A program made the translations under genes and the position numbers. The notes beneath the pieces were generated by a model. The model was not told where the DNA came from, did no database searches, and saw only the letters and a list, made by a program, of their open reading frames with translations. 64,000 nucleotides of DNA from an uncultured Gemmatimonadaceae bacterium. Its GTDB lineage: Bacteria > Gemmatimonadota > Gemmatimonadetes > Gemmatimonadales > Gemmatimonadaceae. Where the stretch lies: contig CAWHHI010000019.1 of the NCBI GenBank assembly GCA_963829055.1, positions 64,001 to 128,000 of the forward strand. Direction: 5' to 3'. Within the stretch, counting starts at the first letter, position 1, and the number at the start of each line of letters is the position of its first letter. Shown piece by piece: positions 1-64,000 of this stretch.

Positions 1-1139
1 ATATCGACACCGACGAACCGGAGCACCGGCGCGCCACGCGCCGCGTTATAGGCACGCATCCACCTAACGAGGTCCAGCACTTCGTCAGTGTTCCAGGTCC
101 AGAAGTACATGCCACGGACCAGCGCGGATGGATCGCCTTCGCCGGTGCGCACGTACCGATCGACGTCGAGTGCTTCCGGGAAACTCGCCTCGATGGCGAA
201 GACCGTGAATCCCATGCGCTCGACGAGAAATTCGAGCGCGCGATGCTTCATGCGGAAGAATTCACGTGTGCCGTGGCTGCCCTCGCCGAACCCGACGAGC
301 CGCGCATCACCGACTAGCGAACGCAGTGGCTCGAGATCATCGAGAGGGGCGGTGGGATCGTCGGTCGCGAACGGCGTCGCGTTCGCGAGCAGCCACGCCG
401 AGGCGCTTGCCGGGAGGGGCGTCACACCCTCGAAGCCAAGATTCAGCGGCTCAACAGGTGAATGAGTGAACTCTGGATCGAAAATGGCGGCATCGCTCCT
501 GGGCGGCAGCGTCCCGTGGTACCCGGTGACCGGCACCGATGAGGCGACGATCTCCAACCGTACATTGTCGACTCGCACCGTACCGACGCCGCGGAGCGCT
601 GCTCCGAACGTCAGACCGATCGCGTCCGCCGGGACATCCATGACGACCTCGTAGTCGCGCCAATCCTTGGTGCCAAGGATCGGACGATCGGAAAAGTCGT
701 CGTAGGGCGCCGTCGTACCGGGCGGCCGGTCTACCTTGAGAAACGGCCCGGCACCCATCCCACTCACGGTGTCGGCACGCATTCGTGCGGTCAGTCGCAC
801 GCGGCGTCCGCGGTAGGCATCGGCGCGGACCCGCTGCAACACGCGCCCCCCCTGCGAGAGATCGCTCGTTCGGGTCTCATTGTTCAGTCGAGCCGCCGCG
901 GTGCCGGTCGCGCGGATTTTCGTGTCTGTCACGACCGAGTAATAGTTCTCCGGCGAGGCCGTTGTCTCCCAGCCGTCGAGCGGGAACTCAGGGAGACCGG
1001 ATTTGGCACCGGGGTCGACTGGCCCATTCGGGGAGTCGCCTCCACAGCCCGCAACGAGAGAGATGGGCGCAGTCGAGATCGTGACAGAGAGGATTGACAG
1101 CGCGATCGAATGGCGGGTTCCGCGAATCAGTGATGCCAC
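1..1139 (-). CDS. Erythromycin-esterase family lipoprotein with an N-terminal beta-sandwich-like domain (3' end runs off window)
   Basis: Manual translation from GTG at 1139 (GGAGG just upstream). Lipobox-like SLVAGC, then ADAYRGRRVRL...W.DYEVVMDVP, then FGEGSHGTREFFRMKHR and MYFWTWNTDEVLDLVRWMR, typical of erythromycin esterases. Not in the ORF track because it is truncated. Confidence 0.8.
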   Translation of the reverse strand, partial: MASLIRGTRHSIALSILSVTISTAPISLVAGCGGDSPNGPVDPGAKSGLPEFPLDGWETTASPENYYSVVTDTKIRATGTAAARLNNETRTSDLSQGGRVLQRVRADAYRGRRVRLTARMRADTVSGMGAGPFLKVDRPPGTTAPYDDFSDRPILGTKDWRDYEVVMDVPADAIGLTFGAALRGVGTVRVDNVRLEIVASSVPVTGYHGTLPPRSDAAIFDPEFTHSPVEPLNLGFEGVTPLPASASAWLLANATPFATDDPTAPLDDLEPLRSLVGDARLVGFGEGSHGTREFFRMKHRALEFLVERMGFTVFAIEASFPEALDVDRYVRTGEGDPSALVRGMYFWTWNTDEVLDLVRWMRAYNAARGAPVLRFVGVD

Positions 1140-1215
1140 ACAGCCTCCGACGACCGGGACTCGATTCAGTTTTTTCCATCCCGAAGCGATCGAACAAACG
1201 TCGAGCTACGTCGTG

Positions 1216-2721
1216 CTACTTCGCGCGCGAGTGCTTCGGCGGGCGCGGCTTGCTCCACACTAGTATCACCGCGCAGTGCGTGTCGGGCCGACCCGTCTCC
1301 TTGAGCGATTGCGATCGAAACTCGGGCGGAGCCGCGGTCTTGTCCGTATACACCTCGATGCCACGCACATCGTACGGGCGCACGTCGTTGATGTCGTAAA
1401 CGGGGAACCCGTCGACGAACACGGCGGGATTGCACAGGTTGTTATAGGAGCCGCCGCCGGCACCGCTGACGATCGGCCTCGTGAACATGATGACGTTCTC
1501 GGATCCGTCCCACATGACGCGCGCGCCAGTGACGTTCCAGAGCAACTGCGATGTATCGAATACGCGGCGGCGTTCGATCTCCTCCGGCCCGATGAAGCGT
1601 CCGATTCCGGCTTTCTTCCGCTTCTCGAAGCCAGTGTTGTCGAGGCGCGCGCCACTACCGACGATGTTCACCGACGCGAGCGTCTGCGCCGCTTTGTCGA
1701 GCGTAATGTCCAGCGTCCGTTGCTCGCCGGTGCGCAATCCAACCGTTAGGCGCTTCGGGGCGAATCCAACCGCTCTGATCTCGATGGTCTGGCTTCCCGC
1801 GGGCATCGACGTCAGCGCGTAGGCACCCTCACTGGTCGTGCGCACGGAGATCGGAAAGCCGAACAACGCGACCTGCGCCTGATCGAGGAGCCGGCCGTCC
1901 GGACCGTGCACGACGCCCGAGAGCCGCGCGGTGCCGGTTGACGCAGGGGCGTCACCGCGCCGGACGACGCTATCGAGTCGCGCCAACTCCGCGGTCGTCG
2001 CCCCGGAATCCTGCATACTCACCGCGAACTCTCGCACGCCGAACGCGCGCTGGCCCAGATCGACCTCTACCAGGCCTGTCACGTGATCGGCAGCGGTCGC
2101 GCGGGCGATGACAGCGACATCCGTCGGCACGCCACAGATCATGTACGCCCCACTGGCGTTCGTGACCGCCGAACCGCGCCGCTCGGTTTGCGTCAGCCCG
2201 CGGCCGCCCACGTTCCATTCGCCCCAGCTGACGCTGACGGTTGCGTTAGGCAACGCAGCGCCGTCATCCACGTTTCGGACGCGCCCGAGCAGGACGCCGG
2301 TCGACTGCGCCTGGGGCGCGGGACACAGGCTGGCGTGCAGCGTCGCGGGGCTGGGCGTCGCGAGTCGTACGGCTGACAGCCCGGAATCCGGAAGCACCAG
2401 GGAGACTGGCGCGGCGCCGAACCCTAACGAGTCGAGCGTCGCGTGGTAGAACCGGAGTACCACCTGTCCGGCGGGGACACTGTCGATCTGGAATCGACCC
2501 GCCTGATCGGTAAGTGTGGAGAGGGTCGTGCCTTCGACGGTGACTTCGGCGTTGGCGAGCGGCCCGTTGGCGACCAGAGAGTCGTAGACAGTGCCCGCGA
2601 TCGACGCGACCGCGTGGGGTTGGCGTTCGCGTAGAGTGGCGCCTGACGCCAGCGCCAGGACAACGACCGGCACCATCAACACCCGACCGAACACAGGGTC
2701 ACCTCGGGATACACGGTGCAA
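1216..2721 (-). CDS. Secreted protein with several carboxypeptidase-regulatory-like (CarboxypepD_reg) domains and a C-terminal TonB-plug-like domain
   Basis: Signal-like N-terminus, repeated G.V.D...PL.NA.V / T...G.(F/Y) modules, C-terminal PAVFVDG...DVRGIEVY...CAVILVWSK. Confidence 0.75.
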   Translation of the reverse strand: MHRVSRGDPVFGRVLMVPVVVLALASGATLRERQPHAVASIAGTVYDSLVANGPLANAEVTVEGTTLSTLTDQAGRFQIDSVPAGQVVLRFYHATLDSLGFGAAPVSLVLPDSGLSAVRLATPSPATLHASLCPAPQAQSTGVLLGRVRNVDDGAALPNATVSVSWGEWNVGGRGLTQTERRGSAVTNASGAYMICGVPTDVAVIARATAADHVTGLVEVDLGQRAFGVREFAVSMQDSGATTAELARLDSVVRRGDAPASTGTARLSGVVHGPDGRLLDQAQVALFGFPISVRTTSEGAYALTSMPAGSQTIEIRAVGFAPKRLTVGLRTGEQRTLDITLDKAAQTLASVNIVGSGARLDNTGFEKRKKAGIGRFIGPEEIERRRVFDTSQLLWNVTGARVMWDGSENVIMFTRPIVSGAGGGSYNNLCNPAVFVDGFPVYDINDVRPYDVRGIEVYTDKTAAPPEFRSQSLKETGRPDTHCAVILVWSKPRPPKHSRAK

Positions 2722-2784
2722 TTCGTACGCGGGCCAATGCGGGCACTACACCAGCCGAATCTCCGCGTTCCGCGCTGCGGATGG

Positions 2785-3156
2785 CTAGGCTTTCCCGACT
2801 CCGGGTCGGCAGCAAAGTGGTCGGACCACGCGAAGGGGGCGTCGCCCGTTGTGGCGCGCCACGCCGGCGGAGTCGAAGGCGGGGTGTGAGAACGTCAGCG
2901 TATGGGTTCCGTCCGGAACTCCGCCGATCGTGAACCGTCCGCGCGCATCCGTCGTAGCGGCGAGCGTAGTGCCGATCACGTACACGGTCGCATCGCGAAG
3001 CGGCCCGCGCGCGAGCAGGCTGTCGTAGACGATTCCCTCGATCATCCCAGCCGGCACTTCGACACCCTGGGCCTTGCTCTGTTCGACGGCCCACCCACTC
3101 AGTACCAGACCTAACGCGACAACACTCGGCAACGGTCGCGCGAGCAGCGGCACCAC
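2785..3156 (-). pseudogene. Truncated paralog of the adjacent CarboxypepD_reg protein
   Basis: GIVYDSLLARGPLRDATV...TTDARGRF...HPAFDSAG parallels GTVYDSLVANGPLANAEV...TDQAGRF...HATLDSLG of 1216..2721, then similarity stops after about 100 aa. Confidence 0.55.
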
Positions 3157-4040
3157 TATCCTCCAGATCGTTTGATCTGGAACAATCGCTCGCGGGCCAA
3201 TCGGCGACCAGTAGGGGTCGCGGCCAATCCGCCCCCAGCGGTCTCCCGATACCGAACGTCCATGGAGCGGCCGATCTCGCCCATAGTGTCGATGACCTCA
3301 TCGGCCGGAATCGCGAACGTGATGCCCGCTAAGGCCATCTCGATGGCGGCCATCGCTATGGCCGCGCCCGTCGCGTTCCGGAACACGCACGGCAGCTCGA
3401 CGAGCCCGCCTAACGGGTCGCAGACGAGCCCGAGCGTGCCCTGCTGTGCAAGCGCGACCGCGTGCCCGGCCTGCGACGGCGACCCACCCAGCATCTCCGT
3501 CGCGGCACCTGCGGCCATGCCCGCCGCAGCGCCCGTTTCCGCCTGACAACCGCCTTCCGCGCCGGAGAGAGATGCGCGCTGCGCGACGACCGCGCCGATT
3601 AGCCCAGCGGTCGCGAGCGCATCGATCAACTTGTCATCACCAAGGCCACGTGCATCCGCGAGCCCGGTGAGCACCGCGGGGAGCACGCCCGCGCCGCCTG
3701 CTGTGGGCGCTGCGACGATGACGCCCATCGCAGCATTCACCTCCTGCACCGCCAGCGCGCGCGAGAGCACGTCGCGAAACGGCGTCCCGGTCATCGGGCC
3801 GGCAGGCCCCTCTCGCAACTTCGCGGCGTCGCCACCGACGAGCCCCGACGCGGATCGCAGATCACCGGTGAGTCCGCGCGATACCGCGCCACGCATCACA
3901 GCCAGCGCACGACCGAGCGCCTCGCGAATTTCCGCGACAGGCCGTCCCTGATCGCGAGCCTCGGCATCGAGCGCAACCTGGGCGAGCGTGGATCCGGACG
4001 CTTCCGCGTCACGGATGGCGTCGGCGAGTGCGTGATACAT
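3156..4040 (-). CDS. sdaAA: L-serine dehydratase, Fe-S dependent, alpha subunit
   Basis: IVAAPTAGGAGVLP, SGAEGGCQAE, GLVCDPLGGLVELPCVFRN, YRETAGGGLA. Start re-placed at ATG 4040 (MYHALAD). Confidence 0.95.
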   Translation of the reverse strand: MYHALADAIRDAEASGSTLAQVALDAEARDQGRPVAEIREALGRALAVMRGAVSRGLTGDLRSASGLVGGDAAKLREGPAGPMTGTPFRDVLSRALAVQEVNAAMGVIVAAPTAGGAGVLPAVLTGLADARGLGDDKLIDALATAGLIGAVVAQRASLSGAEGGCQAETGAAAGMAAGAATEMLGGSPSQAGHAVALAQQGTLGLVCDPLGGLVELPCVFRNATGAAIAMAAIEMALAGITFAIPADEVIDTMGEIGRSMDVRYRETAGGGLAATPTGRRLARERLFQIKRSGG

Positions 4041-4046
4041 ATCGTC

Positions 4047-4157
4047 GGGAATCGGGAATGGGGAATCGGGAATCGCGGGTAGGCGAGGGTCGGAGGGACT
4101 CGGCACGCTGAGCAGCGCCACGCGTTCGATTCCCCATTCCCGATTCCCCATTCCCGA
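4047..4157. repeat. Inverted pair of GGGAAT(C/G) heptamer tandem arrays
   Basis: GGGAATCGGGAATGGGGAATCGGGAATCG at about 4047-4076, mirrored by CGATTCCCCATTCCCGATTCCCCATTCCCG at about 4127-4156. Confidence 0.85.
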
Positions 4158-4159
4158 GA

Positions 4160-4834
4160 TCATGCGCTGACTTTATCGAGACGGAAGGCCCACCGTACCC
4201 ACGGCAGCGTGCGAATGTCCGCGCGCACCTTCTCGTCAGGCGGCTCATCGACCTCGATGACCATGAACGCGTCGCCGCCGCGCCCTTTCCGCGTCAGGCG
4301 GAGCGTCGCGATGTTGATGCCGTCCTCGGCCAGAATCGTGGCGATGCGAGCGACCGATCCGGGGACGTCCTCCGCCACGAGCACGATGGTGTTGTAGCTC
4401 CCGGTCACCTCGACAGGATAGCCGTCGATCTCCGTGACGAGCACGCGGCCGGCGCCTAACGACGACCCGACCATCACCGCCTTCCGATCCCCTCGCTCGA
4501 CGGTGATGCGGACCGTGTTCGGATGCACGTCCGCCTCTTCCCCCAGTGTCGTCTTCTCGAACCGGAAGTCCAGCGCCTCGCGCTCGGCAATCGTCAACGC
4601 TTCGCGGATACGCTCGTCATCGGGCCGAAATCCCATCAGGCCGCCGACGATCGCCTTATCGGTTCCGTGACCCTCACCCGTCCGCGCGAACGACCCGTGC
4701 AGCTCGACACGCGCGTGCTCCGGAGTCCCACCGACAAGACACCGGGCCAACAACCCGAGTCGGCACGCGCCCGCCGTGTGGCTCGAGCTCGGCCCCACCA
4801 TGACGGGCCCGATGATGTCGAGCAGCGATACCAT
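4160..4834 (-). CDS. sdaAB: L-serine dehydratase beta subunit with ACT domain
   Basis: DIIGPVMVGPSSSHTAGA, GSFARTGEGHGTD, HPNT, C-terminal ACT (DVPG...INIA). Confidence 0.95.
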   Translation of the reverse strand: MVSLLDIIGPVMVGPSSSHTAGACRLGLLARCLVGGTPEHARVELHGSFARTGEGHGTDKAIVGGLMGFRPDDERIREALTIAEREALDFRFEKTTLGEEADVHPNTVRITVERGDRKAVMVGSSLGAGRVLVTEIDGYPVEVTGSYNTIVLVAEDVPGSVARIATILAEDGINIATLRLTRKGRGGDAFMVIEVDEPPDEKVRADIRTLPWVRWAFRLDKVSA

Positions 4835-4841
4835 AGAACGT

Positions 4842-7742
4842 TCAGCCGGCTTTGCGCTTCAGGGGCCGAGGCAGTAGTGGGCGCAGATACTGTCCGGTGT
4901 ACGACGCGTCGACCTGAGCGACCTGCTCGGGCGTTCCAGCAGCAACGATCTCACCACCTTTGTCTCCGCCCTCGGGACCAAGGTCGATGATCCAGTCGGC
5001 GGTCTTGATGACATCCAGATTGTGCTCGATCACGAGCACGGTGTTCCCCCGGTCGACGAGGCGATGCAGCACCTCGAGCAGGAGCCTAACGTCCTCGAAG
5101 TGCAGACCGGTCGTCGGCTCATCGAGGATGTAGAACGTACGACCGGTGTCGCGCTTCGACAGCTCGGTCGCGAGCTTCACGCGCTGCGCTTCGCCACCGG
5201 ATAGCGTCGTCGCGCTCTGCCCGAGGTGAATGTAGCCGAGTCCGACGTCCATCAGCGTCTGCAGCTTCTGATGGATGCGTGGCTGGTTCTCGAAGAACGC
5301 GGTCGCGTCCTCGACAGTCATCTCGAGAACGTCGGAGATGCTCATGCCGCGGAAACGAACCTCGAGCGTCTCGCGATTGTAGCGCTTCCCCTTGCAGACG
5401 TCGCACGGCACGTACACGTCAGGCAGGAAGTGCATCTCGATCTTGAGCAGCCCGTCGCCCTGGCACGCCTCGCAGCGCCCACCCTTCACGTTGAACGAGA
5501 ATCGTCCAGGCCCGTAACCGCGGATCTTCGCCTCGGGCATTTCCGCGAACAGATCCCGGATCGGTGTGAACAATCCGGTGTACGTCGCCGGGTTCGAGCG
5601 CGGCGTGCGCCCGATCGGACTCTGGTCGATGTCGATGACCTTGTCGATGTGCTCGAGGCCGGTGATCGACTTGTGCGCGCCCGGAATTACGCGGGCGCGG
5701 TAGAAGTGTCGCGCCAGCGAGCGATGCAGAATGTCCTCGATGAGCGTCGACTTGCCCGAGCCGGAAACACCAGTCACGGTGACGAACAACCCGAGCGGGA
5801 TATCGACGTCGAGGTTGTGCAAGTTGTGCTCACGCGCACCGAGCACACGAATCGAACGACGTGGATCAGCGGGTCGCCGTGTAGCCGGGATCGGGATCTT
5901 GAGCGCGCCGCTGAGATACCGGCCGGTGAGCGACGACGGGTTGCGCGTCACCTCGTCGACGGTGCCGCTCGCGATGACGATGCCGCCATGCTTACCAGCT
6001 CCGGGCCCGAGGTCGAGCAGATAGTCGGCCGAACGCATCGTCTCGTCGTCGTGCTCGACGACGATCACCGTGTTCCCGAGATCGCGCAGCTGGCACAGCG
6101 TGTCGAGCAGCCGCGCGTTGTCACGCTGGTGCAGTCCGATGGACGGCTCATCCAGGATGTACAACACGCCCACGAGTCGCGAGCCGATCTGTGTCGCGAG
6201 ACGAATGCGCTGCGCCTCGCCGCCCGACAGCGACTCGGCCGAGCGACCTAACGTGAGATATTCGAGCCCGACGTTCACGAGGAATCGCAGACGCTCGCGA
6301 ACCTCCTTGAGAATCGGGCCGGCGATCTCGGCATCGAGGCCAGGCTTCCCATTGTTGCGAACAGGAACCGACTCGAAGAACTGCAGGCTCTCGGCGATCG
6401 ACATCTCGACGAGCTCGCCGATGTTGCGCGAGTCGATCGTGACGCCGAGCGATTCGGGCTTGAGACGACGCCCGCCGCACTCGTTGCACGGCTTCGCGAT
6501 CATGTACTCCGACAGCTCCATCCGGACGCTGTCGGATTCCGTCTCGGAATAGCGGCGCTGGATGTTCGCGACGATACCTTCCCACTCGATCGCGTTAGGG
6601 CTCGCTGTCTGCGATCCCGAACGAGCGCGGGCTTTCTTGCTCCCCGTTCCCTGCTCCCCGTTCCCGTTCGCCTTCTTGTCGACTCCGTACAGCAGGCAAT
6701 CGCGAACCTTCTGCGGAAGGTCCTGCCACGCGGCGTGGAGATCGAACTTCAACTGCTTGGCGAGTCCAGGCAGGATCACGCGACGCAGATATCCGTCCGG
6801 TTCACCCCACGGCAGGATCACGCCTTCCAGAATCGACAGCGCCGGGTCGCCGAGTATGAGCTCTTCGCTGACCTCGTCGCGCGTGCCGAGTCCGCCGCAC
6901 GCCGCGCACGCGCCGAACGGCGAGTTGAACGAGAAGTGCCTCGGCTCCATCTCGGGCATCGAGATGCCGCACGCGGCGCAGCCGTAGCGCTCCGAGAAGA
7001 GCGTCGGCGTCGCCTTCGAGCCTTCGTGCCTAACGACTTCCACCGTGCCGTCGGCGAGCTTGAGCGCCGTCTCCAGCGAGTCGTTGAGCCGGTTGCGATC
7101 TTCAGCCCTGACGACCAGACGATCGACGATGATAGACACGTCGTGGTTCTGACGCTTGTTCAGCTTCGGCGGACTCGCCAGCTCGATGACGGCGCCGTCG
7201 ACGACGGCGCGGACGAAGCCCTGCTTGCGCGCTGACTCGAACAGCTCGCGGAACTCACCCTTTCTGCCGCGGACGAGCGGCGCGAGGATCTCGATGCGCG
7301 TGCCCGATGGCCATTCCAGAACGGAGTCCGTGATCTGTCCCGCGCTCTGACGTTCGACCGGAAGGCCGCAGTTCGGACAGTGCGGCGTGCCGGCGCGGGC
7401 GTACAGCAGGCGGAGATAGTCGTAGATCTCGGTGACCGTTCCGACCGTGGAGCGAGGATTGTGGCCGGCGGTCTTCTGCTCGATGGAGATCGCGGGCGAC
7501 AGCCCTTCGATGGAATCGACGTCCGGCTTTTCCATCAAGCCGAGGAACTGTCTCGCGTAGGCGGAGAGCGACTCGACGTAGCGGCGTTGCCCTTCCGCGT
7601 AGATCGTGTCGAACGCGAGCGACGATTTTCCCGACCCGGACAGGCCGGTGATGACGGTCAGCCGGTCGCGCGGGATCGTGACGTCAATGTTCTTGAGGTT
7701 GTGCTCGCGCGCGCCGCGGATGATGAGCGCTTCGTCAGTCAT
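4842..7742 (-). CDS. uvrA: Excinuclease ABC subunit A
   Basis: [23 protein letters not shown], two LSGGEAQR signatures, Zn fingers. Confidence 0.99.
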
Positions 7743-7933
7743 AGCCGGTGAAAGCTGCGGTGTGTGTTCGGGTAAGACAAGACAGCCCCTTCGGGCGCCG
7801 GCGTGGAACGCTGTGAAGACAGCAGGTTCGTGACTTCCGTCGGGCTCGCGGTGTCCCGTCTACGGCCATGTGACGTCCGTGACAACGGGAACGACATGTG
7901 GCGCCGGTTACATTGCCCTCGATGACGGACCGC

Positions 7934-8269
7934 ATGCCGCACACCGACGCCATGGTCGTTCTCACGACCGTCGCCAATGACAAAGAAGGAATCGCGCTCG
8001 TACGCGCACTGCTCGAGCGACGCGTGATCGCTTGCGGCACGCTCTTGCCGGGCGCTCGATCCCTGTATCGCTGGGAAGACAAGATCGCCGACGAACAGGA
8101 AGTCGTGATCCTGCTCAAGACCCGCTCGGCGGCGCTCGACTCGCTGCGCGTGGCGTTCAGTGAGTTGCACCCATACAAGGTGCCCGAGTTGCTGGCGCTT
8201 CCCGTACACGCCGGGCTCGACAAATACCTGAGCTGGATCAACAGCGAGACCTCGCTCTCGATCTCCTGA
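7934..8269 (+). CDS. cutA: Divalent-cation tolerance protein CutA
   Basis: VVLTT...ACG..LPG.RSLYRWE...E...LLKT...LHPYKVPELL. Confidence 0.92.
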   Translation: MPHTDAMVVLTTVANDKEGIALVRALLERRVIACGTLLPGARSLYRWEDKIADEQEVVILLKTRSAALDSLRVAFSELHPYKVPELLALPVHAGLDKYLSWINSETSLSIS

Positions 8270-8274
8270 GTCAC

Positions 8275-8778
8275 GTGATCGAGGTTCGGACGGACGACCT
8301 CGCGTTCGTTACCGCAGACGCTATCGCGCGGCCCGTCGACGCCGAGCTCCGCGCAACGACGCCGCTGATGCGCCGACTGGAGCTCGCCGGCGGTGAGAAG
8401 CTCACGCGACATCTGCGCGTCAACGAGCCGCTCGCGGTGGGGTCAGCCGTCGTCACCTCTGCCGGCGACCTCGGCGTCGAGCTCCTGATACATGGGGTGG
8501 TGTCCAGCGATGTCGAGCCTCCGACGCGTGCGACCGTACGTCAGGCTGTGAGCAGCGCACTGCAGCGCGCGGCGGATTGGCAGATCGCGCATCTCGCGAT
8601 CGCGCCGTTCGGAATCGGCGTCGGCAATCTCGACGTCGAGGACAGCGCCCAGGTGATCGCCGAGGCGGTGCGCCGTCATCGCGAGACATCGCCGTTTCCG
8701 ACGACCATAACGATTGTCGTCGAGACGGAGTTCGAGTACGAGGTGTTCGCGCGGTTCATCGCCGTGGAACGCGCGTGA
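8275..8778 (+). CDS. Macro-domain (Appr-1-p processing-like) protein, divergent
   Basis: IEVRTDDLAFVTADAI, VGSAVVTSAGDL....LIHGV, LAIAPFGIGVG fit the macro fold, but the usual NAAN/GGGV motifs are altered. Confidence 0.75.
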   Translation: MIEVRTDDLAFVTADAIARPVDAELRATTPLMRRLELAGGEKLTRHLRVNEPLAVGSAVVTSAGDLGVELLIHGVVSSDVEPPTRATVRQAVSSALQRAADWQIAHLAIAPFGIGVGNLDVEDSAQVIAEAVRRHRETSPFPTTITIVVETEFEYEVFARFIAVERA

Positions 8779-10346
8779 CGCACCCCAAGGTGATGGGCCT
8801 GAGGGTGACGCGCCGAGGAGCGATCGCCGTCGCGGTACTGCTGGCGTGGATCGCGGGCCTGGGACTCTACCTTCGGCGCGAGGCGCGAAACGCTCCGGCG
8901 CAACGTCTCGCGGAAGCGGCACTGCGCGTATCGCCCGGCGCCGTTTTCTATCGCGTGGAAAAGGACGGGCGGCAGATCGGGTTTGCGTCATCGACCATCG
9001 ACACCACGCGCGGAGGGTTGCTGATCAGCGACTACCTCGCCGCGGATCTTCCTGTCGCTGGCCGAGAGCATCGCGCGACGGCGACGTCCGACGTTAGGCT
9101 CTCACGAGGACTGTCGCTGGCGGAATTCCGCCTGTCGTTCGAATCGGATGGATCGCCGATCTCGATCAGCGGGCAGTCGGTGAGCGACTCGGTACTGCAG
9201 GTCGTCATCGCTCACGACGAGTCGGCCGCGGACACGCAGCGCGTCGCGACGTCAGGACCGGTCGTGCTCCCCACCATCGTGCCGATCGCGATCGCACTCG
9301 GCGAGACGCCGAAGGTCGGGCGCACATACACGTTGTCGAGCTTCGATCCCATCTCGATGGCCCCGCAGCCGCTGTCGATTCGCGTCGAAGCGGAATCGTC
9401 GTTCACCGTGCCTGACAGCGCGCGGTTCGACGAATCGCGTCGCCGCTGGACGGTCGCGCGGCGTGATTCCGTGCACGCCTGGCGCATCGCGACGGACGGA
9501 CCGAGTGCGGTTCGCGCATGGATCGACGAGCAGGGACGCATCGTCGAACTGCAGCACACGCTCGGCTTCTCGTTGCGGCGCACTGCGTACGAGATCGCGT
9601 TCGAGAACTGGCGGCTGGATGGCGGCACTCGCTCGCGCGCCGTCTCCGCCGATCGAGATGTTCTCGAAACGACTGCCATCGCGGCCTCCGCGGCGCCGAG
9701 CGGAGAGCGAAGCGGGAAGCTCAGTGTGCGACTGCGCGGCGCCAATCTGCGCGGCTTCGCTCTCGACGGCGGCCGGCAATCACTGCGCGGTGATACACTC
9801 GTCATCACCCGCGAGCCCAGCCTCTCGGGCGACGCGCCGTACACCATGCCGATGCCGCTCGCAATGCGGATGTCGTTTCGCCACGAGTTGTCGCCGGAGC
9901 CGTTGATCCAGAGCGCCGACCCGAAGATCGTCGAGCTCGCACGACGCATACGCGGGGACACCCGCGACCCGCTGGTTGCAGCGCGTCGCATCAACGAGTG
10001 GGTGCACGACTCGCTGGAAAAGACGGTGGCAGTCACGATCCCGAGTGCGATTCAGGTACTGGCGTCGCGCAAAGGCGATTGCAACGAGCACACGCAGTTG
10101 TTCATCGCGCTGTCGCGTGCGGCTGGAGTTCCGGCGCGTGCGGCGGCCGGGCTCGCGCGCGTTGGGAACAAGTTCTACTACCACGCGTGGCCCGAGGTGT
10201 TCGTCGGCCGGTGGGTGGCAGTGGATCCAACGTTCGGCCAGTTCCCGGCTGATGCGGAACATCTGCGGTTTGTGTACGGCGGGCTCGCGCGTCAGGCGGA
10301 GCTGCTGCGTCTCATGGGCACACTCAAGATCGACGTATTGAACTGA
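8775..10346 (+). CDS. Membrane-anchored transglutaminase-like domain protein
   Basis: GTG overlaps the upstream TGA. N-terminal TM helix, GDCNEH (Cys), YHAWPE (His), VDPT (Asp) catalytic triad. Confidence 0.88.
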   Translation: MTHPKVMGLRVTRRGAIAVAVLLAWIAGLGLYLRREARNAPAQRLAEAALRVSPGAVFYRVEKDGRQIGFASSTIDTTRGGLLISDYLAADLPVAGREHRATATSDVRLSRGLSLAEFRLSFESDGSPISISGQSVSDSVLQVVIAHDESAADTQRVATSGPVVLPTIVPIAIALGETPKVGRTYTLSSFDPISMAPQPLSIRVEAESSFTVPDSARFDESRRRWTVARRDSVHAWRIATDGPSAVRAWIDEQGRIVELQHTLGFSLRRTAYEIAFENWRLDGGTRSRAVSADRDVLETTAIAASAAPSGERSGKLSVRLRGANLRGFALDGGRQSLRGDTLVITREPSLSGDAPYTMPMPLAMRMSFRHELSPEPLIQSADPKIVELARRIRGDTRDPLVAARRINEWVHDSLEKTVAVTIPSAIQVLASRKGDCNEHTQLFIALSRAAGVPARAAAGLARVGNKFYYHAWPEVFVGRWVAVDPTFGQFPADAEHLRFVYGGLARQAELLRLMGTLKIDVLN

Positions 10347-10349
10347 GCC

Positions 10350-10477
10350 GTCATTCCGAGCGGAGCGCGGAGGCGCGGAGTCGAGGAGCCATGTCGTCCC
10401 GACCGACGGGAGCCGAGGACTCCTCTGACTACGGGACGATCGACGATTCCTCGACTGACTCGTCCGCTCGGAATGAC
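10350..10477. repeat. REP/REPIN-like palindromic element, copy 1
   Basis: GTCATTCCGAGCGGA ... TCCGCTCGGAATGAC terminal inverted repeat, inner AGTCGAGGA/TCCTCGACT arm. Confidence 0.85.
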
Positions 10478-10524
10478 AAACGTTGTCTCCCTCGTCGTCC
10501 TTGGAGCGTCTCCTTCCTCCGTCC

Positions 10525-11284
10525 ATGATTGAGCTTCGCTCGCTGACCAAGCGCTACGGCTCGTTCACCGCGGTCAACGGCGTCGACCTCGACGTTCCCC
10601 GCGGTGAGCTGTTCGGATTCCTCGGCCCGAACGGCGCGGGGAAGACCACGACGCTGCGGATCATTGCCGGAATTCTGCGGCCCTCGTCAGGCACCGTCCG
10701 CATTGGCGGCATCGACATCTCCGCCGATCCGACCGCCGCGAAGCAGAAGCTCGGGTTCATCCCGGACCGTCCATTCATCTACGAGAAGCTGACCGGCGTC
10801 GAGTTCCTTCGATTCGTGGCCGGCTTGTACGGTCAGAGCGGCGCCGACGTGGAGCGACGCGGGCGCGAGCTGCTCGCGCTGTTCGACCTCGAGGAGTGGC
10901 AGGACGAGCTCGTCGAGAGCTACAGCCACGGCATGCGCCAGAAGCTCATCATCTCCAGCGCGTTCGTGCACAAACCGGAAGTGATCGTCGTCGACGAACC
11001 GATGGTGGGCCTGGATCCCAAGGCCGCGCGCACGCTCAAGGATCTCTTCCGCGAGTACACGCGCCGCGGAAATACCATCATGATGTCGACGCACACGCTG
11101 GAAGTCGCGCAGAGCATGTGCGACCGCATCGCGATCATTCAGCGCGGGGTGATCCGCGCCTGCCGGCACCATGAGCGAGCTGCGTGCGTCCGCCGAATCC
11201 GGCGTGACGGGCCTCGAGGAGATCTTCCTCCGCCTAACGGGTGAGGGCTTGTCGCGAGAGCTGGTCGAGGTTCTGGATGCTTGA
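10525..11284 (+). CDS. ABC transporter ATP-binding protein (apparent +1 frameshift near 11163)
   Basis: GPNGAGKTT, YSHGMRQK, VVDEP. The natural C-terminus GTMSELR...LEEIFLRLT continues in another frame to TGA 11284. Confidence 0.9.
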
Positions 11285-12962
11285 CGAGCTGCGCACGCTC
11301 CTCGCGCCGAAGATCCTGACGGCCCGCGCACGCGCGCGCACAAAAGAGCGAGGCCGCGGCGCTCGCACGGCCATTCTCGCGGTTATCGGTGCGGTATTCT
11401 GGGCGTTCGCATTCGGCGTGTTGTATCGCCTACTCGCATACTTCCGCGGCGTTCCCGAGATCGGTCCGCTGCTCGCCGGCAAGTTGCTCGGGCTGATCCT
11501 CGTCTCGTTCTTCGGGATTCTCCTCCTTTCGAACGTCATCACCGCGCTGTCGAGCTTCTTCCTCGCGAGAGACCTCGACCTGCTCGCGTCGGCACCGGTG
11601 GACTGGCTCTCGCTGTACACCGCGAAGCTGCTCGAGACGTGTGTGAACTCGAGCTGGATGGTCGTGCTCATGGCGGTGCCGATGCTGACGGCGTACGGCA
11701 CGGTGTACGACGGTGGCCCGGCCTTCATCGGGCTGGCCATCGCGACCATGGTGCCATTTCTCCTCATTCCCGCGGCCATTGGAACCGCGCTGACGCTGGT
11801 GCTGGTGAACGCGTTTCCGGCACGGCGGACGCGCGACATCCTGAGCGTCATCGCCGTGCTCGCCGCTGCCGGTGTCGTCGTACTCGTTAGGCTCGTCCGT
11901 CCCGAGAAGCTCGCGAGACCGGAGGGCTTCAGATCGCTGGTGGACTTCATCGCGATCCTGAGAACGCCGACCTCGCCGCTGTTGCCGAGTGAGTGGGTCG
12001 GCCGGAGCGTGATGGGGTGGCTCACGGGATCGCTCGACGTGCTGCCCATCTACTTGCTCTGGTCCACCGCGGCGGCGGTTGTGGTGATCGGGGCGCTGCT
12101 GCATCGCGGCCTGTACGCGCGTGGCTTCACGAAGGCGCAGGAGAGCGGCGAACGCTGGGCGCGCGAAGGCTGGACGGGCCGCGCCGCGCGCGTGGCGCTG
12201 TCGCCGCTCGGCGTCGTTCGTCGCGAGCTCGTGATGAAGGAAGTGCGGGTGTTCTTCCGCGATACGACGCAGTGGTCGCAGCTCATCCTGCTCGCGGTGC
12301 TCGTCGTCGTCTACGTGTTCAACATCAAGTTCCTGCCGCTCACTGGCGAGGGGATCACGTTCTTCATCGTGAACCTGATCCCGTTCCTCAATCTCGCACT
12401 CGCGGGCTTCGTGCTCGCGTCGGTTGCGGCACGATTCATCTTCCCGGGCGTGAGCCTGGAAGGACGCACGTGGTGGCTGCTGCGCGCGAGTCCGCTGCCG
12501 GTGCGCGAGCTGTTGTGGTCGAAGTTCTGGGTCGGGACGCTGCCGCTGCTCGTGCTGGCGCTCGCGATCGTCGGAGTGACGAACAGTCTCCTCCACGTGA
12601 GCGTGTTCATGTTCACGGTGTCGGTGTTCACGATCACGCTCATGACGTTCGCGCTGGCGGGCCTGGCGCTCGGGTTCGGAACAATGTTCCCTCGCTTCGA
12701 GACGGAGAACGCGGCGCAGATCCCGACGTCGTTCGGCGGCCTGCTCTACATGATGAGCGCGGTGGGCGTCATCGGCGCGGTCATCGTGCTCGAAGCGCGG
12801 CCAGTGTACGACTATCTCTCGGCGATTTCATTTCGTGGCGGCGACGAACCCCCGCTGCTCGAGCTGGTGGTCGGCTTCGGCCTCGCGGCGGCGGTGTGCC
12901 TGACGGCGACGTTCTGGCCGATTCACATCGCGGTGCGACGACTGGAGGCGCTCGAACGGTAG
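11277..12962 (+). CDS. Putative ABC exporter permease (multi-TM)
   Basis: About 12 or more hydrophobic segments, DLDLL.SAP and SLEG...WLLR.SP motifs, overlaps the ATPase stop. Confidence 0.85.
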   Translation: MLDELRTLLAPKILTARARARTKERGRGARTAILAVIGAVFWAFAFGVLYRLLAYFRGVPEIGPLLAGKLLGLILVSFFGILLLSNVITALSSFFLARDLDLLASAPVDWLSLYTAKLLETCVNSSWMVVLMAVPMLTAYGTVYDGGPAFIGLAIATMVPFLLIPAAIGTALTLVLVNAFPARRTRDILSVIAVLAAAGVVVLVRLVRPEKLARPEGFRSLVDFIAILRTPTSPLLPSEWVGRSVMGWLTGSLDVLPIYLLWSTAAAVVVIGALLHRGLYARGFTKAQESGERWAREGWTGRAARVALSPLGVVRRELVMKEVRVFFRDTTQWSQLILLAVLVVVYVFNIKFLPLTGEGITFFIVNLIPFLNLALAGFVLASVAARFIFPGVSLEGRTWWLLRASPLPVRELLWSKFWVGTLPLLVLALAIVGVTNSLLHVSVFMFTVSVFTITLMTFALAGLALGFGTMFPRFETENAAQIPTSFGGLLYMMSAVGVIGAVIVLEARPVYDYLSAISFRGGDEPPLLELVVGFGLAAAVCLTATFWPIHIAVRRLEALER

Positions 12963-12967
12963 AAGCG

Positions 12968-13280
12968 TGTCATCCCGAGCACCCGCGAGGGACCTGCTCG
13001 AACGTGATTGTAGTCGGACCGGCTGCAGTGACTTCACCAAGTCCGAGACACACGCCATCCGCTGAGCGGACAAGACACAGCAAACGACAACAGCAACAGC
13101 AAGAGACAGGATTGCCAGGATTGGCAGGATTGAAGGGACGTCGCAAGGACGGCGGCGAGCCGCCTGCCCGTAATCCTGTCAATCCTGCAATCCTGTCTGC
13201 TGTTTTTGTATTTGTCATGCCGCGAGGCTCGACGTCTCGTGGCGGACGCTGACTCAAGATCCTCGGCGATCGGGATGACA
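12968..13280. repeat. REP-like element, copy 2, with a nested CAGGATT/AATCCTG inverted micro-repeat
   Basis: TGTCATCCCGA (12968) ... TCGGGATGACA (13280). Inside are ACAGGATTGCCAGGATTGGCAGGATT and AATCCTGTCAATCCTGCAATCCTGT. Confidence 0.75.
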
Positions 13281-13285
13281 ACGTC

Positions 13286-13828
13286 TCAGGCGGCGAGCGA
13301 ATTCCCGCAGTGCGCGCAGAACCGCGACGCCGGCGCATCGACCACCGCCCCGCAGTGCGCGCACGTGCCCTTGAGATACTTCCCGCACGACGAGCAGAAC
13401 ACCGGGTCAGGCTCTGGCCGCGGGCCACACGTGTCACACTCGCGTCGGATCGACCGGTAGCGGAGGATCGCCGCCTCGGCAATGTCGACCGTGGTCGATG
13501 AATCGGCGTTAGGTGCCGCACCGTCGATGCCGGCACCAACCCCTACGGCCGCAACCTCGACCGGTTGTGGCGACGAGGCGCGCCGCGCGCGCATCTCTAC
13601 CAGTCCTTTGCGCGTGTACTCCGTCTTGAGCTCCGCGTAGTCATCGTCCGACAGCTTCCCCGTCGCGCGATCGAACTCGATCTCGCGCAGTGCGTCGATC
13701 GCGCTCTCGGGTGCAGGCACGTGACGCGCCGCGCGGGAACGCATCGGCGCAATGGCGTCGAACAGCGGCAAGAGTACGTATGCGAGTGCCGCAACCGCCA
13801 ACGCCGCACCTATGAGCAGCGCCGTCAC
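13286..13828 (-). CDS. CcmI-like N-terminal domain plus double zinc ribbon
   Basis: TM helix, LREIEFDRATGKLSDDDYAEL, four CxxC pairs, last gene of the ccm cluster. Confidence 0.75.
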   Translation of the reverse strand: MTALLIGAALAVAALAYVLLPLFDAIAPMRSRAARHVPAPESAIDALREIEFDRATGKLSDDDYAELKTEYTRKGLVEMRARRASSPQPVEVAAVGVGAGIDGAAPNADSSTTVDIAEAAILRYRSIRRECDTCGPRPEPDPVFCSSCGKYLKGTCAHCGAVVDAPASRFCAHCGNSLAA

Positions 13829-14400
13829 CGGTCATCTCCGCGCACCGCCGCCTCGAGCTGCGCCATCTCGTCGTCGCTCCCGTCCACCGGCACGGATGAC
13901 GTCGCACGACGCTCGGCCGCACGACTCCCCCACCGACGGATCAACGCCCCGACCACGAACGCGCCACCACCGACCGCCGCGAACGGCGCGAGCCAGCCGA
14001 CCCAGTTGAACCCCTGCTTGTGCGGCGCCATGAGGATCTTCTCGCCGTAGCTCTGCTCGAACGCGGCGAGGATCTCGTCCGCCGAGTAGCCGCCGTTCGC
14101 GAGGGCGACGACGTCAGCGTGCAGACGCGGCGAGAATCCGCAGGGCATCGACGTCCGGCACGTGAACACGTCGAGTGTACACGGACACGGGCAGCTGATC
14201 ATGCGCTCGACCGCATCACGCTCGAGCGGAGTGAGCCGCTTCGCCGCCGCCGGACGTGGCAGCCGCCGAACCGGGATGTAACCATCCCCTTCCATGCTGG
14301 CGCCGGGCGCCTCGGCTCCCTGCTGTCCGATCACCTGGCGGGCGCCCACGGCAACCAGCGTCCCGCCTAACGCCATCATGAACTCGCGCCGGCTTGCCAT
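13825..14400 (-). CDS. ccmH: Cytochrome c biogenesis protein CcmH-like
   Basis: ATG 14400, SRREF Tat-like leader, ISCPCPC...TC....PC, G.S.DEI...F...YGEKILMAP...GFNWVGWLAP. Confidence 0.8.
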   Translation of the reverse strand: MASRREFMMALGGTLVAVGARQVIGQQGAEAPGASMEGDGYIPVRRLPRPAAAKRLTPLERDAVERMISCPCPCTLDVFTCRTSMPCGFSPRLHADVVALANGGYSADEILAAFEQSYGEKILMAPHKQGFNWVGWLAPFAAVGGGAFVVGALIRRWGSRAAERRATSSVPVDGSDDEMAQLEAAVRGDDR

Positions 14401-16447
14401 CAGACGCCCGCTTCCACCGGGGGACGCTCGGCGGCAGGCTGCATCACGACGACGTAGCCGCCCTCGCGACGCCCGCTCCTGCTTCTGGTCGCCTGCGGCC
14501 ACATCACGATCAGCCCGCCGATCGCCATGATGATGCCGCCATACCACACCCACCACACGAGCGGATTGAACGTGATCCGAATCTCGGCCGTCTCCTCGCC
14601 GGTGACACCATGCAGCACGAGATAGACGTCTTGCCGCAACGACTCGAGAATGCCGACTTCCGTGGACGGCTCGAACGTCGGCTGACCGCGACTGTCGACG
14701 TGCTGGCGCTTCTCGCTCTTGATGAGCGTTGGCGCCATGCCTGGTCGCTTCGCCTCGAGCACCACCGCGGTGACCTGCCGGTTGAGCTCCTCGTAGCGCG
14801 ACACACCCTGGCTCGTGAATGTCCACGAGCGGTTGTACGGGTCGAGAGCCGTGAACGATGCGCCTGGCGTCAGCGAGAGGTCGTATTCCTTCTTGAACGC
14901 CAGTCCCGCGAACGCCGCGAACAGTACGACGACGCCGAAGTGCACGATGTAGCCGCCGTAGCGCCGTCGATTCCGCCCGATGAGACGCAGCAGGGCGATC
15001 GGGATAGCCTCTCCGTGAATACGCCGACGTGCCCCAACGCCCTTCACGAATTCCTGCGCGATGGTCGTCGTGACGAATCCAGCCAACGTGTACGACACGA
15101 GCGCGTAGCCGTCGCGCATGCCTAACGCAAAGAGCGCGGCGCCGAGCACGAGCCCGCCGGCAACGGGCGACCGCGAACTGGCGCTTCAGATTCGCCACCG
15201 ATGCTCGCCGCCACGCGATGAGCGGCCCCACGCCCGTGAGGCCAAGCAGCAGCAGCCCCAGCGGAATGTTCACCGTGTTGAAGAACGGCGCACCCACCGT
15301 GATCTTCGAGCCGCGGACCGCCTCACTGATGATCGGGAACAACGTTCCCCACAACACGGAGAACGCGATACCGACGAGCACGACGTTGTTATACAGGAAC
15401 GCCGCCTCGCGGCTCACCATGCTCTCGAGCTCGGCCTGCGCCTCCAGGTCCTTGAGACGTGTCGCCACGAGAAACGCGGTGACCACGATCGCCAGGATGA
15501 GGAATCCGGCGAACCAGCTGCCGATCGGCGATTGCGCGAACGAGTGTACGCTCTCGATGACACCGCTGCGCGTGATGAATGTGCCCGAGGATCGCGAGCA
15601 GGAACGTCGCCACCACGAGCGTGACGTTCCATTTGCGCAGCATCCCGCGCTTCTCCTGGATCATGATCGAGTGGAGAAACGCCGTGCCCGTGAGCCACGG
15701 CAGCAGCGATGCGTTTTCGACGGGATCCCAGGCCCAGTAGCCACCCCACCCGAGCTCGACGTACGCCCACCACATGCCGAGCGTGATGCCGATGGTCAGA
15801 AACAGCCACGACACCAGCGACCAGCGCCTAACGGCGGCGAGCCACTCCGCATCGAGCCGCCGCGTGATGAGCGCCGCGATCGCGAACGCGAACGGCACCG
15901 ACGTGGCCACGTACCCGAGGTACAGATTCGGCGGATGGATCGCCATGCCGGGATTCTGGAGCTGCGGATTGAGCCCCGTCCCATCCGGCGGAATCCAGTC
16001 GAGCCGCGCGTATGGGTTCGCGCCGAACGCCGTCGTCGCCAGGAAGAAGATCAGAATCGTCGCCAGCGTCCCCGTCACGAACGGCATGAGCTCGCGATTC
16101 GTGCGTCGGTTCGCGAACAGCGTGATCGCGGAGTACAGCGACAGGATCAGGCACCAGAACAGCATCGAGCCGGCCTGCCCGCCCCAGAACGCGGCGAACT
16201 TGTACACGGCCGGAAGGTTCGAGCTGGTGTACGAGGCGACGAACCGCAGCGAGAAGTCGCTCGTCAGCAACGCCGTCCACAGTCCGATCGATGCGAGAAC
16301 CACGAACGCGAACGTCGCGTACAGCGCGCGCTCGCCGCTTGCCACGAGATCGCTGCGACGCATCTGTCCGCCGGCGAACGACACCGTAGCGCTCCAGGCG
16401 GCCATGAGCAGCGCGACCCAGAGCGATAGTTCCCCGAGCAGAATCAC
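14400..16447 (-). CDS. ccmF: Heme lyase CcmF (two apparent +1 frameshifts, near 15585 and 15170)
   Basis: WGGQAGS, GLNPQLQ, HPPNLYLGY, WAYVELGWGGYWAWDPVENAS, VSREAAFL.NN, YGGYIVHFG, NPLVWWVW spread over three frames. Confidence 0.93.
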
Positions 16448-16896
16448 GCCGCCGGACCCTTCGACGCCTTGTACGCCGGTGTCGACTGATACTTGTCGGG
16501 AGCGTTCTCGTAGCGGGACGCGCACTTGGCGAGCAGCGTCGTCGCGACGAACGTCCCGTTGCGGTTGTAGCGTCCCTCGACCACCACGTCCACACTATCG
16601 GTGAACGTGTCCGGGATGACGCCGCGGAACGTGACGGGGATGGTCTGACTGCCATCGGTCACGTTGAAGGAAACGGCGCGCCCGCCGGGCTGACGCTCGA
16701 TGGTCCCGGGCACGACGCGGGCTCCCATCTTCACGCCGGTCTCATAGAACGTGGAGTCGCGCTTCACCTTCGCCGTGAGCTCGCCCGGGGTCAGGTAGTA
16801 CATCCCCGTGTCGCCGATGGACGTCGCCATCAGATACCCGGCAGTGCCGAGGACCAGGATACCGCCCATGATGAACTTCGTGCGTGCCCTTGCCAC
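16444..16896 (-). CDS. ccmE: Heme chaperone CcmE (CxxxY type)
   Basis: YYLTP.EL, IPDTF, VVVEG, LLAKCASRYE (Cys in place of His). Confidence 0.9.
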   Translation of the reverse strand: MARARTKFIMGGILVLGTAGYLMATSIGDTGMYYLTPGELTAKVKRDSTFYETGVKMGARVVPGTIERQPGGRAVSFNVTDGSQTIPVTFRGVIPDTFTDSVDVVVEGRYNRNGTFVATTLLAKCASRYENAPDKYQSTPAYKASKGPAA

Positions 16897-16930
16897 AGCT
16901 ACCCCCTGGCGGCGTCCGCCAGTTACGCGT

Positions 16931-17152
16931 TCACGTGGTGGTTTTGCTCTGGTGCAGTGCCGCGCCACGTACACGGGACATGATCATGTTCAACTCCTGC
17001 TCAGCCGCAGCGCGCTCTTCCGGCGTCCAGAAGTCCATGTGCTGGTTGGCATCGCGCACTCGGAAAAGTAGCTCGTCGATGAGTTCACGGAGCGCGGCGT
17101 TCCGGCGACGATCCACATCGGGCTTGAGGGCAGGTTCGCTCATACCGCTCAT
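16931..17152 (-). CDS. Small helical hypothetical protein
   Basis: 73-aa ORF, co-oriented, protein-like composition. Confidence 0.6.
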   Translation of the reverse strand: MSGMSEPALKPDVDRRRNAALRELIDELLFRVRDANQHMDFWTPEERAAAEQELNMIMSRVRGAALHQSKTTT

Positions 17153-17182
17153 ACGATGAAAGGAATGCAGACAGAGCGCCGG

Positions 17183-17629
17183 CTACCGGGGAACCCCCGT
17201 GCGGCGCCACTGTGGCCAGGCGGACGTCGCCAATATAGGACCCGGGGCTACCGAGGATAAGAGCGAAGCGGCGAGCGGACCCTGGGCCCCATACTTCCCG
17301 GACGCTGCCGGCTCATCCGTATCCGAGCGTACAGCGTTGTGAATCAACGCACTCGCCGCGCCCGCTCCGGCGGCGTCCCAGACGAGATCCCTGACGCTGA
17401 ACAGACCGTACGACCGCCGATCATGCAGTTCCTTCGCAACGGAAACCACCGCCGTCACCGCCCACGCAGACGCCAGCGCCTGGTCATGCCGGACGCGCGC
17501 CGTCTGAAGCACGCTATACGTCACGCTCTGCGTGAACGCCGCCATGAAAAAGTGCTTGATCTTGTCGGAGCCGAACCAGTGATCGGGGGGCGCGAGCAGC
17601 GACAGCGAAAGCGCGAGACGAGCGATCAT
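17183..17629 (-). CDS. YfiM/DUF2279-like membrane protein
   Basis: DHWFGSDKIKHF...KELHD......FSVRDLVWDAAG. Confidence 0.75.
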   Translation of the reverse strand: MIARLALSLSLLAPPDHWFGSDKIKHFFMAAFTQSVTYSVLQTARVRHDQALASAWAVTAVVSVAKELHDRRSYGLFSVRDLVWDAAGAGAASALIHNAVRSDTDEPAASGKYGAQGPLAASLLSSVAPGPILATSAWPQWRRTGVPR

Positions 17630-18297
17630 GCGACGCTCCTCGCCCGTTCGCTCTCACGAACGAGCTGTGGCAGATGCCTGGCGATCAATCGCAGCGACGA
17701 CCGGACGAGGTCCATGTGCCCCGCCACGTGAATCCAGCTGCTGGCGCCAGACGGATGAGGTAGCGGAATCACCAGTGGGGAGCCCGCGAGATCGGAAATC
17801 CGGTGGACGCGGCCGACGTACTCGCTGAGTGGCTTGCTGCCGAGAAACCGCTCGATCGCGAGTCGCCCCACGGGAATGATCACCTTCGGAGCGATCATCG
17901 CGATCTCCGCCTCCATCCACGACGAGCAGCTCGAGATTTGCGCCGGCGTGGGGACCAGGTCGCCACGGCCGGTCGGACTCGATCCCGGAAAACATCGCGT
18001 CATGGCGGAGATGTAGATCCGTTGCCGCGCCACGGACTCAGCAATGCCGACTTCCGCGAACCAGCGGAACAACGTCTTCCCGGCTCTCCCGGCGAACGGG
18101 CGCCGGTCGACAACCTCCGTCTTCCCCGGCGCCTGACCGACGAGCATGGCGAGAGGCTCGCGTGACGATGAGACGACCGGCAGAATCGCCGGGTCGTGAA
18201 ACTGACAGCGCCTGCACGCCGACAGCGCGCGCGCGTGCGCATCGAGCAGCACGTGCAGCCGACGCGACGCTTCCCTACGGTGCGACTCGCCTGACAT
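17626..18297 (-). CDS. Uracil-DNA glycosylase superfamily, Fe-S (family 4/5-like)
   Basis: CRRC, VGQAPG.TE...RPFAG.AG, RCFPG, SC, LPHPSGAS. ATG 18297 overlaps the glpK stop. Confidence 0.88.
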   Translation of the reverse strand: MSGESHRREASRRLHVLLDAHARALSACRRCQFHDPAILPVVSSSREPLAMLVGQAPGKTEVVDRRPFAGRAGKTLFRWFAEVGIAESVARQRIYISAMTRCFPGSSPTGRGDLVPTPAQISSCSSWMEAEIAMIAPKVIIPVGRLAIERFLGSKPLSEYVGRVHRISDLAGSPLVIPLPHPSGASSWIHVAGHMDLVRSSLRLIARHLPQLVRESERARSVA

Positions 18298-19784
18298 CAG
18301 TCGCGATCTCGGGCCCACGCGAGTGCTGTCCGCACCGCTCGACGCCACCCAGCGTGGTACGCCTCGGCCCGAGGGGCATCGGCGGGAGCGAACGGCATGA
18401 ACCGTCGGGACCGGAGGAACTCGTCCGGAGACGTCCACACGCCAGCGGCAAGCCCGGCAAGCCCGGCGGCGCCTAACGCCGTCGTCTCGATGTTCAGCGG
18501 CCGCTCCACCGGCATGTCGAGCACGTCCGCCTGGAACTGCATGAGCCAGTTGTTGGCGCTCGCGCCGCCATCGACGCGCAGAGGCACATCGCCCCATCCG
18601 TCGAGCTCCCCGCCCGCGCACCGGCGCATCGCCTCGAGCACGTCACGAGTCGCGTACGTCATCGCTTCGAGCGCGGCGCGCGCGAGATGGGCACGCGTCG
18701 CGCCACGCGTGAGGCCGACGATCGTGCCACGAGCGTTAGGCTCCCAATCGGGAGCGCCGAGCCCGACGAGCGCCGGAACGAAATACACACCGTCGTTCGA
18801 CGAGATCGACCGCGCGAGCGCTTCCGTCTCGGTCGCCGTGCCAATGATGCCGAGCCCGTCCCGCAGCCATTGCACGGCGGCGCCGGCAATGAAGATCGCG
18901 CCTTCGAGGGCGTAGGCGGGCCCGCCTCGCGCGTCACATGCGATCGTCGTGAGAATCCCCGCGCCGCCTCGCGGACGCTGGCGGCCGGTGTTGAGGAGCA
19001 GAAACGCACCAGTGCCATAGGTGTTCTTGGCCGAGCCTGCCGCCCAACATCCCTGCCCGAACAACGCCGCTTGCTGATCGCCCGCCACGCCCATGATCGG
19101 CACTGACGCACCGAAGATGTCGGCCATGGTATCACCGAACGAACCGGACGATGGTCGCACCTCGGGCAGCATCGCCATCGGTACACCGAACAGCGCGCAG
19201 AGATCGTTGCTCCACTGCATCCGGTCGATGTCGTAGAGCAACGTGCGCGACGCGTTCGTGGGGTCGGTCGCGTGCACCGTGCCGCCCGTTAGGCACCAGA
19301 TCAGCCAGCTGTCGATCGTGCCCGCGAGCACTTCACCCGCCCGTGCCCGTTGCGCGATCGTTGTGTCGCGAAGCATCCACTCGAGCTTCGTCGCCGAGAA
19401 ATACGGATCCACGACGAGCCCAGTGCGCGCCGTGATCTCTTCCGCACGCGGCGCGAGCTCGAGGCACCGCGCGGCCGTGCGCCGGTCCTGCCACACGATC
19501 GCGCGGCCGACTGGCTCGCCCGTCGCGCGATCCCACACAACGACGGTCTCGCGCTGGTTCGTGATGCCGATCGCGCGCGGCGTCACGCCCGCGGCCGTCA
19601 CCGCCTCACGAGCCGCGGCGAGCGTGCGATCGAGAATTTCGGTAGCGTCGTGCTCGACCCAACCAGGCCGCGGGTAGTACTGGGTGATCTCGCGATAGGC
19701 GCGCGAGACCACGGATCCATCGGCGGCAACCATCAGACACGTCGTGCCCGTGGTCCCCTGATCGATCGCCAGGACGTGAGTCAT
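18297..19784 (-). CDS. glpK: Glycerol kinase
   Basis: AIDQGTT, GITNQRET, AIVWQDRRT, DPYFSATK, GDQQAALFG, KNTYGTG. Confidence 0.97.
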   Translation of the reverse strand: MTHVLAIDQGTTGTTCLMVAADGSVVSRAYREITQYYPRPGWVEHDATEILDRTLAAAREAVTAAGVTPRAIGITNQRETVVVWDRATGEPVGRAIVWQDRRTAARCLELAPRAEEITARTGLVVDPYFSATKLEWMLRDTTIAQRARAGEVLAGTIDSWLIWCLTGGTVHATDPTNASRTLLYDIDRMQWSNDLCALFGVPMAMLPEVRPSSGSFGDTMADIFGASVPIMGVAGDQQAALFGQGCWAAGSAKNTYGTGAFLLLNTGRQRPRGGAGILTTIACDARGGPAYALEGAIFIAGAAVQWLRDGLGIIGTATETEALARSISSNDGVYFVPALVGLGAPDWEPNARGTIVGLTRGATRAHLARAALEAMTYATRDVLEAMRRCAGGELDGWGDVPLRVDGGASANNWLMQFQADVLDMPVERPLNIETTALGAAGLAGLAAGVWTSPDEFLRSRRFMPFAPADAPRAEAYHAGWRRAVRTALAWARDRD

Positions 19785-20843
19785 CCGACCGCCGCGGCTA
19801 ACGAAGAGGCGCTTGGCGCGAAATCATACGGTGCCCGATGCACGTCCACGATCGCTCACGATCGCCGTGATCAACGCGGCCGGTGTAACGTCGAATGCAG
19901 GATTGTACACGGCAGCATCGCGAGCCGCCGTGAGCACGCCGAACCCGCGGCGGACCTCGTCCGCGTTACGCTGCTCGATCTCGATCGATTCGCCGTTAGG
20001 CGTCGCCGGGTCGAACGTCGATGTCGGCGCAGCCACGTACATGGGGATACCGTGGTGATGCGCCGAGACGGCCACGCCGTACGTGCCGACCTTGTTCGCG
20101 ACATCGCCATTGCGAGCGATGCGGTCCGCACCAACGATGCAGAGATCGATGCGTCCAGCGCGCATGAGCGACGCCGCCATGTTGTCGGCGAGCACGGTCA
20201 CTGGAATGCCTGCGCGTGTCAGCTCCCACGCCGTGAGCCGGCTGCCTTGCAGCAACGGCCGCGTCTCGTCCACGAACACTTCCACTCGACGACCCGCTTC
20301 CGCAGCCAGATAGATCGGCGCCAGTGCCGTACCGATGCCGGCAGTCGCCAGCGCGCCCGCGTTGCAATGCGTGAGCACCCGTGCTCCGTCGGGGATGAGC
20401 GAGAGTCCGTGAGTGCCGATGCGATCGCACATGGCGCGATCCTCATCGCGGATCGCGGTCGCCTCGCGACGCAGTGCGTCGAGCATCGCGTGGGCCGAGT
20501 CGTCGAACGTCGCTGTAGTGAGCAGCATGCGGTCGATGGCCCACGGCAGATTCACCGCGGTCGGTCGCGTTGCTCGAATCGCGGCCGCGGCCGTCAGCAC
20601 GCGTTCGCGAAATAGGCCAGGCGTGTCGTCATCCGCGAACGCTCGAGCCACCGTCACCAGGCCCATGGCGCCGGCGACGCCGATCGCCGGCGCGCCTCGA
20701 ACGGCCAAGGTGCGGATCGCGTCGCACACCTCATCCAGCGTGCGGAGATCGCGCTCTACGAACGTCTCGGGGAGACGACGCTGGTCGATGATGCGCACCG
20801 CGCCGCCATCCGGACTCCAGTCCACCGCTCGAATGGGTTGCAC
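19781..20843 (-). CDS. mtnA: S-methyl-5-thioribose-1-phosphate isomerase (apparent +1 frameshift near 19846)
   Basis: VRGAPAIG, RPTAVNL, THCNAGALAT, ETRPLLQGSRLT, NPAFDVTP. The corrected end DRGVHRAPYDF...G* overlaps the glpK ATG. Confidence 0.95.
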
Positions 20844-20897
20844 GCGCGGAAACTAGCGGACGGGTGCTGCTGCCCGGAAGCGCGTACCGGTACCTCG

Positions 20898-21953
20898 CTA
20901 GGCCGCCAGCAGGTCCTCGCGACGCTCGCGCGCGTGGCCAACCTCGCGACGACGACGGTCGGGAAAGTAGCGATCGAGAAACGCGAGCAGCGCGCGCTCT
21001 TCAGGCGTGTGATCGGCGACTTTTCGTCGAGCGGTCGTCCCACGTGCGGTCCTCGCGGGTTCGATCGTCACGCCGGCGTCGATGTACCGGGCGATCACGA
21101 GCGGGTGGACATACGACGCGCGGCAGATCGCAGGCGTGTTCCCCAACTCGGCGGCGACGAGACGCGCCGCGAGCGCGACGTTACGCGCGGCCTCACGCCC
21201 ATTCGCCCCCGGCCCGATGTCTCCGAGCACGGTCGCCATGCGCAGCGTGCCGCCCCACGTGCGGAAGTCCTTCGCCGTGTAGCGCGCCGACCCGAGCGAT
21301 CGCAGGTAGTCGTTCACGTCCTGCGCGGTCAGATCGACCCAGCGATTGCCCTCGTGGTAGCGAAACAGTCGAGGGCCCGGCGTCTTCATGAGTCGCCCGA
21401 TCACGCGCGCGAGTCCGCGATCGAAGATGACCTGCCGTTGGCGGATCGATCCCTTGCCTGTGTACTCGAACTGGAGCCGTTCGCCGCGCACCGAAACGTG
21501 CGATTTGCGGAGCGTCGTCAGCCCGAACGTCCCGTTGTCGCGCTCGTACCGCTCGTTGCCCACGCGGAAGAACGCTTCGCCGATCAGCCGGACGGCAGCC
21601 GCCGCGACGGCCGTTCGCGTGAGCTCGCGAGCGTCCAGGTCTCGCGCGACGCGGCGACGGATCGCGGGCAGGTCATGACCCATGCGACGAACGCGATGAT
21701 ACTTGCGCAGTTGGCCCCGCTCGACGGCGCGGTCATGGTAGCGATACTGTCGCCGTCCGCGGGCGTCGAAGCCCCATGCCTGCACGGAAGCGGTCGCGCT
21801 CGCGGCAATGCGCACGTCGCGCCACGCTGGTGGAATGCGCAGCCGCTGTATTCGGTCCAGTGTCGCGCGCTCACGTACGACCCGCCCTGCGTGGTCGACG
21901 TACGTGAATCCTTTTTTCGGCGCGCCCCGCCGAGTGATCCACTTGTCGCCCAT
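20898..21953 (-). CDS. DNA topoisomerase IB (poxvirus/eukaryote-like bacterial TopIB)
   Basis: IPPAW.DV.I, GRRQYRYH, RVGNE.Y, GLTTL, GKG, KDFRTW, LGNTPAICRASYVHP (catalytic Tyr). Confidence 0.95.
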   Translation of the reverse strand: MGDKWITRRGAPKKGFTYVDHAGRVVRERATLDRIQRLRIPPAWRDVRIAASATASVQAWGFDARGRRQYRYHDRAVERGQLRKYHRVRRMGHDLPAIRRRVARDLDARELTRTAVAAAAVRLIGEAFFRVGNERYERDNGTFGLTTLRKSHVSVRGERLQFEYTGKGSIRQRQVIFDRGLARVIGRLMKTPGPRLFRYHEGNRWVDLTAQDVNDYLRSLGSARYTAKDFRTWGGTLRMATVLGDIGPGANGREAARNVALAARLVAAELGNTPAICRASYVHPLVIARYIDAGVTIEPARTARGTTARRKVADHTPEERALLAFLDRYFPDRRRREVGHARERREDLLAA

Positions 21954-22056
21954 ATGCGTCGAGCGAAGGCAAGTTCAGGTCCAGTTCCTTACATTTGAAA
22001 ACCGCGTTCGGCCCTCGCCACGTTTCCGGCGCCCCAACCTTCGACGCCTGTCCTGC

Positions 22057-22836
22057 ATGCCATACTCTGCGATCGAGCTCTCCGTTGTCGACCGCGTCGC
22101 CACGCTGACCGTCAATCGACCCGACAAGCTCAACGCGCTCAACGCAGCGACCATCGGCGAGCTCGGCGACGCGATCGACGAGATCCGTCAGCGCGATGAC
22201 ATTGGCGGTGCGATTCTCACCGGAGCCGGCCGTGCGTTCGTCGCCGGCGCCGACATCAGCGAGCTGGCGGCGCAGACTCCCATGCAGGCGAAGCAGCGTG
22301 CGCTCAGGGGTCAGCAGATTTTCCGCCGGTTCGAGACGTCACCAAAGCCGGTGATCGCCGCCGTGAATGGCTTCGCGCTCGGTGGTGGCTGCGAGCTCGC
22401 GATGTCCTGCCACCTGCGTATTGCGAGTGAGGCGGCAAAGTTCGGTCAGCCGGAGGTCAAGCTCGGCATCTGTCCCGGTTACGGCGGAACGCAGCGGCTG
22501 CCACGCCTCGTCGGAATGGGACGCGCGCTCCAGCTGTTGATGACAGGCGAGATGATCGACGCGGCCGAAGCGTTCCGGATCGGACTCGTCAATCGAGTCG
22601 TGCCGGCCGCCGAACTGCTGACCGCCGCCGACGCCCTGCTCCGCCAGATGCTCGGGAACGGTCCGCTCGCGCTTGCGTCGTGTATCGAAGCGGTGGTTCG
22701 CGGAACCGAGACGTCGTTGGAAGACGGTCTCAACCTCGAGGCGAATCACTTCGCTCTGCTGTCGGGGTCGCAGGACATGGCGGAAGGCACGCGTGCGTTC
22801 CTCGAGAAGCGCGCGCCGAATTTCGCCGGTCGATGA
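22057..22836 (+). CDS. Enoyl-CoA hydratase/crotonase
   Basis: NRPDKLNAL, AFVAGADI, GFALGGGCELA, FGQPEVKLG..PGYGGTQRL. Confidence 0.95.
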   Translation: MPYSAIELSVVDRVATLTVNRPDKLNALNAATIGELGDAIDEIRQRDDIGGAILTGAGRAFVAGADISELAAQTPMQAKQRALRGQQIFRRFETSPKPVIAAVNGFALGGGCELAMSCHLRIASEAAKFGQPEVKLGICPGYGGTQRLPRLVGMGRALQLLMTGEMIDAAEAFRIGLVNRVVPAAELLTAADALLRQMLGNGPLALASCIEAVVRGTETSLEDGLNLEANHFALLSGSQDMAEGTRAFLEKRAPNFAGR

Positions 22837-22896
22837 ACCAGCGCCACCCGACAGCGGCCGACGGGTTGTCCTGACGTGGGATTCGACGTGTCGGGC

Positions 22897-24147
22897 ATGA
22901 CGACCGACGAGACGGCGGGACCAGTCATCCTCGAGACAATTTCGCTGCGCGATTTCAGAAATCTGGAACGCGTGCGACTCGACGTGCCGAGTGAAGGCAT
23001 GGCGATCGTCGGTGACAATGGTCATGGGAAGACGAATTTTCTCGAGGCGATCTACTACCTGCAGTTGCTGCGGTCGGCCCGCGGCGCGCGCGACCAGGAC
23101 GTCGTTCGGTTCGGCGCACAGGGATTTCACATCGCCGCCGAGGCAACCGTCGGGCGGCGCCGTACGCTGAGCGCCGCGTTCCAGCGGGCCGGCAAGCGAA
23201 AGAAGGTCGTCGTCGATGGCACCGAACCGTCGCGCCTGAGCGACGCGTTAGGCTCGTTGCCGTCCGTCATGTTCTCGCCGCGCGACGTCGACCTCGTGGC
23301 CGGCGCGCCGAGCGAGCGGCGCCGTTTCCTGGATGTGGCGCTGGCCCTGACCTCCCGCCGTTACCTCTCGGCATTGCAGCAATACCGCGCGGCGCTGGTA
23401 AGGCGGAACGCGGCGCTGAGAGACGCAGCGCGGAAGGGCGAAGCCGCGGGCGGCATCGCGCGGGCAACCGTCTGGGAGCCAGCCCTCGCGGAACATGGGG
23501 CTGTTCTTTGGGCCGGTCGCGTGGCGTGGGTGGAGCGGGTAGCGGATGATTTCGCGAAGCTCTGTGCGACCATCGGCGAGCGTGGTGACGCTCGGCTTCG
23601 ATACGTGACGTCTTCGACGACTGCGGCCATATCTGCAGGCATGTCCGTACCTGACCTCGCGAACCGACTCGCCGACTCGCTGGCCGCGCATCGCACAGCG
23701 GATCTCCGTCGTGGGCTCACGCATGCCGGACCCCATCGCGACGACCTCGAGCTCATGCTCGACAGCCATCCCCTTCGTGGGTTCGGCTCTGCCGGTCAGC
23801 AGCGCACCGCATCCATCGCGCTCCGTCTGCTCGAAGCGGCTACACTTCGTGGCGTAGGTCACGCTCCGCTCGTCCTGCTCGATGACCCCTTCGCCGAGCT
23901 CGATGTGCGACGCGCCAACAGGATTCTGGAACTGCTCGGGAGCAGCGGCGTGCCGCATCAGACGATTCTCGCCGTGCCTCGCGCCGCTGACATCCCGGCG
24001 GGCATGACATCGCTTCCGCGATTCCATGTCATGGACGGAACGGTATCGGCTGCCGGCGCGTCGGATGGGCCCGCGACGACGTCAGGCGGTGTTGCAACAC
24101 TGGAGGCGCAGGCAGCAGCCATGCACGAATCACACGAGCAATTGTGA
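22897..24147 (+). CDS. recF: DNA replication/repair protein RecF
   Basis: DFRN, GDNGHGKTN, P.ERRRFLD, GPHRDDL, SAGQQR, LLDDPFAELD. Confidence 0.95.
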   Translation: MTTDETAGPVILETISLRDFRNLERVRLDVPSEGMAIVGDNGHGKTNFLEAIYYLQLLRSARGARDQDVVRFGAQGFHIAAEATVGRRRTLSAAFQRAGKRKKVVVDGTEPSRLSDALGSLPSVMFSPRDVDLVAGAPSERRRFLDVALALTSRRYLSALQQYRAALVRRNAALRDAARKGEAAGGIARATVWEPALAEHGAVLWAGRVAWVERVADDFAKLCATIGERGDARLRYVTSSTTAAISAGMSVPDLANRLADSLAAHRTADLRRGLTHAGPHRDDLELMLDSHPLRGFGSAGQQRTASIALRLLEAATLRGVGHAPLVLLDDPFAELDVRRANRILELLGSSGVPHQTILAVPRAADIPAGMTSLPRFHVMDGTVSAAGASDGPATTSGGVATLEAQAAAMHESHEQL

Positions 24148-24458
24148 GCGGCCCTCCACGGAAGACCCGGCCACAGCCGATCTCCGCCGCGATCTCGCAG
24201 TTCCTCGAGCAGTCGGGGCTGCGTGACCGTGTCGAGCAGGCAACGGTAGTCCCCGAGTGGCCCACGCTGGTTGGTGCCCAGATCTCGGCGGTTACTGAGC
24301 CGTTGTCAGTGACCGCGGACGGCGTGCTGTTCGTCGCCGTCCGGACGCACGCCTGGATGTCGGAGCTTTCGCTGCTCGAGCCCGAGTTGCTGGCGTCGCT
24401 GAACCGCAATGCTGATCGACCGCCCGTGCGGAAGATTCGGTGGCAATTGATGCGCTGA
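24144..24458 (+). CDS. DUF721/DciA family protein
   Basis: W..LVGAQI...T.P...GVLFV.V...AWMSEL, canonical position between recF and gyrB. Confidence 0.85.
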   Translation: MSGPPRKTRPQPISAAISQFLEQSGLRDRVEQATVVPEWPTLVGAQISAVTEPLSVTADGVLFVAVRTHAWMSELSLLEPELLASLNRNADRPPVRKIRWQLMR

Positions 24459-24522
24459 GGTTGCGGCCGCGAACAGGCTCGTAATTTGTTGAATGAATAG
24501 GACTTAGCTGAAGGCAGGAATC

Positions 24523-26570
<2,048 letters not shown>

Positions 26571-26589
26571 CGCGTCGATTCAGGCACAA

Positions 26590-26634
26590 GAACAAACCCC
26601 TCGCGAGCCGCTGCGGCTCGCGAGGGGTTTGTTC
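26590..26634. terminator. Bidirectional hairpin terminator between gyrB and the M56 gene
   Basis: GAACAAACCCCTCGCGAGCCGC-T-GCGGCTCGCGAGGGGTTTGTTC inverted repeat. Confidence 0.85.
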
Positions 26635-26649
26635 GTAAGGCCGCTGAAC

Positions 26650-29467
26650 CTAACGCGGTGTTGCGCTGCGGCGAACCGCCGCCATCGCGCGACCATAGTC
26701 ATACTCACTCTGAATAGTGCCGGCCGCGCGCTCGAACGCGGGTCGCAGATTGTCGTCGATGGTGATGGCCTTCGCAAACTCCACCAGCAGGGACGCACAC
26801 TCATAGTCCGAATCGATCTTTGCGGCCGACGCGAGGACGGCCTTCGCGAGACCCGGCGTGAGGTTGCCGCGAGAGATCAGCGGCGACAATGCCCGATGGT
26901 GTTCGTAGTCGGACCCGATCTTGTCGGCTGCGGCGAAGTATGCGTCGTTCGTCGATGCGTCCAGCCCGCCGGTCTTCGCCACCTGGATCAGAAACTCCGC
27001 GAGCTCGTAGTCGGAGGAGATACGACGAGCGTCCTCGAGGAGAGCGCGTGTCACCGACGGAGTCAGATTGCCTCCAGCGAGGATCGCGGTCAGCACACGG
27101 CGATGCTCGTAGTCCGACTCGATCGAGCCAACCGCCTTGATGTAGACCGGGCGCGTATCGTCGTTCATCGCATACCGCTTGGAGACGCCAATCAGCAGCT
27201 CGGCCAGCTCATAGTCGGAACCGATCGTGCTCGCTGCCTCCAGGAGCGCCTGCACGGTCGCCGGTGCAAGACGATCCCGCTGCAGCAACGCAGTGAGTGC
27301 CCGACGGCGCTCATAGTCGGAGTCGATCTTCTTCGTCGCCGACACGAATGCGGCATGCGAGTCGTCACCGAACGCGTCGAGCTTCGCGACGGCAACGAGC
27401 AGTTCCGCGAGCTCGTAATCGGACGACATCTGGCTCCCTGCCTGCTCCACCACGCGCCGGACCTGTGCCCGATCGAGTTGGCGCATCGAGAGCAGCTTCG
27501 TGTAGTAACGACGCCGCGCATAGTCGCCACTGAGCAGCGTGATCTCTTGTAGCACGCCGTCGACGCCGGCGCGCTCGAGAATCGCGGGCACTCGCTGATC
27601 CACCGCAAACGCCGTCTGGCGCTCGAGCGTGATGATCGCATCGGCAAACCACGCGCCCGCCGCCGCGTCGTACTCGGCCTTCGCACCATTGACGAAGTAC
27701 GTGCGTTCCAGCGTCCCCGGGCTCGTCGGGCGAATCACGAGGCGCTTCGTGTCGTCCCCATCATGCTGCTCGATCGTAAACGACGCGCCGCTCGACATCG
27801 ATTCGATGTCGGTGAGATCGCGGTTGAACTTGAACTCTCCACGCGCATCCACTTCGAACGAGCAGTCGCCCTCGGACCACCGCACCTTCCACCGCTTCGA
27901 CCCGTCGTCGGTCGTGATCGAGGTAGAGCGCGAATGCTCTCCACCAGCAGCCTTGGCGCGATCGCACGGTGCTGTACGTGCGGCGGGTAACAGCGCCGTC
28001 TCCGCGGGGGCCGCCGCGACCGTGGCGAGTGCCGGCGCCGCCGTGGAAGCCGTGCTCGCATCGATCGAGACGACGCTCACTCGCGGCACTACCGTCTCGA
28101 TCGCGTCGCTCGCTGGCGATGCCGGCAGCGCGCCAGGTGCGGCGGTGCCACCAATGCCAGACACCGTTGTGCCATTGCGTGCCGGCCTGGGTTGCGCCGC
28201 AACCGCCGGGGTTGCCGCGCGCGCGGTCGCCGTTCTCGGTGTGACTGATGCAATGCTGGCCACGACAACCGAGGCGGCTACTACCGCTTGTGCCGTCGTG
28301 AGACGCGAGACGCGGCCCCGCGGACGCCGGTCGTCGAGAACGGCCATGAGCCGCCCAGCCATCTGGGACGGTCGCGCCATCGCCAGCCCGCCTAACGCGG
28401 CAGCGCCGATGACACGTGTCGATCGTGCGACGCGCAACAGATAGTCGGCGTACTCGGACGCCTTCGAACCGGCGCGCAGTACCTCGTCGTCGCAGGCTCG
28501 CTCGCGCTCAGCGCGAAGCTGCGCCGCCGCCATCCACGCGAGTGGATTGAACCAGTGAACCGCGCACGCCAACTGCGCGGTGAGCTGCGTCAGGCAATCG
28601 TACCGGCGAACGTGCGCCAGCTCGTGACGCAACACGTCGAGTCGCTGCTCGATCGTGGAATCGAAGTCATCCGCCGGCAGCAACACGATCGGGCGAAAGA
28701 CGCCCCACGTCATGGGCATGACCGCCTCGTCGGACTCGATGAAGCGGACGCGGCGACGGACGTCGAGCTCGCGCATCGCTGAAGGCACGAGGAGCGCCCA
28801 ACGGCCACCGCGCATGTCGCGCGCACGTCGCGCCACCTTCGACAGCCTGACCATGCCGACGACACACGGGATGATCGACACGATCGCGCCGAGCGCCCAC
28901 ACGACGACCAGCCACGGGATGAGCGATGGAGTCGCGGGCACAGTCTGCACGACCGCGCTCGCGGTCGCTGGCTCGCCATCGCCCCCGGCCGAGCTGATGC
29001 TCCGCGACTCGCACCACGTATGCATCGCGTTCCAGGCGCAGTACCGCCGTCGTCGCGGGCGAGGACGCCATGCGCGTAACGGCGCGCCGTCGCGGCACCG
29101 CTGTCCCGCCGACCGACACGGTACTTGGAGCGCGCGGGGCCAGCGACAACACGATGTTCGACGACGCCCCGCTGAGCGCAGGCGAAACCGTGACGGCATC
29201 CAGGCGCGGAGTCTCATTCGACAACCAGCGTGGCACCGCGATGCCCCAACGCGGAACGATCGCGGCGATCGCCGGCGCGACAAGCGCACCGGTGAGTGAC
29301 AGAGTCCAGATGAGGTGTCGCGTCGCCGCCGACGCGGCGCGCGCGACGAGCGCACACAGGGCGCCGACCATCAGGATGATCATTCCCTTTGCAAACGCGC
29401 CGATCAGCAGCGGCGCCACGCCGACGACGCTGGCGGCGTCGAGAAAGTCGTTGACATGCATGGTCAC
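26650..29467 (-). CDS. BlaR1/MecR1-type M56 metallopeptidase with a long C-terminal repeat domain (apparent +1 frameshift near 29001)
   Basis: ASAATRHLIW, PMTWG.FRPIVLLP, HELAHVRRYD, HWFNPL.W, ERERACDD. N- and C-terminal halves lie in different frames. Confidence 0.9.
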
Positions 29468-29853
29468 TTTCCCTCTCGTTTGGCCTTTTCGATCAACGCC
29501 GCGAGCTGTTCGGCTTCGTTGGCCGAGAGCTGGGACTCGGACATGTCGAGCAGGGCGGCAACGGCTTGCGTGGACGATCCATCAAAGAACGTCTTCACGA
29601 GCTGCCGGAGCGCCGACTGCCGCGCCGCGGTGCGTGGCACGACTGGTGAGTAGACATAACGCGGCCCATCCGCACGGTGTGTCAGGTGCCCCTTGTCCTC
29701 GAGGATCCGCAGCATCGCACGAACTGCGGAATAGCTCGGCGGGTCAGGCAGCCGCTCGAGCACGTCGGCTGCCGAGGCCGATCGCAGACCGTAGACGATC
29801 TCCATGATCTGCCGTTCGCGACGACTGAGCTGCGGCGGTTTTTTCTCGGCCAT
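29464..29853 (-). CDS. BlaI/MecI/CopY family repressor
   Basis: LSRRERQIM, SYSAVRAMLRILEDKG, RYVY.P, FFDGS. Confidence 0.95.
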   Translation of the reverse strand: MAEKKPPQLSRRERQIMEIVYGLRSASAADVLERLPDPPSYSAVRAMLRILEDKGHLTHRADGPRYVYSPVVPRTAARQSALRQLVKTFFDGSSTQAVAALLDMSESQLSANEAEQLAALIEKAKREGK

Positions 29854-29912
29854 CGAATGCGGGGTGGAGGTCAGGCAGGCGCGCGGCTGCTCAGGAACGG
29901 CACGATCGCGTA

Positions 29913-29967
29913 TGCTAACAATTTAGCAGTGTGTTAAATCTTTAGCATCGGAAATCGCGGCTGTCAA
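29913..29967 (-). promoter_or_regulatory. Tandem palindromic operators overlapping the blaI-like promoter
   Basis: TGCTAA-CAAT-TTAGCA (29913-29928) and TGTTAA-ATCT-TTAGCA (29932-29947). Minus-strand TTGACA (29967-29962), 17 nt, then TAAAGA. Confidence 0.7.
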
Positions 29968-30054
29968 GGGACGCTTCCCCGTCCGGCTGGCGCCGCGACC
30001 GAGAGGTGTGCGCGCGTTGCGCCTTCACGCATGAGCGCCGGCGAGTGACGGGCT

Positions 30055-30091
30055 GGACTGCCGACTGACGCCGTTATGACGCCTGAATGAC
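30055..30091. promoter_or_regulatory. 11-bp-phased (T/G)GAC direct repeats, winged-helix regulator-type site
   Basis: GGAC 30055, TGAC 30066, 30077, 30088. Confidence 0.45.
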
Positions 30092-30166
30092 TGTCAGCTA
30101 ACCGATGGCGCGTAGCGTGTCGCGTCGTGTCGGTTTCGGCGTACCTCTCTTCAACGAGGGAATCTC

Positions 30167-30695
30167 ATGAACGCCTCGCGCATCATCATCGCCTGGACAG
30201 TCCTGGGACTCTGTGCCTGCTCGGACAACCCAGCATCACCGCGTGCTCCCCTGTCGCCGGTAACGGAAGGCCCGAAGTTCGCCGCGCTCGCCTCTACCAC
30301 CAGCGACGTGTTCCCCGTCGAGATCGCGCAGTTCGTTCCGTGTGCGAATGGCGGCGCCGGCGAAATCGTGGTCGTGTCCGGCAACCTCCACCAGGTGCTG
30401 AGCACGGTCATCAGTGCGAACGGGAACATCACCGTGAGAAGCCATTTTCAGCCGCAGGGCATCTCCGGCGTCGGCCTAACGACAGGTGACAAATACCAGG
30501 CGACCGGGGTGACCGAATTCTCGGACACCTTCGGGGCGCCGTTCCCGGTCACATCGACGTTCGTCAACAACTTCCGTTTCATCGGCGCGGGCGCTGGGAA
30601 CAATCTTCTGATCCACGAAGTAGCGCACCTGACGATCAATGCGAACGGCGTCGTGAGGGTGGACCGTGGACAACTTCAGCGAGGAATGTCGCTGA
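30167..30695 (+). CDS. Lipoprotein, hypothetical (apparent +1 frameshift near 30661)
   Basis: LCAC lipobox. The corrected C-terminus VRVTVDNFSEECR* is followed by a hairpin. Confidence 0.75.
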
Positions 30696-30737
30696 AGGCA
30701 GACCACAGAACCGCAAACGCAGTCAACGAGCGCACTC

Positions 30738-30767
30738 AGCGGGAGGCCCGACGTCGGGCCTCCCGCT
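30738..30767. terminator. Perfect 30-bp palindrome, probable terminator
   Basis: AGCGGGAGGCCCGAC|GTCGGGCCTCCCGCT followed by CAGCTTTT, between convergent genes. Confidence 0.75.
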
Positions 30768-30805
30768 CAGCTTTTCACGCCGGCGACTGGCCGGCATTGC
30801 TACGC

Positions 30806-31069
30806 TCAGCCGTTCCGCTTGGACTCGTCGAACAGGATCTTCGCGTACGCGAGGTGAGCGGCAATGATCCCGAGCACAGGAATCGCCGCGCTGATCCAGG
30901 TCAGCGTCGCGTGGGTGGAGTCGATGCCGCCGGTTGACGTTGGACGCGACCCGAACGCGATGAGGGCATAGAGCCCGAGTACTCCGAATCCGACACCGAC
31001 CGCGCCGAGCGCGGCGAGCTTCGCGTACTTGCGAACCGATGGCGGTGTGCGAGTGGCAGGTGCAGTCAT
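30806..31069 (-). CDS. Small two-TM membrane protein
   Basis: Two hydrophobic helices, directly downstream of the phosphorylase. Confidence 0.65.
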   Translation of the reverse strand: MTAPATRTPPSVRKYAKLAALGAVGVGFGVLGLYALIAFGSRPTSTGGIDSTHATLTWISAAIPVLGIIAAHLAYAKILFDESKRNG

Positions 31070-31088
31070 TGTCGATAATCGATCGGGG

Positions 31089-32429
31089 TCAATCGTGTTC
31101 GAAGGATGTCACGCCGTTCGCCGTGACGCGATGAGAGATGAGCGGGAGCGGCAGCTCTGCCTCGTCGGCAATGGAGATCGCCTGTCTCAACGCCGCCAGT
31201 CCGGTCTCGACGCCCGCACGGTCGCGCGCGAACACCGTGGCGAGCGGCTCGCCTTGCTGCACGACGTCTCCCGGCTTCGCGGTGATGACGAATCCGACCG
31301 ATGGGTCGACGGTATCGTCCATTCGCGTTCGCCCGCCGCCTAACGCCGTGACGCCTCGGCCCACGACGCGCGGTTCGACGCGCGCGATGACGCCCGAGCG
31401 TGACGAGAGGAACAGTTCGCACGCGCGAGCCTGCGGCAGGACCGCCGGATCGTCCACGACGCCCGGGTTACCACCCTGGGCTTCGATGATCTCCTCGAAT
31501 TTCCGCGCCGCCTTGCCGCTGGAGATTGCGACCTCCATCGCGCGCCGCGCGGCGTCGCGGTTCGCGGCGACGCCGCCCACCACCAACATCTCCGCGCCTA
31601 ACGCGTACGTCACGCCGAGCACGTCCGGCGGTCCCTCGCCGCGCAGCGTATGGATGGCCTCCTCCACCTCCAGCGCGTTGCCGCACGCGCGACCGAGGGG
31701 CCGGTCCATCGCCGTGATGAGCGCGACGACGGTGCACCCGCGATCCTCGCCGAGGTTGATCATCGTCTGCGCGAGCTCGAGCTCGCGATCGAGGTCGGGG
31801 AGGAACGCCCCCGCGCCTCGCTTCACGTCGAGCACCAGCCCCGTGAGCCCTTCCGCGAGTTTCTTGCTCATGATGCTCGCGGCGATGAGCGGGACACTCT
31901 CCACCGTCGATGTCGCGTCTCGAAGCGCGTACATCTTGCGATCGGCGGGCGCGATCTCCGCACTCTGCCCGAGCATCGCGCACCCGATCCGCTCGATCTG
32001 CGCGGTGGCTTCGGCGAGTGTGAGCGTCGTGCGAAATCCGGGAATCGACTCCAGCTTGTCGAGTGTTCCTCCGGTGTGACCGAGCCCGCGGCCGCTCATC
32101 ATCGGCACGGCAACGCCCAAGGAGGAGACGAGAGGCGCGAGCACGAGCGAGATCTTGTCCCCGACGCCGCCCGTCGAATGCTTGTCGACGCGGCCCATGT
32201 CGAGGTGGTCCAGGTTCAGCACGGCCCCGGTCGCGAGCATGGCATCGGTGAGCGCATTCGTCTCGGCGCGATCGAGCCCGCGGATATAGGCCGCCATGAG
32301 AAACGCGGCCATCTGGTAGTCGGGCACGTGCCCGGCGGCGTACGCGCTCGTCAACGCGCGCCATTCACCCGGCTCGATTCGCCCGCCATCGCGCTTTCGC
32401 TCGATGAGTCGTTGCGCGAGCGCGGTCAC
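31089..32429 (-). CDS. pdp: Thymidine/pyrimidine-nucleoside phosphorylase
   Basis: PDYQ, DKHSTGGVGDK, SGRGLGHTGGTLDKLESIPG, YALRD.T.TV, IMSKKLA. Confidence 0.95.
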   Translation of the reverse strand: MTALAQRLIERKRDGGRIEPGEWRALTSAYAAGHVPDYQMAAFLMAAYIRGLDRAETNALTDAMLATGAVLNLDHLDMGRVDKHSTGGVGDKISLVLAPLVSSLGVAVPMMSGRGLGHTGGTLDKLESIPGFRTTLTLAEATAQIERIGCAMLGQSAEIAPADRKMYALRDATSTVESVPLIAASIMSKKLAEGLTGLVLDVKRGAGAFLPDLDRELELAQTMINLGEDRGCTVVALITAMDRPLGRACGNALEVEEAIHTLRGEGPPDVLGVTYALGAEMLVVGGVAANRDAARRAMEVAISSGKAARKFEEIIEAQGGNPGVVDDPAVLPQARACELFLSSRSGVIARVEPRVVGRGVTALGGGRTRMDDTVDPSVGFVITAKPGDVVQQGEPLATVFARDRAGVETGLAALRQAISIADEAELPLPLISHRVTANGVTSFEHD

Positions 32430-32584
32430 GTCGCCGCCCGGCGAGCCACGCGATAGCCCACGTGATTACAGTTGATACGTCGTGATGATGAGCTTTGGCC
32501 GGTTTCCGGGGTATTCGTACGTTGCCATCTGGGAGGCGAGCCGCGCCGCGTGCTGGCTCGCCATGCACTCATACCGGAGTACTC

Positions 32585-33346
32585 ATGTCGTTTCGGTCGT
32601 TCGTCGCGGGACTGTTCCTGATCGCCGGCGCCGCCCGCGCTCAGTCGCCCGCGCAGCACATCGCCCTGGGCGACAGCATGTACGCACAGTTCAAACCCGA
32701 CGAGGCCCTGCCCCACTACCTCGCGGCTATCGGCGCCGATTCGTCGAACGCGGAGGCGTTGTGGAAAGCAGCGCGGAGCGATGTGGACCTCGCGGAAGCC
32801 GAAAAGGATGAAGGGCGGCGTGATCGCTTCTCCAAAGCTGGTGAGGCGCTCGCGCGCCGTTCGATTCGCGTGAATGCGCAGGACGCTGACGCTCACTTCA
32901 CCCTCGCGCGAGCACTTGGCCGGCGCGCACTCACGCTCGGCGTCCGCGATCGGATCAAGTACGCGACGGACGTGCGATCCGAGGCGCTGGAAGCGCTCCG
33001 GCTCAACCCGAACCATCCCGGCGCGCTCCACGTGATGGGCGTGTGGAACGCTGAGGTCATGCGACTGAACGGCGTGTCACGCTTCTTTGCGAAGAACGTC
33101 CTCGGGGGACGAGTATTTGGCGAAGCGAGCTGGGACAGAGCGGTGTCGTACATGGAGCGCGCGGTCGCCGTCGACCCCGACCGAATCGTGCACCATCTCG
33201 ACCTCGGCAAGATTTACGTGGACGTGGGCGACAAGGCAAAGGCGCAGGCCCAGTTCGACCTCGCCATTCGCGGCCGACGCATCGATTTCAGCGATCCGGC
33301 ATTTCAGCGCGACGCCCAGAACGCGCTGCAGAAGCTCAAGAGCTAG
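32585..33346 (+). CDS. Secreted TPR-like protein
   Basis: Signal peptide ARA-Q, helical repeats (AHF.LARALG, AL.LNPNH, AV.VDP....HHLDLG). Confidence 0.8.
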   Translation: MSFRSFVAGLFLIAGAARAQSPAQHIALGDSMYAQFKPDEALPHYLAAIGADSSNAEALWKAARSDVDLAEAEKDEGRRDRFSKAGEALARRSIRVNAQDADAHFTLARALGRRALTLGVRDRIKYATDVRSEALEALRLNPNHPGALHVMGVWNAEVMRLNGVSRFFAKNVLGGRVFGEASWDRAVSYMERAVAVDPDRIVHHLDLGKIYVDVGDKAKAQAQFDLAIRGRRIDFSDPAFQRDAQNALQKLKS

Positions 33347-33786
33347 TCGATCACGTCGCTCGCGCGCCATCGCGCGCGGCGCACCGCGTGACGCGCGCGC
33401 CGGCGACCACGCCTCGCGACCGCGGCCAACTCCATGGCGAGGTCACCCCAGGCATCGCCCGCGCGATGCCTGGCGACGCGTGCCTTCCGGCGAATCGCTG
33501 TCCGGGTCTCTTCACCCGAATTGGGGGCAAGGAGCAACGCTGCTCCGGCGCCTACCGCGGCGCCGATCAGCAGTCCGGCCCCCACCAGTCCGATACGCTC
33601 CCAGTTGACACTTCGGCGGTACGATGACCCACGTGGTCGCGTTACCGCGGGTGAGTCGTCCTCTACACGGACGTCGGGGTCACGCCGCGCATTGCTGGAC
33701 GAGGGCGAGTCGTCATCAGACGTCGTTGAGGGCGTTCCGGGACGTTTGCGCCCGGCGCGAGGTAAGCTGGGATCGGCGAATGACAT
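33343..33786 (-). CDS. YtxH-like domain protein
   Basis: GLLIGAAVGAGAALLLAPNSGEETR. Confidence 0.75.
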   Translation of the reverse strand: MSFADPSLPRAGRKRPGTPSTTSDDDSPSSSNARRDPDVRVEDDSPAVTRPRGSSYRRSVNWERIGLVGAGLLIGAAVGAGAALLLAPNSGEETRTAIRRKARVARHRAGDAWGDLAMELAAVARRGRRRARHAVRRARWRASDVID

Positions 33787-34043
33787 GGTGCTGGCTCTCT
33801 TTTTTGGCTGGTAAGAATCTTGCTATCTTCGGTCAGCAACGCGAGCACCGTCCGGCAGACGGCTCTTCAGAGGTACATCGGTCCCTGTCGTGCTGCATGC
33901 TGGTAGCCAGGAACGTTCGCGCTCGGTTGGGGACCACTCCGGTGCCTGACGCGCCATGATCTGGGCGCACTCTCGAGTGCCGCAATGCGCATATGTTTAC
34001 CGACAGACCGATTGGATCATCCGCGTCAGCCGTGAGGACTCGC

Positions 34044-34433
34044 ATGAACGGGAAGGGGAAGACAGTCCTGCTTGTGGAAGACAACGAGGATAACCGCATC
34101 GTTTATTCCACGATCCTCCGGCACTTCGGCTATACCGTCACGGAAGCGCTGAACGGGGAAGAAGGCATCAGCAAGGCGCGGGCAGAAAAGCCCGACCTCA
34201 TTCTGATGGACATTTCCATTCCGATCATCGACGGGTGGGAAGCGACGCAGGTGCTCAAGCACGATCCCGCGACGAACGACATCCCGATCATCGCGCTGAC
34301 TGCTCATGCGCTCGCCTCGGACCGCGAGAAGGCCATGGAAGTCGGCTGCGATGGGTACCTCGCAAAACCGTGTGAGCCGCGAGCAGTGGTGGCCGAGGTA
34401 CAGCGGTTCCTCGGACGCGACAATGGGTCGTGA
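34044..34433 (+). CDS. Single-domain response regulator, DivK-like
   Basis: VEDNEDN, PDLILMDI.IP.IDG, IPIIALTAHA, GCDGYLAKP. Confidence 0.93.
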   Translation: MNGKGKTVLLVEDNEDNRIVYSTILRHFGYTVTEALNGEEGISKARAEKPDLILMDISIPIIDGWEATQVLKHDPATNDIPIIALTAHALASDREKAMEVGCDGYLAKPCEPRAVVAEVQRFLGRDNGS

Positions 34434-35508
34434 CACACCCGCGCGAATCCTGATCGTCGACGATCACGAAGACAACATCGAGCTGTTGCGGGCGCGCCTC
34501 GAAGCGCGTGGCTATTGCATTGATACCGCCATGGACGGCGAGCAGGCCCTCGCTCGCGTCGCCAACACAGCACCCGATCTGATTCTGCTCGACGTGATGA
34601 TGCCGCGCATCGACGGGTTCGAAGTCGTGCGACGGCTCAAGGCAGACAAGACGCTGCCGTTCATCCCCATCATCCTGCAGACGGCCCTCGATTCCACCGA
34701 GCACAAGGTGGAAGGTCTCGACGCGGGAGCCGATGATTACATCACGAAGCCCATCAACTTCGCCGAGCTCGAAGCGCGCGTGAAGTCGATGCTACGCATC
34801 AAGGCGTTGCAGGACGCTCTCGAAGAACGAGAGCGCGAGCTGTCGGAGGTGAACAGCCGGCTGCTCAAGATGGCGCAGACCGATTCGCTGACGGAGCTCG
34901 ACAACCGACGCTACCTCGAGCAGCGCCTCGATGAAATGTTCGAACACTCGCGACGACTGAGAGAGCCCGTCGCGGTGGTGCTGTGTGATCTGGATCGCTT
35001 CAAGAGTGTGAACGACACCTACGGCCATCAGGTCGGCGATGTGGTATTGAAGGAGCTCGCGCGCATCCTCAAGAAAGAAGCGCGTGAGATCGACCGCGTC
35101 GGCCGGTACGGTGGTGAAGAGTTCATGCTCCTGTTGCCAGGGACGGTGCTCGACGCAGCCGTTACCTTCGCCGAGCGCGTGCGTAAAGCAGTAGAGGCTC
35201 ACACGTTCTCTTTTGACGGCGGGACACTGCAGCGCACGATGAGCTGCGGCGTGGCGGCGTGGCCGCACCCCCGGATCGCGGACTGTGATGCACTCGTCAA
35301 AGCTGCCGACGACGCGCTGTACGTGGCGAAGGAGACGGGAAGGAACCGTGTCATTCGTTTCGACAGCCAGGCCTTCAACGAGCACACCCAGGGCAAGACC
35401 GATGATCCACACGCCGAGATTGATGTCAGCGATCGAGCGCTATACCCAGCCGGAGCCGGAGACGGCCCAGCTGCGGGAGAGGATCGCGGAGCTTCAACGC
35501 GAGCGTGA
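34423..35508 (+). CDS. REC-GGDEF diguanylate cyclase, PleD/WspR-like
   Basis: REC (VDD, DLILLD, KP), DSLTELDNRR, DLDRFKSVNDTYGH, REID I-site, RYGGEEF. Confidence 0.93.
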   Translation: MGRDTPARILIVDDHEDNIELLRARLEARGYCIDTAMDGEQALARVANTAPDLILLDVMMPRIDGFEVVRRLKADKTLPFIPIILQTALDSTEHKVEGLDAGADDYITKPINFAELEARVKSMLRIKALQDALEERERELSEVNSRLLKMAQTDSLTELDNRRYLEQRLDEMFEHSRRLREPVAVVLCDLDRFKSVNDTYGHQVGDVVLKELARILKKEAREIDRVGRYGGEEFMLLLPGTVLDAAVTFAERVRKAVEAHTFSFDGGTLQRTMSCGVAAWPHPRIADCDALVKAADDALYVAKETGRNRVIRFDSQAFNEHTQGKTDDPHAEIDVSDRALYPAGAGDGPAAGEDRGASTRA

Positions 35509-36211
35509 TCAGCTCGTCGCGGTCGTCGACATCCTGCAGGACATTTCGTCCTCGCTGCATTTCGTAGACATTCTGCAGGCCATCGCCCGCAAGCTGGGCG
35601 AGACGTTCGGCCTGGATCGATGCTCGATCTACCTCGCGGGCGGTAATGCGGAAGTGCGGCTCGTCGCGAGCTACGAAGACCCGTCCATCCGGAACCTCGT
35701 CGTCGACCTCGATCGTTACCCGGAGCTCAAGCGGGCGTTCGAGTCCGGTGACACGGTGTTCATCCCCGACGCGCCTAACGACCCGCTCCTGCAGAACGCG
35801 CGCGCCGCGCTCGATGTCCGGAATGTCCGCTCGATCGTCGTCGTGCCCATCCGATGGCGATCCTCGGTCATCGGCGCGATCTTCCTGCGCACGGAGCGCG
35901 AGTCGGATGCGTTCACCGAGAGTGACGTCCGTTTCTGCCAGGTGATCGCGTCGCTCACGGCCAAGGCGCTTCGCAACGCGCACCGCTTCGAGTCGCTGCT
36001 CCGCTCGAGTGATGACCGCGAAGACACGCGACGCCGCTCGGAGCTCGAGCGAATCGCGCTCGTCGCGTTCCTTCGACGGCTGCTCGATCGTCATACGGCG
36101 CGCGAGGATCACCTCTGGGCCGAAACGCTGCTGCCCCGTGCGTCCGACGACGAGCTGGATCGGCTGGTCTCCGTTGCGATGCAAGTACTGGAAGAAGAAG
36201 CAAAGGGATAG
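35402..36211 (+). CDS. GAF-domain protein without a recognisable output domain
   Basis: Coiled coil, then ISSSL...IL..I...L....DRCSIYL...RSIVVVPI...VIGAIFL...FT. Confidence 0.8.
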   Translation: MIHTPRLMSAIERYTQPEPETAQLRERIAELQRERDQLVAVVDILQDISSSLHFVDILQAIARKLGETFGLDRCSIYLAGGNAEVRLVASYEDPSIRNLVVDLDRYPELKRAFESGDTVFIPDAPNDPLLQNARAALDVRNVRSIVVVPIRWRSSVIGAIFLRTERESDAFTESDVRFCQVIASLTAKALRNAHRFESLLRSSDDREDTRRRSELERIALVAFLRRLLDRHTAREDHLWAETLLPRASDDELDRLVSVAMQVLEEEAKG

Positions 36212-36295
36212 GTCGAACGGCGGCTGGTTGCTGGGTGGTCGTGCTGGTTGCTGGGTGACGCTGAGGTGAGTGCTCGCCGTTGAGCTGCTGGCTGA

Positions 36296-38456
<2,161 letters not shown>

Positions 38457-38477
38457 GCCATCACCGACAGCCATTTC

Positions 38478-39095
38478 ATGCACAGTCCGAAAGCCATGCC
38501 ACAGTCGCTCGATCTCGCGAACCATCAGCTGCTCGCGCTCACGCGCTCGTCGCTCGCCGCGCTTCGATCGGCACTGATTCGCGATGCCGGTCCCGCAGCC
38601 GCGGCGTACCTGCAGGAGGCCGGCTACGCGGGTGGCGAGACAATGTTCGAGTCGTTTCGTAGCTGGGTCGGCACGCGCACGGACGCGCAGCCCGAGGAGC
38701 TCGACGTCGAGCAGTTCGAACAGCTGGCGACCGAGTACTTCCGCGACGCGGGCTGGGGATCGCTCCGGGTCGGGACCCTGAACGACGCGGTGGCGACGCT
38801 CGACTCAGAGGATTGGGGCGAGGCCGATCCGAACAGCGGCCTGGATTACCCCGCCTGTCACCTGACGACGGGCATGTTCGCCGACTTCTTCGGCCGCATT
38901 GCCGACACGCCGCTCGCGGTGCTGGAGGTGGAATGCCGCTCGATGGGCGCGCCACGATGCCGGTTTCTGGTCGGCAACGCGGACGTCATGGAGCACGTGT
39001 ACGACGAAATGGGCCGCGGCGTAGCGTACGACGAGGCGGTAAGCGGCGTCTCTGAACTGCGGCGGTTGCTGGGTGGTCGTGCGGTGGCTGGGTAG
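38478..39095 (+). CDS. Stand-alone V4R (4VR) domain protein
   Basis: LQEAGY.GG, AGWG, ACH...G, EVECRSMGAPRCRF. Confidence 0.85.
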   Translation: MHSPKAMPQSLDLANHQLLALTRSSLAALRSALIRDAGPAAAAYLQEAGYAGGETMFESFRSWVGTRTDAQPEELDVEQFEQLATEYFRDAGWGSLRVGTLNDAVATLDSEDWGEADPNSGLDYPACHLTTGMFADFFGRIADTPLAVLEVECRSMGAPRCRFLVGNADVMEHVYDEMGRGVAYDEAVSGVSELRRLLGGRAVAG

Positions 39096-39133
39096 CTGGG
39101 TGCTACCCGCAACAGCGAGCATCCAGCGCTGTA

Positions 39134-39667
39134 CTAGTCAGCTTTCCCGATGACGCCGGCGTACATGGGATTCAGGACGAGCTCGCCGTTCACGAGTACT
39201 TCGCGATCCCACGGCAGGATGATCGTGCTCTCGGTCGCCAGGGCGTGGAAATCGGGCTCGTACGCGCCCGTCCGGAATGAGACCGCGGTCCGCACTTCTG
39301 TCGCGCCAGCGTTCACGATCGCTGACACCGCGAGCCGCATGGTTGCGCCCGAATCGCACGTCTCATCGACGATGAGGACCCGCTTGCCCCGTGCCTCGCC
39401 GGGCGCCGCGCCGAGCACTGCCGGGGTCTGCCGCACCGTTTCCCCGCGGTAGCGCCGGCTCACCATGATCGAGTGAAATTCGCGGTCGAGGATGGCCGCG
39501 ACGACCGCGCCGGGCACGACGCCCGCGGTGGCAACGCCCACGACGATCTCTGGGTCATATTCACGCGCGACCTTGAGCGCGAGCGCTCGCGAGAGCTCTC
39601 CGAAGAGCGGCCACTCGATCTCGAGTACGCCCTTCATCGGGTCGACTTCATAACGACGTGGCGACAT
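39134..39667 (-). CDS. Type I phosphoribosyltransferase
   Basis: VLIVDETCDSGATM PRPP loop, IILPW. Confidence 0.88.
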   Translation of the reverse strand: MSPRRYEVDPMKGVLEIEWPLFGELSRALALKVAREYDPEIVVGVATAGVVPGAVVAAILDREFHSIMVSRRYRGETVRQTPAVLGAAPGEARGKRVLIVDETCDSGATMRLAVSAIVNAGATEVRTAVSFRTGAYEPDFHALATESTIILPWDREVLVNGELVLNPMYAGVIGKAD

Positions 39668-39832
39668 GCGGCTCCGGAAGGGTGGTGACGCGAAAGCTAA
39701 TGACTGATGGCTTCTTCGGTTGCTCGCCTACCCGACACGTAATACCTTTGCGGCTCCGGATTCGGCGGTGCGCCTCCCTCGCGAAGGCGTGCTTCGCGCC
39801 GGTTTCGTTCATCATCAGCCGATCCCGACCGC

Positions 39833-40294
39833 ATGTCCTGGTGGAGCCGCGCCTTTGGCGGCAAGTCCCCGCGTGAGATCAAGCCGCAGCGCCTCGACTA
39901 TTTGAACGAAGCGCTGATGCTCGAACGACAGGGCGATTACGACGCCGCGCTGACGTCGTATCGGCTTGCGTTGCGGGACAAGCCTGATGATCACCGCGTG
40001 CTTCAGAACATGGCGATCGCCTTCTCGAAGACGGGACGCCACGAAGAAGCCGTGCGCTGCTACCGGCGGGCGCTCGAGCTCGAGCCCAAGCTGTCCGGAG
40101 CGCACTACGGTCTCGCGTTCCTGCTGCTCAAGAAGGGCGACGCCGAAGGCGCCATCAGCCATCTCGAGGCGTTCCTCAGCCAACCGCCATCAGGCGGGGA
40201 AGCGGACCGATGGGTACGCCACGCCCAACAGACGCTCGATGATCTGCGCTCTGGCGCCGAGCCTGGGGCGACTCGCGAACTGACCGAGCCATAG
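39833..40294 (+). CDS. TPR protein
   Basis: GDYDAAL..Y..AL...P; N.AIA....G..EEA...YRRALELEP. Confidence 0.85.
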   Translation: MSWWSRAFGGKSPREIKPQRLDYLNEALMLERQGDYDAALTSYRLALRDKPDDHRVLQNMAIAFSKTGRHEEAVRCYRRALELEPKLSGAHYGLAFLLLKKGDAEGAISHLEAFLSQPPSGGEADRWVRHAQQTLDDLRSGAEPGATRELTEP

Positions 40295-40296
40295 CG

Positions 40297-41064
40297 GTGG
40301 GGCACGTGCTCGCGGTGGTAAGTCAGAAGGGCGGCGTGGGTAAGACGACGACTTCCGTCAACCTTGCTGCCGCATTCGCCAGGCGCGGGCTCAAGACGCT
40401 GATCGTCGACGTCGATCCGCAGGGCGCGGTGCGCTACGGCGTCGGGCTCAAGCGTGGGCACCCGACGTTCGGGTTTTCCGATTATCTCAATGGCGCGCGC
40501 GGACTGCGTGAGGTGATCCTGCCGACCGCCCTGCCCTGGCTCCGCGTGATGCTCGCCGGGACGGTCAGCGACGCCGCGGATCACGGGACGTATCACGCGC
40601 TCGTCGCCGAGACGGATCTCCTGAAGGACCTGCTGGACGCGGCGCGCGAGCGCTGTCACGTGGTGATCGTGGACACGCCCCCGGGATTAGGCCCTATCGT
40701 TCACAAGGTGCTCGAGGCGAGTCAGCACGTGATCGTGCCGCTGCAGTGCGAGCCACTCGCGCTGCAGACAACACCGCAGATCCTGCGGGGTATTCAGGAG
40801 ATCGTCGCGACGAACGAGGAGCTCACGCTCGACGGCATCCTGCTGACGATGTACGAGCGCGAGAATCCGGCCTGTCAGCGGGTGGCGCAGTACGTGCGCT
40901 CGCATCTCCCAGCGAACATGGTATTCGATGTGGTGATTCCACGGACGACAGCGTCGACGGAAGCGTTCGCGGCGGGGCAGCCGGTCGTGCTGCGCGAGCC
41001 CGCGGACGCGGCGGCGCAGGCGTACGTCAACCTGGCGACGCTGCTCGCGCAACGGTTCGAGTGA
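40297..41064 (+). CDS. ParA/Soj family ATPase (orphan)
   Basis: SQKGGVGKTT, DVDPQG, IVDTPP, VPLQCE.LAL, GILLTM. Confidence 0.92.
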   Translation: MGHVLAVVSQKGGVGKTTTSVNLAAAFARRGLKTLIVDVDPQGAVRYGVGLKRGHPTFGFSDYLNGARGLREVILPTALPWLRVMLAGTVSDAADHGTYHALVAETDLLKDLLDAARERCHVVIVDTPPGLGPIVHKVLEASQHVIVPLQCEPLALQTTPQILRGIQEIVATNEELTLDGILLTMYERENPACQRVAQYVRSHLPANMVFDVVIPRTTASTEAFAAGQPVVLREPADAAAQAYVNLATLLAQRFE

Positions 41065-41860
41065 TGCGTCGATCCGGCGTACTGGTTGCTCTCGTCGCCG
41101 TCGTGGGCGCCGCGTGTACGGAGGTCGGCAGCGACCCTAACGCGGTGGTCGCCATCCGCTTCGATGGGTCGGCATATCCGTCCATCGTCGCCGGAGATTC
41201 CCTGCGCGATTCGCTCGGAACGCTGCAGCCGCTGCAGGCGGTGGGGCTGAACTACAAGAGCGTACCGGTGGTGGGTGCGCCGTTCGTGTTCTCGAGCCCG
41301 GACACGATTCTGCGACTCGCCAGCAACGGTGGCGTCTTCGCGGTCGGTCGAAAAGCGAATGCGACGCCCGCACGGGTGTTCGCGACGATCGGATCGCTGC
41401 AGAGCGTGCCGGACTCGTTGGTCGTCGTGCCGCGTGCCGACTCCATCGAGAGCGGAGAAGGACATCCTCGTCACCGTCGCGAATGCCTCGAACGAAGGCA
41501 TAGCCCCAGCCGACTCGCTCCCCTTCGTGGTTCTCGGAGACACTGTCCCGGGCCCACCAAAGGCACCGATCCCATCGTGGCTGGTGAGCTTCCAGCTTCG
41601 CTACAAAGGCGTACTGCTGGTGCCGACCGATACGTCGGTCGCTTACACCTTCGTGCCAGGCAACGAGGCGCGACCACGGATACCGACGTACATCGATACC
41701 ACGGACGCCAGTGGCCGCGTGACGCGAGGCGTGGTCCTGCGAACAGTCTCGACGACAGTGGCCGAGGACACGATCTTCGTCGATCGCGACGACGCGCGCG
41801 CGCAAGACGAACGCGCCGCCGATCTCGAAAGAAATCAGGATCCTCATACGACGCCAGTGA
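41064..41860 (+). CDS. Lipoprotein, hypothetical (two apparent +1 frameshifts, near 41455 and 41783)
   Basis: VGAAC lipobox. Reading continues through three frames to IRILIRRQ*, whose TGA overlaps the next GTG. Confidence 0.65.
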
Positions 41861-43735
41861 CACATACGAGTGCATCCGCCGCTTCGACGTCATTCTCCTC
41901 GGGCCCAAATCCGGAGACGCCGACGTACGCTCGCGGCGGGCCACGTCCCCAACCCGGCACGCTCAACCAGCTGCTGTTCGAGGCCGTCGAGAAGTACAAC
42001 AAGCCAGACGCGATGCTCGTGCGCATCGGCGAGCAATACACGCCGATTTCGCACGCAACGCTCCTCGAGCGCATTCGGCGCGTCAGCTACGGGCTCAAGG
42101 CGATTGGCATTCAACGCGGCGACCGCGTTGCGATCCTGTCCGAGAACCGACCCGAGTGGTCGATCGCGGATTTCGCCTGCCTGACGAGTGGCGTCACCGA
42201 CGTGCCGCTGTATCCGAGCCTTCCGGCCGAGCAGATCGGCTATCCGCTTCGTGATTCCGGCGCCGTCGCGATCTTCGTGTCGACCGCGGAGCAGGCCGCA
42301 AAGATCGCCGCGATTCGGGACGAGGTCCCGCTGATCAAGACGGTCATCGTATTCGACGCCTCCGCCGCGAAGCATGCAGACATGACGTTCGACGCGCTCG
42401 AGCAACGCGGCGGCGCCGGTGACTCGCCGGCACGTGCCGCCGAATTCCGCGCCGAAGCGCTCCGCGTCCAGCCGAATGACCTCGCAACCATTCTGTACAC
42501 GTCCGGCACCACCGGCGCGCCGAAGGGCGTGATGCTGTCGCACGACAACATCCACTCCAACGTCGCCGCCACGCGGAACGCTCTCGTTATGCGCGGCGAC
42601 GACGTGTCGCTGAGCTTCCTGCCGCTATCGCACATCCTGCAGCGGATGGGCGACTACTGGTTCTTCACGACAGGAACGTGCATCGCGTACGTGGACTCGT
42701 TCGATCTCGTGCCGCTCGCAATGTCGCAGGTGCGCCCGACCATCGCCATCTCGGTGCCACGGCTGTACGAGAAGATGTATGCGCGCGTGCTCGAGAACGC
42801 GCTCGCCGGTGGCGCGGCGAAGAAGCGCATCTTCTTCTGGGCGCGCCGGGTGGGGGATCGATGGGCCGATGAGAAGCTCGCTGGTCGCGAGCCGGGTGGA
42901 CTGCTCGCCATGCAGTACTCGATCGCGCAGCGACTCGTGTTCTCGAAGCTCAAGGCACGCACGGGCGGACGCCTTCGCTACTTCGTGTCGGGCGGCGCGC
43001 CGCTCGCGCCGGAGATCAACAAGTTCTTCTATGCGGCAGGGCTCATGATTCTCGAGGGCTACGGTCTCACCGAGACATCACCGGTCATCGGCGTCAACAC
43101 GCCGGAGAACTTCCGCATCGGAACGATCGGCAAGCCCATTGACGGCGTCGAGGTCAAGATCGCGGAAGACGGGGAGATACTGACGCGCGGACCTAACGTC
43201 ATGCGGGGCTATTACAACCAGCCCGACGCCACGCGAGATGCCATCGACGCCGAGGGCTGGTTCAAGACAGGCGACATTGGGGTGATCGAGGACGGATTCA
43301 TCCGTATCACCGATCGCAAGAAGGACATCATCGTCACAGCCGGCGGCAAGAACATCGCGCCGCAGCCGATCGAGAACACGGTCAAAACGAACAAGTACGT
43401 CTCGCAGGCTGTCATGATCGGCGACAAGCGCAAGTTCCCCGTCGATGCTCGTGGTGCCTAACTGGGACAACCTGGAGAAGTGGGCGAAGATCAAGAACAT
43501 TCTCTGGACTGAGCGCGCGCAACTGCTCGCGATGCCGACCATCCAGGCGAAAATGGACAAGGAAGTGCGGTCACAGTTCGAAGGGCTCGCGCACTTCGAG
43601 ACGCCGAAGAAGATCGCCTTGCTCGAGCACGACTTCTCTGTCGACTCCGGCGAGCTGACGCCGACGCTCAAGGTCAAGCGCCGGGTGATCGACAAGAACT
43701 ACAAGTCGGTCATCGACGGTCTGTACGTCGACTGA
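41857..43735 (+). CDS. fadD: Long-chain fatty-acid-CoA ligase (apparent +1 frameshift near 43440)
   Basis: YTSGTTGAPKG, FLPLSH, SGGAPL, EGYGLTET, TGDIG, DRKKD, ELTPTLKVKR. Confidence 0.93.
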
Positions 43736-43785
43736 GCGACGGCCCCTGAGTCGCGCGGCGTCGAAGCGCTGACCCCGATCGTTCG

Positions 43786-44433
43786 ATGTTCATCGAGCTC
43801 GTGGATTCTCTGCGCTGTCTCGAGCCACATGAGGAGACGTGGCTCGTCGCGTCCGTCAGTCGCATGGATGGTCGCGATATCGTCGACGGCACGCTGGGAT
43901 GCCCGATCTGTCGGCGAGAGTACCCCATTCGCGAGAGCGTGGGCTGGTTCACGTCCGACGGCCGCGCCGCAACCGGCCGCCTAACGCCGCTCCGCGCCGC
44001 AGATGATGACGATCGACTCATGCGAGCCGCCGCGCTGCTCGGCCTGGCGGACGCCGGCGGCATCGTCGCGCTCGGCGGACCGTGGACGGAAGTCGCCAAC
44101 CGGCTGCCGGCGTTGGGAGTTGCGCACGTCGTCGTCCTGAATGCGGCGCCCTCCGACGAGCATCCGCAGGAAGTCTCGGCGCTCGTCGTCGACGATCGGC
44201 TACCGTTCCGCCAGGGCGGCCTGCGCGGCGTGGCGCTCGGCGGAGACACCGCGACGTCCACGCTCGTGTCCTCGGCCGCGACGGTGCTGCGAAGCCGCGG
44301 CCGGCTCGTGGCGCCGTCGGACGTGGCTGTTCCGCCGGACATCACGGAACTGGCGCGCGACGCGGCTGACTGGGTTGGTGAACGAGCCGTCGTGGCATCG
44401 CCGCCGATCGCGCTCCGGTCATCGCGTCGTTAG
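43786..44433 (+). CDS. Trm112-like Zn-ribbon plus degenerate methyltransferase-like domain
   Basis: LRC...H...L.CP.C.REYPI..G, later D.LPF.......V...VLR..GRLV. Confidence 0.55.
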   Translation: MFIELVDSLRCLEPHEETWLVASVSRMDGRDIVDGTLGCPICRREYPIRESVGWFTSDGRAATGRLTPLRAADDDDRLMRAAALLGLADAGGIVALGGPWTEVANRLPALGVAHVVVLNAAPSDEHPQEVSALVVDDRLPFRQGGLRGVALGGDTATSTLVSSAATVLRSRGRLVAPSDVAVPPDITELARDAADWVGERAVVASPPIALRSSRR

Positions 44434-44475
44434 GCATCGCGGCCGTTGAGGCGCGTCAGCCAGAGCGCCGGCGAT

Positions 44476-44643
44476 TGTCATCCCGAGCGTCACCCGTGTC
44501 ATCCCGAGCGCGGGAGCCCGCGCAGCGGGCGCGTGAGGGATCTTCTCGAACGTGCTCGTGGCTTGACTGGCTGCGATGGCATCACAAAAGGTCCCTCGTC
44601 AGGCACCCGCCTGCGGCGAGGCTCCCGCGCTCATCCGGATACA
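44476..44643. repeat. REP-like element, copy 3 (doubled left end)
   Basis: TGTCATCCCGAGCG twice (44476, 44497), GAGCGCGGGAGCC ... GGCTCCCGCGCTC arms. Confidence 0.75.
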
Positions 44644-44650
44644 CACCACG

Positions 44651-45134
44651 TTATCGCGCCAATCCAGCCACGCGCGCGGCGTCGAGGCGATACCACACCG
44701 AACTGGGGACTGGAACACGCGAGCTCGGCGACGCGAGAATCAGAGTCGATCCCGCCGCGCTGGCAGTGCGCGTGAACGGCTGCCCTGGCGCGAGACCGAT
44801 GGCCGCCGCCTCGGCGTTGCCTGTACCGGGAACAAGCGTGAGCGCTCCGCCGGTCGCGAGATCTGCTCGGCCCGATACCGTAATCGGTGCGCGATTCGTG
44901 TAGTTGGCGGTGAGCTCGAACGACCCCGGTGCCAGCACGAGGTCGACCTGCGACGCGCCCGCGAACGACGTCGAATCTATCGGGGTGGCGAGCACCCAAT
45001 GACCCAGCACGCTGGTCGTCGGAGCCCCGCTGTCGCTGAGCGAGCGGGTTTGCTGCACCTGTGGTGCAAGCGGCGGATCCGGCAAGCCCCAGCGTCAGGG
45101 CGAACATGATGTGTGAACGCGTTCGTGAAAGCAT
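44651..45134 (-). CDS. Lipoprotein, lipocalin-like beta fold suspected (apparent +1 frameshift near 45060)
   Basis: GAGGAGG then ATG 45134, SAAC lipobox, continues as QTRSLSDSG...LGHWVL. Confidence 0.6.
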
Positions 45135-45215
45135 TCGGCTGCCTCCTCGAGTCTGGCCAGCCTGAAGTGCAGAAACCACGCCCGCTCGCCTACTCGAAGC
45201 GGCGCGGCTGCGGTC

Positions 45216-45379
45216 GTCATTCCGAGCGGGGTTGTCATTCCGAGCGGAGCCGCGAAGCGGCGGAGTCGAGGAATCGCGACCACACGGGTAGAGGGCTCTC
45301 CACCAAGACGCGAAGGATTCCTCGACCCGTGGCGACCCGCTGACGCTCGCTCGGAATGACACCAGCCGCTCGGAATGAC
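45216..45379. repeat. REP-like element, copy 4 (both ends doubled)
   Basis: GTCATTCCGAGCGG twice ... GCTCGGAATGAC twice, inner GTCGAGGAATC/GATTCCTCGAC, near-identical to copy 1. Confidence 0.85.
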
Positions 45380-45388
45380 AGCCCGCCT

Positions 45389-46111
45389 CTAGCTGCGAGA
45401 GAGACGCAGCTCGTCGACGTTCACGTCGGGCGGCTGTGTCACCGCGTAGAGCACCGCATCGGCCACCGCCTGTGCGCTCAGCATCTGTGCGCGAGGAGTG
45501 AACCCAGCTCGATTGTCCGGATCAATGGCGTCCCACACCGGTGTGTCGACCGGTCCCGGTGAGACGAGTGTCGCACGCACACCCGAGCCGCGCGTTTCCA
45601 GGCGAAGTACTTCGTGCACGGCACGCATGCCGTGCTTGCTCGCGGCATACGCAGCGTTCTCAGGAAACACGGTGCGATCCACCACGGATCCAATGGACAC
45701 GATGTGTCCACTCCCCCGCGCGCGCATGCCCGGCAGGAACGCTCGGACGAAGCGCACCGGTGCGACGAGGTTCGTCTCGAGATCGGTCGAGAACGCAGAC
45801 GGATCGAGCGAGTCTATCGTCGCGAGATTGAAGGCGCCGGCGTTGTTCACCAGCACATCGGGCGCGCCGCCGAATGCGCCGTCGATGATCTCAACGGCGG
45901 ACACGACGTCGGCCACGATCGACACGTCACATGCGATCGCCAAACCGCGCCCGTCAGAGCGCTCCGCCACCTCGCGCAACGGTATCTCGTTCCGTGCGAT
46001 GAGTGCTACGCGCGCGCCCGCGTCGATGAGTGCCTGCGCAATCGCGCGCCCGATCCCGCGAGACGCCCCGGTGACGACGGCGGTCGTTCGCGTTAGGCGA
46101 TCAGCGCCCAT
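45389..46111 (-). CDS. SDR family oxidoreductase
   Basis: TGASRGIG, VNNAG, YAASK, PGPVDT. Confidence 0.93.
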   Translation of the reverse strand: MGADRLTRTTAVVTGASRGIGRAIAQALIDAGARVALIARNEIPLREVAERSDGRGLAIACDVSIVADVVSAVEIIDGAFGGAPDVLVNNAGAFNLATIDSLDPSAFSTDLETNLVAPVRFVRAFLPGMRARGSGHIVSIGSVVDRTVFPENAAYAASKHGMRAVHEVLRLETRGSGVRATLVSPGPVDTPVWDAIDPDNRAGFTPRAQMLSAQAVADAVLYAVTQPPDVNVDELRLSRS

Positions 46112-46514
46112 CGTACTCGACATAGTTGTTCTCGGTTTCCCACAACCGCAGGCGGCGCAACTGCCCCGGTGACACATGGGGCTCGATCGCCTTCCAGCAT
46201 GCGACCACGATATTTTCCGCGGTCGGGTTGATGCCGCGCATGAAATCGACGTCGAGGTTCATGTTGCGGTGGTCGACGCGATCGATGACCTCGCGCTGCA
46301 CGATCGCCCTGAGCGCGCCGAGGTCGATGACGTAGCCGGTGCGCTCATCGATCCGGCCTTCGACCGCGACCTCGAGGACGTAGTTGTGCCCATGCCAGTT
46401 CGGGTTGTTGCACTTGCCGAACAGCGCGGCATTCTCGTCGTCGGAGAGTGCGGGGTTGTGGATCCGGTGCGCGGCGTTGAAGCGCAGCCGTCGCGTGACG
46501 GTGACGATCGGCAT
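46101..46514 (-). CDS. 6-pyruvoyl-tetrahydropterin synthase / QueD family
   Basis: F.AAHR, FGKCNNPNWHGHNY, DHRN.N.DV, PTAEN, L.ETENN. Confidence 0.92.
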   Translation of the reverse strand: MPIVTVTRRLRFNAAHRIHNPALSDDENAALFGKCNNPNWHGHNYVLEVAVEGRIDERTGYVIDLGALRAIVQREVIDRVDHRNMNLDVDFMRGINPTAENIVVACWKAIEPHVSPGQLRRLRLWETENNYVEYDGR

Positions 46515-46621
46515 CAGGCGATCAACGGAAAGAGAGCGGTGTCGGGAAAGTTCGAGATATTCGACACACGCCCGCTTGAGACGGCGCGTGTGTGTCCGTA
46601 AACTTGGGCTTGCGAACGCGA

Positions 46622-46651
46622 GAAAGCCCCGCGGACTTCCGCGGGGCTTTC
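46622..46651. terminator. Strong hairpin upstream of PTPS/queD
   Basis: GAAAGCCCCGCGGA-CT-TCCGCGGGGCTTTC. Confidence 0.75.
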
Positions 46652-46875
46652 AAAGGTGGAACGAAGAGGGTTTTTTGAAGCCCAGTCGAAAATTAAGGTC
46701 CGCACCGTGCCTTCGTCTTCCCCGCACTGGGGCGTGGCGTCAACACAGATATTGCACCCGCTCGAAGGACTTGTTGGCTCAAAAACAATGTCTCTTCGCC
46801 CCTAGCGATTTGCGTTCGCGATAACTCGGCGAATTGCTGACGCAAAGTACAGGCAGATCAGAACCCGGTCAACTC

Positions 46876-47052
46876 ATGGATATTGGCATACTCGCGGCAC
46901 TCGCAATGCTCGTGCTCTGGGCAATTGGCACCTTCGTCTACGAGGCACCTGGCTGGATTCACCTGCTATTGAGTGCGGGCGTGTTTCTGGTCATTTATCG
47001 CATCGTCGTGCGTGGAACGCCCAACGTCGATACGACGACCAAGAAGGAGTGA
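46876..47052 (+). CDS. Small membrane protein (DUF5670/lmo0937-like)
   Basis: LVLWAIG......GWIHLLL. Confidence 0.7.
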   Translation: MDIGILAALAMLVLWAIGTFVYEAPGWIHLLLSAGVFLVIYRIVVRGTPNVDTTTKKE

Positions 47053-47203
47053 CCGGCACAAACGCGTTCGCCTGGACCGCGCACCACTGGACGTACGGCA
47101 TCCTCGAGACGGTCGATGCGGCCGGTCGGAAAAACACGCGCACTCGCGAGCGACCCAACGTCAATTGACGTTAGGCGGCCGCGAAAGTGAGCGGTCTTGT
47201 CGG

Positions 47204-47530
47204 TTATGACTTCGGTCGCTTCCCCTTCCCGTCGTAATCCAGGACCGCCGTGCGCCGCTCGACTTCACGCAGGCGGTAGCAATCCCACACGAACTGCGCG
47301 CGGATCCAGAACTCCGCCTCCACACCCAGTGCCGCCTCGAGCTGTAACGCTGTCTCGGCGGTGATCCCTTCTTCGCCACTCAGGATTCCGCGTATCTTCG
47401 ATACCGGTACGCCCATGCGCTGCGCAAGCGCGGCCTGCGTCAGCCGACCGGTCTTGATGAATTCCTCGCGCAGAATCTGCCCTGGACGCTCGGGCGGTTG
47501 CGATGTGGGAACGCGGACAGAAAGGATCAC
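47204..47530 (-). CDS. HigA-family antitoxin / XRE HTH (orphan)
   Basis: PGQILREEF...LTQ..LA..MGV....I..I..G..GITAETAL.L..ALG..AEFW...Q. Confidence 0.85.
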   Translation of the reverse strand: MILSVRVPTSQPPERPGQILREEFIKTGRLTQAALAQRMGVPVSKIRGILSGEEGITAETALQLEAALGVEAEFWIRAQFVWDCYRLREVERRTAVLDYDGKGKRPKS

Positions 47531-47581
47531 GCGAGGCGCCGTTGAGGTTTCGATCGACCGTTGGATCGACGGAAAAGGATT

Positions 47582-47902
47582 GTGGCGCAGCCTAGGCCGG
47601 TACGGAAGGGCTGGCGCGCGGTGATCCGAGCGTTCGGGCTGGTTGTCCTGTCCGCGATCGTGGCCGTTCCGCTGTCGTTCTTTGTGGCAATGCTCCTGAC
47701 GCCGGTCCTCTGGCGCCTGGAAGGTGTGATCGGCATAGAACTCGCCGGCCACTCAGGGCCGGCCGACTGGATCATCGCAGCGATCTTCGGGCTCTTCACC
47801 GTCATGCTGTCAGTTATCCTACTCCGTCTGACCGGTGCCCGCGGGACAGTTTCCGCGCCGCCATCGGCGATTACCACTCCGCCCACGCACGGAGACGGTT
47901 GA
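47582..47902 (+). CDS. Small membrane protein
   Basis: Two TM segments around GIELAGHSGPADW. Confidence 0.6.
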   Translation: MAQPRPVRKGWRAVIRAFGLVVLSAIVAVPLSFFVAMLLTPVLWRLEGVIGIELAGHSGPADWIIAAIFGLFTVMLSVILLRLTGARGTVSAPPSAITTPPTHGDG

Positions 47903-47996
47903 GGCCTGCGGCGATTCCTAGGGATTGCAACCTCGTCGCACCCCAGTCATCATCGCGAGGGCAGCGAACCCGATAGCGGAGTCATACGGAGCAATA

Positions 47997-48983
47997 ATGC
48001 GCAGAGTATGCGTTGCCTTCACCGCAATAATTCTCGCCGCGACACTCGGCATCACACCTGTGCACGGGCAGGTGCGCGCCGATCCTGGCGTTGTGATCGG
48101 CGGACGAATTGCCGTGCGCGTGAACGTCACGCTCGCCGATGAAGAGACGCCATATTCGCCGGTTCGCGGTCTCACGCTTGCGTTCACACGGCCGGCGTCG
48201 GACACGGTGCTCGGACGCACCGACGAAGCGGGTGTCGTCACCGTACTGCTGCCGCCCGGCAACTACACCGTCAGTGCGCCGACGCCATACTCGTGGAAGG
48301 GCGCGTCGTACACGTGGACCCTGCCCATCGCCGTGCGGGCAGATATGCAGTCCATTGATTTGAACCGGTCCAACGCGCGCGTAGGCGGAAGCCCGACGCG
48401 CGTGACTCAAGCGGAGCCACCGGCGCAGGCACAAAGCGCTGGCGATGTCGGACCCGTGCCTACCGGTTCACGAAGCCGTGACAACAGCACGATCCGCTGG
48501 CTCTCGATGGAGGCCGGAGCCGAAGCAGGCCTAACGCAGCTTGGCAACGGACGCGGGTCCGACGCCGGATTTGGTGGTACTGGTTCGTTCGTCGGGGGAC
48601 TCGGGCCCGTGGCGCTCGCGCTCGGCTACCGCTACACACGAATCCCGTACGAGAACGACCTGGACCCGGCGAGTCTGGCCAGCGGCAGCGTGGAGGTGCG
48701 TTATCATCTGCGGCCCGGCGCAGCGCCGATCCGACCGTACCTCGGCGTGGTGGGCGGCTTCGGCGATTGGCACGACTCGGAATCTCTCACGAACGACAAG
48801 TCGACGTTCCGGATGTTGGGCGGCACCGTCGGCGCGCAGTTCGGGCTCGCCACGAGCGTGCGGCTGCACGTCGCCACCACGGTGGCCGGGACGAACATCA
48901 AGGAATCGTCGCAGACGAGCACCGGGCTATTTGCCGCGGCGAGCATCGGCCTGACGTTCGACATCTTCTCGCCGGCGCGGTAG
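47997..48983 (+). CDS. Secreted protein with a CarboxypepD-like N-domain and an outer-membrane beta-barrel-like C-domain
   Basis: Signal peptide, TDEAG......PG.Y.V, amphipathic strands, IRPYLG, terminal IGLTF. Confidence 0.65.
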   Translation: MRRVCVAFTAIILAATLGITPVHGQVRADPGVVIGGRIAVRVNVTLADEETPYSPVRGLTLAFTRPASDTVLGRTDEAGVVTVLLPPGNYTVSAPTPYSWKGASYTWTLPIAVRADMQSIDLNRSNARVGGSPTRVTQAEPPAQAQSAGDVGPVPTGSRSRDNSTIRWLSMEAGAEAGLTQLGNGRGSDAGFGGTGSFVGGLGPVALALGYRYTRIPYENDLDPASLASGSVEVRYHLRPGAAPIRPYLGVVGGFGDWHDSESLTNDKSTFRMLGGTVGAQFGLATSVRLHVATTVAGTNIKESSQTSTGLFAAASIGLTFDIFSPAR

Positions 48984-49276
48984 GCGGTCCCGGCGCGCGG
49001 CGGCTGCCGCTGCTGCCCAGAGACGACGCGGGCGGAGCGAGGTTACCCCTACGGCGGAGTGGCGAATCACCCGCCGCCCTTGGCCCGTCGGTTGAGGTGC
49101 GTGCGCCGATCGTTGTACGGGTTTCCCCGCGGCCAATCCTGACCGGACACGGCCCTCTCCGCCGTAGAGGCAAGACCTACATGGGCAAGATGCCTGCCGC
49201 TGAGCTCGGCCGAATTCCAGGCCGGACCGATCCTCTGCGCACACTTCGGTACATCCGAGGTGTTCCGCGAAAGGCG

Positions 49277-49969
49277 TTAGGCGCGCGGGTGCCACGCGCG
49301 TCTGCCGATGGCGCTCGGCACGCGTGCCGAGCGCCGTCGTCGAGTTGCTCTTATGGGAAGTCGATGCAGTACGGCGGTCGCAGAATGCACCCACCAACAG
49401 GGATAATCGTTCGTCGTCCACAAGCCGAACGGCTGCTCGACCCAGTACGGCTCGGCGTAGGGCCGCGGGTCCATCCGAACACGAATGGTACCGCCCCAAC
49501 CGCCGCCACCGACCGGTTTTACCCGGACCTGAACGGACTTGTTGAGTGACAGGCTGACCTCATCGCCCGTCACCTGGCCTTCGAACGCGTCATTGATGTC
49601 GACGTACCAAGCGACGAAGGTATCGTCCGGCGTGAGCGCATAGCAGGAAATCCCCATCCCCGGGCGACTGGTACCAACGATCCGTGTGCCTTCCTGCTTC
49701 AACAGCACGGAATTCCACTCGTCGTTCTCGATGTATGCGTAGGACTCGCAGTGAACGAGGTCCGTGCTCCCAGGCAATGTGCTCCAAATGTTGAATGCGC
49801 TAGTCACCCACGACCCCGAGATGTTTAGTGGGTCGAATTGCCGGGAAGCAGCAGCCGCCTTTGGCGACATCAGCATTGCGGCGCTTGGTGCCGTCGGCGG
49901 GTCGAGCGCCGAACAGGCGAGGGTCCCACTGAGCGTGACGGCAACGAGCGCGGCAAGGGCACTACGCAT
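49277..49969 (-). CDS. Lipoprotein, hypothetical (true end probably 49351, +1 frameshift near 49405)
   Basis: TLAC lipobox, NISGSW. The alternative frame gives IPVGGCILRPPYCIDFP*. Confidence 0.6.
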   Translation of the reverse strand: MRSALAALVAVTLSGTLACSALDPPTAPSAAMLMSPKAAAASRQFDPLNISGSWVTSAFNIWSTLPGSTDLVHCESYAYIENDEWNSVLLKQEGTRIVGTSRPGMGISCYALTPDDTFVAWYVDINDAFEGQVTGDEVSLSLNKSVQVRVKPVGGGGWGGTIRVRMDPRPYAEPYWVEQPFGLWTTNDYPCWWVHSATAVLHRLPIRATRRRRSARVPSAIGRRAWHPRA

Positions 49970-50418
49970 GACGAAACCTGCCTGTTGTTGGACGGGGCCA
50001 CATTAACACCGCCTAACTGTTTTGGAAAGTCAAACGATTATCGCATGGGCCGTCAGTCGAATGCGGCCGCATATCGTCCCCGACCCGGCGAGCGGGGCGG
50101 TGCCTAACGCGGACCGGTCCAGGCCGAGCCTGGTCTGACGCGCCCAAGGTCGTCGCTGACATGGGGAACGCGTCTTAGTCGGCGACCGACGCCGCTCTCA
50201 TAGGGAGACCGCGTCAGGGTCGCCGGATCCGGCAGGTGTTTTCACCGCGATTCCCCGCCCTCCGGGACTCACTTTGGACTCACCCTAACGGCTAAGGGGT
50301 GAGGCACTCAAAACGTGCCCCGACCCGGGGGCCGCGTTCACGTGAGTTCGTTGCGAAATGGCGGACGGCCCCCGAGTCCAGTAGCTTCGCGCTCCTCCCT
50401 CACGCCCTCCGCCCCCGC

Positions 50419-51558
50419 ATGCGCTTCCGCTCCCTTCTCGGCGCCTCCGTCTTCTCTGCGCTCGCCTCCGTCCTTCCGGCGCAGGCGCCGGTCACCGCAC
50501 CCGGGACGGAGCAGTTCACCGTGAAGTCGCGCGGCAACGGCGTCGAGTACGTCGTGCAGCTCTGGCTCCCGCCGGGACTCGATACGATGACCGTGCGCCC
50601 GCCCGTCTTCATCGTCACCGACGCCAACCTTGCCTTCCATACTGTGCACGAGACGGTCGCAATGCTCAGCATCGCGGGAGAAGTGGCGCCTCTCATCGTC
50701 GTGGGCGTGGGCTACCCACAGACTGACGGGCGCGGATACACGCCGGCATACGCGCTGAGTCGCACGCGTGACTACACGCCGACGAACATCGCCGAGATGC
50801 CGGGCGGCGGCGGAAGCGCAGCCTTTCTCGCCTTCCTCAAGGACGAGCTGGTGCCGATGGTCGAGACGAAGTATCGCGCCGACCCCACGCGGCGCGGGCT
50901 CGGGGGACACTCGTTAGGTGGGCTCTTCTCGACGTACGCTCTCCTGCACGAGCCGGGACTGTTCACGCGCTACTGGATCGGCTCACCGTCGCTCTGGTGG
51001 GACAAACAGGTTGCCTTCTCCTGGCTTCCGGAGGCGAAGAAGCGGAGCGTGCAGCCGTCAGGGCGCGCCTACCTCACCGTCGGCGCCGAGGAGAGCGACG
51101 TGATGGTATCGCCGATGCAGCGGATGACGAGGGAGCTCACGCACAGCTTCCCCGCACTGCGCGTCGGCTCACAGGTCTATGAGAACGAGAGTCACGGCTC
51201 GGTCGTCGGCGCCGCCATCAGTCGCTCGCTGCGATTCCTCTACGGGGAATTTGGGCGTCCGACGGTGGCGCTCTCGCCTGCGGCTCGCACCCAGTACATC
51301 GGGGACTGGAAGTCGCCGATGATGACAGTGAGCGTGGGGCCATCGCTTGCCGGACTCGAATTGTCGTTCCAGTACACCGGGCTGACGATGCGGACCCCGC
51401 TCAAGGCGGCGTCGCCCGATACGCTATTCAGCGCCGGGGCGGTGTCGTCGCAATTCATCGCGGTGCGCGATGCGAAGGGGAAGGTGACCGCGCTTCGCGG
51501 GACGATGCTCGGCGTCACGCAAGAGTACACGCGCGCCACGGCGAAGTCGCGGAAGTGA
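50419..51558 (+). CDS. Secreted alpha/beta hydrolase, IroE/BesA-like esterase, with an extra C-terminal domain
   Basis: Signal peptide, IVVGVGYP, RTRDYTP, FL.FLKDELVP, GHSLGG, SPSLWW, ESHG. Confidence 0.88.
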   Translation: MRFRSLLGASVFSALASVLPAQAPVTAPGTEQFTVKSRGNGVEYVVQLWLPPGLDTMTVRPPVFIVTDANLAFHTVHETVAMLSIAGEVAPLIVVGVGYPQTDGRGYTPAYALSRTRDYTPTNIAEMPGGGGSAAFLAFLKDELVPMVETKYRADPTRRGLGGHSLGGLFSTYALLHEPGLFTRYWIGSPSLWWDKQVAFSWLPEAKKRSVQPSGRAYLTVGAEESDVMVSPMQRMTRELTHSFPALRVGSQVYENESHGSVVGAAISRSLRFLYGEFGRPTVALSPAARTQYIGDWKSPMMTVSVGPSLAGLELSFQYTGLTMRTPLKAASPDTLFSAGAVSSQFIAVRDAKGKVTALRGTMLGVTQEYTRATAKSRK

Positions 51559-51677
51559 TGACGCCATGCGCTGGCCGTGACGGACCTCCTGTGAGCGCCG
51601 GAGATCCGCCTGACGCGGATTGCTTGGGGGCCGCGAGAGGCTCACCGCTCCAACAGCGCAGTCGTTTACGCTTCGCT

Positions 51678-52652
51678 CTAAATCTCCCAGTTGGACAGCA
51701 CGATCCCGCGCTCGGCACGCGGTTCGGGATAGCCCGCGAGCGCCATGCGCAGATCCGTCCACCGGACCCGCGCGCCCATCGCCACGAGCCGCGCGTAGGC
51801 GTCGACGTACTCGCCCTGCACGCGAAACGCGACGCGACGCGTCCCGCTCCGCCGGGCGTAGTCCATGAGCGCGCGGCAACACGCATCGAACCGCGCGGGA
51901 TCGCTCACCACCATCTTCAGCACGCGCAGCTCCTCGCGCGTGCGACCCTCGACGAGCGGCGCCGTATGACACAGCGCGAACCCGATGAGTCGGCCCGTAT
52001 CGCGGATGAGCAGCGTGTCACCTAACGACAGTGCATCCGTGAGCGTGATCTCACGCGTGTAGTCGTACCCCGCCACGAGCGCCTGCGTCAGCGCCAGGCA
52101 CTCCGCCAGCACATCGTCCTTGTCGCGCGTCGAGAGGCGGCCATAGAGCTGCGCCGGCGCGTCGCCGCTCGCCGCATCGAGCGTGAGCGTCACGGTCAGG
52201 CGCGTCGGGAGGAAGCCGAGGCCGGAGTAGAAGCCGATGTTGTCCATCGTGCGCGGCATCGTCTCCAGGCCAATGACCGTGGACGCTCTCTCGGTCAGCC
52301 ACCGCACGCCCGCGCGCACGATCTCTTTCCCCAGGCCCCCGCCCTGCCACTCCGGCCGCACCGCGAGTGGGCCCATCCACCCTTCAATCCCCGAATGGTG
52401 CGCGATGTTGAAGGCGACGATCTCGTCACGCTCGCCACGCCACACCATTGCTCCTGAACCGGCATCGTCGATCGCATAACGCCAGATGGCCGGATTGAGG
52501 AATGGCACCCGCACGCCGACCATGCCATCGCGACGGTAGCGCTCCGTGAACGCGTCGCTGAAGACCTGATTGAGTGCGGGAACGTCAGCGAGCCGCACGG
52601 GATGCGGTCCGTCAGCATGACGAGCGGTCTTCCAATCGCGCGCCGTCGCCAT
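51678..52652 (-). CDS. Tandem GNAT-fold acetyltransferase
   Basis: GWMGPLAVRPEWQGGGLGK, NIGFYSGLGF, second GNAT-like half. ATG overlaps the rad50/sbcC TGA. Confidence 0.85.
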   Translation of the reverse strand: MATARDWKTARHADGPHPVRLADVPALNQVFSDAFTERYRRDGMVGVRVPFLNPAIWRYAIDDAGSGAMVWRGERDEIVAFNIAHHSGIEGWMGPLAVRPEWQGGGLGKEIVRAGVRWLTERASTVIGLETMPRTMDNIGFYSGLGFLPTRLTVTLTLDAASGDAPAQLYGRLSTRDKDDVLAECLALTQALVAGYDYTREITLTDALSLGDTLLIRDTGRLIGFALCHTAPLVEGRTREELRVLKMVVSDPARFDACCRALMDYARRSGTRRVAFRVQGEYVDAYARLVAMGARVRWTDLRMALAGYPEPRAERGIVLSNWEI

Positions 52653-55126
52653 CAGCTCGCAGCCTCGATCCGCTCGTACATGTCGTCGCCCATCTCGTCC
52701 GTGCCGGTCGGCAACTCGAGCTCCAGCCGGTCGCTCTGTGTCACGACCGACGCTCCGGTTTCCTCATCGTAGCGCACGCTGATGATCTGATCCAATCCCT
52801 CGCGCACCGACTCGATGTGCGTGATGAGAATGACCTGCTCGAACCGATCCTGCAACCGGCGCAGCAGCTCGACGACGTTACCGCGACGCGACTCGTCGAG
52901 GGAGCCGAACACTTCGTCCAGCACGAGGAGCGAGAACTGCTGACCGGCGCGCTCGGCGATCATCTGGGAGATCGCGAGGCGGAGGACGAGGTTCGCGAGG
53001 TCCTCCTCGCCTCCCGAGATCACCGGCTTGGGGATGCCGTCCTCGAGCACGAGGACGTTGTAGTTGTCGTCGAGCTCCAGCTCGGAATATCGAGCGTCCG
53101 TCAGGTCGTGCAGGAACGCGCTCGCAAGCTCGGAGAGCTCGGGACGGAGCTGAAAGTTCAGATCGGTGCGGAGATCCGAGTACGCACGATCGAGCTCATC
53201 ATGAAGGCGACGGTCGACCTGCAACGCGTCGAGCTTGCCTTGCGTGCGCTCGAGCTCCTGCCGCGACTTCTCCGCGCCTTCCAGCGCCGAGCGTGCGGCG
53301 TTCGCGTCGCCCTGAGCCGACGCCGCGGCAACTTCGGCAGCGCGAGCGTTGGTAGCCGCGGTCTCGTACGCGGTGCGCAGGGCGGCGTAGTCAGTCTCGG
53401 AGAACTCGACGCTCTGACGACGCTCGCGGAGCCCGGCGAGTCTGTCGCGCAGCGCGCCTAACGTGGCGCTCACACGCGCGCGCTCGATCTCCAGCTGCGG
53501 TGCACGGTCGATCTGCGCGCTGAGCCGAGTTGCACGCTCGTTCAGCGGAACGAGACGCTCCACCTCGCGCCTGAGCGACGCGTGCTTCGCGCCATCATAG
53601 CCGGGCGGAATGGCCGCAAGGTCGCGCCGCACGACGTCATGCCGCTGCTCCTTGGCGCTGATGTCCTTCGAGAGCTGCGTCAGCTCCTGCACCGCGGCCT
53701 GCACCTTCGCCAGTCGCCGCTCGAGAGCACCAACCTCGCCGGTGAGCGCGCGACGTGCCTCGTCGAGCTGCTTCACCTCCTCGGGCATCTCCTCCAGCTG
53801 GTCGAGGCGTGTGTTGTAGAAGCGGCCGTCGACGGCGATGGTCTCGAGCTGGTCGTCGAAATGCTCGAGAACACCGCGGTAGTGCTGATCGAGCGGCCGC
53901 GTGCACACAGGGCAGGTGCCCTCTTCGCCGAGATCGACGATGCGGTCGCGCTGCGCCTTGAGCTCCGCGTACTGGCGGCGCAGCGCGTCACGCTTCGTCT
54001 CCGCTTCCTGCCGGTCGCGCACCCACTCGGTACGCCGCGCTTCGAGGTGGCCGAGACTCTCTTCGAGCTCCTTGCGCTTGGCCTCGACCGCGATCGTCGC
54101 CTCTTCCTCGAGGATCGGCGCATTGAACACCCGCGCGCGCCGCTCTCGCAGGCGCGTGAGCTCATCGCTCAGCGAGCGCTCGGTCTCGACGAGCGTCTGC
54201 CGTCTCCCTTCCTCGCGCGCCAGACGCTCGTAGCGCTGGAACTCCTCGGCGATCTGCGAGAGCGGCTGCAGCTCGGTGGCCAGGGCCTCGAGCTCCGCGC
54301 TTGCGGCGCTCACGCCGGCAAGCTCACGCGTCACGCGATCGGATTCGCGGGCCAGTCCCGCTTCCTCCGCCTCCGCCACGCGGAGCTCCGCGAGCAGTTC
54401 CTGGAGACGATCGCGCTCTTTCTGTGCGCGCTCCCAGCGCGGCGTTAGGTCGGCGAGCACCGCCTCGCGCTCACGACGCGCCTTCTCGGCTGTCGCCGCC
54501 GCCTGACGCGCTGCCGCGAGACGGTGCTCCGAATCAGCGAGCACACGCGCCACGACGTCCGGATCGGGCATCGCGCCGCGCAGGCCGGCGGTTTCGGCCG
54601 AGATGAGGCGTCGACGCTCGCGGACGAGCTGCTGCGCGGTTCTCAGCTTCTCGTAGCCGAGTACGCGGGAGAGGAACTGTGCGCGCTCGGACGGCCCCAT
54701 GGCCGCCATCACGTTCAGCTCCTTCTGCCCCGTGAAATACGTATTGAAAAACTCCGAGCGCGACATGCCGAGCCGGCGCTGCAGCAGCTCGTTGACGCCG
54801 GTGATCGTGTTCGCGATCGGCTGCGAGCCGCCATCGAGGTACAGCTCGGAATTCGTTAGGCCGCGGATGATGCGGTAGCGATGACCCGCGAGCTCGAAGT
54901 CGAGCTCCACGCGTACCGGCGAGCGCGGCGCCGCGCGCGTGAAGCGGATGGAGTCGCGCGTACCGCGAGTCGCGGAATTGCCGTACAGCGCCCACGCGAT
55001 GGCTTCGAGCAGCGTCGTCTTGCCGGAGCCGTTCGTGCCGATGATGCCGGTGAGGCCCGTCTCGAACGTGACGACGGTGTCCGCGTGCTGGCGGAAATTC
55101 TGGAGCTGAAGCCGGTGGAGTCTCAC
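52652..55126 (-). CDS. sbcC: Rad50/SbcC SMC-like ATPase
   Basis: L.LQNFRQH, GTNGSGKTT, coiled coils, Zn hook CPVC, ISGGE, LLVLDE.FGSLD, LITH. Confidence 0.93.
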   Translation of the reverse strand: MRLHRLQLQNFRQHADTVVTFETGLTGIIGTNGSGKTTLLEAIAWALYGNSATRGTRDSIRFTRAAPRSPVRVELDFELAGHRYRIIRGLTNSELYLDGGSQPIANTITGVNELLQRRLGMSRSEFFNTYFTGQKELNVMAAMGPSERAQFLSRVLGYEKLRTAQQLVRERRRLISAETAGLRGAMPDPDVVARVLADSEHRLAAARQAAATAEKARREREAVLADLTPRWERAQKERDRLQELLAELRVAEAEEAGLARESDRVTRELAGVSAASAELEALATELQPLSQIAEEFQRYERLAREEGRRQTLVETERSLSDELTRLRERRARVFNAPILEEEATIAVEAKRKELEESLGHLEARRTEWVRDRQEAETKRDALRRQYAELKAQRDRIVDLGEEGTCPVCTRPLDQHYRGVLEHFDDQLETIAVDGRFYNTRLDQLEEMPEEVKQLDEARRALTGEVGALERRLAKVQAAVQELTQLSKDISAKEQRHDVVRRDLAAIPPGYDGAKHASLRREVERLVPLNERATRLSAQIDRAPQLEIERARVSATLGALRDRLAGLRERRQSVEFSETDYAALRTAYETAATNARAAEVAAASAQGDANAARSALEGAEKSRQELERTQGKLDALQVDRRLHDELDRAYSDLRTDLNFQLRPELSELASAFLHDLTDARYSELELDDNYNVLVLEDGIPKPVISGGEEDLANLVLRLAISQMIAERAGQQFSLLVLDEVFGSLDESRRGNVVELLRRLQDRFEQVILITHIESVREGLDQIISVRYDEETGASVVTQSDRLELELPTGTDEMGDDMYERIEAAS

Positions 55127-55136
55127 GGCGTGGTCG

Positions 55137-56330
55137 TCACTCGGGCGCCCCGATACCGACTGGCGTCGTCGCTTCGATCGTCTCAGCCTCACGCAGGTAG
55201 TCGAGGCCGAGCGTCACCAGGCGATCGCGGTCGATGTCCGAGGTCATGACGCGCCGCTGCAGATGATCGCGCACCGTGTCGGCGAGCGATGGGCGCCGGC
55301 CTGGGCCACCACTGGCGACCGTGCGAATGATCTCGGGTCGACGCGTGTCGAGGTGATAGTGCAGCGCGCGCCGCTTGAGCTCACGCAGCGCCTTGTGATC
55401 GAGCTCGCGCGCGATGTGGCGCGGCACGTCGCGCACGACCTGACGCACGATCTTGTCATCGATACCGCCGCTGACGCGGGCCACACCCGCCTGGATCGCG
55501 GCGTCGAGATCGGCCGACGACATCCCCCGTGCCGCGATGATCGGCAGGTCGACGAGCGGTCGCGTCGCCGGAAGGAAGTGGAACTTCCGCTTCTCCGTCG
55601 CGATGTCGTACTCGATCATGCCCTTGCCCGGCAGCTTCACGGTGCGCTCTTCCGTCAGCTCGCTCCACACGTTCACACTCGTGTACTCCATGGAGCCCGA
55701 GTAGTACATGTTAGGCGCGACCTGTCGGTACACGTGGTAGTGGCCGAGGGCGACGTAGTTCCACCGCGGCGCGTCGATCTCCTCCACCGTGATCTCGACG
55801 GTCGAACGCTCCTGCGCTACCGCGTCAGCGGGCAAAATCCCCGGGAGCTCGCAATGGATCACGAGCACGTTGTGCTTCGCCGCGGGGTCCGGATCCAGCA
55901 CCGGATGATCCTTCAGCGCGTCCGGCACGGCGAGAATCGAGAGCTCGCGATCGGGGAACGAGAGCCGCTCTGGCTCGCCGTAGACGACATGGATGCCGAG
56001 CGGCGTGAAGAGCCGCAGGATGCATCCCATCTCGCTGGACTTCGGCGTGTCGTGGTTGCCGGCGATCATCACGATGATCGCGTCAGGCAGCCCCTGCTTG
56101 AGTCGGCTGAACTGCTGAAACGCGTGGACGATCGCGGTGTTCGTCGGGCGCACCGCGTGGAACACGTCTCCGGCGATCAGGACAATGTCGGGCGCGACCT
56201 CGATGATCTTGTCGATGGCGCGCTTGAACGCCATCGCGACGTCCCATTCGCGCTGATTGACGCCGGTCGGCGTCTGCCGCTGATACTGGCGGAAGCCGAG
56301 GTGCAGATCGGAGATGTGAATCAACCGCAT
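55137..56330 (-). CDS. sbcD: Mre11/SbcD nuclease
   Basis: HISDLHLG, IAGDVF, AGNHD, YVALGHYH, YSGS.E. Confidence 0.93.
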   Translation of the reverse strand: MRLIHISDLHLGFRQYQRQTPTGVNQREWDVAMAFKRAIDKIIEVAPDIVLIAGDVFHAVRPTNTAIVHAFQQFSRLKQGLPDAIIVMIAGNHDTPKSSEMGCILRLFTPLGIHVVYGEPERLSFPDRELSILAVPDALKDHPVLDPDPAAKHNVLVIHCELPGILPADAVAQERSTVEITVEEIDAPRWNYVALGHYHVYRQVAPNMYYSGSMEYTSVNVWSELTEERTVKLPGKGMIEYDIATEKRKFHFLPATRPLVDLPIIAARGMSSADLDAAIQAGVARVSGGIDDKIVRQVVRDVPRHIARELDHKALRELKRRALHYHLDTRRPEIIRTVASGGPGRRPSLADTVRDHLQRRVMTSDIDRDRLVTLGLDYLREAETIEATTPVGIGAPE

Positions 56331-56368
56331 AAGCCAAATATAGGCCGCAACACGCCTTACGACAGCCG

Positions 56369-57232
56369 CTAGGGCACTGCCCGCACCCACTGGGTGACCT
56401 TCATATGGACCCGCATCGCGTCGGCGGTGCTGCCGCTGTTCGGGGTGACGACAGACCGGACGATGTAGGTCATGCGTGCATCGTTGATCCAGCCGCGACG
56501 CCGGTCGATAACCAGCCCTCCGGTCATGGACCCGGACATGGTCATCGTCGCCCAACCGTCTTTCGACGACGGCGGCCGACTCAGAATCCCGACCAGGGAC
56601 ACGTACGCCCGCTCACCGTTGCGCGACAGCGAGTCGAGTCGGAACGTCGCCTGCAGCTTGCCAGCGTTCTTCGCGTCGCCCGTGGCCCCGAGCGGTGCCA
56701 TCATCACCCGCGACCAGCGAGCACCGACTTCGACGGTGCTGTTCGGCAGCGTCGCGGGCATCTGCGCGAAGAGCGCATTCAACTCGGCGCTGCCATCCGC
56801 GCCGCCGTCGACGACTTCCGTTGCGCCGTCGGGTGCAATGCGAAGACGCACCCGCTTTCCCTGCATCGCGCGGCGCGTTTCTGTCGCGACGGTGAGAGAA
56901 TCGGCGCCGCTACTCGACGCGGCGACGGAATCCGTGGACGTGAGCAGAATGCTCGCGTCACGGTCGCGCCGCTCGACGAACGTGCGCGAAATGACGAGCA
57001 GCGTCGTGACGACCGTCGCCGTGGAGTCGCCCGCGCCCATGCGCGTGGTGCCCGACATCTCGACGCGCTGATCGAGTCGCATGCGCAGCGTCTCGCCAAC
57101 CGGCGGCTCGATGCGCAGCGACACCTGTTGCGCGCCCACCGTCGCACTCCGGGCCACGCATGCGATGGAGAGAGCGACAGCGACGCGCGTGGCCGCGACT
57201 GCGCGGCGGTACTCAGAATCCGTACGGGTCAT
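56369..57232 (-). CDS. Hypothetical, probably exported beta-rich protein (DUF6263-like)
   Basis: Signal-like VGA-QQ, L..EP.VGE, LP...VEVG.RW, G...ID...GW. Confidence 0.65.
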   Translation of the reverse strand: MTRTDSEYRRAVAATRVAVALSIACVARSATVGAQQVSLRIEPPVGETLRMRLDQRVEMSGTTRMGAGDSTATVVTTLLVISRTFVERRDRDASILLTSTDSVAASSSGADSLTVATETRRAMQGKRVRLRIAPDGATEVVDGGADGSAELNALFAQMPATLPNSTVEVGARWSRVMMAPLGATGDAKNAGKLQATFRLDSLSRNGERAYVSLVGILSRPPSSKDGWATMTMSGSMTGGLVIDRRRGWINDARMTYIVRSVVTPNSGSTADAMRVHMKVTQWVRAVP

Positions 57233-59201
57233 CCCCGGGAGTGGTGCGCAACGGTTGCACCGGCGTACGCGTCGGCTGGCGCGGCGGGACAATGCGTCGG
57301 AACTGTCCCGCGAAGAACGTCTTCACGTCTTCCGGCCGCTCGTGTAGTGTCGCGTTGCGCGCACGGATGACTTCCTCTTCGGTCGCGATGGCGATGACGT
57401 CTTTCACCCAGCCTAACGTGATGCCTGCATCGAGCCGGCGCAGGGACCGCACCACCGCGTGCTCCAGCGTGACCTCCGCCGCCTGCGGATAGCGCTCCGC
57501 GCCCTCGCGACCAAGCATCACGGCGGGACGCGGGAAGCGGACGAAGATCGGCTGCGTGAAATGGGGGTGACGCACCATCAGCTGTCCCTTCTCGAGCGTC
57601 GCCAGCTTCGTTCGCGTGGATGGACTGAGCACCGCGTACCCGGGCGTCGCGAGCTCGTCCGAGTCCATGCGTCCATAGAGCGCGGTTCCCGAGTTCCCGA
57701 CGACGCGTCGATGCACCTGTGAGCGGAACTGTTGCGCGCTGAACAACACGAGCCCGAGGTATCGGCCGCGCTCGGATATATCGAGCAGCATCTTCCGAAC
57801 GTAGGTGTCCTGACCGTCACCGGGTGCGTACTTGTTCAGCTCATCCACGAACACGATCACGTGCTTCACGCCCAGGTCGCGCCGCTCGAGATGCTCGCGG
57901 AGTTTCGACACGACGCGCGCGAAGATCAGGTCCTGCGCGTCTTCCTCGAGATTCGCGACGTCCACCACGTACACCGCGCGGTCCGCGAAGTTGCCGAACG
58001 GCAGGTCGCTCACGGTGCCGTCGTCCGTCACGAGACCGGCGCAACGCGTAGAAATGTTCGACAGGCGATTCCGGACTTTTCGGATGGTGGCGACGTGGTG
58101 TGTGCGCCAGCTCTGGTCGTCCTTGGCCTCGAGCGCGCGCAGCACGTCGCGGAACCACTTCTCGAGATCGGAGAACGACTGCACGCGATAGCGCGTGGCG
58201 CCGAGGATGTCATCGCTGAAGTCCTTGTCGATGACGCGCTCCTTGATGAAGTCGATGAGCGCGTCCGCCTTCGCGTCGATGTCATCCTTGTTGAGCAATA
58301 CCTCGGCGAACTGCAGCACTTCGCGCAGTCCCCACGTCAGCGGCGTGACGTTCTCGAGGAGCGCCTCGTTCGACCGCAGCGTGTTGAGCGAGAACCCCTT
58401 CGCGTTGTACGGCGCGAAGTATTCGACGTTCTCGAACGGCCGCGCAGGGACACCGAGCTTCTCGTACAGGTCGCGGTCGCGATCATCGAGCACGCCCGGC
58501 TGGTCGAGGAAGCAAAGGTCCGGACCTTTGACGTTGAAGCACACGGCGGCGATGGAGCCGCGGCTGGCCGGAAAGTGCGTGAAGATCGACGAGAGCAGCC
58601 ACTCGACGGCGCTCGTCTTCGTGGCGAGGCCGGATACGCCCGTGATGTTCAGGTGCGCGGCCTCGGGTCCGACGAGGAAGTCGGCGTCGAGGTAGATCGC
58701 GGAGTCGGTGCCGCCCGCGCGGTACACGCCGATTGGAATACCGGTGTGATGCCCGTCGCGCAGGTAGCCGTCCATCCGGAGCGCGACGGCCACGTCTTCC
58801 TCGGTCGCGAGAAAGACCTGACCCATCGGCACGGGTTGCAGCGGCTCGTCCGGAATCTGACGGAGTACCGCCGCGGTGTAGAGGCGGATCTCGGCTCGGT
58901 CAGTCGCGGCGAATCCCGCGCTCTGCGGCGTGCCGTCGTGGCCAATGACGTCGTGCAGCGGCGATGCGAGGTCCGTGTAGCTGAACCCCTCGACGACAAC
59001 GCCGTACACGTGTGGGATCAGACCATTCGCGACGCGTCCATCGACGCGCACGATCGTGCCGATCCCGACTGGAGATTCGAGCGCCGTCCAGAAATGAAAT
59101 TCGTGCGGAGTGTTCGGGCGTCGTTCTGTCGCGACGACGCGTCCGAGGGCCGCGGGGATTTCTGACGGAGCGGACGGCGTGCCTGAGGGTGTATCTGTCA
59201 C
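57213..59201 (-). CDS. herA: HerA family helicase/ATPase (bacterial subtype)
   Basis: N-terminal HAS-barrel-like region, HLNITGVSGLATKTS variant Walker A, FNVKG.DL, IVFVDELNKYAP, ERGR.LG..L..AQQ. Confidence 0.88.
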   Translation of the reverse strand: MTDTPSGTPSAPSEIPAALGRVVATERRPNTPHEFHFWTALESPVGIGTIVRVDGRVANGLIPHVYGVVVEGFSYTDLASPLHDVIGHDGTPQSAGFAATDRAEIRLYTAAVLRQIPDEPLQPVPMGQVFLATEEDVAVALRMDGYLRDGHHTGIPIGVYRAGGTDSAIYLDADFLVGPEAAHLNITGVSGLATKTSAVEWLLSSIFTHFPASRGSIAAVCFNVKGPDLCFLDQPGVLDDRDRDLYEKLGVPARPFENVEYFAPYNAKGFSLNTLRSNEALLENVTPLTWGLREVLQFAEVLLNKDDIDAKADALIDFIKERVIDKDFSDDILGATRYRVQSFSDLEKWFRDVLRALEAKDDQSWRTHHVATIRKVRNRLSNISTRCAGLVTDDGTVSDLPFGNFADRAVYVVDVANLEEDAQDLIFARVVSKLREHLERRDLGVKHVIVFVDELNKYAPGDGQDTYVRKMLLDISERGRYLGLVLFSAQQFRSQVHRRVVGNSGTALYGRMDSDELATPGYAVLSPSTRTKLATLEKGQLMVRHPHFTQPIFVRFPRPAVMLGREGAERYPQAAEVTLEHAVVRSLRRLDAGITLGWVKDVIAIATEEEVIRARNATLHERPEDVKTFFAGQFRRIVPPRQPTRTPVQPLRTTPGDDPYGF

Positions 59202-59351
59202 GACGGCGGGCGCGAAGGCTGAAGGAGGTCGAATGTCGTCGCGTTCGGTGGCTCGTGCAAACTACCGTTCGGTGGCAGGCGGCGGCCGTATTGCCAGGCA
59301 CGGGGCTGACGGGCGATCGTCCGCATTGGCGCGTGCCGCCCACCGCACTGT

Positions 59352-60362
59352 CTACGTGCGCAGCGATCGCAGGAATTCTTCGCAGTCCCGAATGCCGTAG
59401 ACCATCTTGTCCCACCGTCCGTCGGGAAGCGACAGCGGCATCAGCTCAGCCAGGATCCAGCGCGAGATGAGGTTCGCCCGGTCAGCGATGTCCTTCTGCG
59501 CGTAGCCGCCCTCGGGAAACGCCATCTCGACGCGCAGCAGCCCCCACATCGGATCTCGGCCCGCGCAGTCGCGGACGCGAAGGTACCAGCTGGCGACCGA
59601 CGTGCGATGATACGCATCGACGCGAAGCACGCTCGAGCGATGATAGAGCGGCAGCGACTGCACGACTCGCATCGCGGCGCCGGAGACGTAGAGCGTGCGG
59701 TGACTCTTGATCACCCCAATCGCGTTCGGCGCAGCGGCGATGCGGTTGCTCGTCGCGATGCTGCCGTCGATGAACAACGGAGCCGACTGGGTCACGCACC
59801 ACTCTTCGGCGAGCTGTCGCTCGGCGCGATCGCGATCCCGTTTGACGGCATCGAGCGCATGTTGCGCGACCACGAACGGATGCGGGTCGGACGACGCCCA
59901 GCTCCCGCCTGATTGATTGGAGAGGGCGTCCGTCGTGTTCACCGGATCCCACCCGTGGTCGACGACCGCCTTCCACAGTGATGCCGGCACGAGGTCGCGC
60001 GGGATGTAGAGCCGACCGCTGCAGGCCGGGCGCTTCCACGTCACCATACGCCTCAGGACACGCTGGCGCACGACCGCCGCCACGCGCCCGTACACGATCG
60101 GAATGCCGTCGCAGTAATGAACGACCTTGCTTTCCTGCGTGCCGTCGAGAAATGCCTCGAAGCCTGGCGTCGGCGGGTCGAAAACCCGCAGCGCGCGCAC
60201 GGTTGTACTCTCGATCACATCGGAGCTGACGACTCGTGGTGGCTCCGGCGGGGTGGCGGTCGTCTCAAGTGAGGGACCGAGGTCGTGCAGCGCTGCCGGG
60301 TCGTTCCGAAACAGTCGCAGCGCGTCGCGAAATCCTGCATCCGCTACGGGAGCGGTCATCAT
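59352..60362 (-). CDS. nurA: NurA-like nuclease
   Basis: AFLDG, AE..LA, FIDGS, IG.IKSH...Y, L....RS, SWYLR, G..RVE, I..CE.FLRS, directly upstream of herA. Confidence 0.75.
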   Translation of the reverse strand: MMTAPVADAGFRDALRLFRNDPAALHDLGPSLETTATPPEPPRVVSSDVIESTTVRALRVFDPPTPGFEAFLDGTQESKVVHYCDGIPIVYGRVAAVVRQRVLRRMVTWKRPACSGRLYIPRDLVPASLWKAVVDHGWDPVNTTDALSNQSGGSWASSDPHPFVVAQHALDAVKRDRDRAERQLAEEWCVTQSAPLFIDGSIATSNRIAAAPNAIGVIKSHRTLYVSGAAMRVVQSLPLYHRSSVLRVDAYHRTSVASWYLRVRDCAGRDPMWGLLRVEMAFPEGGYAQKDIADRANLISRWILAELMPLSLPDGRWDKMVYGIRDCEEFLRSLRT

Positions 60363-60467
60363 GTGGCTCCTGCAGCGGTCGATACTGTACCAAAGAACCG
60401 ACACCGGCGCGGCGATCCCGCGCGAGGTGTCTGCATCGCACGTGTGCCGTTCGCGGAAGTTTCGCTC

Positions 60468-61436
60468 ATGAAGCGTTTGGCGCTCATCGCGACCATCCTA
60501 GTGGCCGCCGCTGGGTGTGACAAGGCAAAGACGTTGATCGGACTCGGGCGTCCACCAGAGCCCGATGGTCCGCCGCCGGAGGCGCGCCTCGATCTCTCCC
60601 GGCGCCCCGACATCGTGTTCCAGCTTTTCGGGGAGCGCGATGACGCACGCATGGTCCCCATCGCCGCAGTCATCGATGGCGTGCTCAAGCCCATCGAGCT
60701 CACCGCGAGCGGCTGGCGTGAATTCGACGGGATGTACACGCGCTCGAGCAAGAGCTACACGATGTACCAGGACGGCGCGGCGATCGGCGCGGTGCGGGTT
60801 CGTCGCGGCATGTGGGAGCGCGTGGACGAGCCGCTCTACTCGTTGCCCGGCTGTAAGCTCGTCACGCCACTATCGGCAGTCGAGCTCGAGACCGACGCGC
60901 GTCTGAGCTACACCGTGGAGGCACTCGCTGCGACCTCCGGCGTCATGGTGCGCCCAAAGGCATCGGTGAAGTCGACGAAGGGTCTCGACGCACGCGCGCG
61001 TCGCATGGCATTCGACGTCGCGCGTTCCGCGGGGATCGACAGCGGTGCGCTCAGAGCCTCCGCGTTTCGCTCCATCGCCATCAACACCGGCGCGACGAAG
61101 TCACCAACGATCGTCGCGTCTTTTCTCGACCCGGAGTCGAGTGACAAGAACGGCTCGACGGCTCACGTATTCGCGCTCGCGGACGACGCGGGAAGCGGGT
61201 ACCAGCCGACGTTCCGCCACACGGCGTCGGGCGTTGTCGGTGCGGCCGAGTTCCGGCGGTACATCGATCACCTGGACATGAACGGCGACGGGATCGACGA
61301 GATCGTGCTGGAAGGGTGGCAGTTCGCCGGCGAGACGTACGTGTCGGTATTGGGCTACGCGAACGGCGAGTGGCGGGAAGTCTTCCGCGGCCGCTCGAGC
61401 TGGTGCCTCGCGAAACCGAAACGCGCGACGGACTAG
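60468..61436 (+). CDS. Lipoprotein with a C-terminal FG-GAP/VCBS-like Ca-binding motif
   Basis: AAGC lipobox, DHLDMNGDGIDEIV. Confidence 0.75.
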   Translation: MKRLALIATILVAAAGCDKAKTLIGLGRPPEPDGPPPEARLDLSRRPDIVFQLFGERDDARMVPIAAVIDGVLKPIELTASGWREFDGMYTRSSKSYTMYQDGAAIGAVRVRRGMWERVDEPLYSLPGCKLVTPLSAVELETDARLSYTVEALAATSGVMVRPKASVKSTKGLDARARRMAFDVARSAGIDSGALRASAFRSIAINTGATKSPTIVASFLDPESSDKNGSTAHVFALADDAGSGYQPTFRHTASGVVGAAEFRRYIDHLDMNGDGIDEIVLEGWQFAGETYVSVLGYANGEWREVFRGRSSWCLAKPKRATD

Positions 61437-61466
61437 CGGGGCGCGGAAGGCGGACGGCGGCGCAGC

Positions 61467-62105
61467 CTAACGAGGCTGTGTGACCGCGACCAACAAGCCA
61501 TCATACGCCGGAACGAGGATCGACGTGACGCGTCGATCATCCGCGATACGCGCATTGAAGTCGCGCAGCGCACGAACGTCGTCATCGTCGCCGCGCGCCT
61601 CGGCATTCGCGACGCGACCGCCGAGCAGCGCGTTGTGGGCCACGATCATCCCGCCGGGACGCACCAGGCGCAGCGCCCACTCGAAGTACGTCGCCAGTGG
61701 CGCGCGGTCGGCGTCCAGAAACACCAGATCGAACTCCTCACCATCCAGCGACGGCAATACGTCCAGCGCGCGTCCGCGACGCACCTGCACCACCGCCGCG
61801 AGACCCGCGCGCCCGACGTACCGTTCGGCGAACGCAGCGTGACGCTCGTCGCGCTCGAGCGTAATGAGCGTGCCGTCGCTCGGGAGCGCGCGCCCCATCC
61901 AGATGGCCGAGTATCCGCCCAGCGTACCTACCTCGAGCACGCGCCGTGCGCCCAGCGCGCGAAGCAATACCTGTAGAAAGCGGCCAGCGTCGGGCGAGAT
62001 TGATGCGGGCGGCAGACCGGTGCGGTCAGCTTCCTCGCGCAACGCGCCGAGGAGCTCGTCTTCGGGCGCGAATAGCGTGACGATGTACTCGGAGAGGTGA
62101 TCCAC
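61467..62105 (-). CDS. O-methyltransferase (caffeoyl-CoA/COMT-like)
   Basis: LEVGTLGGYSAIW, FDLVFLDAD, VRPGG.IV.HN, DGL. Confidence 0.92.
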   Translation of the reverse strand: MDHLSEYIVTLFAPEDELLGALREEADRTGLPPASISPDAGRFLQVLLRALGARRVLEVGTLGGYSAIWMGRALPSDGTLITLERDERHAAFAERYVGRAGLAAVVQVRRGRALDVLPSLDGEEFDLVFLDADRAPLATYFEWALRLVRPGGMIVAHNALLGGRVANAEARGDDDDVRALRDFNARIADDRRVTSILVPAYDGLLVAVTQPR

Positions 62106-62162
62106 GCGAGCGCCCGCGGTTGAAGGCGGTTGAGGAAGCCCGCCTAACGTTTCGTCGGCCGG

Positions 62163-62441
62163 CTACTCGATACCGATGTCCCAGGCCTGCTCCAGATCCT
62201 TCTTCGAGTACGCGCGAAACGCCGTGAGCGTCTGCGTGCGCTGGATCGCCGTGACGTCGGGAAATCGCTCCGTCACCACCTGCGCGATCTGGTCGTACTC
62301 GGCGACCTTCACGATCGCGACGAGGTCCCACTCGCCCGAGACCGAGTACACCTCCTGCACGCCGTCGATGCTGGCGAGCTGCAGCGCCGCCTCGGGAATT
62401 CGCTTCGGGTCGGCCTTGATGAGCACGATGGTCGTGATCAC
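62163..62441 (-). CDS. Stand-alone Lrp/AsnC ligand-binding domain protein
   Basis: GV.EVYSVSGEWDLVAIVK, T.TLTAFRAYS. Confidence 0.85.
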   Translation of the reverse strand: MITTIVLIKADPKRIPEAALQLASIDGVQEVYSVSGEWDLVAIVKVAEYDQIAQVVTERFPDVTAIQRTQTLTAFRAYSKKDLEQAWDIGIE

Positions 62442-62935
62442 TGCGCTTCCGGAAATGGGGGAACACCGAGGAGCCACACGCCGGCAATGCGATCCCGGCC
62501 ATCGACGTCGATCAGGATATCTCGCGCGATGCGCACGGTTTTCGTCTGCCGCATCGCGCCAAGCCGAAAATGAATCGTCTGCTCCGCGTCGTCCGCCTCG
62601 GCCGCCAGGGCGGTGTTCATCTCGATGGAGGCGATGCCGTTGTCGTTGCCGCCCACCATGATGCGCCCTTCGGTGACCTCATTCGGCGGCACCAGCGCCG
62701 AACGCTTCCGGACCTCGGGCCAGACGGCGACTTCGACCCCGTGGACGGACCCGCCGTTGAGATCGAGAATGAGCCATGACCCATCGGTCCCTTCGATTTC
62801 CACCGAGCCGGACGCACCTTCGCTCGCGACGTGCGCGCGCAGGTTGGCGGTGAGGATGTCGGTATCGGTATCCCACCGATACTCCACGTCGCTCGGCGTT
62901 CCGTCCAATGGCTCCACCCGGACTGCGATGCTCAC
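62438..62935 (-). CDS. Hypothetical protein with two DUF2283-like halves
   Basis: YRWD..TDIL....G.V.GVEV and D...TIHFRL....ILIDVD...RIAGV. Confidence 0.55.
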   Translation of the reverse strand: MSIAVRVEPLDGTPSDVEYRWDTDTDILTANLRAHVASEGASGSVEIEGTDGSWLILDLNGGSVHGVEVAVWPEVRKRSALVPPNEVTEGRIMVGGNDNGIASIEMNTALAAEADDAEQTIHFRLGAMRQTKTVRIARDILIDVDGRDRIAGVWLLGVPPFPEAQ

Positions 62936-63158
62936 GGCATTTCTCCACCACGGGAGTGTCAATTTGCACGCTCGCTACGACCCGCGCACACCGATCCATT
63001 GCGGTGCGACGCCGAGAAACGCAAGCGGCGGCGCCGGCGCGGCAAAGATAGTAGACGCCTCGATGTGCTGACCAGACCACCACGGCGGGCTATACTTCCC
63101 GGCTCTCATACGATTTATCGCGCCGCGATACCGCGGCATCGACCGGCAAGGAGTCCAC

Positions 63159-64000
63159 GTGGCAGAACGAGAAGCAACCGGAGTCGCGCGCAGCGCTCAG
63201 CACACGATACATGTGCTGCCCCACGCGCCCTACCTCATACCGCGCTTTCTCGCGCCAGCGCTGGAGCGTGTCGCCCCCGATGCGGAGGCCACACAGCTTC
63301 TCGTCATCACGCCGGACGTCGACACCTCGCTGGCGATCGCGCAGGTCGCGCGGTCCATCAGCGATCGGTCGTCGGCGCCGATTGTACCCATCACGTCGGC
63401 AGCCCGCGGTGGACGCCTTCTCGGGTCACGGGTCATTCCGGCCATCGCGGCGACGCCGGGGACACTCGTCTCCCTCCTCAAGGCATCGGCCGTGAAGCTC
63501 GAGGCCGTACGCACCGTCGTGATCGCGTGGGCCGACGAGCTCTACACCGCCCGCGAAGGCGAGTCGCTCGAGGTCGTGCTCGCAGAGCTGCCGAAAGAGG
63601 CGAGTCGAATCGTCGTGGCGGACCGGATGACGCCCGAAGTGGAGGCACTCGTCGAACGCCATCTGCGTCGCGCCAGCCGACAGGGCGTCGCGACCACAGA
63701 GGATCAGGCCGTCGCGGCGCTGCCGATCCGGTACGTCACGACATCGTCGTCCGGCCGGGCGTCTGCATTCCGCCGGTTGCTCGACGACCTCGATCCGCCA
63801 TCGGTGATCGTGCTCGCGAGCGACCCAGGTACTGCCGATGAGGCGCGGGCGGCGGTCGCGTCTCTGGGCTACGAAGGCGACGCGAACATCCGCGTCGAGA
63901 CGGAAGCGGTGGCCGAACAAGCCGCGTTGATCGTGCTATTCGATCTGCCAGCCACGGCAGATGAGCTGGTGAAGGTCGCAGCGACGGAGCCAGCGCAGGT
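63159..64000 (+). CDS. Degenerate DEAD-box helicase-like protein (runs off window)
   Basis: AAGGAG then GTG 63159. QLLVITP (Ia), ATPGTL (Ib), VVIAWADEL in place of LDEAD, no Walker A. Confidence 0.75.
   Translation, partial: MAEREATGVARSAQHTIHVLPHAPYLIPRFLAPALERVAPDAEATQLLVITPDVDTSLAIAQVARSISDRSSAPIVPITSAARGGRLLGSRVIPAIAATPGTLVSLLKASAVKLEAVRTVVIAWADELYTAREGESLEVVLAELPKEASRIVVADRMTPEVEALVERHLRRASRQGVATTEDQAVAALPIRYVTTSSSGRASAFRRLLDDLDPPSVIVLASDPGTADEARAAVASLGYEGDANIRVETEAVAEQAALIVLFDLPATADELVKVAATEPAQ

What the first reader, a model, noticed from the sequence alone, without database searches (positions are those of the whole stretch)
63..62149. Highly iterated non-palindromic heptamer CCTAACG embedded throughout coding DNA
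Seen: exact copies as CCTAACG start at 63, 2423, 3110, 3409, 4455, 5085, 6247, 7029, 11233, 14366, 15121, 15827, 18472, 25487, 26649, 28391, 30475, 31339, 31597, 35774, 36808, 37731, 41136, 43192, 43980, 48530, 50103, 50284, 52021, 53457, 57412, 61466 and 62143. Copies as CGTTAGG start at 1744, 2244, 6593, 9092, 11885, 13507, 18734, 19287, 19994, 23246, 44428, 46091, 47169, 49275, 50912, 54443 and 54854. That is about 50 by manual count, one per about 1.3 kb, plus three CCTAAC(T/A) variants. A rough zero-order estimate at about 67% GC gives only about 7. Most CTAA/TTAG I noticed lie inside this word. It occurs in several reading frames of conserved genes (uvrA, gyrB, ligA, glpK, recF, sbcC), forcing codons rare at this GC content (CTA, TTA), and it supplies the stop codon of four genes (26650, 44433, 49277, 61467). 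Established: such abundant words are known as HIP1, DNA-uptake sequences, Chi and KOPS, but I do not recognise this one. Inference: a lineage-specific functional DNA signal, such as an uptake sequence, a Chi-like resection signal, a nucleoid-protein site, or an asymmetric methylation motif enriched by biased repair.
Basis: partly seen in the sequence, partly recalled or inferred. Interest (0 to 1): 0.9.

Follow-up and report, generated by a model that had tools for sequence, protein, structure and literature searches.

The report
Hyper-abundant DNA word in Gemmatimonadaceae genomes
A soil bacterium and roughly a fifth of its family carry one eight-letter DNA word about once per thousand letters all over the chromosome, even inside essential genes and against their own codon habits, much like the tags that Neisseria and Haemophilus use to recognise their own DNA, but what reads the word is still unknown.

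Summary
CCTAACG occurs 50 times in the window (33 +, 17 -) against 2.9 expected. It occurs 6,391 times in the 7.78 Mb genome, about 220 times the density in word-poor relatives. The full word is (G)CCTAACG, with no further flanking information. It is written by point substitution into all four stop-free frames, spacers and stop codons. It holds 57% of all TTA codons and 483 of 6,426 stop codons.

It is strand-symmetric, with no replication or transcription polarity. It is spaced more evenly than control words. It is rare in divergent promoter spacers and absent from three compositionally odd blocks.

The organism is a Gemmatimonadaceae. The same word is hyper-abundant in about 65 of 301 family genomes, scattered across the tree, and almost nowhere else in the phylum.

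This anatomy best fits a DNA-uptake-sequence or HIP1-like self tag spread by molecular drive. No reader was found. ComEC, PilT and DprA do not discriminate. Vsr, classical methyltransferases, AddAB/RecC, VirB4, integron integrase and topoisomerase IB are each missing from some word-rich genomes.

The word equals the core site of the order's integron attC sites, and this is unexplained. Earlier reports of this scan noted the same word in other genomes.

The parts
63..69 (+). word copy, antisense in ORF running off the window start; read CTC GTT AGG (L-V-R)
1744..1750 (-). word copy, sense in CarboxypepD_reg gene 1216-2694(-); CGC CTA ACG (R-L-T)
2244..2250 (-). word copy, sense in gene 1216-2694(-); CCT AAC GCA (P-N-A)
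2423..2429 (+). word copy, antisense in gene 1216-2694(-); TCG TTA GGG (S-L-G)
3110..3116 (+). word copy between called genes
3409..3415 (+). word copy in serine dehydratase alpha gene 3156-4163(-); CCG TTA GGC (P-L-G); kept in G002 and G005, not in G003 and G004
4455..4461 (+). word copy in serine dehydratase beta gene 4160-4834(-); TCG TTA GGC (S-L-G)
5085..5091 (+). word copy in uvrA 4842-7742(-); GAC GTT AGG (D-V-R); named relatives have GTG CGG for the same V-R
6247..6253 (+). word copy in uvrA; ACG TTA GGT (T-L-G); kept in the 4 genus-g1 genomes aligned there and in 6 genomes of other genera
6593..6599 (-). word copy in uvrA, sense; CCT AAC GCG (P-N-A) in a variable, gapped stretch
7029..7035 (+). 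word copy in uvrA; GTC GTT AGG (V-V-R); same site in G014 and G200
9092..9098 (-). word copy in transglutaminase-like gene 8775-10346(+), antisense; GAC GTT AGG (D-V-R)
11233..11239 (+). word copy in ABC ATPase gene 10525-11244(+), sense; CCT AAC GGG (P-N-G)
11885..11891 (-). word copy in ABC_tran_2 gene 11277-12962(+), antisense; CTC GTT AGG (L-V-R)
13507..13513 (-). word copy in gene 13286-13828(-), sense; CCT AAC GCC (P-N-A)
14366..14372 (+). word copy in CcmH gene 13825-14400(-); GCG TTA GGC (A-L-G); kept in all 4 genus-g1 genomes aligned there
15121..15127 (+). word copy in CcmF_C gene 14400-15149(-); GCG TTA GGC (A-L-G); all 4 aligned g1 genomes have the CTC form, so specific to this genome
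15827..15833 (+). word copy in cytochrome c assembly gene 15389-16447(-); GCC GTT AGG (A-V-R)
18472..18478 (+). word copy in FGGY kinase gene 18297-19784(-); GCG TTA GGC (A-L-G)
18734..18740 (-). word copy in FGGY kinase gene, sense; CCT AAC GCT (P-N-A)
19287..19293 (-). word copy in FGGY kinase gene, sense; TGC CTA ACG (C-L-T)
19994..20000 (-). word copy in IF-2B family gene 19824-20825(-), sense; CCT AAC GGC (P-N-G)
23246..23252 (-). word copy in RecF-like gene 22876-24147(+), antisense; GCG TTA GGC (A-L-G)
25487..25493 (+). word copy in gyrB 24615-26570(+), sense; CAC CTA ACG (H-L-T)
26649..26655 (+). word copy that supplies the TAG stop of Peptidase_M56 gene 26650-29025(-)
28391..28397 (+). 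word copy in gene 26650-29025(-); GCG TTA GGC (A-L-G)
30475..30481 (+). word copy in gene 30167-30937(+), sense; GGC CTA ACG (G-L-T)
31339..31345 (+). word copy in nucleoside phosphorylase-like gene 31089-32429(-); GCG TTA GGC (A-L-G)
31597..31603 (+). word copy in gene 31089-32429(-); GCG TTA GGC (A-L-G)
35774..35780 (+). word copy between called genes
36808..36814 (+). word copy between called genes (may be the uncalled 5' part of ligA)
37731..37737 (+). word copy in ligA 37134-38456(+), sense; CCT AAC GTG (P-N-V)
41136..41142 (+). word copy between called genes
43192..43198 (+). word copy in AMP-binding enzyme gene 41434-43461(+), sense; CCT AAC GTC (P-N-V)
43980..43986 (+). word copy in ORF 43786-44433(+), sense; CGC CTA ACG (R-L-T)
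44428..44434 (-). word copy that supplies the TAG stop of ORF 43786-44433(+) (no Pfam family)
46091..46097 (-). word copy in short-chain dehydrogenase gene 45389-46111(-), sense; CGC CTA ACG (R-L-T)
47169..47175 (-). word copy between called genes
48530..48536 (+). word copy in ORF 48060-48983(+), sense; GGC CTA ACG (G-L-T)
49275..49281 (-). word copy that supplies the TAA stop of ORF 49277-49807(-) (no Pfam family)
50103..50109 (+). word copy between called genes
50284..50290 (+). word copy between called genes
50912..50918 (-). word copy in esterase gene 50419-51558(+), antisense; TCG TTA GGT (S-L-G)
52021..52027 (+). word copy in GNAT gene 51678-52598(-); TCG TTA GGT (S-L-G)
53457..53463 (+). 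word copy in SbcC-like gene 52652-55126(-); ACG TTA GGC (T-L-G)
54443..54449 (-). word copy in SbcC-like gene, sense; GAC CTA ACG (D-L-T)
54854..54860 (-). word copy in SbcC-like gene, sense; GGC CTA ACG (G-L-T)
57412..57418 (+). word copy in gene 57213-59051(-); ACG TTA GGC (T-L-G)
61466..61472 (+). word copy that supplies the TAG stop of O-methyltransferase gene 61467-62105(-)
62143..62149 (+). word copy between called genes

Best explanation
(G)CCTAACG is a genome-wide 'self tag' of the same kind as the DNA uptake sequences of Neisseriaceae and Pasteurellaceae and, on recent evidence, HIP1 of cyanobacteria. Some step of DNA exchange between cells of this lineage (uptake, or handling of incoming DNA before recombination) is inferred to prefer fragments that carry the word in either orientation. 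Alleles with the word are then recombined into chromosomes more often than alleles without it. The word therefore spreads by point substitution (molecular drive), wherever the protein tolerates it, until about one copy per kilobase-sized fragment is reached.

Shown: the anatomy, namely abundance, substitution mode, strand symmetry, spacing, distribution in the genome and across the family.

For: Abundance and extent:
- 6,391 copies in 7.78 Mb (821 per Mb) against 3.7 per Mb in 269 kb of word-poor relatives.
- The logo ends at 8 positions, with G at -1 in 78% of copies. Copies in short true spacers show the same logo, so there is no hidden longer element.

Written by substitution against codon usage:
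- 3,969 copies in called genes against 189-316 under codon-aware nulls.
- 1,557 of 2,734 TTA codons and 758 of 3,733 CTA codons lie in the word.
- At UvrA column 1229, x-P-L-G is CCG CTC/CTG GGN in 11 of 11 word-poor genomes and CCG TTA GGC/A in 10 of 11 word-rich ones.
- At column 878, three rich genomes changed amino acids to fit the word.

Orientation-free:
- 3,154 + against 3,237 - copies.
- The strand split in 137 bins of 50 kb is binomial (chi-square p = 0.17).
- GC-skew-positive bins hold 1,069 + and 1,158 -; GC-skew-negative bins hold 1,698 + and 1,684 -.
- Sense 1,915 against antisense 2,054, although the nulls differ four-fold.

Limited by demand rather than by ease of creation:
- The chance of a further copy is 0.2 per kb within 100 bp of a copy and plateaus near 1.0 per kb from about 500 bp.
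- Gaps under 200 bp make up 6.4%, against 15-17.5% for 12 control words of equal abundance.
- Density is similar in called genes and in the rest of the genome.

Location resembles what I recall of uptake sequences:
- 1.66 per kb in convergent spacers, 1.26 in tandem spacers and 0.49 in divergent (promoter) spacers.
- 263 of 804 TAA and 220 of 1,657 TAG stops lie in the word.

Other support:
- Partial words outside perfect copies are 1.6-3.5 times enriched over word-poor relatives, as expected for a balance of drive and decay.
- Turnover within the genus is high: 19 of 63 site-by-genome comparisons are conserved at 78% nucleotide identity.
- ComEC, three PilT-family genes over the family cut-off, PilB-type ATPase hits and DprA are present in G000. 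No ComEA-type match was found in G000 itself; the four other genomes searched have one.
- The HIP1 paper's abstract and introduction report that HIP1 raises transformation efficiency and propose it as an uptake signal (PMC13756078).
Against: - No uptake experiment exists, and I found no report of natural competence in this phylum. One search was run; none of its 10 listed papers holds 'Gemmatimonas'.
- The competence genes tested do not discriminate. ComEC is in 33 of 34 genomes, rich and poor. PilT and DprA are in 5 of 5, and a ComEA-like gene in 4 of 5, missing in G000 itself.
- No receptor candidate was found. Only three PilA-like pilin genes matched my pattern in G000.
- Unlike the dialects reported for the uptake sequence of Neisseriaceae (title and abstract of PMC3630211 in the listing), relatives here have either the same word or none. 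Samples of poor G016 and G122 show no other hyper-abundant word.
- There is no excess of close inverted pairs (terminator-like): 81 pairs within 60 bp, where about 300 were expected.
- At 7-8 bp the word is shorter than the uptake sequences I recall.
- An intracellular reader would give much of the same anatomy.
Confidence: 0.4

Rival explanations
1. The word is the binding or loading site of an intracellular protein that works in either orientation and needs about one site per kilobase. Examples would be a chromosome-organising protein, a repair or recombination loader, or a marker telling a nuclease that DNA is the cell's own. Copies are kept by selection rather than by transfer bias.
For: - Short-range exclusion and a flat plateau of spacing.
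- Equal use of both orientations and of coding and non-coding DNA.
- Depletion in divergent promoter spacers.
- Some sites are held across genera at saturated divergence: UvrA column 1229 in 10 of 11 rich genomes.
- Absence from compositionally foreign blocks.
Against: - Selection on any one of about 6,400 sites must be very weak, yet the word overrides codon usage and even amino acids.
- Turnover within the genus is high: 19 of 63 comparisons conserved, against 21-23% for any 7-mer.
- No candidate protein co-occurs with the word among those tested.
Confidence: 0.2
2. A methylation and repair ratchet, as proposed for HIP1. A methyltransferase marks the word, and a mismatch-processing activity tied to it converts near-matches into the word.
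For: - HIP1 is linked to two methyltransferases, and such a ratchet has been proposed (PMC13756078, introduction).
- The patchy distribution with one fixed specificity is typical of restriction-modification genes (inference).
- A conserved Eco57I-type N6-adenine methyltransferase of about 1,050-1,400 aa exists in the family.
Against: - Vsr is in 0 of 13 rich and 4 of 11 poor genomes.
- Rich G000, G088 and G107 have no hit to PF01555, PF00145 or PF02384 beyond that conserved protein.
- The conserved methyltransferase is in 24 of 24 genomes fetched, rich and poor. Its tree follows the species groups, and no alignment column separates rich from poor.
- A single-mismatch repair bias does not explain two-step paths such as CTC to TTA.
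- It also does not explain equal numbers in contexts whose null expectations differ four-fold.
Confidence: 0.1
3. The word acts as an integron core site. The integron integrase, or another tyrosine-recombinase-fold enzyme, reads the genome-wide copies, for example as landing or excision points for gene cassettes. Alternatively, the reader of the word evolved to recognise cassette ends.
For: - In word-poor relatives, nearly all hits to the 8-mer are attC sites of one-strand cassette arrays with units of about 550-600 bp.
- In locus L001, 26 GTTRRRY matches are GTTAGGC, and 23 of the 24 contexts tallied have C in front, so the 8-mer is identical.
- GTTRRRY is the published core site at cassette boundaries (PMC3053210, passages).
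- Integrons are known in Gemmatimonadota (PMC8618304, passage).
- G000 has an integrase at the family cut-off, and attC-like pairs whose inverse-core arm carries the full word in 8 of 9.
- The most enriched one-off variant, CCTAACA (6.6 times the null), is the inverse-core form of the arrays.
Against: - The integrase is neither necessary nor sufficient. It is over the cut-off in 18 of 31 relatives, most of them word-poor.
- It was not found in rich G107 (99% complete), is a stop-bearing partial match in rich G088, and is in fragments in rich G014.
- The genome-wide copies lack the paired inverse core. About 70 inverted pairs at 40-130 bp compare with about 50 in the control arrangement, and many of the 70 are real attC sites on C20.
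- Site-specific recombination leaves no in-frame synonymous substitutions (inference).
- Topoisomerase IB, the other enzyme of that fold, is missing from 8 of 40 rich genomes, including G134 at 100% completeness.
- A hexamer fits the GTTRRR consensus by chance about 0.4% of the time, so coincidence is possible.
Confidence: 0.08
4. A Chi-like or KOPS-like polar signal for double-strand-break resection or chromosome segregation.
For:
- G000 itself has an AddAB-like gene pair on C15.
Against: - No orientation bias relative to GC skew, including contig C16 with a clear skew switch.
- AddAB-type nuclease is in 3 of 13 rich and 6 of 11 poor genomes.
- RecC is absent from rich G000, G056 and G088.
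- The on/off distribution within a family is not expected of a core repair signal (inference).
- The 220-fold enrichment exceeds what I recall for known Chi sites.
Confidence: 0.03

Closest known systems
DNA uptake sequences (DUS of Neisseriaceae, USS of Pasteurellaceae)
   Same: - A short non-palindromic word at about one copy per kb, equal on both strands.
- Written into genes by substitution at the cost of codon and even amino-acid choice.
- More evenly spaced than chance and common just downstream of genes.
- Missing from foreign DNA, and lineage-specific.
- Co-evolution of uptake sequences with proteomes is described in PMC2817400 (abstract start seen in the listing).
   Different: - 7-8 bp with no flanking information.
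- No graded dialects: the same word or none, scattered over the family tree.
- No excess of inverted pairs.
- Competence is unknown in the phylum, and no receptor was found.
- Biased uptake is untested.
HIP1 (the highly iterated palindrome of cyanobacteria)
   Same: - A hyper-abundant octamer spread by substitution without indels.
- Polyphyletic distribution, present in coding and non-coding DNA, quasi-regular spacing.
- Function long unknown and now tied to transformation (PMC13756078, abstract and introduction).
   Different: - Not a palindrome.
- No cognate methyltransferase shared by the word-rich genomes.
- No link to type IV secretion: VirB4 is in 2 of 41 genomes.
- Confined to part of one family rather than most of a phylum.
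Integron core site (GTTRRRY) of attC and attI
   Same: - The word's complement contains GTTAGGC, an exact instance of the consensus.
- With its preceding C it is identical to the core-site end of the attC sites in this order's cassette arrays.
   Different: - The genome-wide copies are solitary 8-mers inside ordinary genes.
- They lack the inverse core, the palindromic attC body, cassette structure and any dependence on an integrase gene.
Chi and KOPS (polar, over-represented chromosome words)
   Same: Short, asymmetric and over-represented in the core genome.
   Different: - No replication-related orientation bias.
- Readers are absent from several word-rich genomes.
- Far higher enrichment.

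Membership tests
DNA uptake sequence (USS/DUS) | Competent cells take up or integrate DNA bearing the word preferentially | not testable with these tools
   Needs an isolate and an uptake assay.
DNA uptake sequence (USS/DUS) | Hundreds to thousands of copies, both orientations equal, throughout coding and non-coding DNA | tested here: met
   6,391 copies, 3,154 + and 3,237 -, on all 20 contigs. About 31% lie outside called genes, which cover 72% of the genome.
DNA uptake sequence (USS/DUS) | Copies arise by substitution and shape codon and peptide choice | tested here: met
DNA uptake sequence (USS/DUS) | Spacing more even than random | tested here: met
   Gaps under 200 bp make up 6.4%, against 15-17.5% in 12 control words. 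The coefficient of variation is 0.88 against 0.98 for gaps under 8 kb.
DNA uptake sequence (USS/DUS) | DNA uptake machinery encoded | tested here: inconclusive
   ComEC, PilT and DprA are present but equally so in word-poor relatives. The ComEA-like gene was not detected in G000 itself. G000's pilB appears split, probably by assembly indels.
DNA uptake sequence (USS/DUS) | A specific receptor (a minor pilin in Neisseria, recalled) | tested here: inconclusive
   A pattern scan found only three PilA-like genes in G000. No co-distribution test of pilins was possible.
DNA uptake sequence (USS/DUS) | Related lineages carry related dialects of the word | tested here: not met
   Rich genera share the same core. 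Poor G016 (99 kb) and G122 (44 kb) show no other hyper-abundant word. One named contig (L045, 10.5 kb) has 9 copies of a one-off 8-mer; this was not followed up.
HIP1-type iterated palindrome | Palindromic octamer | tested here: not met
   The word and its complement differ.
HIP1-type iterated palindrome | Cognate DNA methyltransferase(s) co-distributed with the word | tested here: not met
   No family among PF01555, PF02384 and PF00145 is shared by the six rich genomes examined. The one conserved Eco57I-type enzyme is also in all poor genomes fetched. Methylation itself is untested.
Chi | Orientation bias with replication direction | tested here: not met
Chi | RecBCD or AddAB reader present | tested here: not met
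   PF12705 is in 3 of 13 rich genomes. RecC is in 0 of 3 rich genomes.
KOPS / architecture-imparting sequences | Strong skew that switches at the origin and terminus | tested here: not met
   No switch at the GC-skew switch of contig C16. Spearman correlation with GC skew is -0.19, the size and sign expected from base composition alone.
Integron attC site | Core site GTTRRRY | tested here: met
   The complement of the word contains GTTAGGC.
Integron attC site | Paired inverse core RYYYAAC 57-141 bp away with an imperfect palindrome between, downstream of a cassette gene | tested here: not met
   Only about 70 inverted pairs at 40-130 bp among 6,391 copies, against about 50 in the control arrangement. 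There is no flanking conservation.
Very-short-patch repair word bias | Vsr endonuclease with a partner C5 methyltransferase | tested here: not met
   Vsr is in 0 of 13 rich genomes. PF00145 is in 1 of 6 rich genomes.

The most novel reading that the evidence does not exclude
The identity with the integron core site is not a coincidence. In word-rich Gemmatimonadaceae, the machinery that handles exchanged DNA and the integron system use one and the same eight-letter address. Either chromosomal DNA has been tagged with the cassette-end word, so that cells preferentially import both their own genes and the community's gene cassettes. Or genes ending in the word (483 stop codons lie in it) are raw material from which new cassettes and attC sites are born. 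That would bear on the unsolved origin of integron cassettes.
Probability: 0.08. Interest if true: 0.9.

Novelty: new variant of a known kind. Interest (0 to 1): 0.7.

Why it matters
As far as I recall, only two bacterial families have experimentally established uptake sequences. HIP1 of cyanobacteria is just being drawn into the same frame (PMC13756078). This case is independent and lies in a largely uncultured soil phylum. It is as strong as the classical ones and comes with a natural experiment.

Within one family the same word is present at every level, from about 0.1 to 30 times a control word. The tree forces at least four to seven switches between rich and poor lineages. That makes the old questions directly testable by phylogenetic profiling: what reads such words, and whether drive alone builds them.

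Practical uses:
- The word flags foreign or chimeric DNA in metagenome-assembled genomes.
- It predicts which Gemmatimonadaceae might be genetically tractable by natural transformation.
- Its identity with the integron core site may link chromosomal DNA exchange to cassette traffic.

Tried and rejected
Candidate readers, each tested by presence in word-rich against word-poor genomes:
- ComEC: 33 of 34 genomes.
- PilT and DprA 5 of 5, ComEA-like 4 of 5. No discrimination.
- Integron integrase.
- Vsr: 0 of 13 rich.
- PF01555, PF02384 and PF00145 methyltransferases. An early impression that rich genomes have fewer of them did not hold in the second sample.
- Conserved Eco57I-type methyltransferase: 0 discriminating columns in 24 sequences.
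- AddAB-type nuclease and RecC.
- VirB4: 2 of 41.
- Topoisomerase IB: it looked promising at 19 of 20 rich against 9 of 17 poor. A second panel gave 13 of 20 rich, 6 of 12 intermediate and 16 of 28 poor.

Other dead ends:
- My first reading of one-off variants as depleted was wrong. Against real word-poor relatives they are enriched.
- Dialects were not found.
- The look-up of sequencing runs gave 20 holders in 16 studies, all stored as contigs, so no raw reads were available to look for base modification.
- Read laying on window 1-20000 printed 40 of 617 variant places, none in a word copy where 0.3 were expected. This is uninformative.
- No CRISPR array was found in G000 with my simple finder, so no spacer route to phages.
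- Rfam gathering search of the window found nothing.
- Four smaller word-free gaps of 12-16 kb carry ordinary metabolic genes plus one plasmid-type replication initiator. They are not clearly mobile elements.
- Literature: neither the 7-mer nor its complement appears as a whole word in any relevant paper, and the 7- and 8-mers appear only inside primers and the like.
- Structure prediction, fold search and complex prediction were not used, because there was no candidate protein.

Full report
**Observation**

The DNA search finds 50 copies of CCTAACG in the window, 33 on + and 17 on -, at the stated coordinates.
- The expectation is 2.94 (sd 1.73, largest 8) from 100 dinucleotide-preserving shuffles, or 7.5 at zero order.
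- The three near-variants exist. 33 of 42 CTAA and 17 of 26 TTAG in the window lie in the word.
- Pfam confirms UvrA, an FGGY kinase, a RecF-like protein, GyrB, LigA and SbcC/SbcD.
- The four stop codons named are ORF ends. Two of those ORFs have a Pfam family; two have none.
- By my own crude gene calls, 38 copies are inside genes, 4 on stop codons and 8 between called genes.

**Whole genome**

- The window is G000:C19:64001-128000 of a 7.78 Mb, 20-contig, 66.6% GC assembly.
- Every contig carries the word. There are 3,154 + and 3,237 - copies, 6,391 in all, or one per 1.2 kb.
- 86% of all CCTAA are followed by CG.
- Aligning all copies shows G at -1 in 78%, weak preferences at -2 and +7, and nothing beyond.
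- 461 copies in short spacers between called genes give the same logo, so coding constraint hides no longer element.
- My gene caller is crude: 6,426 genes covering 72% of the genome. The assembly has many split genes, probably from indel errors. Gene-based figures are therefore approximate.

**How the word is written**

- The word sits in all four frames that do not create a stop:
  - N-CG TTA GG-N (x-L-G), 1,555 copies
  - CCT AAC G (P-N-x), 1,155 copies
  - C CTA ACG (x-L-T), 758 copies
  - C GTT AGG (x-V-R), 495 copies
- Called genes hold 3,969 copies. Within-gene synonymous shuffling gives 316, and resampling with word-free codon usage gives 189.
- 1,557 of 2,734 TTA codons and 758 of 3,733 CTA codons lie in the word.
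- 263 of 804 TAA and 220 of 1,657 TAG stop codons lie in the word.
- In uvrA the orthologues of named relatives encode the same residues with common codons, for example GTG CGG CTG where G000 has GTT AGG CTC.
- Across 27 UvrA orthologues, column 1229 (x-P-L-G) is CCG CTC/CTG GGN in 11 of 11 word-poor genomes and CCG TTA GGC/A in 10 of 11 word-rich ones. At column 878, three rich genomes changed residues to fit the word.
- The word therefore spreads by substitution, not insertion, and can override protein sequence.

**Orientation and spacing**

- There is no polarity. In 137 bins of 50 kb the strand split is binomial (chi-square 152.8, p = 0.17).
- Bins with positive GC skew hold 1,069 + and 1,158 -. 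Bins with negative skew hold 1,698 + and 1,684 -.
- Contig C16, with a clear GC-skew and gene-strand switch, shows no matching switch.
- The 33:17 split in the window is local noise. The rest of C19 has 17 + and 30 -.
- Sense and antisense copies are equal (1,915 and 2,054), although their null expectations differ four-fold.
- Spacing is more even than chance. The rate of meeting the next copy is 0.2 per kb within 100 bp, 0.43 at 100-200 bp, and plateaus near 1.0 per kb from about 500 bp.
- Gaps under 200 bp make up 6.4%, against 15-17.5% for 12 control 7-mers of equal abundance.
- Close inverted pairs are not enriched.
- Density is 1.66 per kb in convergent spacers, 1.26 in tandem spacers and 0.49 in divergent ones.

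**Word-free DNA**

- Seven gaps exceed 12 kb, where 0.3 are expected.
- The three largest (50, 44 and 32 kb) all lie at contig ends, and two have GC of 0.70-0.73.
- They carry housekeeping genes such as chorismate synthase and glutamine synthetase. They look like chimeric joins with a word-poor organism, or foreign DNA.
- The four smaller gaps hold ordinary metabolic genes and one plasmid-type replication initiator.

**Who has it**

- UvrA places the organism in Gemmatimonadaceae, with 76-85% identity to named Gemmatimonadetes and Gemmatimonadaceae MAGs.
- Those named contigs, about 21 kb each, have no copy at all.
- Among 31 relatives, all 7 genomes of the genus have 2,501-5,112 copies of the 8-mer, and one other genus (G014) has 6,360. 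Most others have 5-50 copies, about a tenth of a reversed control word.
- Among 301 family genomes in 75 genera, I count by hand 65 genomes in about 15 genera with at least 1,000 copies. There is a continuum below that, always strand-symmetric. Contrasts occur within a genus: in g55, seven genomes have 3,244-4,141 copies and three have 4-66.
- Among 251 genomes of the phylum, enrichment outside this family appears only moderately, in genus g108 of a second family. None appears in the 84 genomes of ten further families. One genome of a third family was moderately enriched.
- These tallies include a few unpublished genomes (G013, G050, G051, G147, G256, G274, G301, G352, G379, G448).
- Samples from rich genomes of other genera show the same core. 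GTTAGG is flanked by C on either side in 64-87% of copies.
- Poor genomes show no alternative word.
- On a UvrA tree, rich and poor genomes are interspersed, and well-supported branches force at least 7 changes. Three rows were mis-extracted and are ignored.
- On the tree of a conserved methyltransferase, at least 4 changes are forced.
- Against 269 kb of word-poor relatives, the word is 220 times denser in G000 (821 against 3.7 per Mb). Partial words outside perfect copies are 1.6-3.5 times denser.
- Within the genus, at about 78% nucleotide identity, 19 of 63 site-by-genome comparisons are conserved, against 21-23% for any 7-mer. The usual other state is the CTC-Leu form, two substitutions away. 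Copies therefore turn over while the total is maintained.

**The integron coincidence**

- In word-poor relatives the 8-mer hits cluster every 550-600 bp on one strand.
- These clusters are integron cassette arrays. Each unit ends in an attC site that runs from GCCTAAC-A to C-GTTAGGC.
- GTTRRRY and RYYYAAC are the published core and inverse core (PMC3053210, passages). Integrons are recorded in this phylum (PMC8618304, passage).
- The genome-wide word is thus identical, flanking C included, to the core-site end of the order's attC sites.
- The most enriched one-off variant is the inverse-core form.
- G000 has an integrase at the family cut-off, and scattered attC-like pairs whose inverse-core arm carries the full word in 8 of 9.
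It is over the cut-off in 18 of 31 relatives, mostly poor ones. It was not found in rich G107, is a stop-bearing partial match in rich G088, and is fragmented in rich G014.
- The genome-wide copies lack any attC structure.

**Search for a reader**

- None of the tested families co-occurs with the word.
  - ComEC is in 33 of 34 genomes. PilT and DprA are in 5 of 5, and a ComEA-like gene next to pilT/pilB in 4 of 5.
  - Vsr is in 0 of 13 rich and 4 of 11 poor genomes.
  - AddAB-type nuclease is in 3 of 13 rich and 6 of 11 poor. RecC is in 0 of 3 rich.
  - VirB4 is in 2 of 41.
  - The three main methyltransferase families have no hit in rich G000, G088 and G107, apart from one conserved protein.
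  - That conserved Eco57I-type enzyme is in 24 of 24 genomes fetched, with no column separating rich from poor.
- A bacterial topoisomerase IB in the window (20898-21953) looked promising, at 19 of 20 rich against 9 of 17 poor. A second panel gave 13 of 20, 6 of 12 and 16 of 28. Complete rich genomes lack it.

**Reading**

- The anatomy is that of uptake sequences and HIP1:
  - a short word spread by substitution
  - orientation-free
  - saturating at about one copy per kilobase
  - avoided in promoters
  - absent from foreign DNA
  - in drive-decay balance
  - lineage-specific
- The HIP1 paper (abstract and introduction read) reports that HIP1 raises transformation efficiency and proposes it as an uptake signal.
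- Points against:
  - Nothing is known of competence in this phylum.
  - The competence genes do not discriminate.
  - There are no dialects.
  - There are no inverted pairs.
- The rivals are:
  - an intracellular, orientation-free binding or self-marker site kept by selection (0.2)
  - a methylation and repair ratchet (0.1)
  - an integron or tyrosine-recombinase role (0.08)
  - a Chi/KOPS-like signal (0.03)

**Earlier notes of this scan**

After my analysis, a word search showed eight earlier findings on other genomes of the family. They describe the same word, the same comparison with uptake sequences and the same unknown reader. Two of them note the integron identity. They agree with what I found independently, but they are not independent evidence.

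**Literature**

Neither the 7-mer nor its complement appears as a whole word in any relevant paper. As substrings, the 7- and 8-mers appear only in primers and similar sequences. In the library searched, the word is not described as a genomic signal. Subscription journals are not covered.

Noticed in passing
window 4044-4158 and 10348-10480: Two small inverted-repeat elements of about 115 and 130 bp. They have dozens of look-alikes in other genomes of the genus. Their arm words are among the next most over-represented 8- and 9-mers of the genome. They look REP- or MITE-like. Rfam gives only sub-threshold chance hits.
   Followed up: partly
window 20898-21953 (-): A bacterial type IB topoisomerase (Topoisom_I plus Top1B_N_bact), with a second paralogue at G000:C4:50478-51122. 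Its presence in the family is patchy: 32 of 40 word-rich, 8 of 16 intermediate and 25 of 45 word-poor genomes.
   Followed up: yes
G000:C20:119000-209000 (outside the window): An integron integrase at C20:208041-208958 scores 265.7 bits against a cut-off of 265. Scattered attC-like pairs lie over about 90 kb on the 3' side of the gene, an unusual layout. Their inverse-core arms carry the full word in 8 of 9, unlike the arrays of word-poor relatives.
   Followed up: partly
L001 (G021:C95:1-20000), L002-L005: Chromosomal integron cassette arrays in word-poor Gemmatimonadales. Cassettes are about 550-600 bp, all in one orientation, with small ORFs and homogeneous attC sites.
   Followed up: partly
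G000:C6:5440-55038, C11:1-44055, C6:591808-623330: Three word-free blocks at contig ends carry housekeeping genes, and two have GC of 0.70-0.73. They are probably chimeric joins or foreign DNA. The word could serve as a purity check for MAGs of this group.
   Followed up: partly
G000:C12:489800-493300 and elsewhere: Many genes are split into adjacent frames (pilB, pilC, aroC, the 5' part of ligA). This suggests indel errors in the assembly, and it lowers my gene-call coverage to 72%.
   Followed up: no
L183-L206 (24 family genomes): An N6-adenine methyltransferase of about 1,050-1,400 aa of the Eco57I type (NPPW motif) is conserved in every genome fetched, rich or poor. This is unusual for a restriction-type enzyme. 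Its function is unknown.
   Followed up: partly
L045 (named Gemmatimonadota contig, 10.5 kb): A one-letter variant of the 8-mer (G for the first A) occurs 9 times where 0.8 are expected. It may be a dialect in another lineage.
   Followed up: no
window 1-10000 in public metagenomes: Near-identical sequence is held by 20 runs of 16 studies from rhizosphere, soil and freshwater sediment. The species is widespread, which would allow population-genomic tests.
   Followed up: partly
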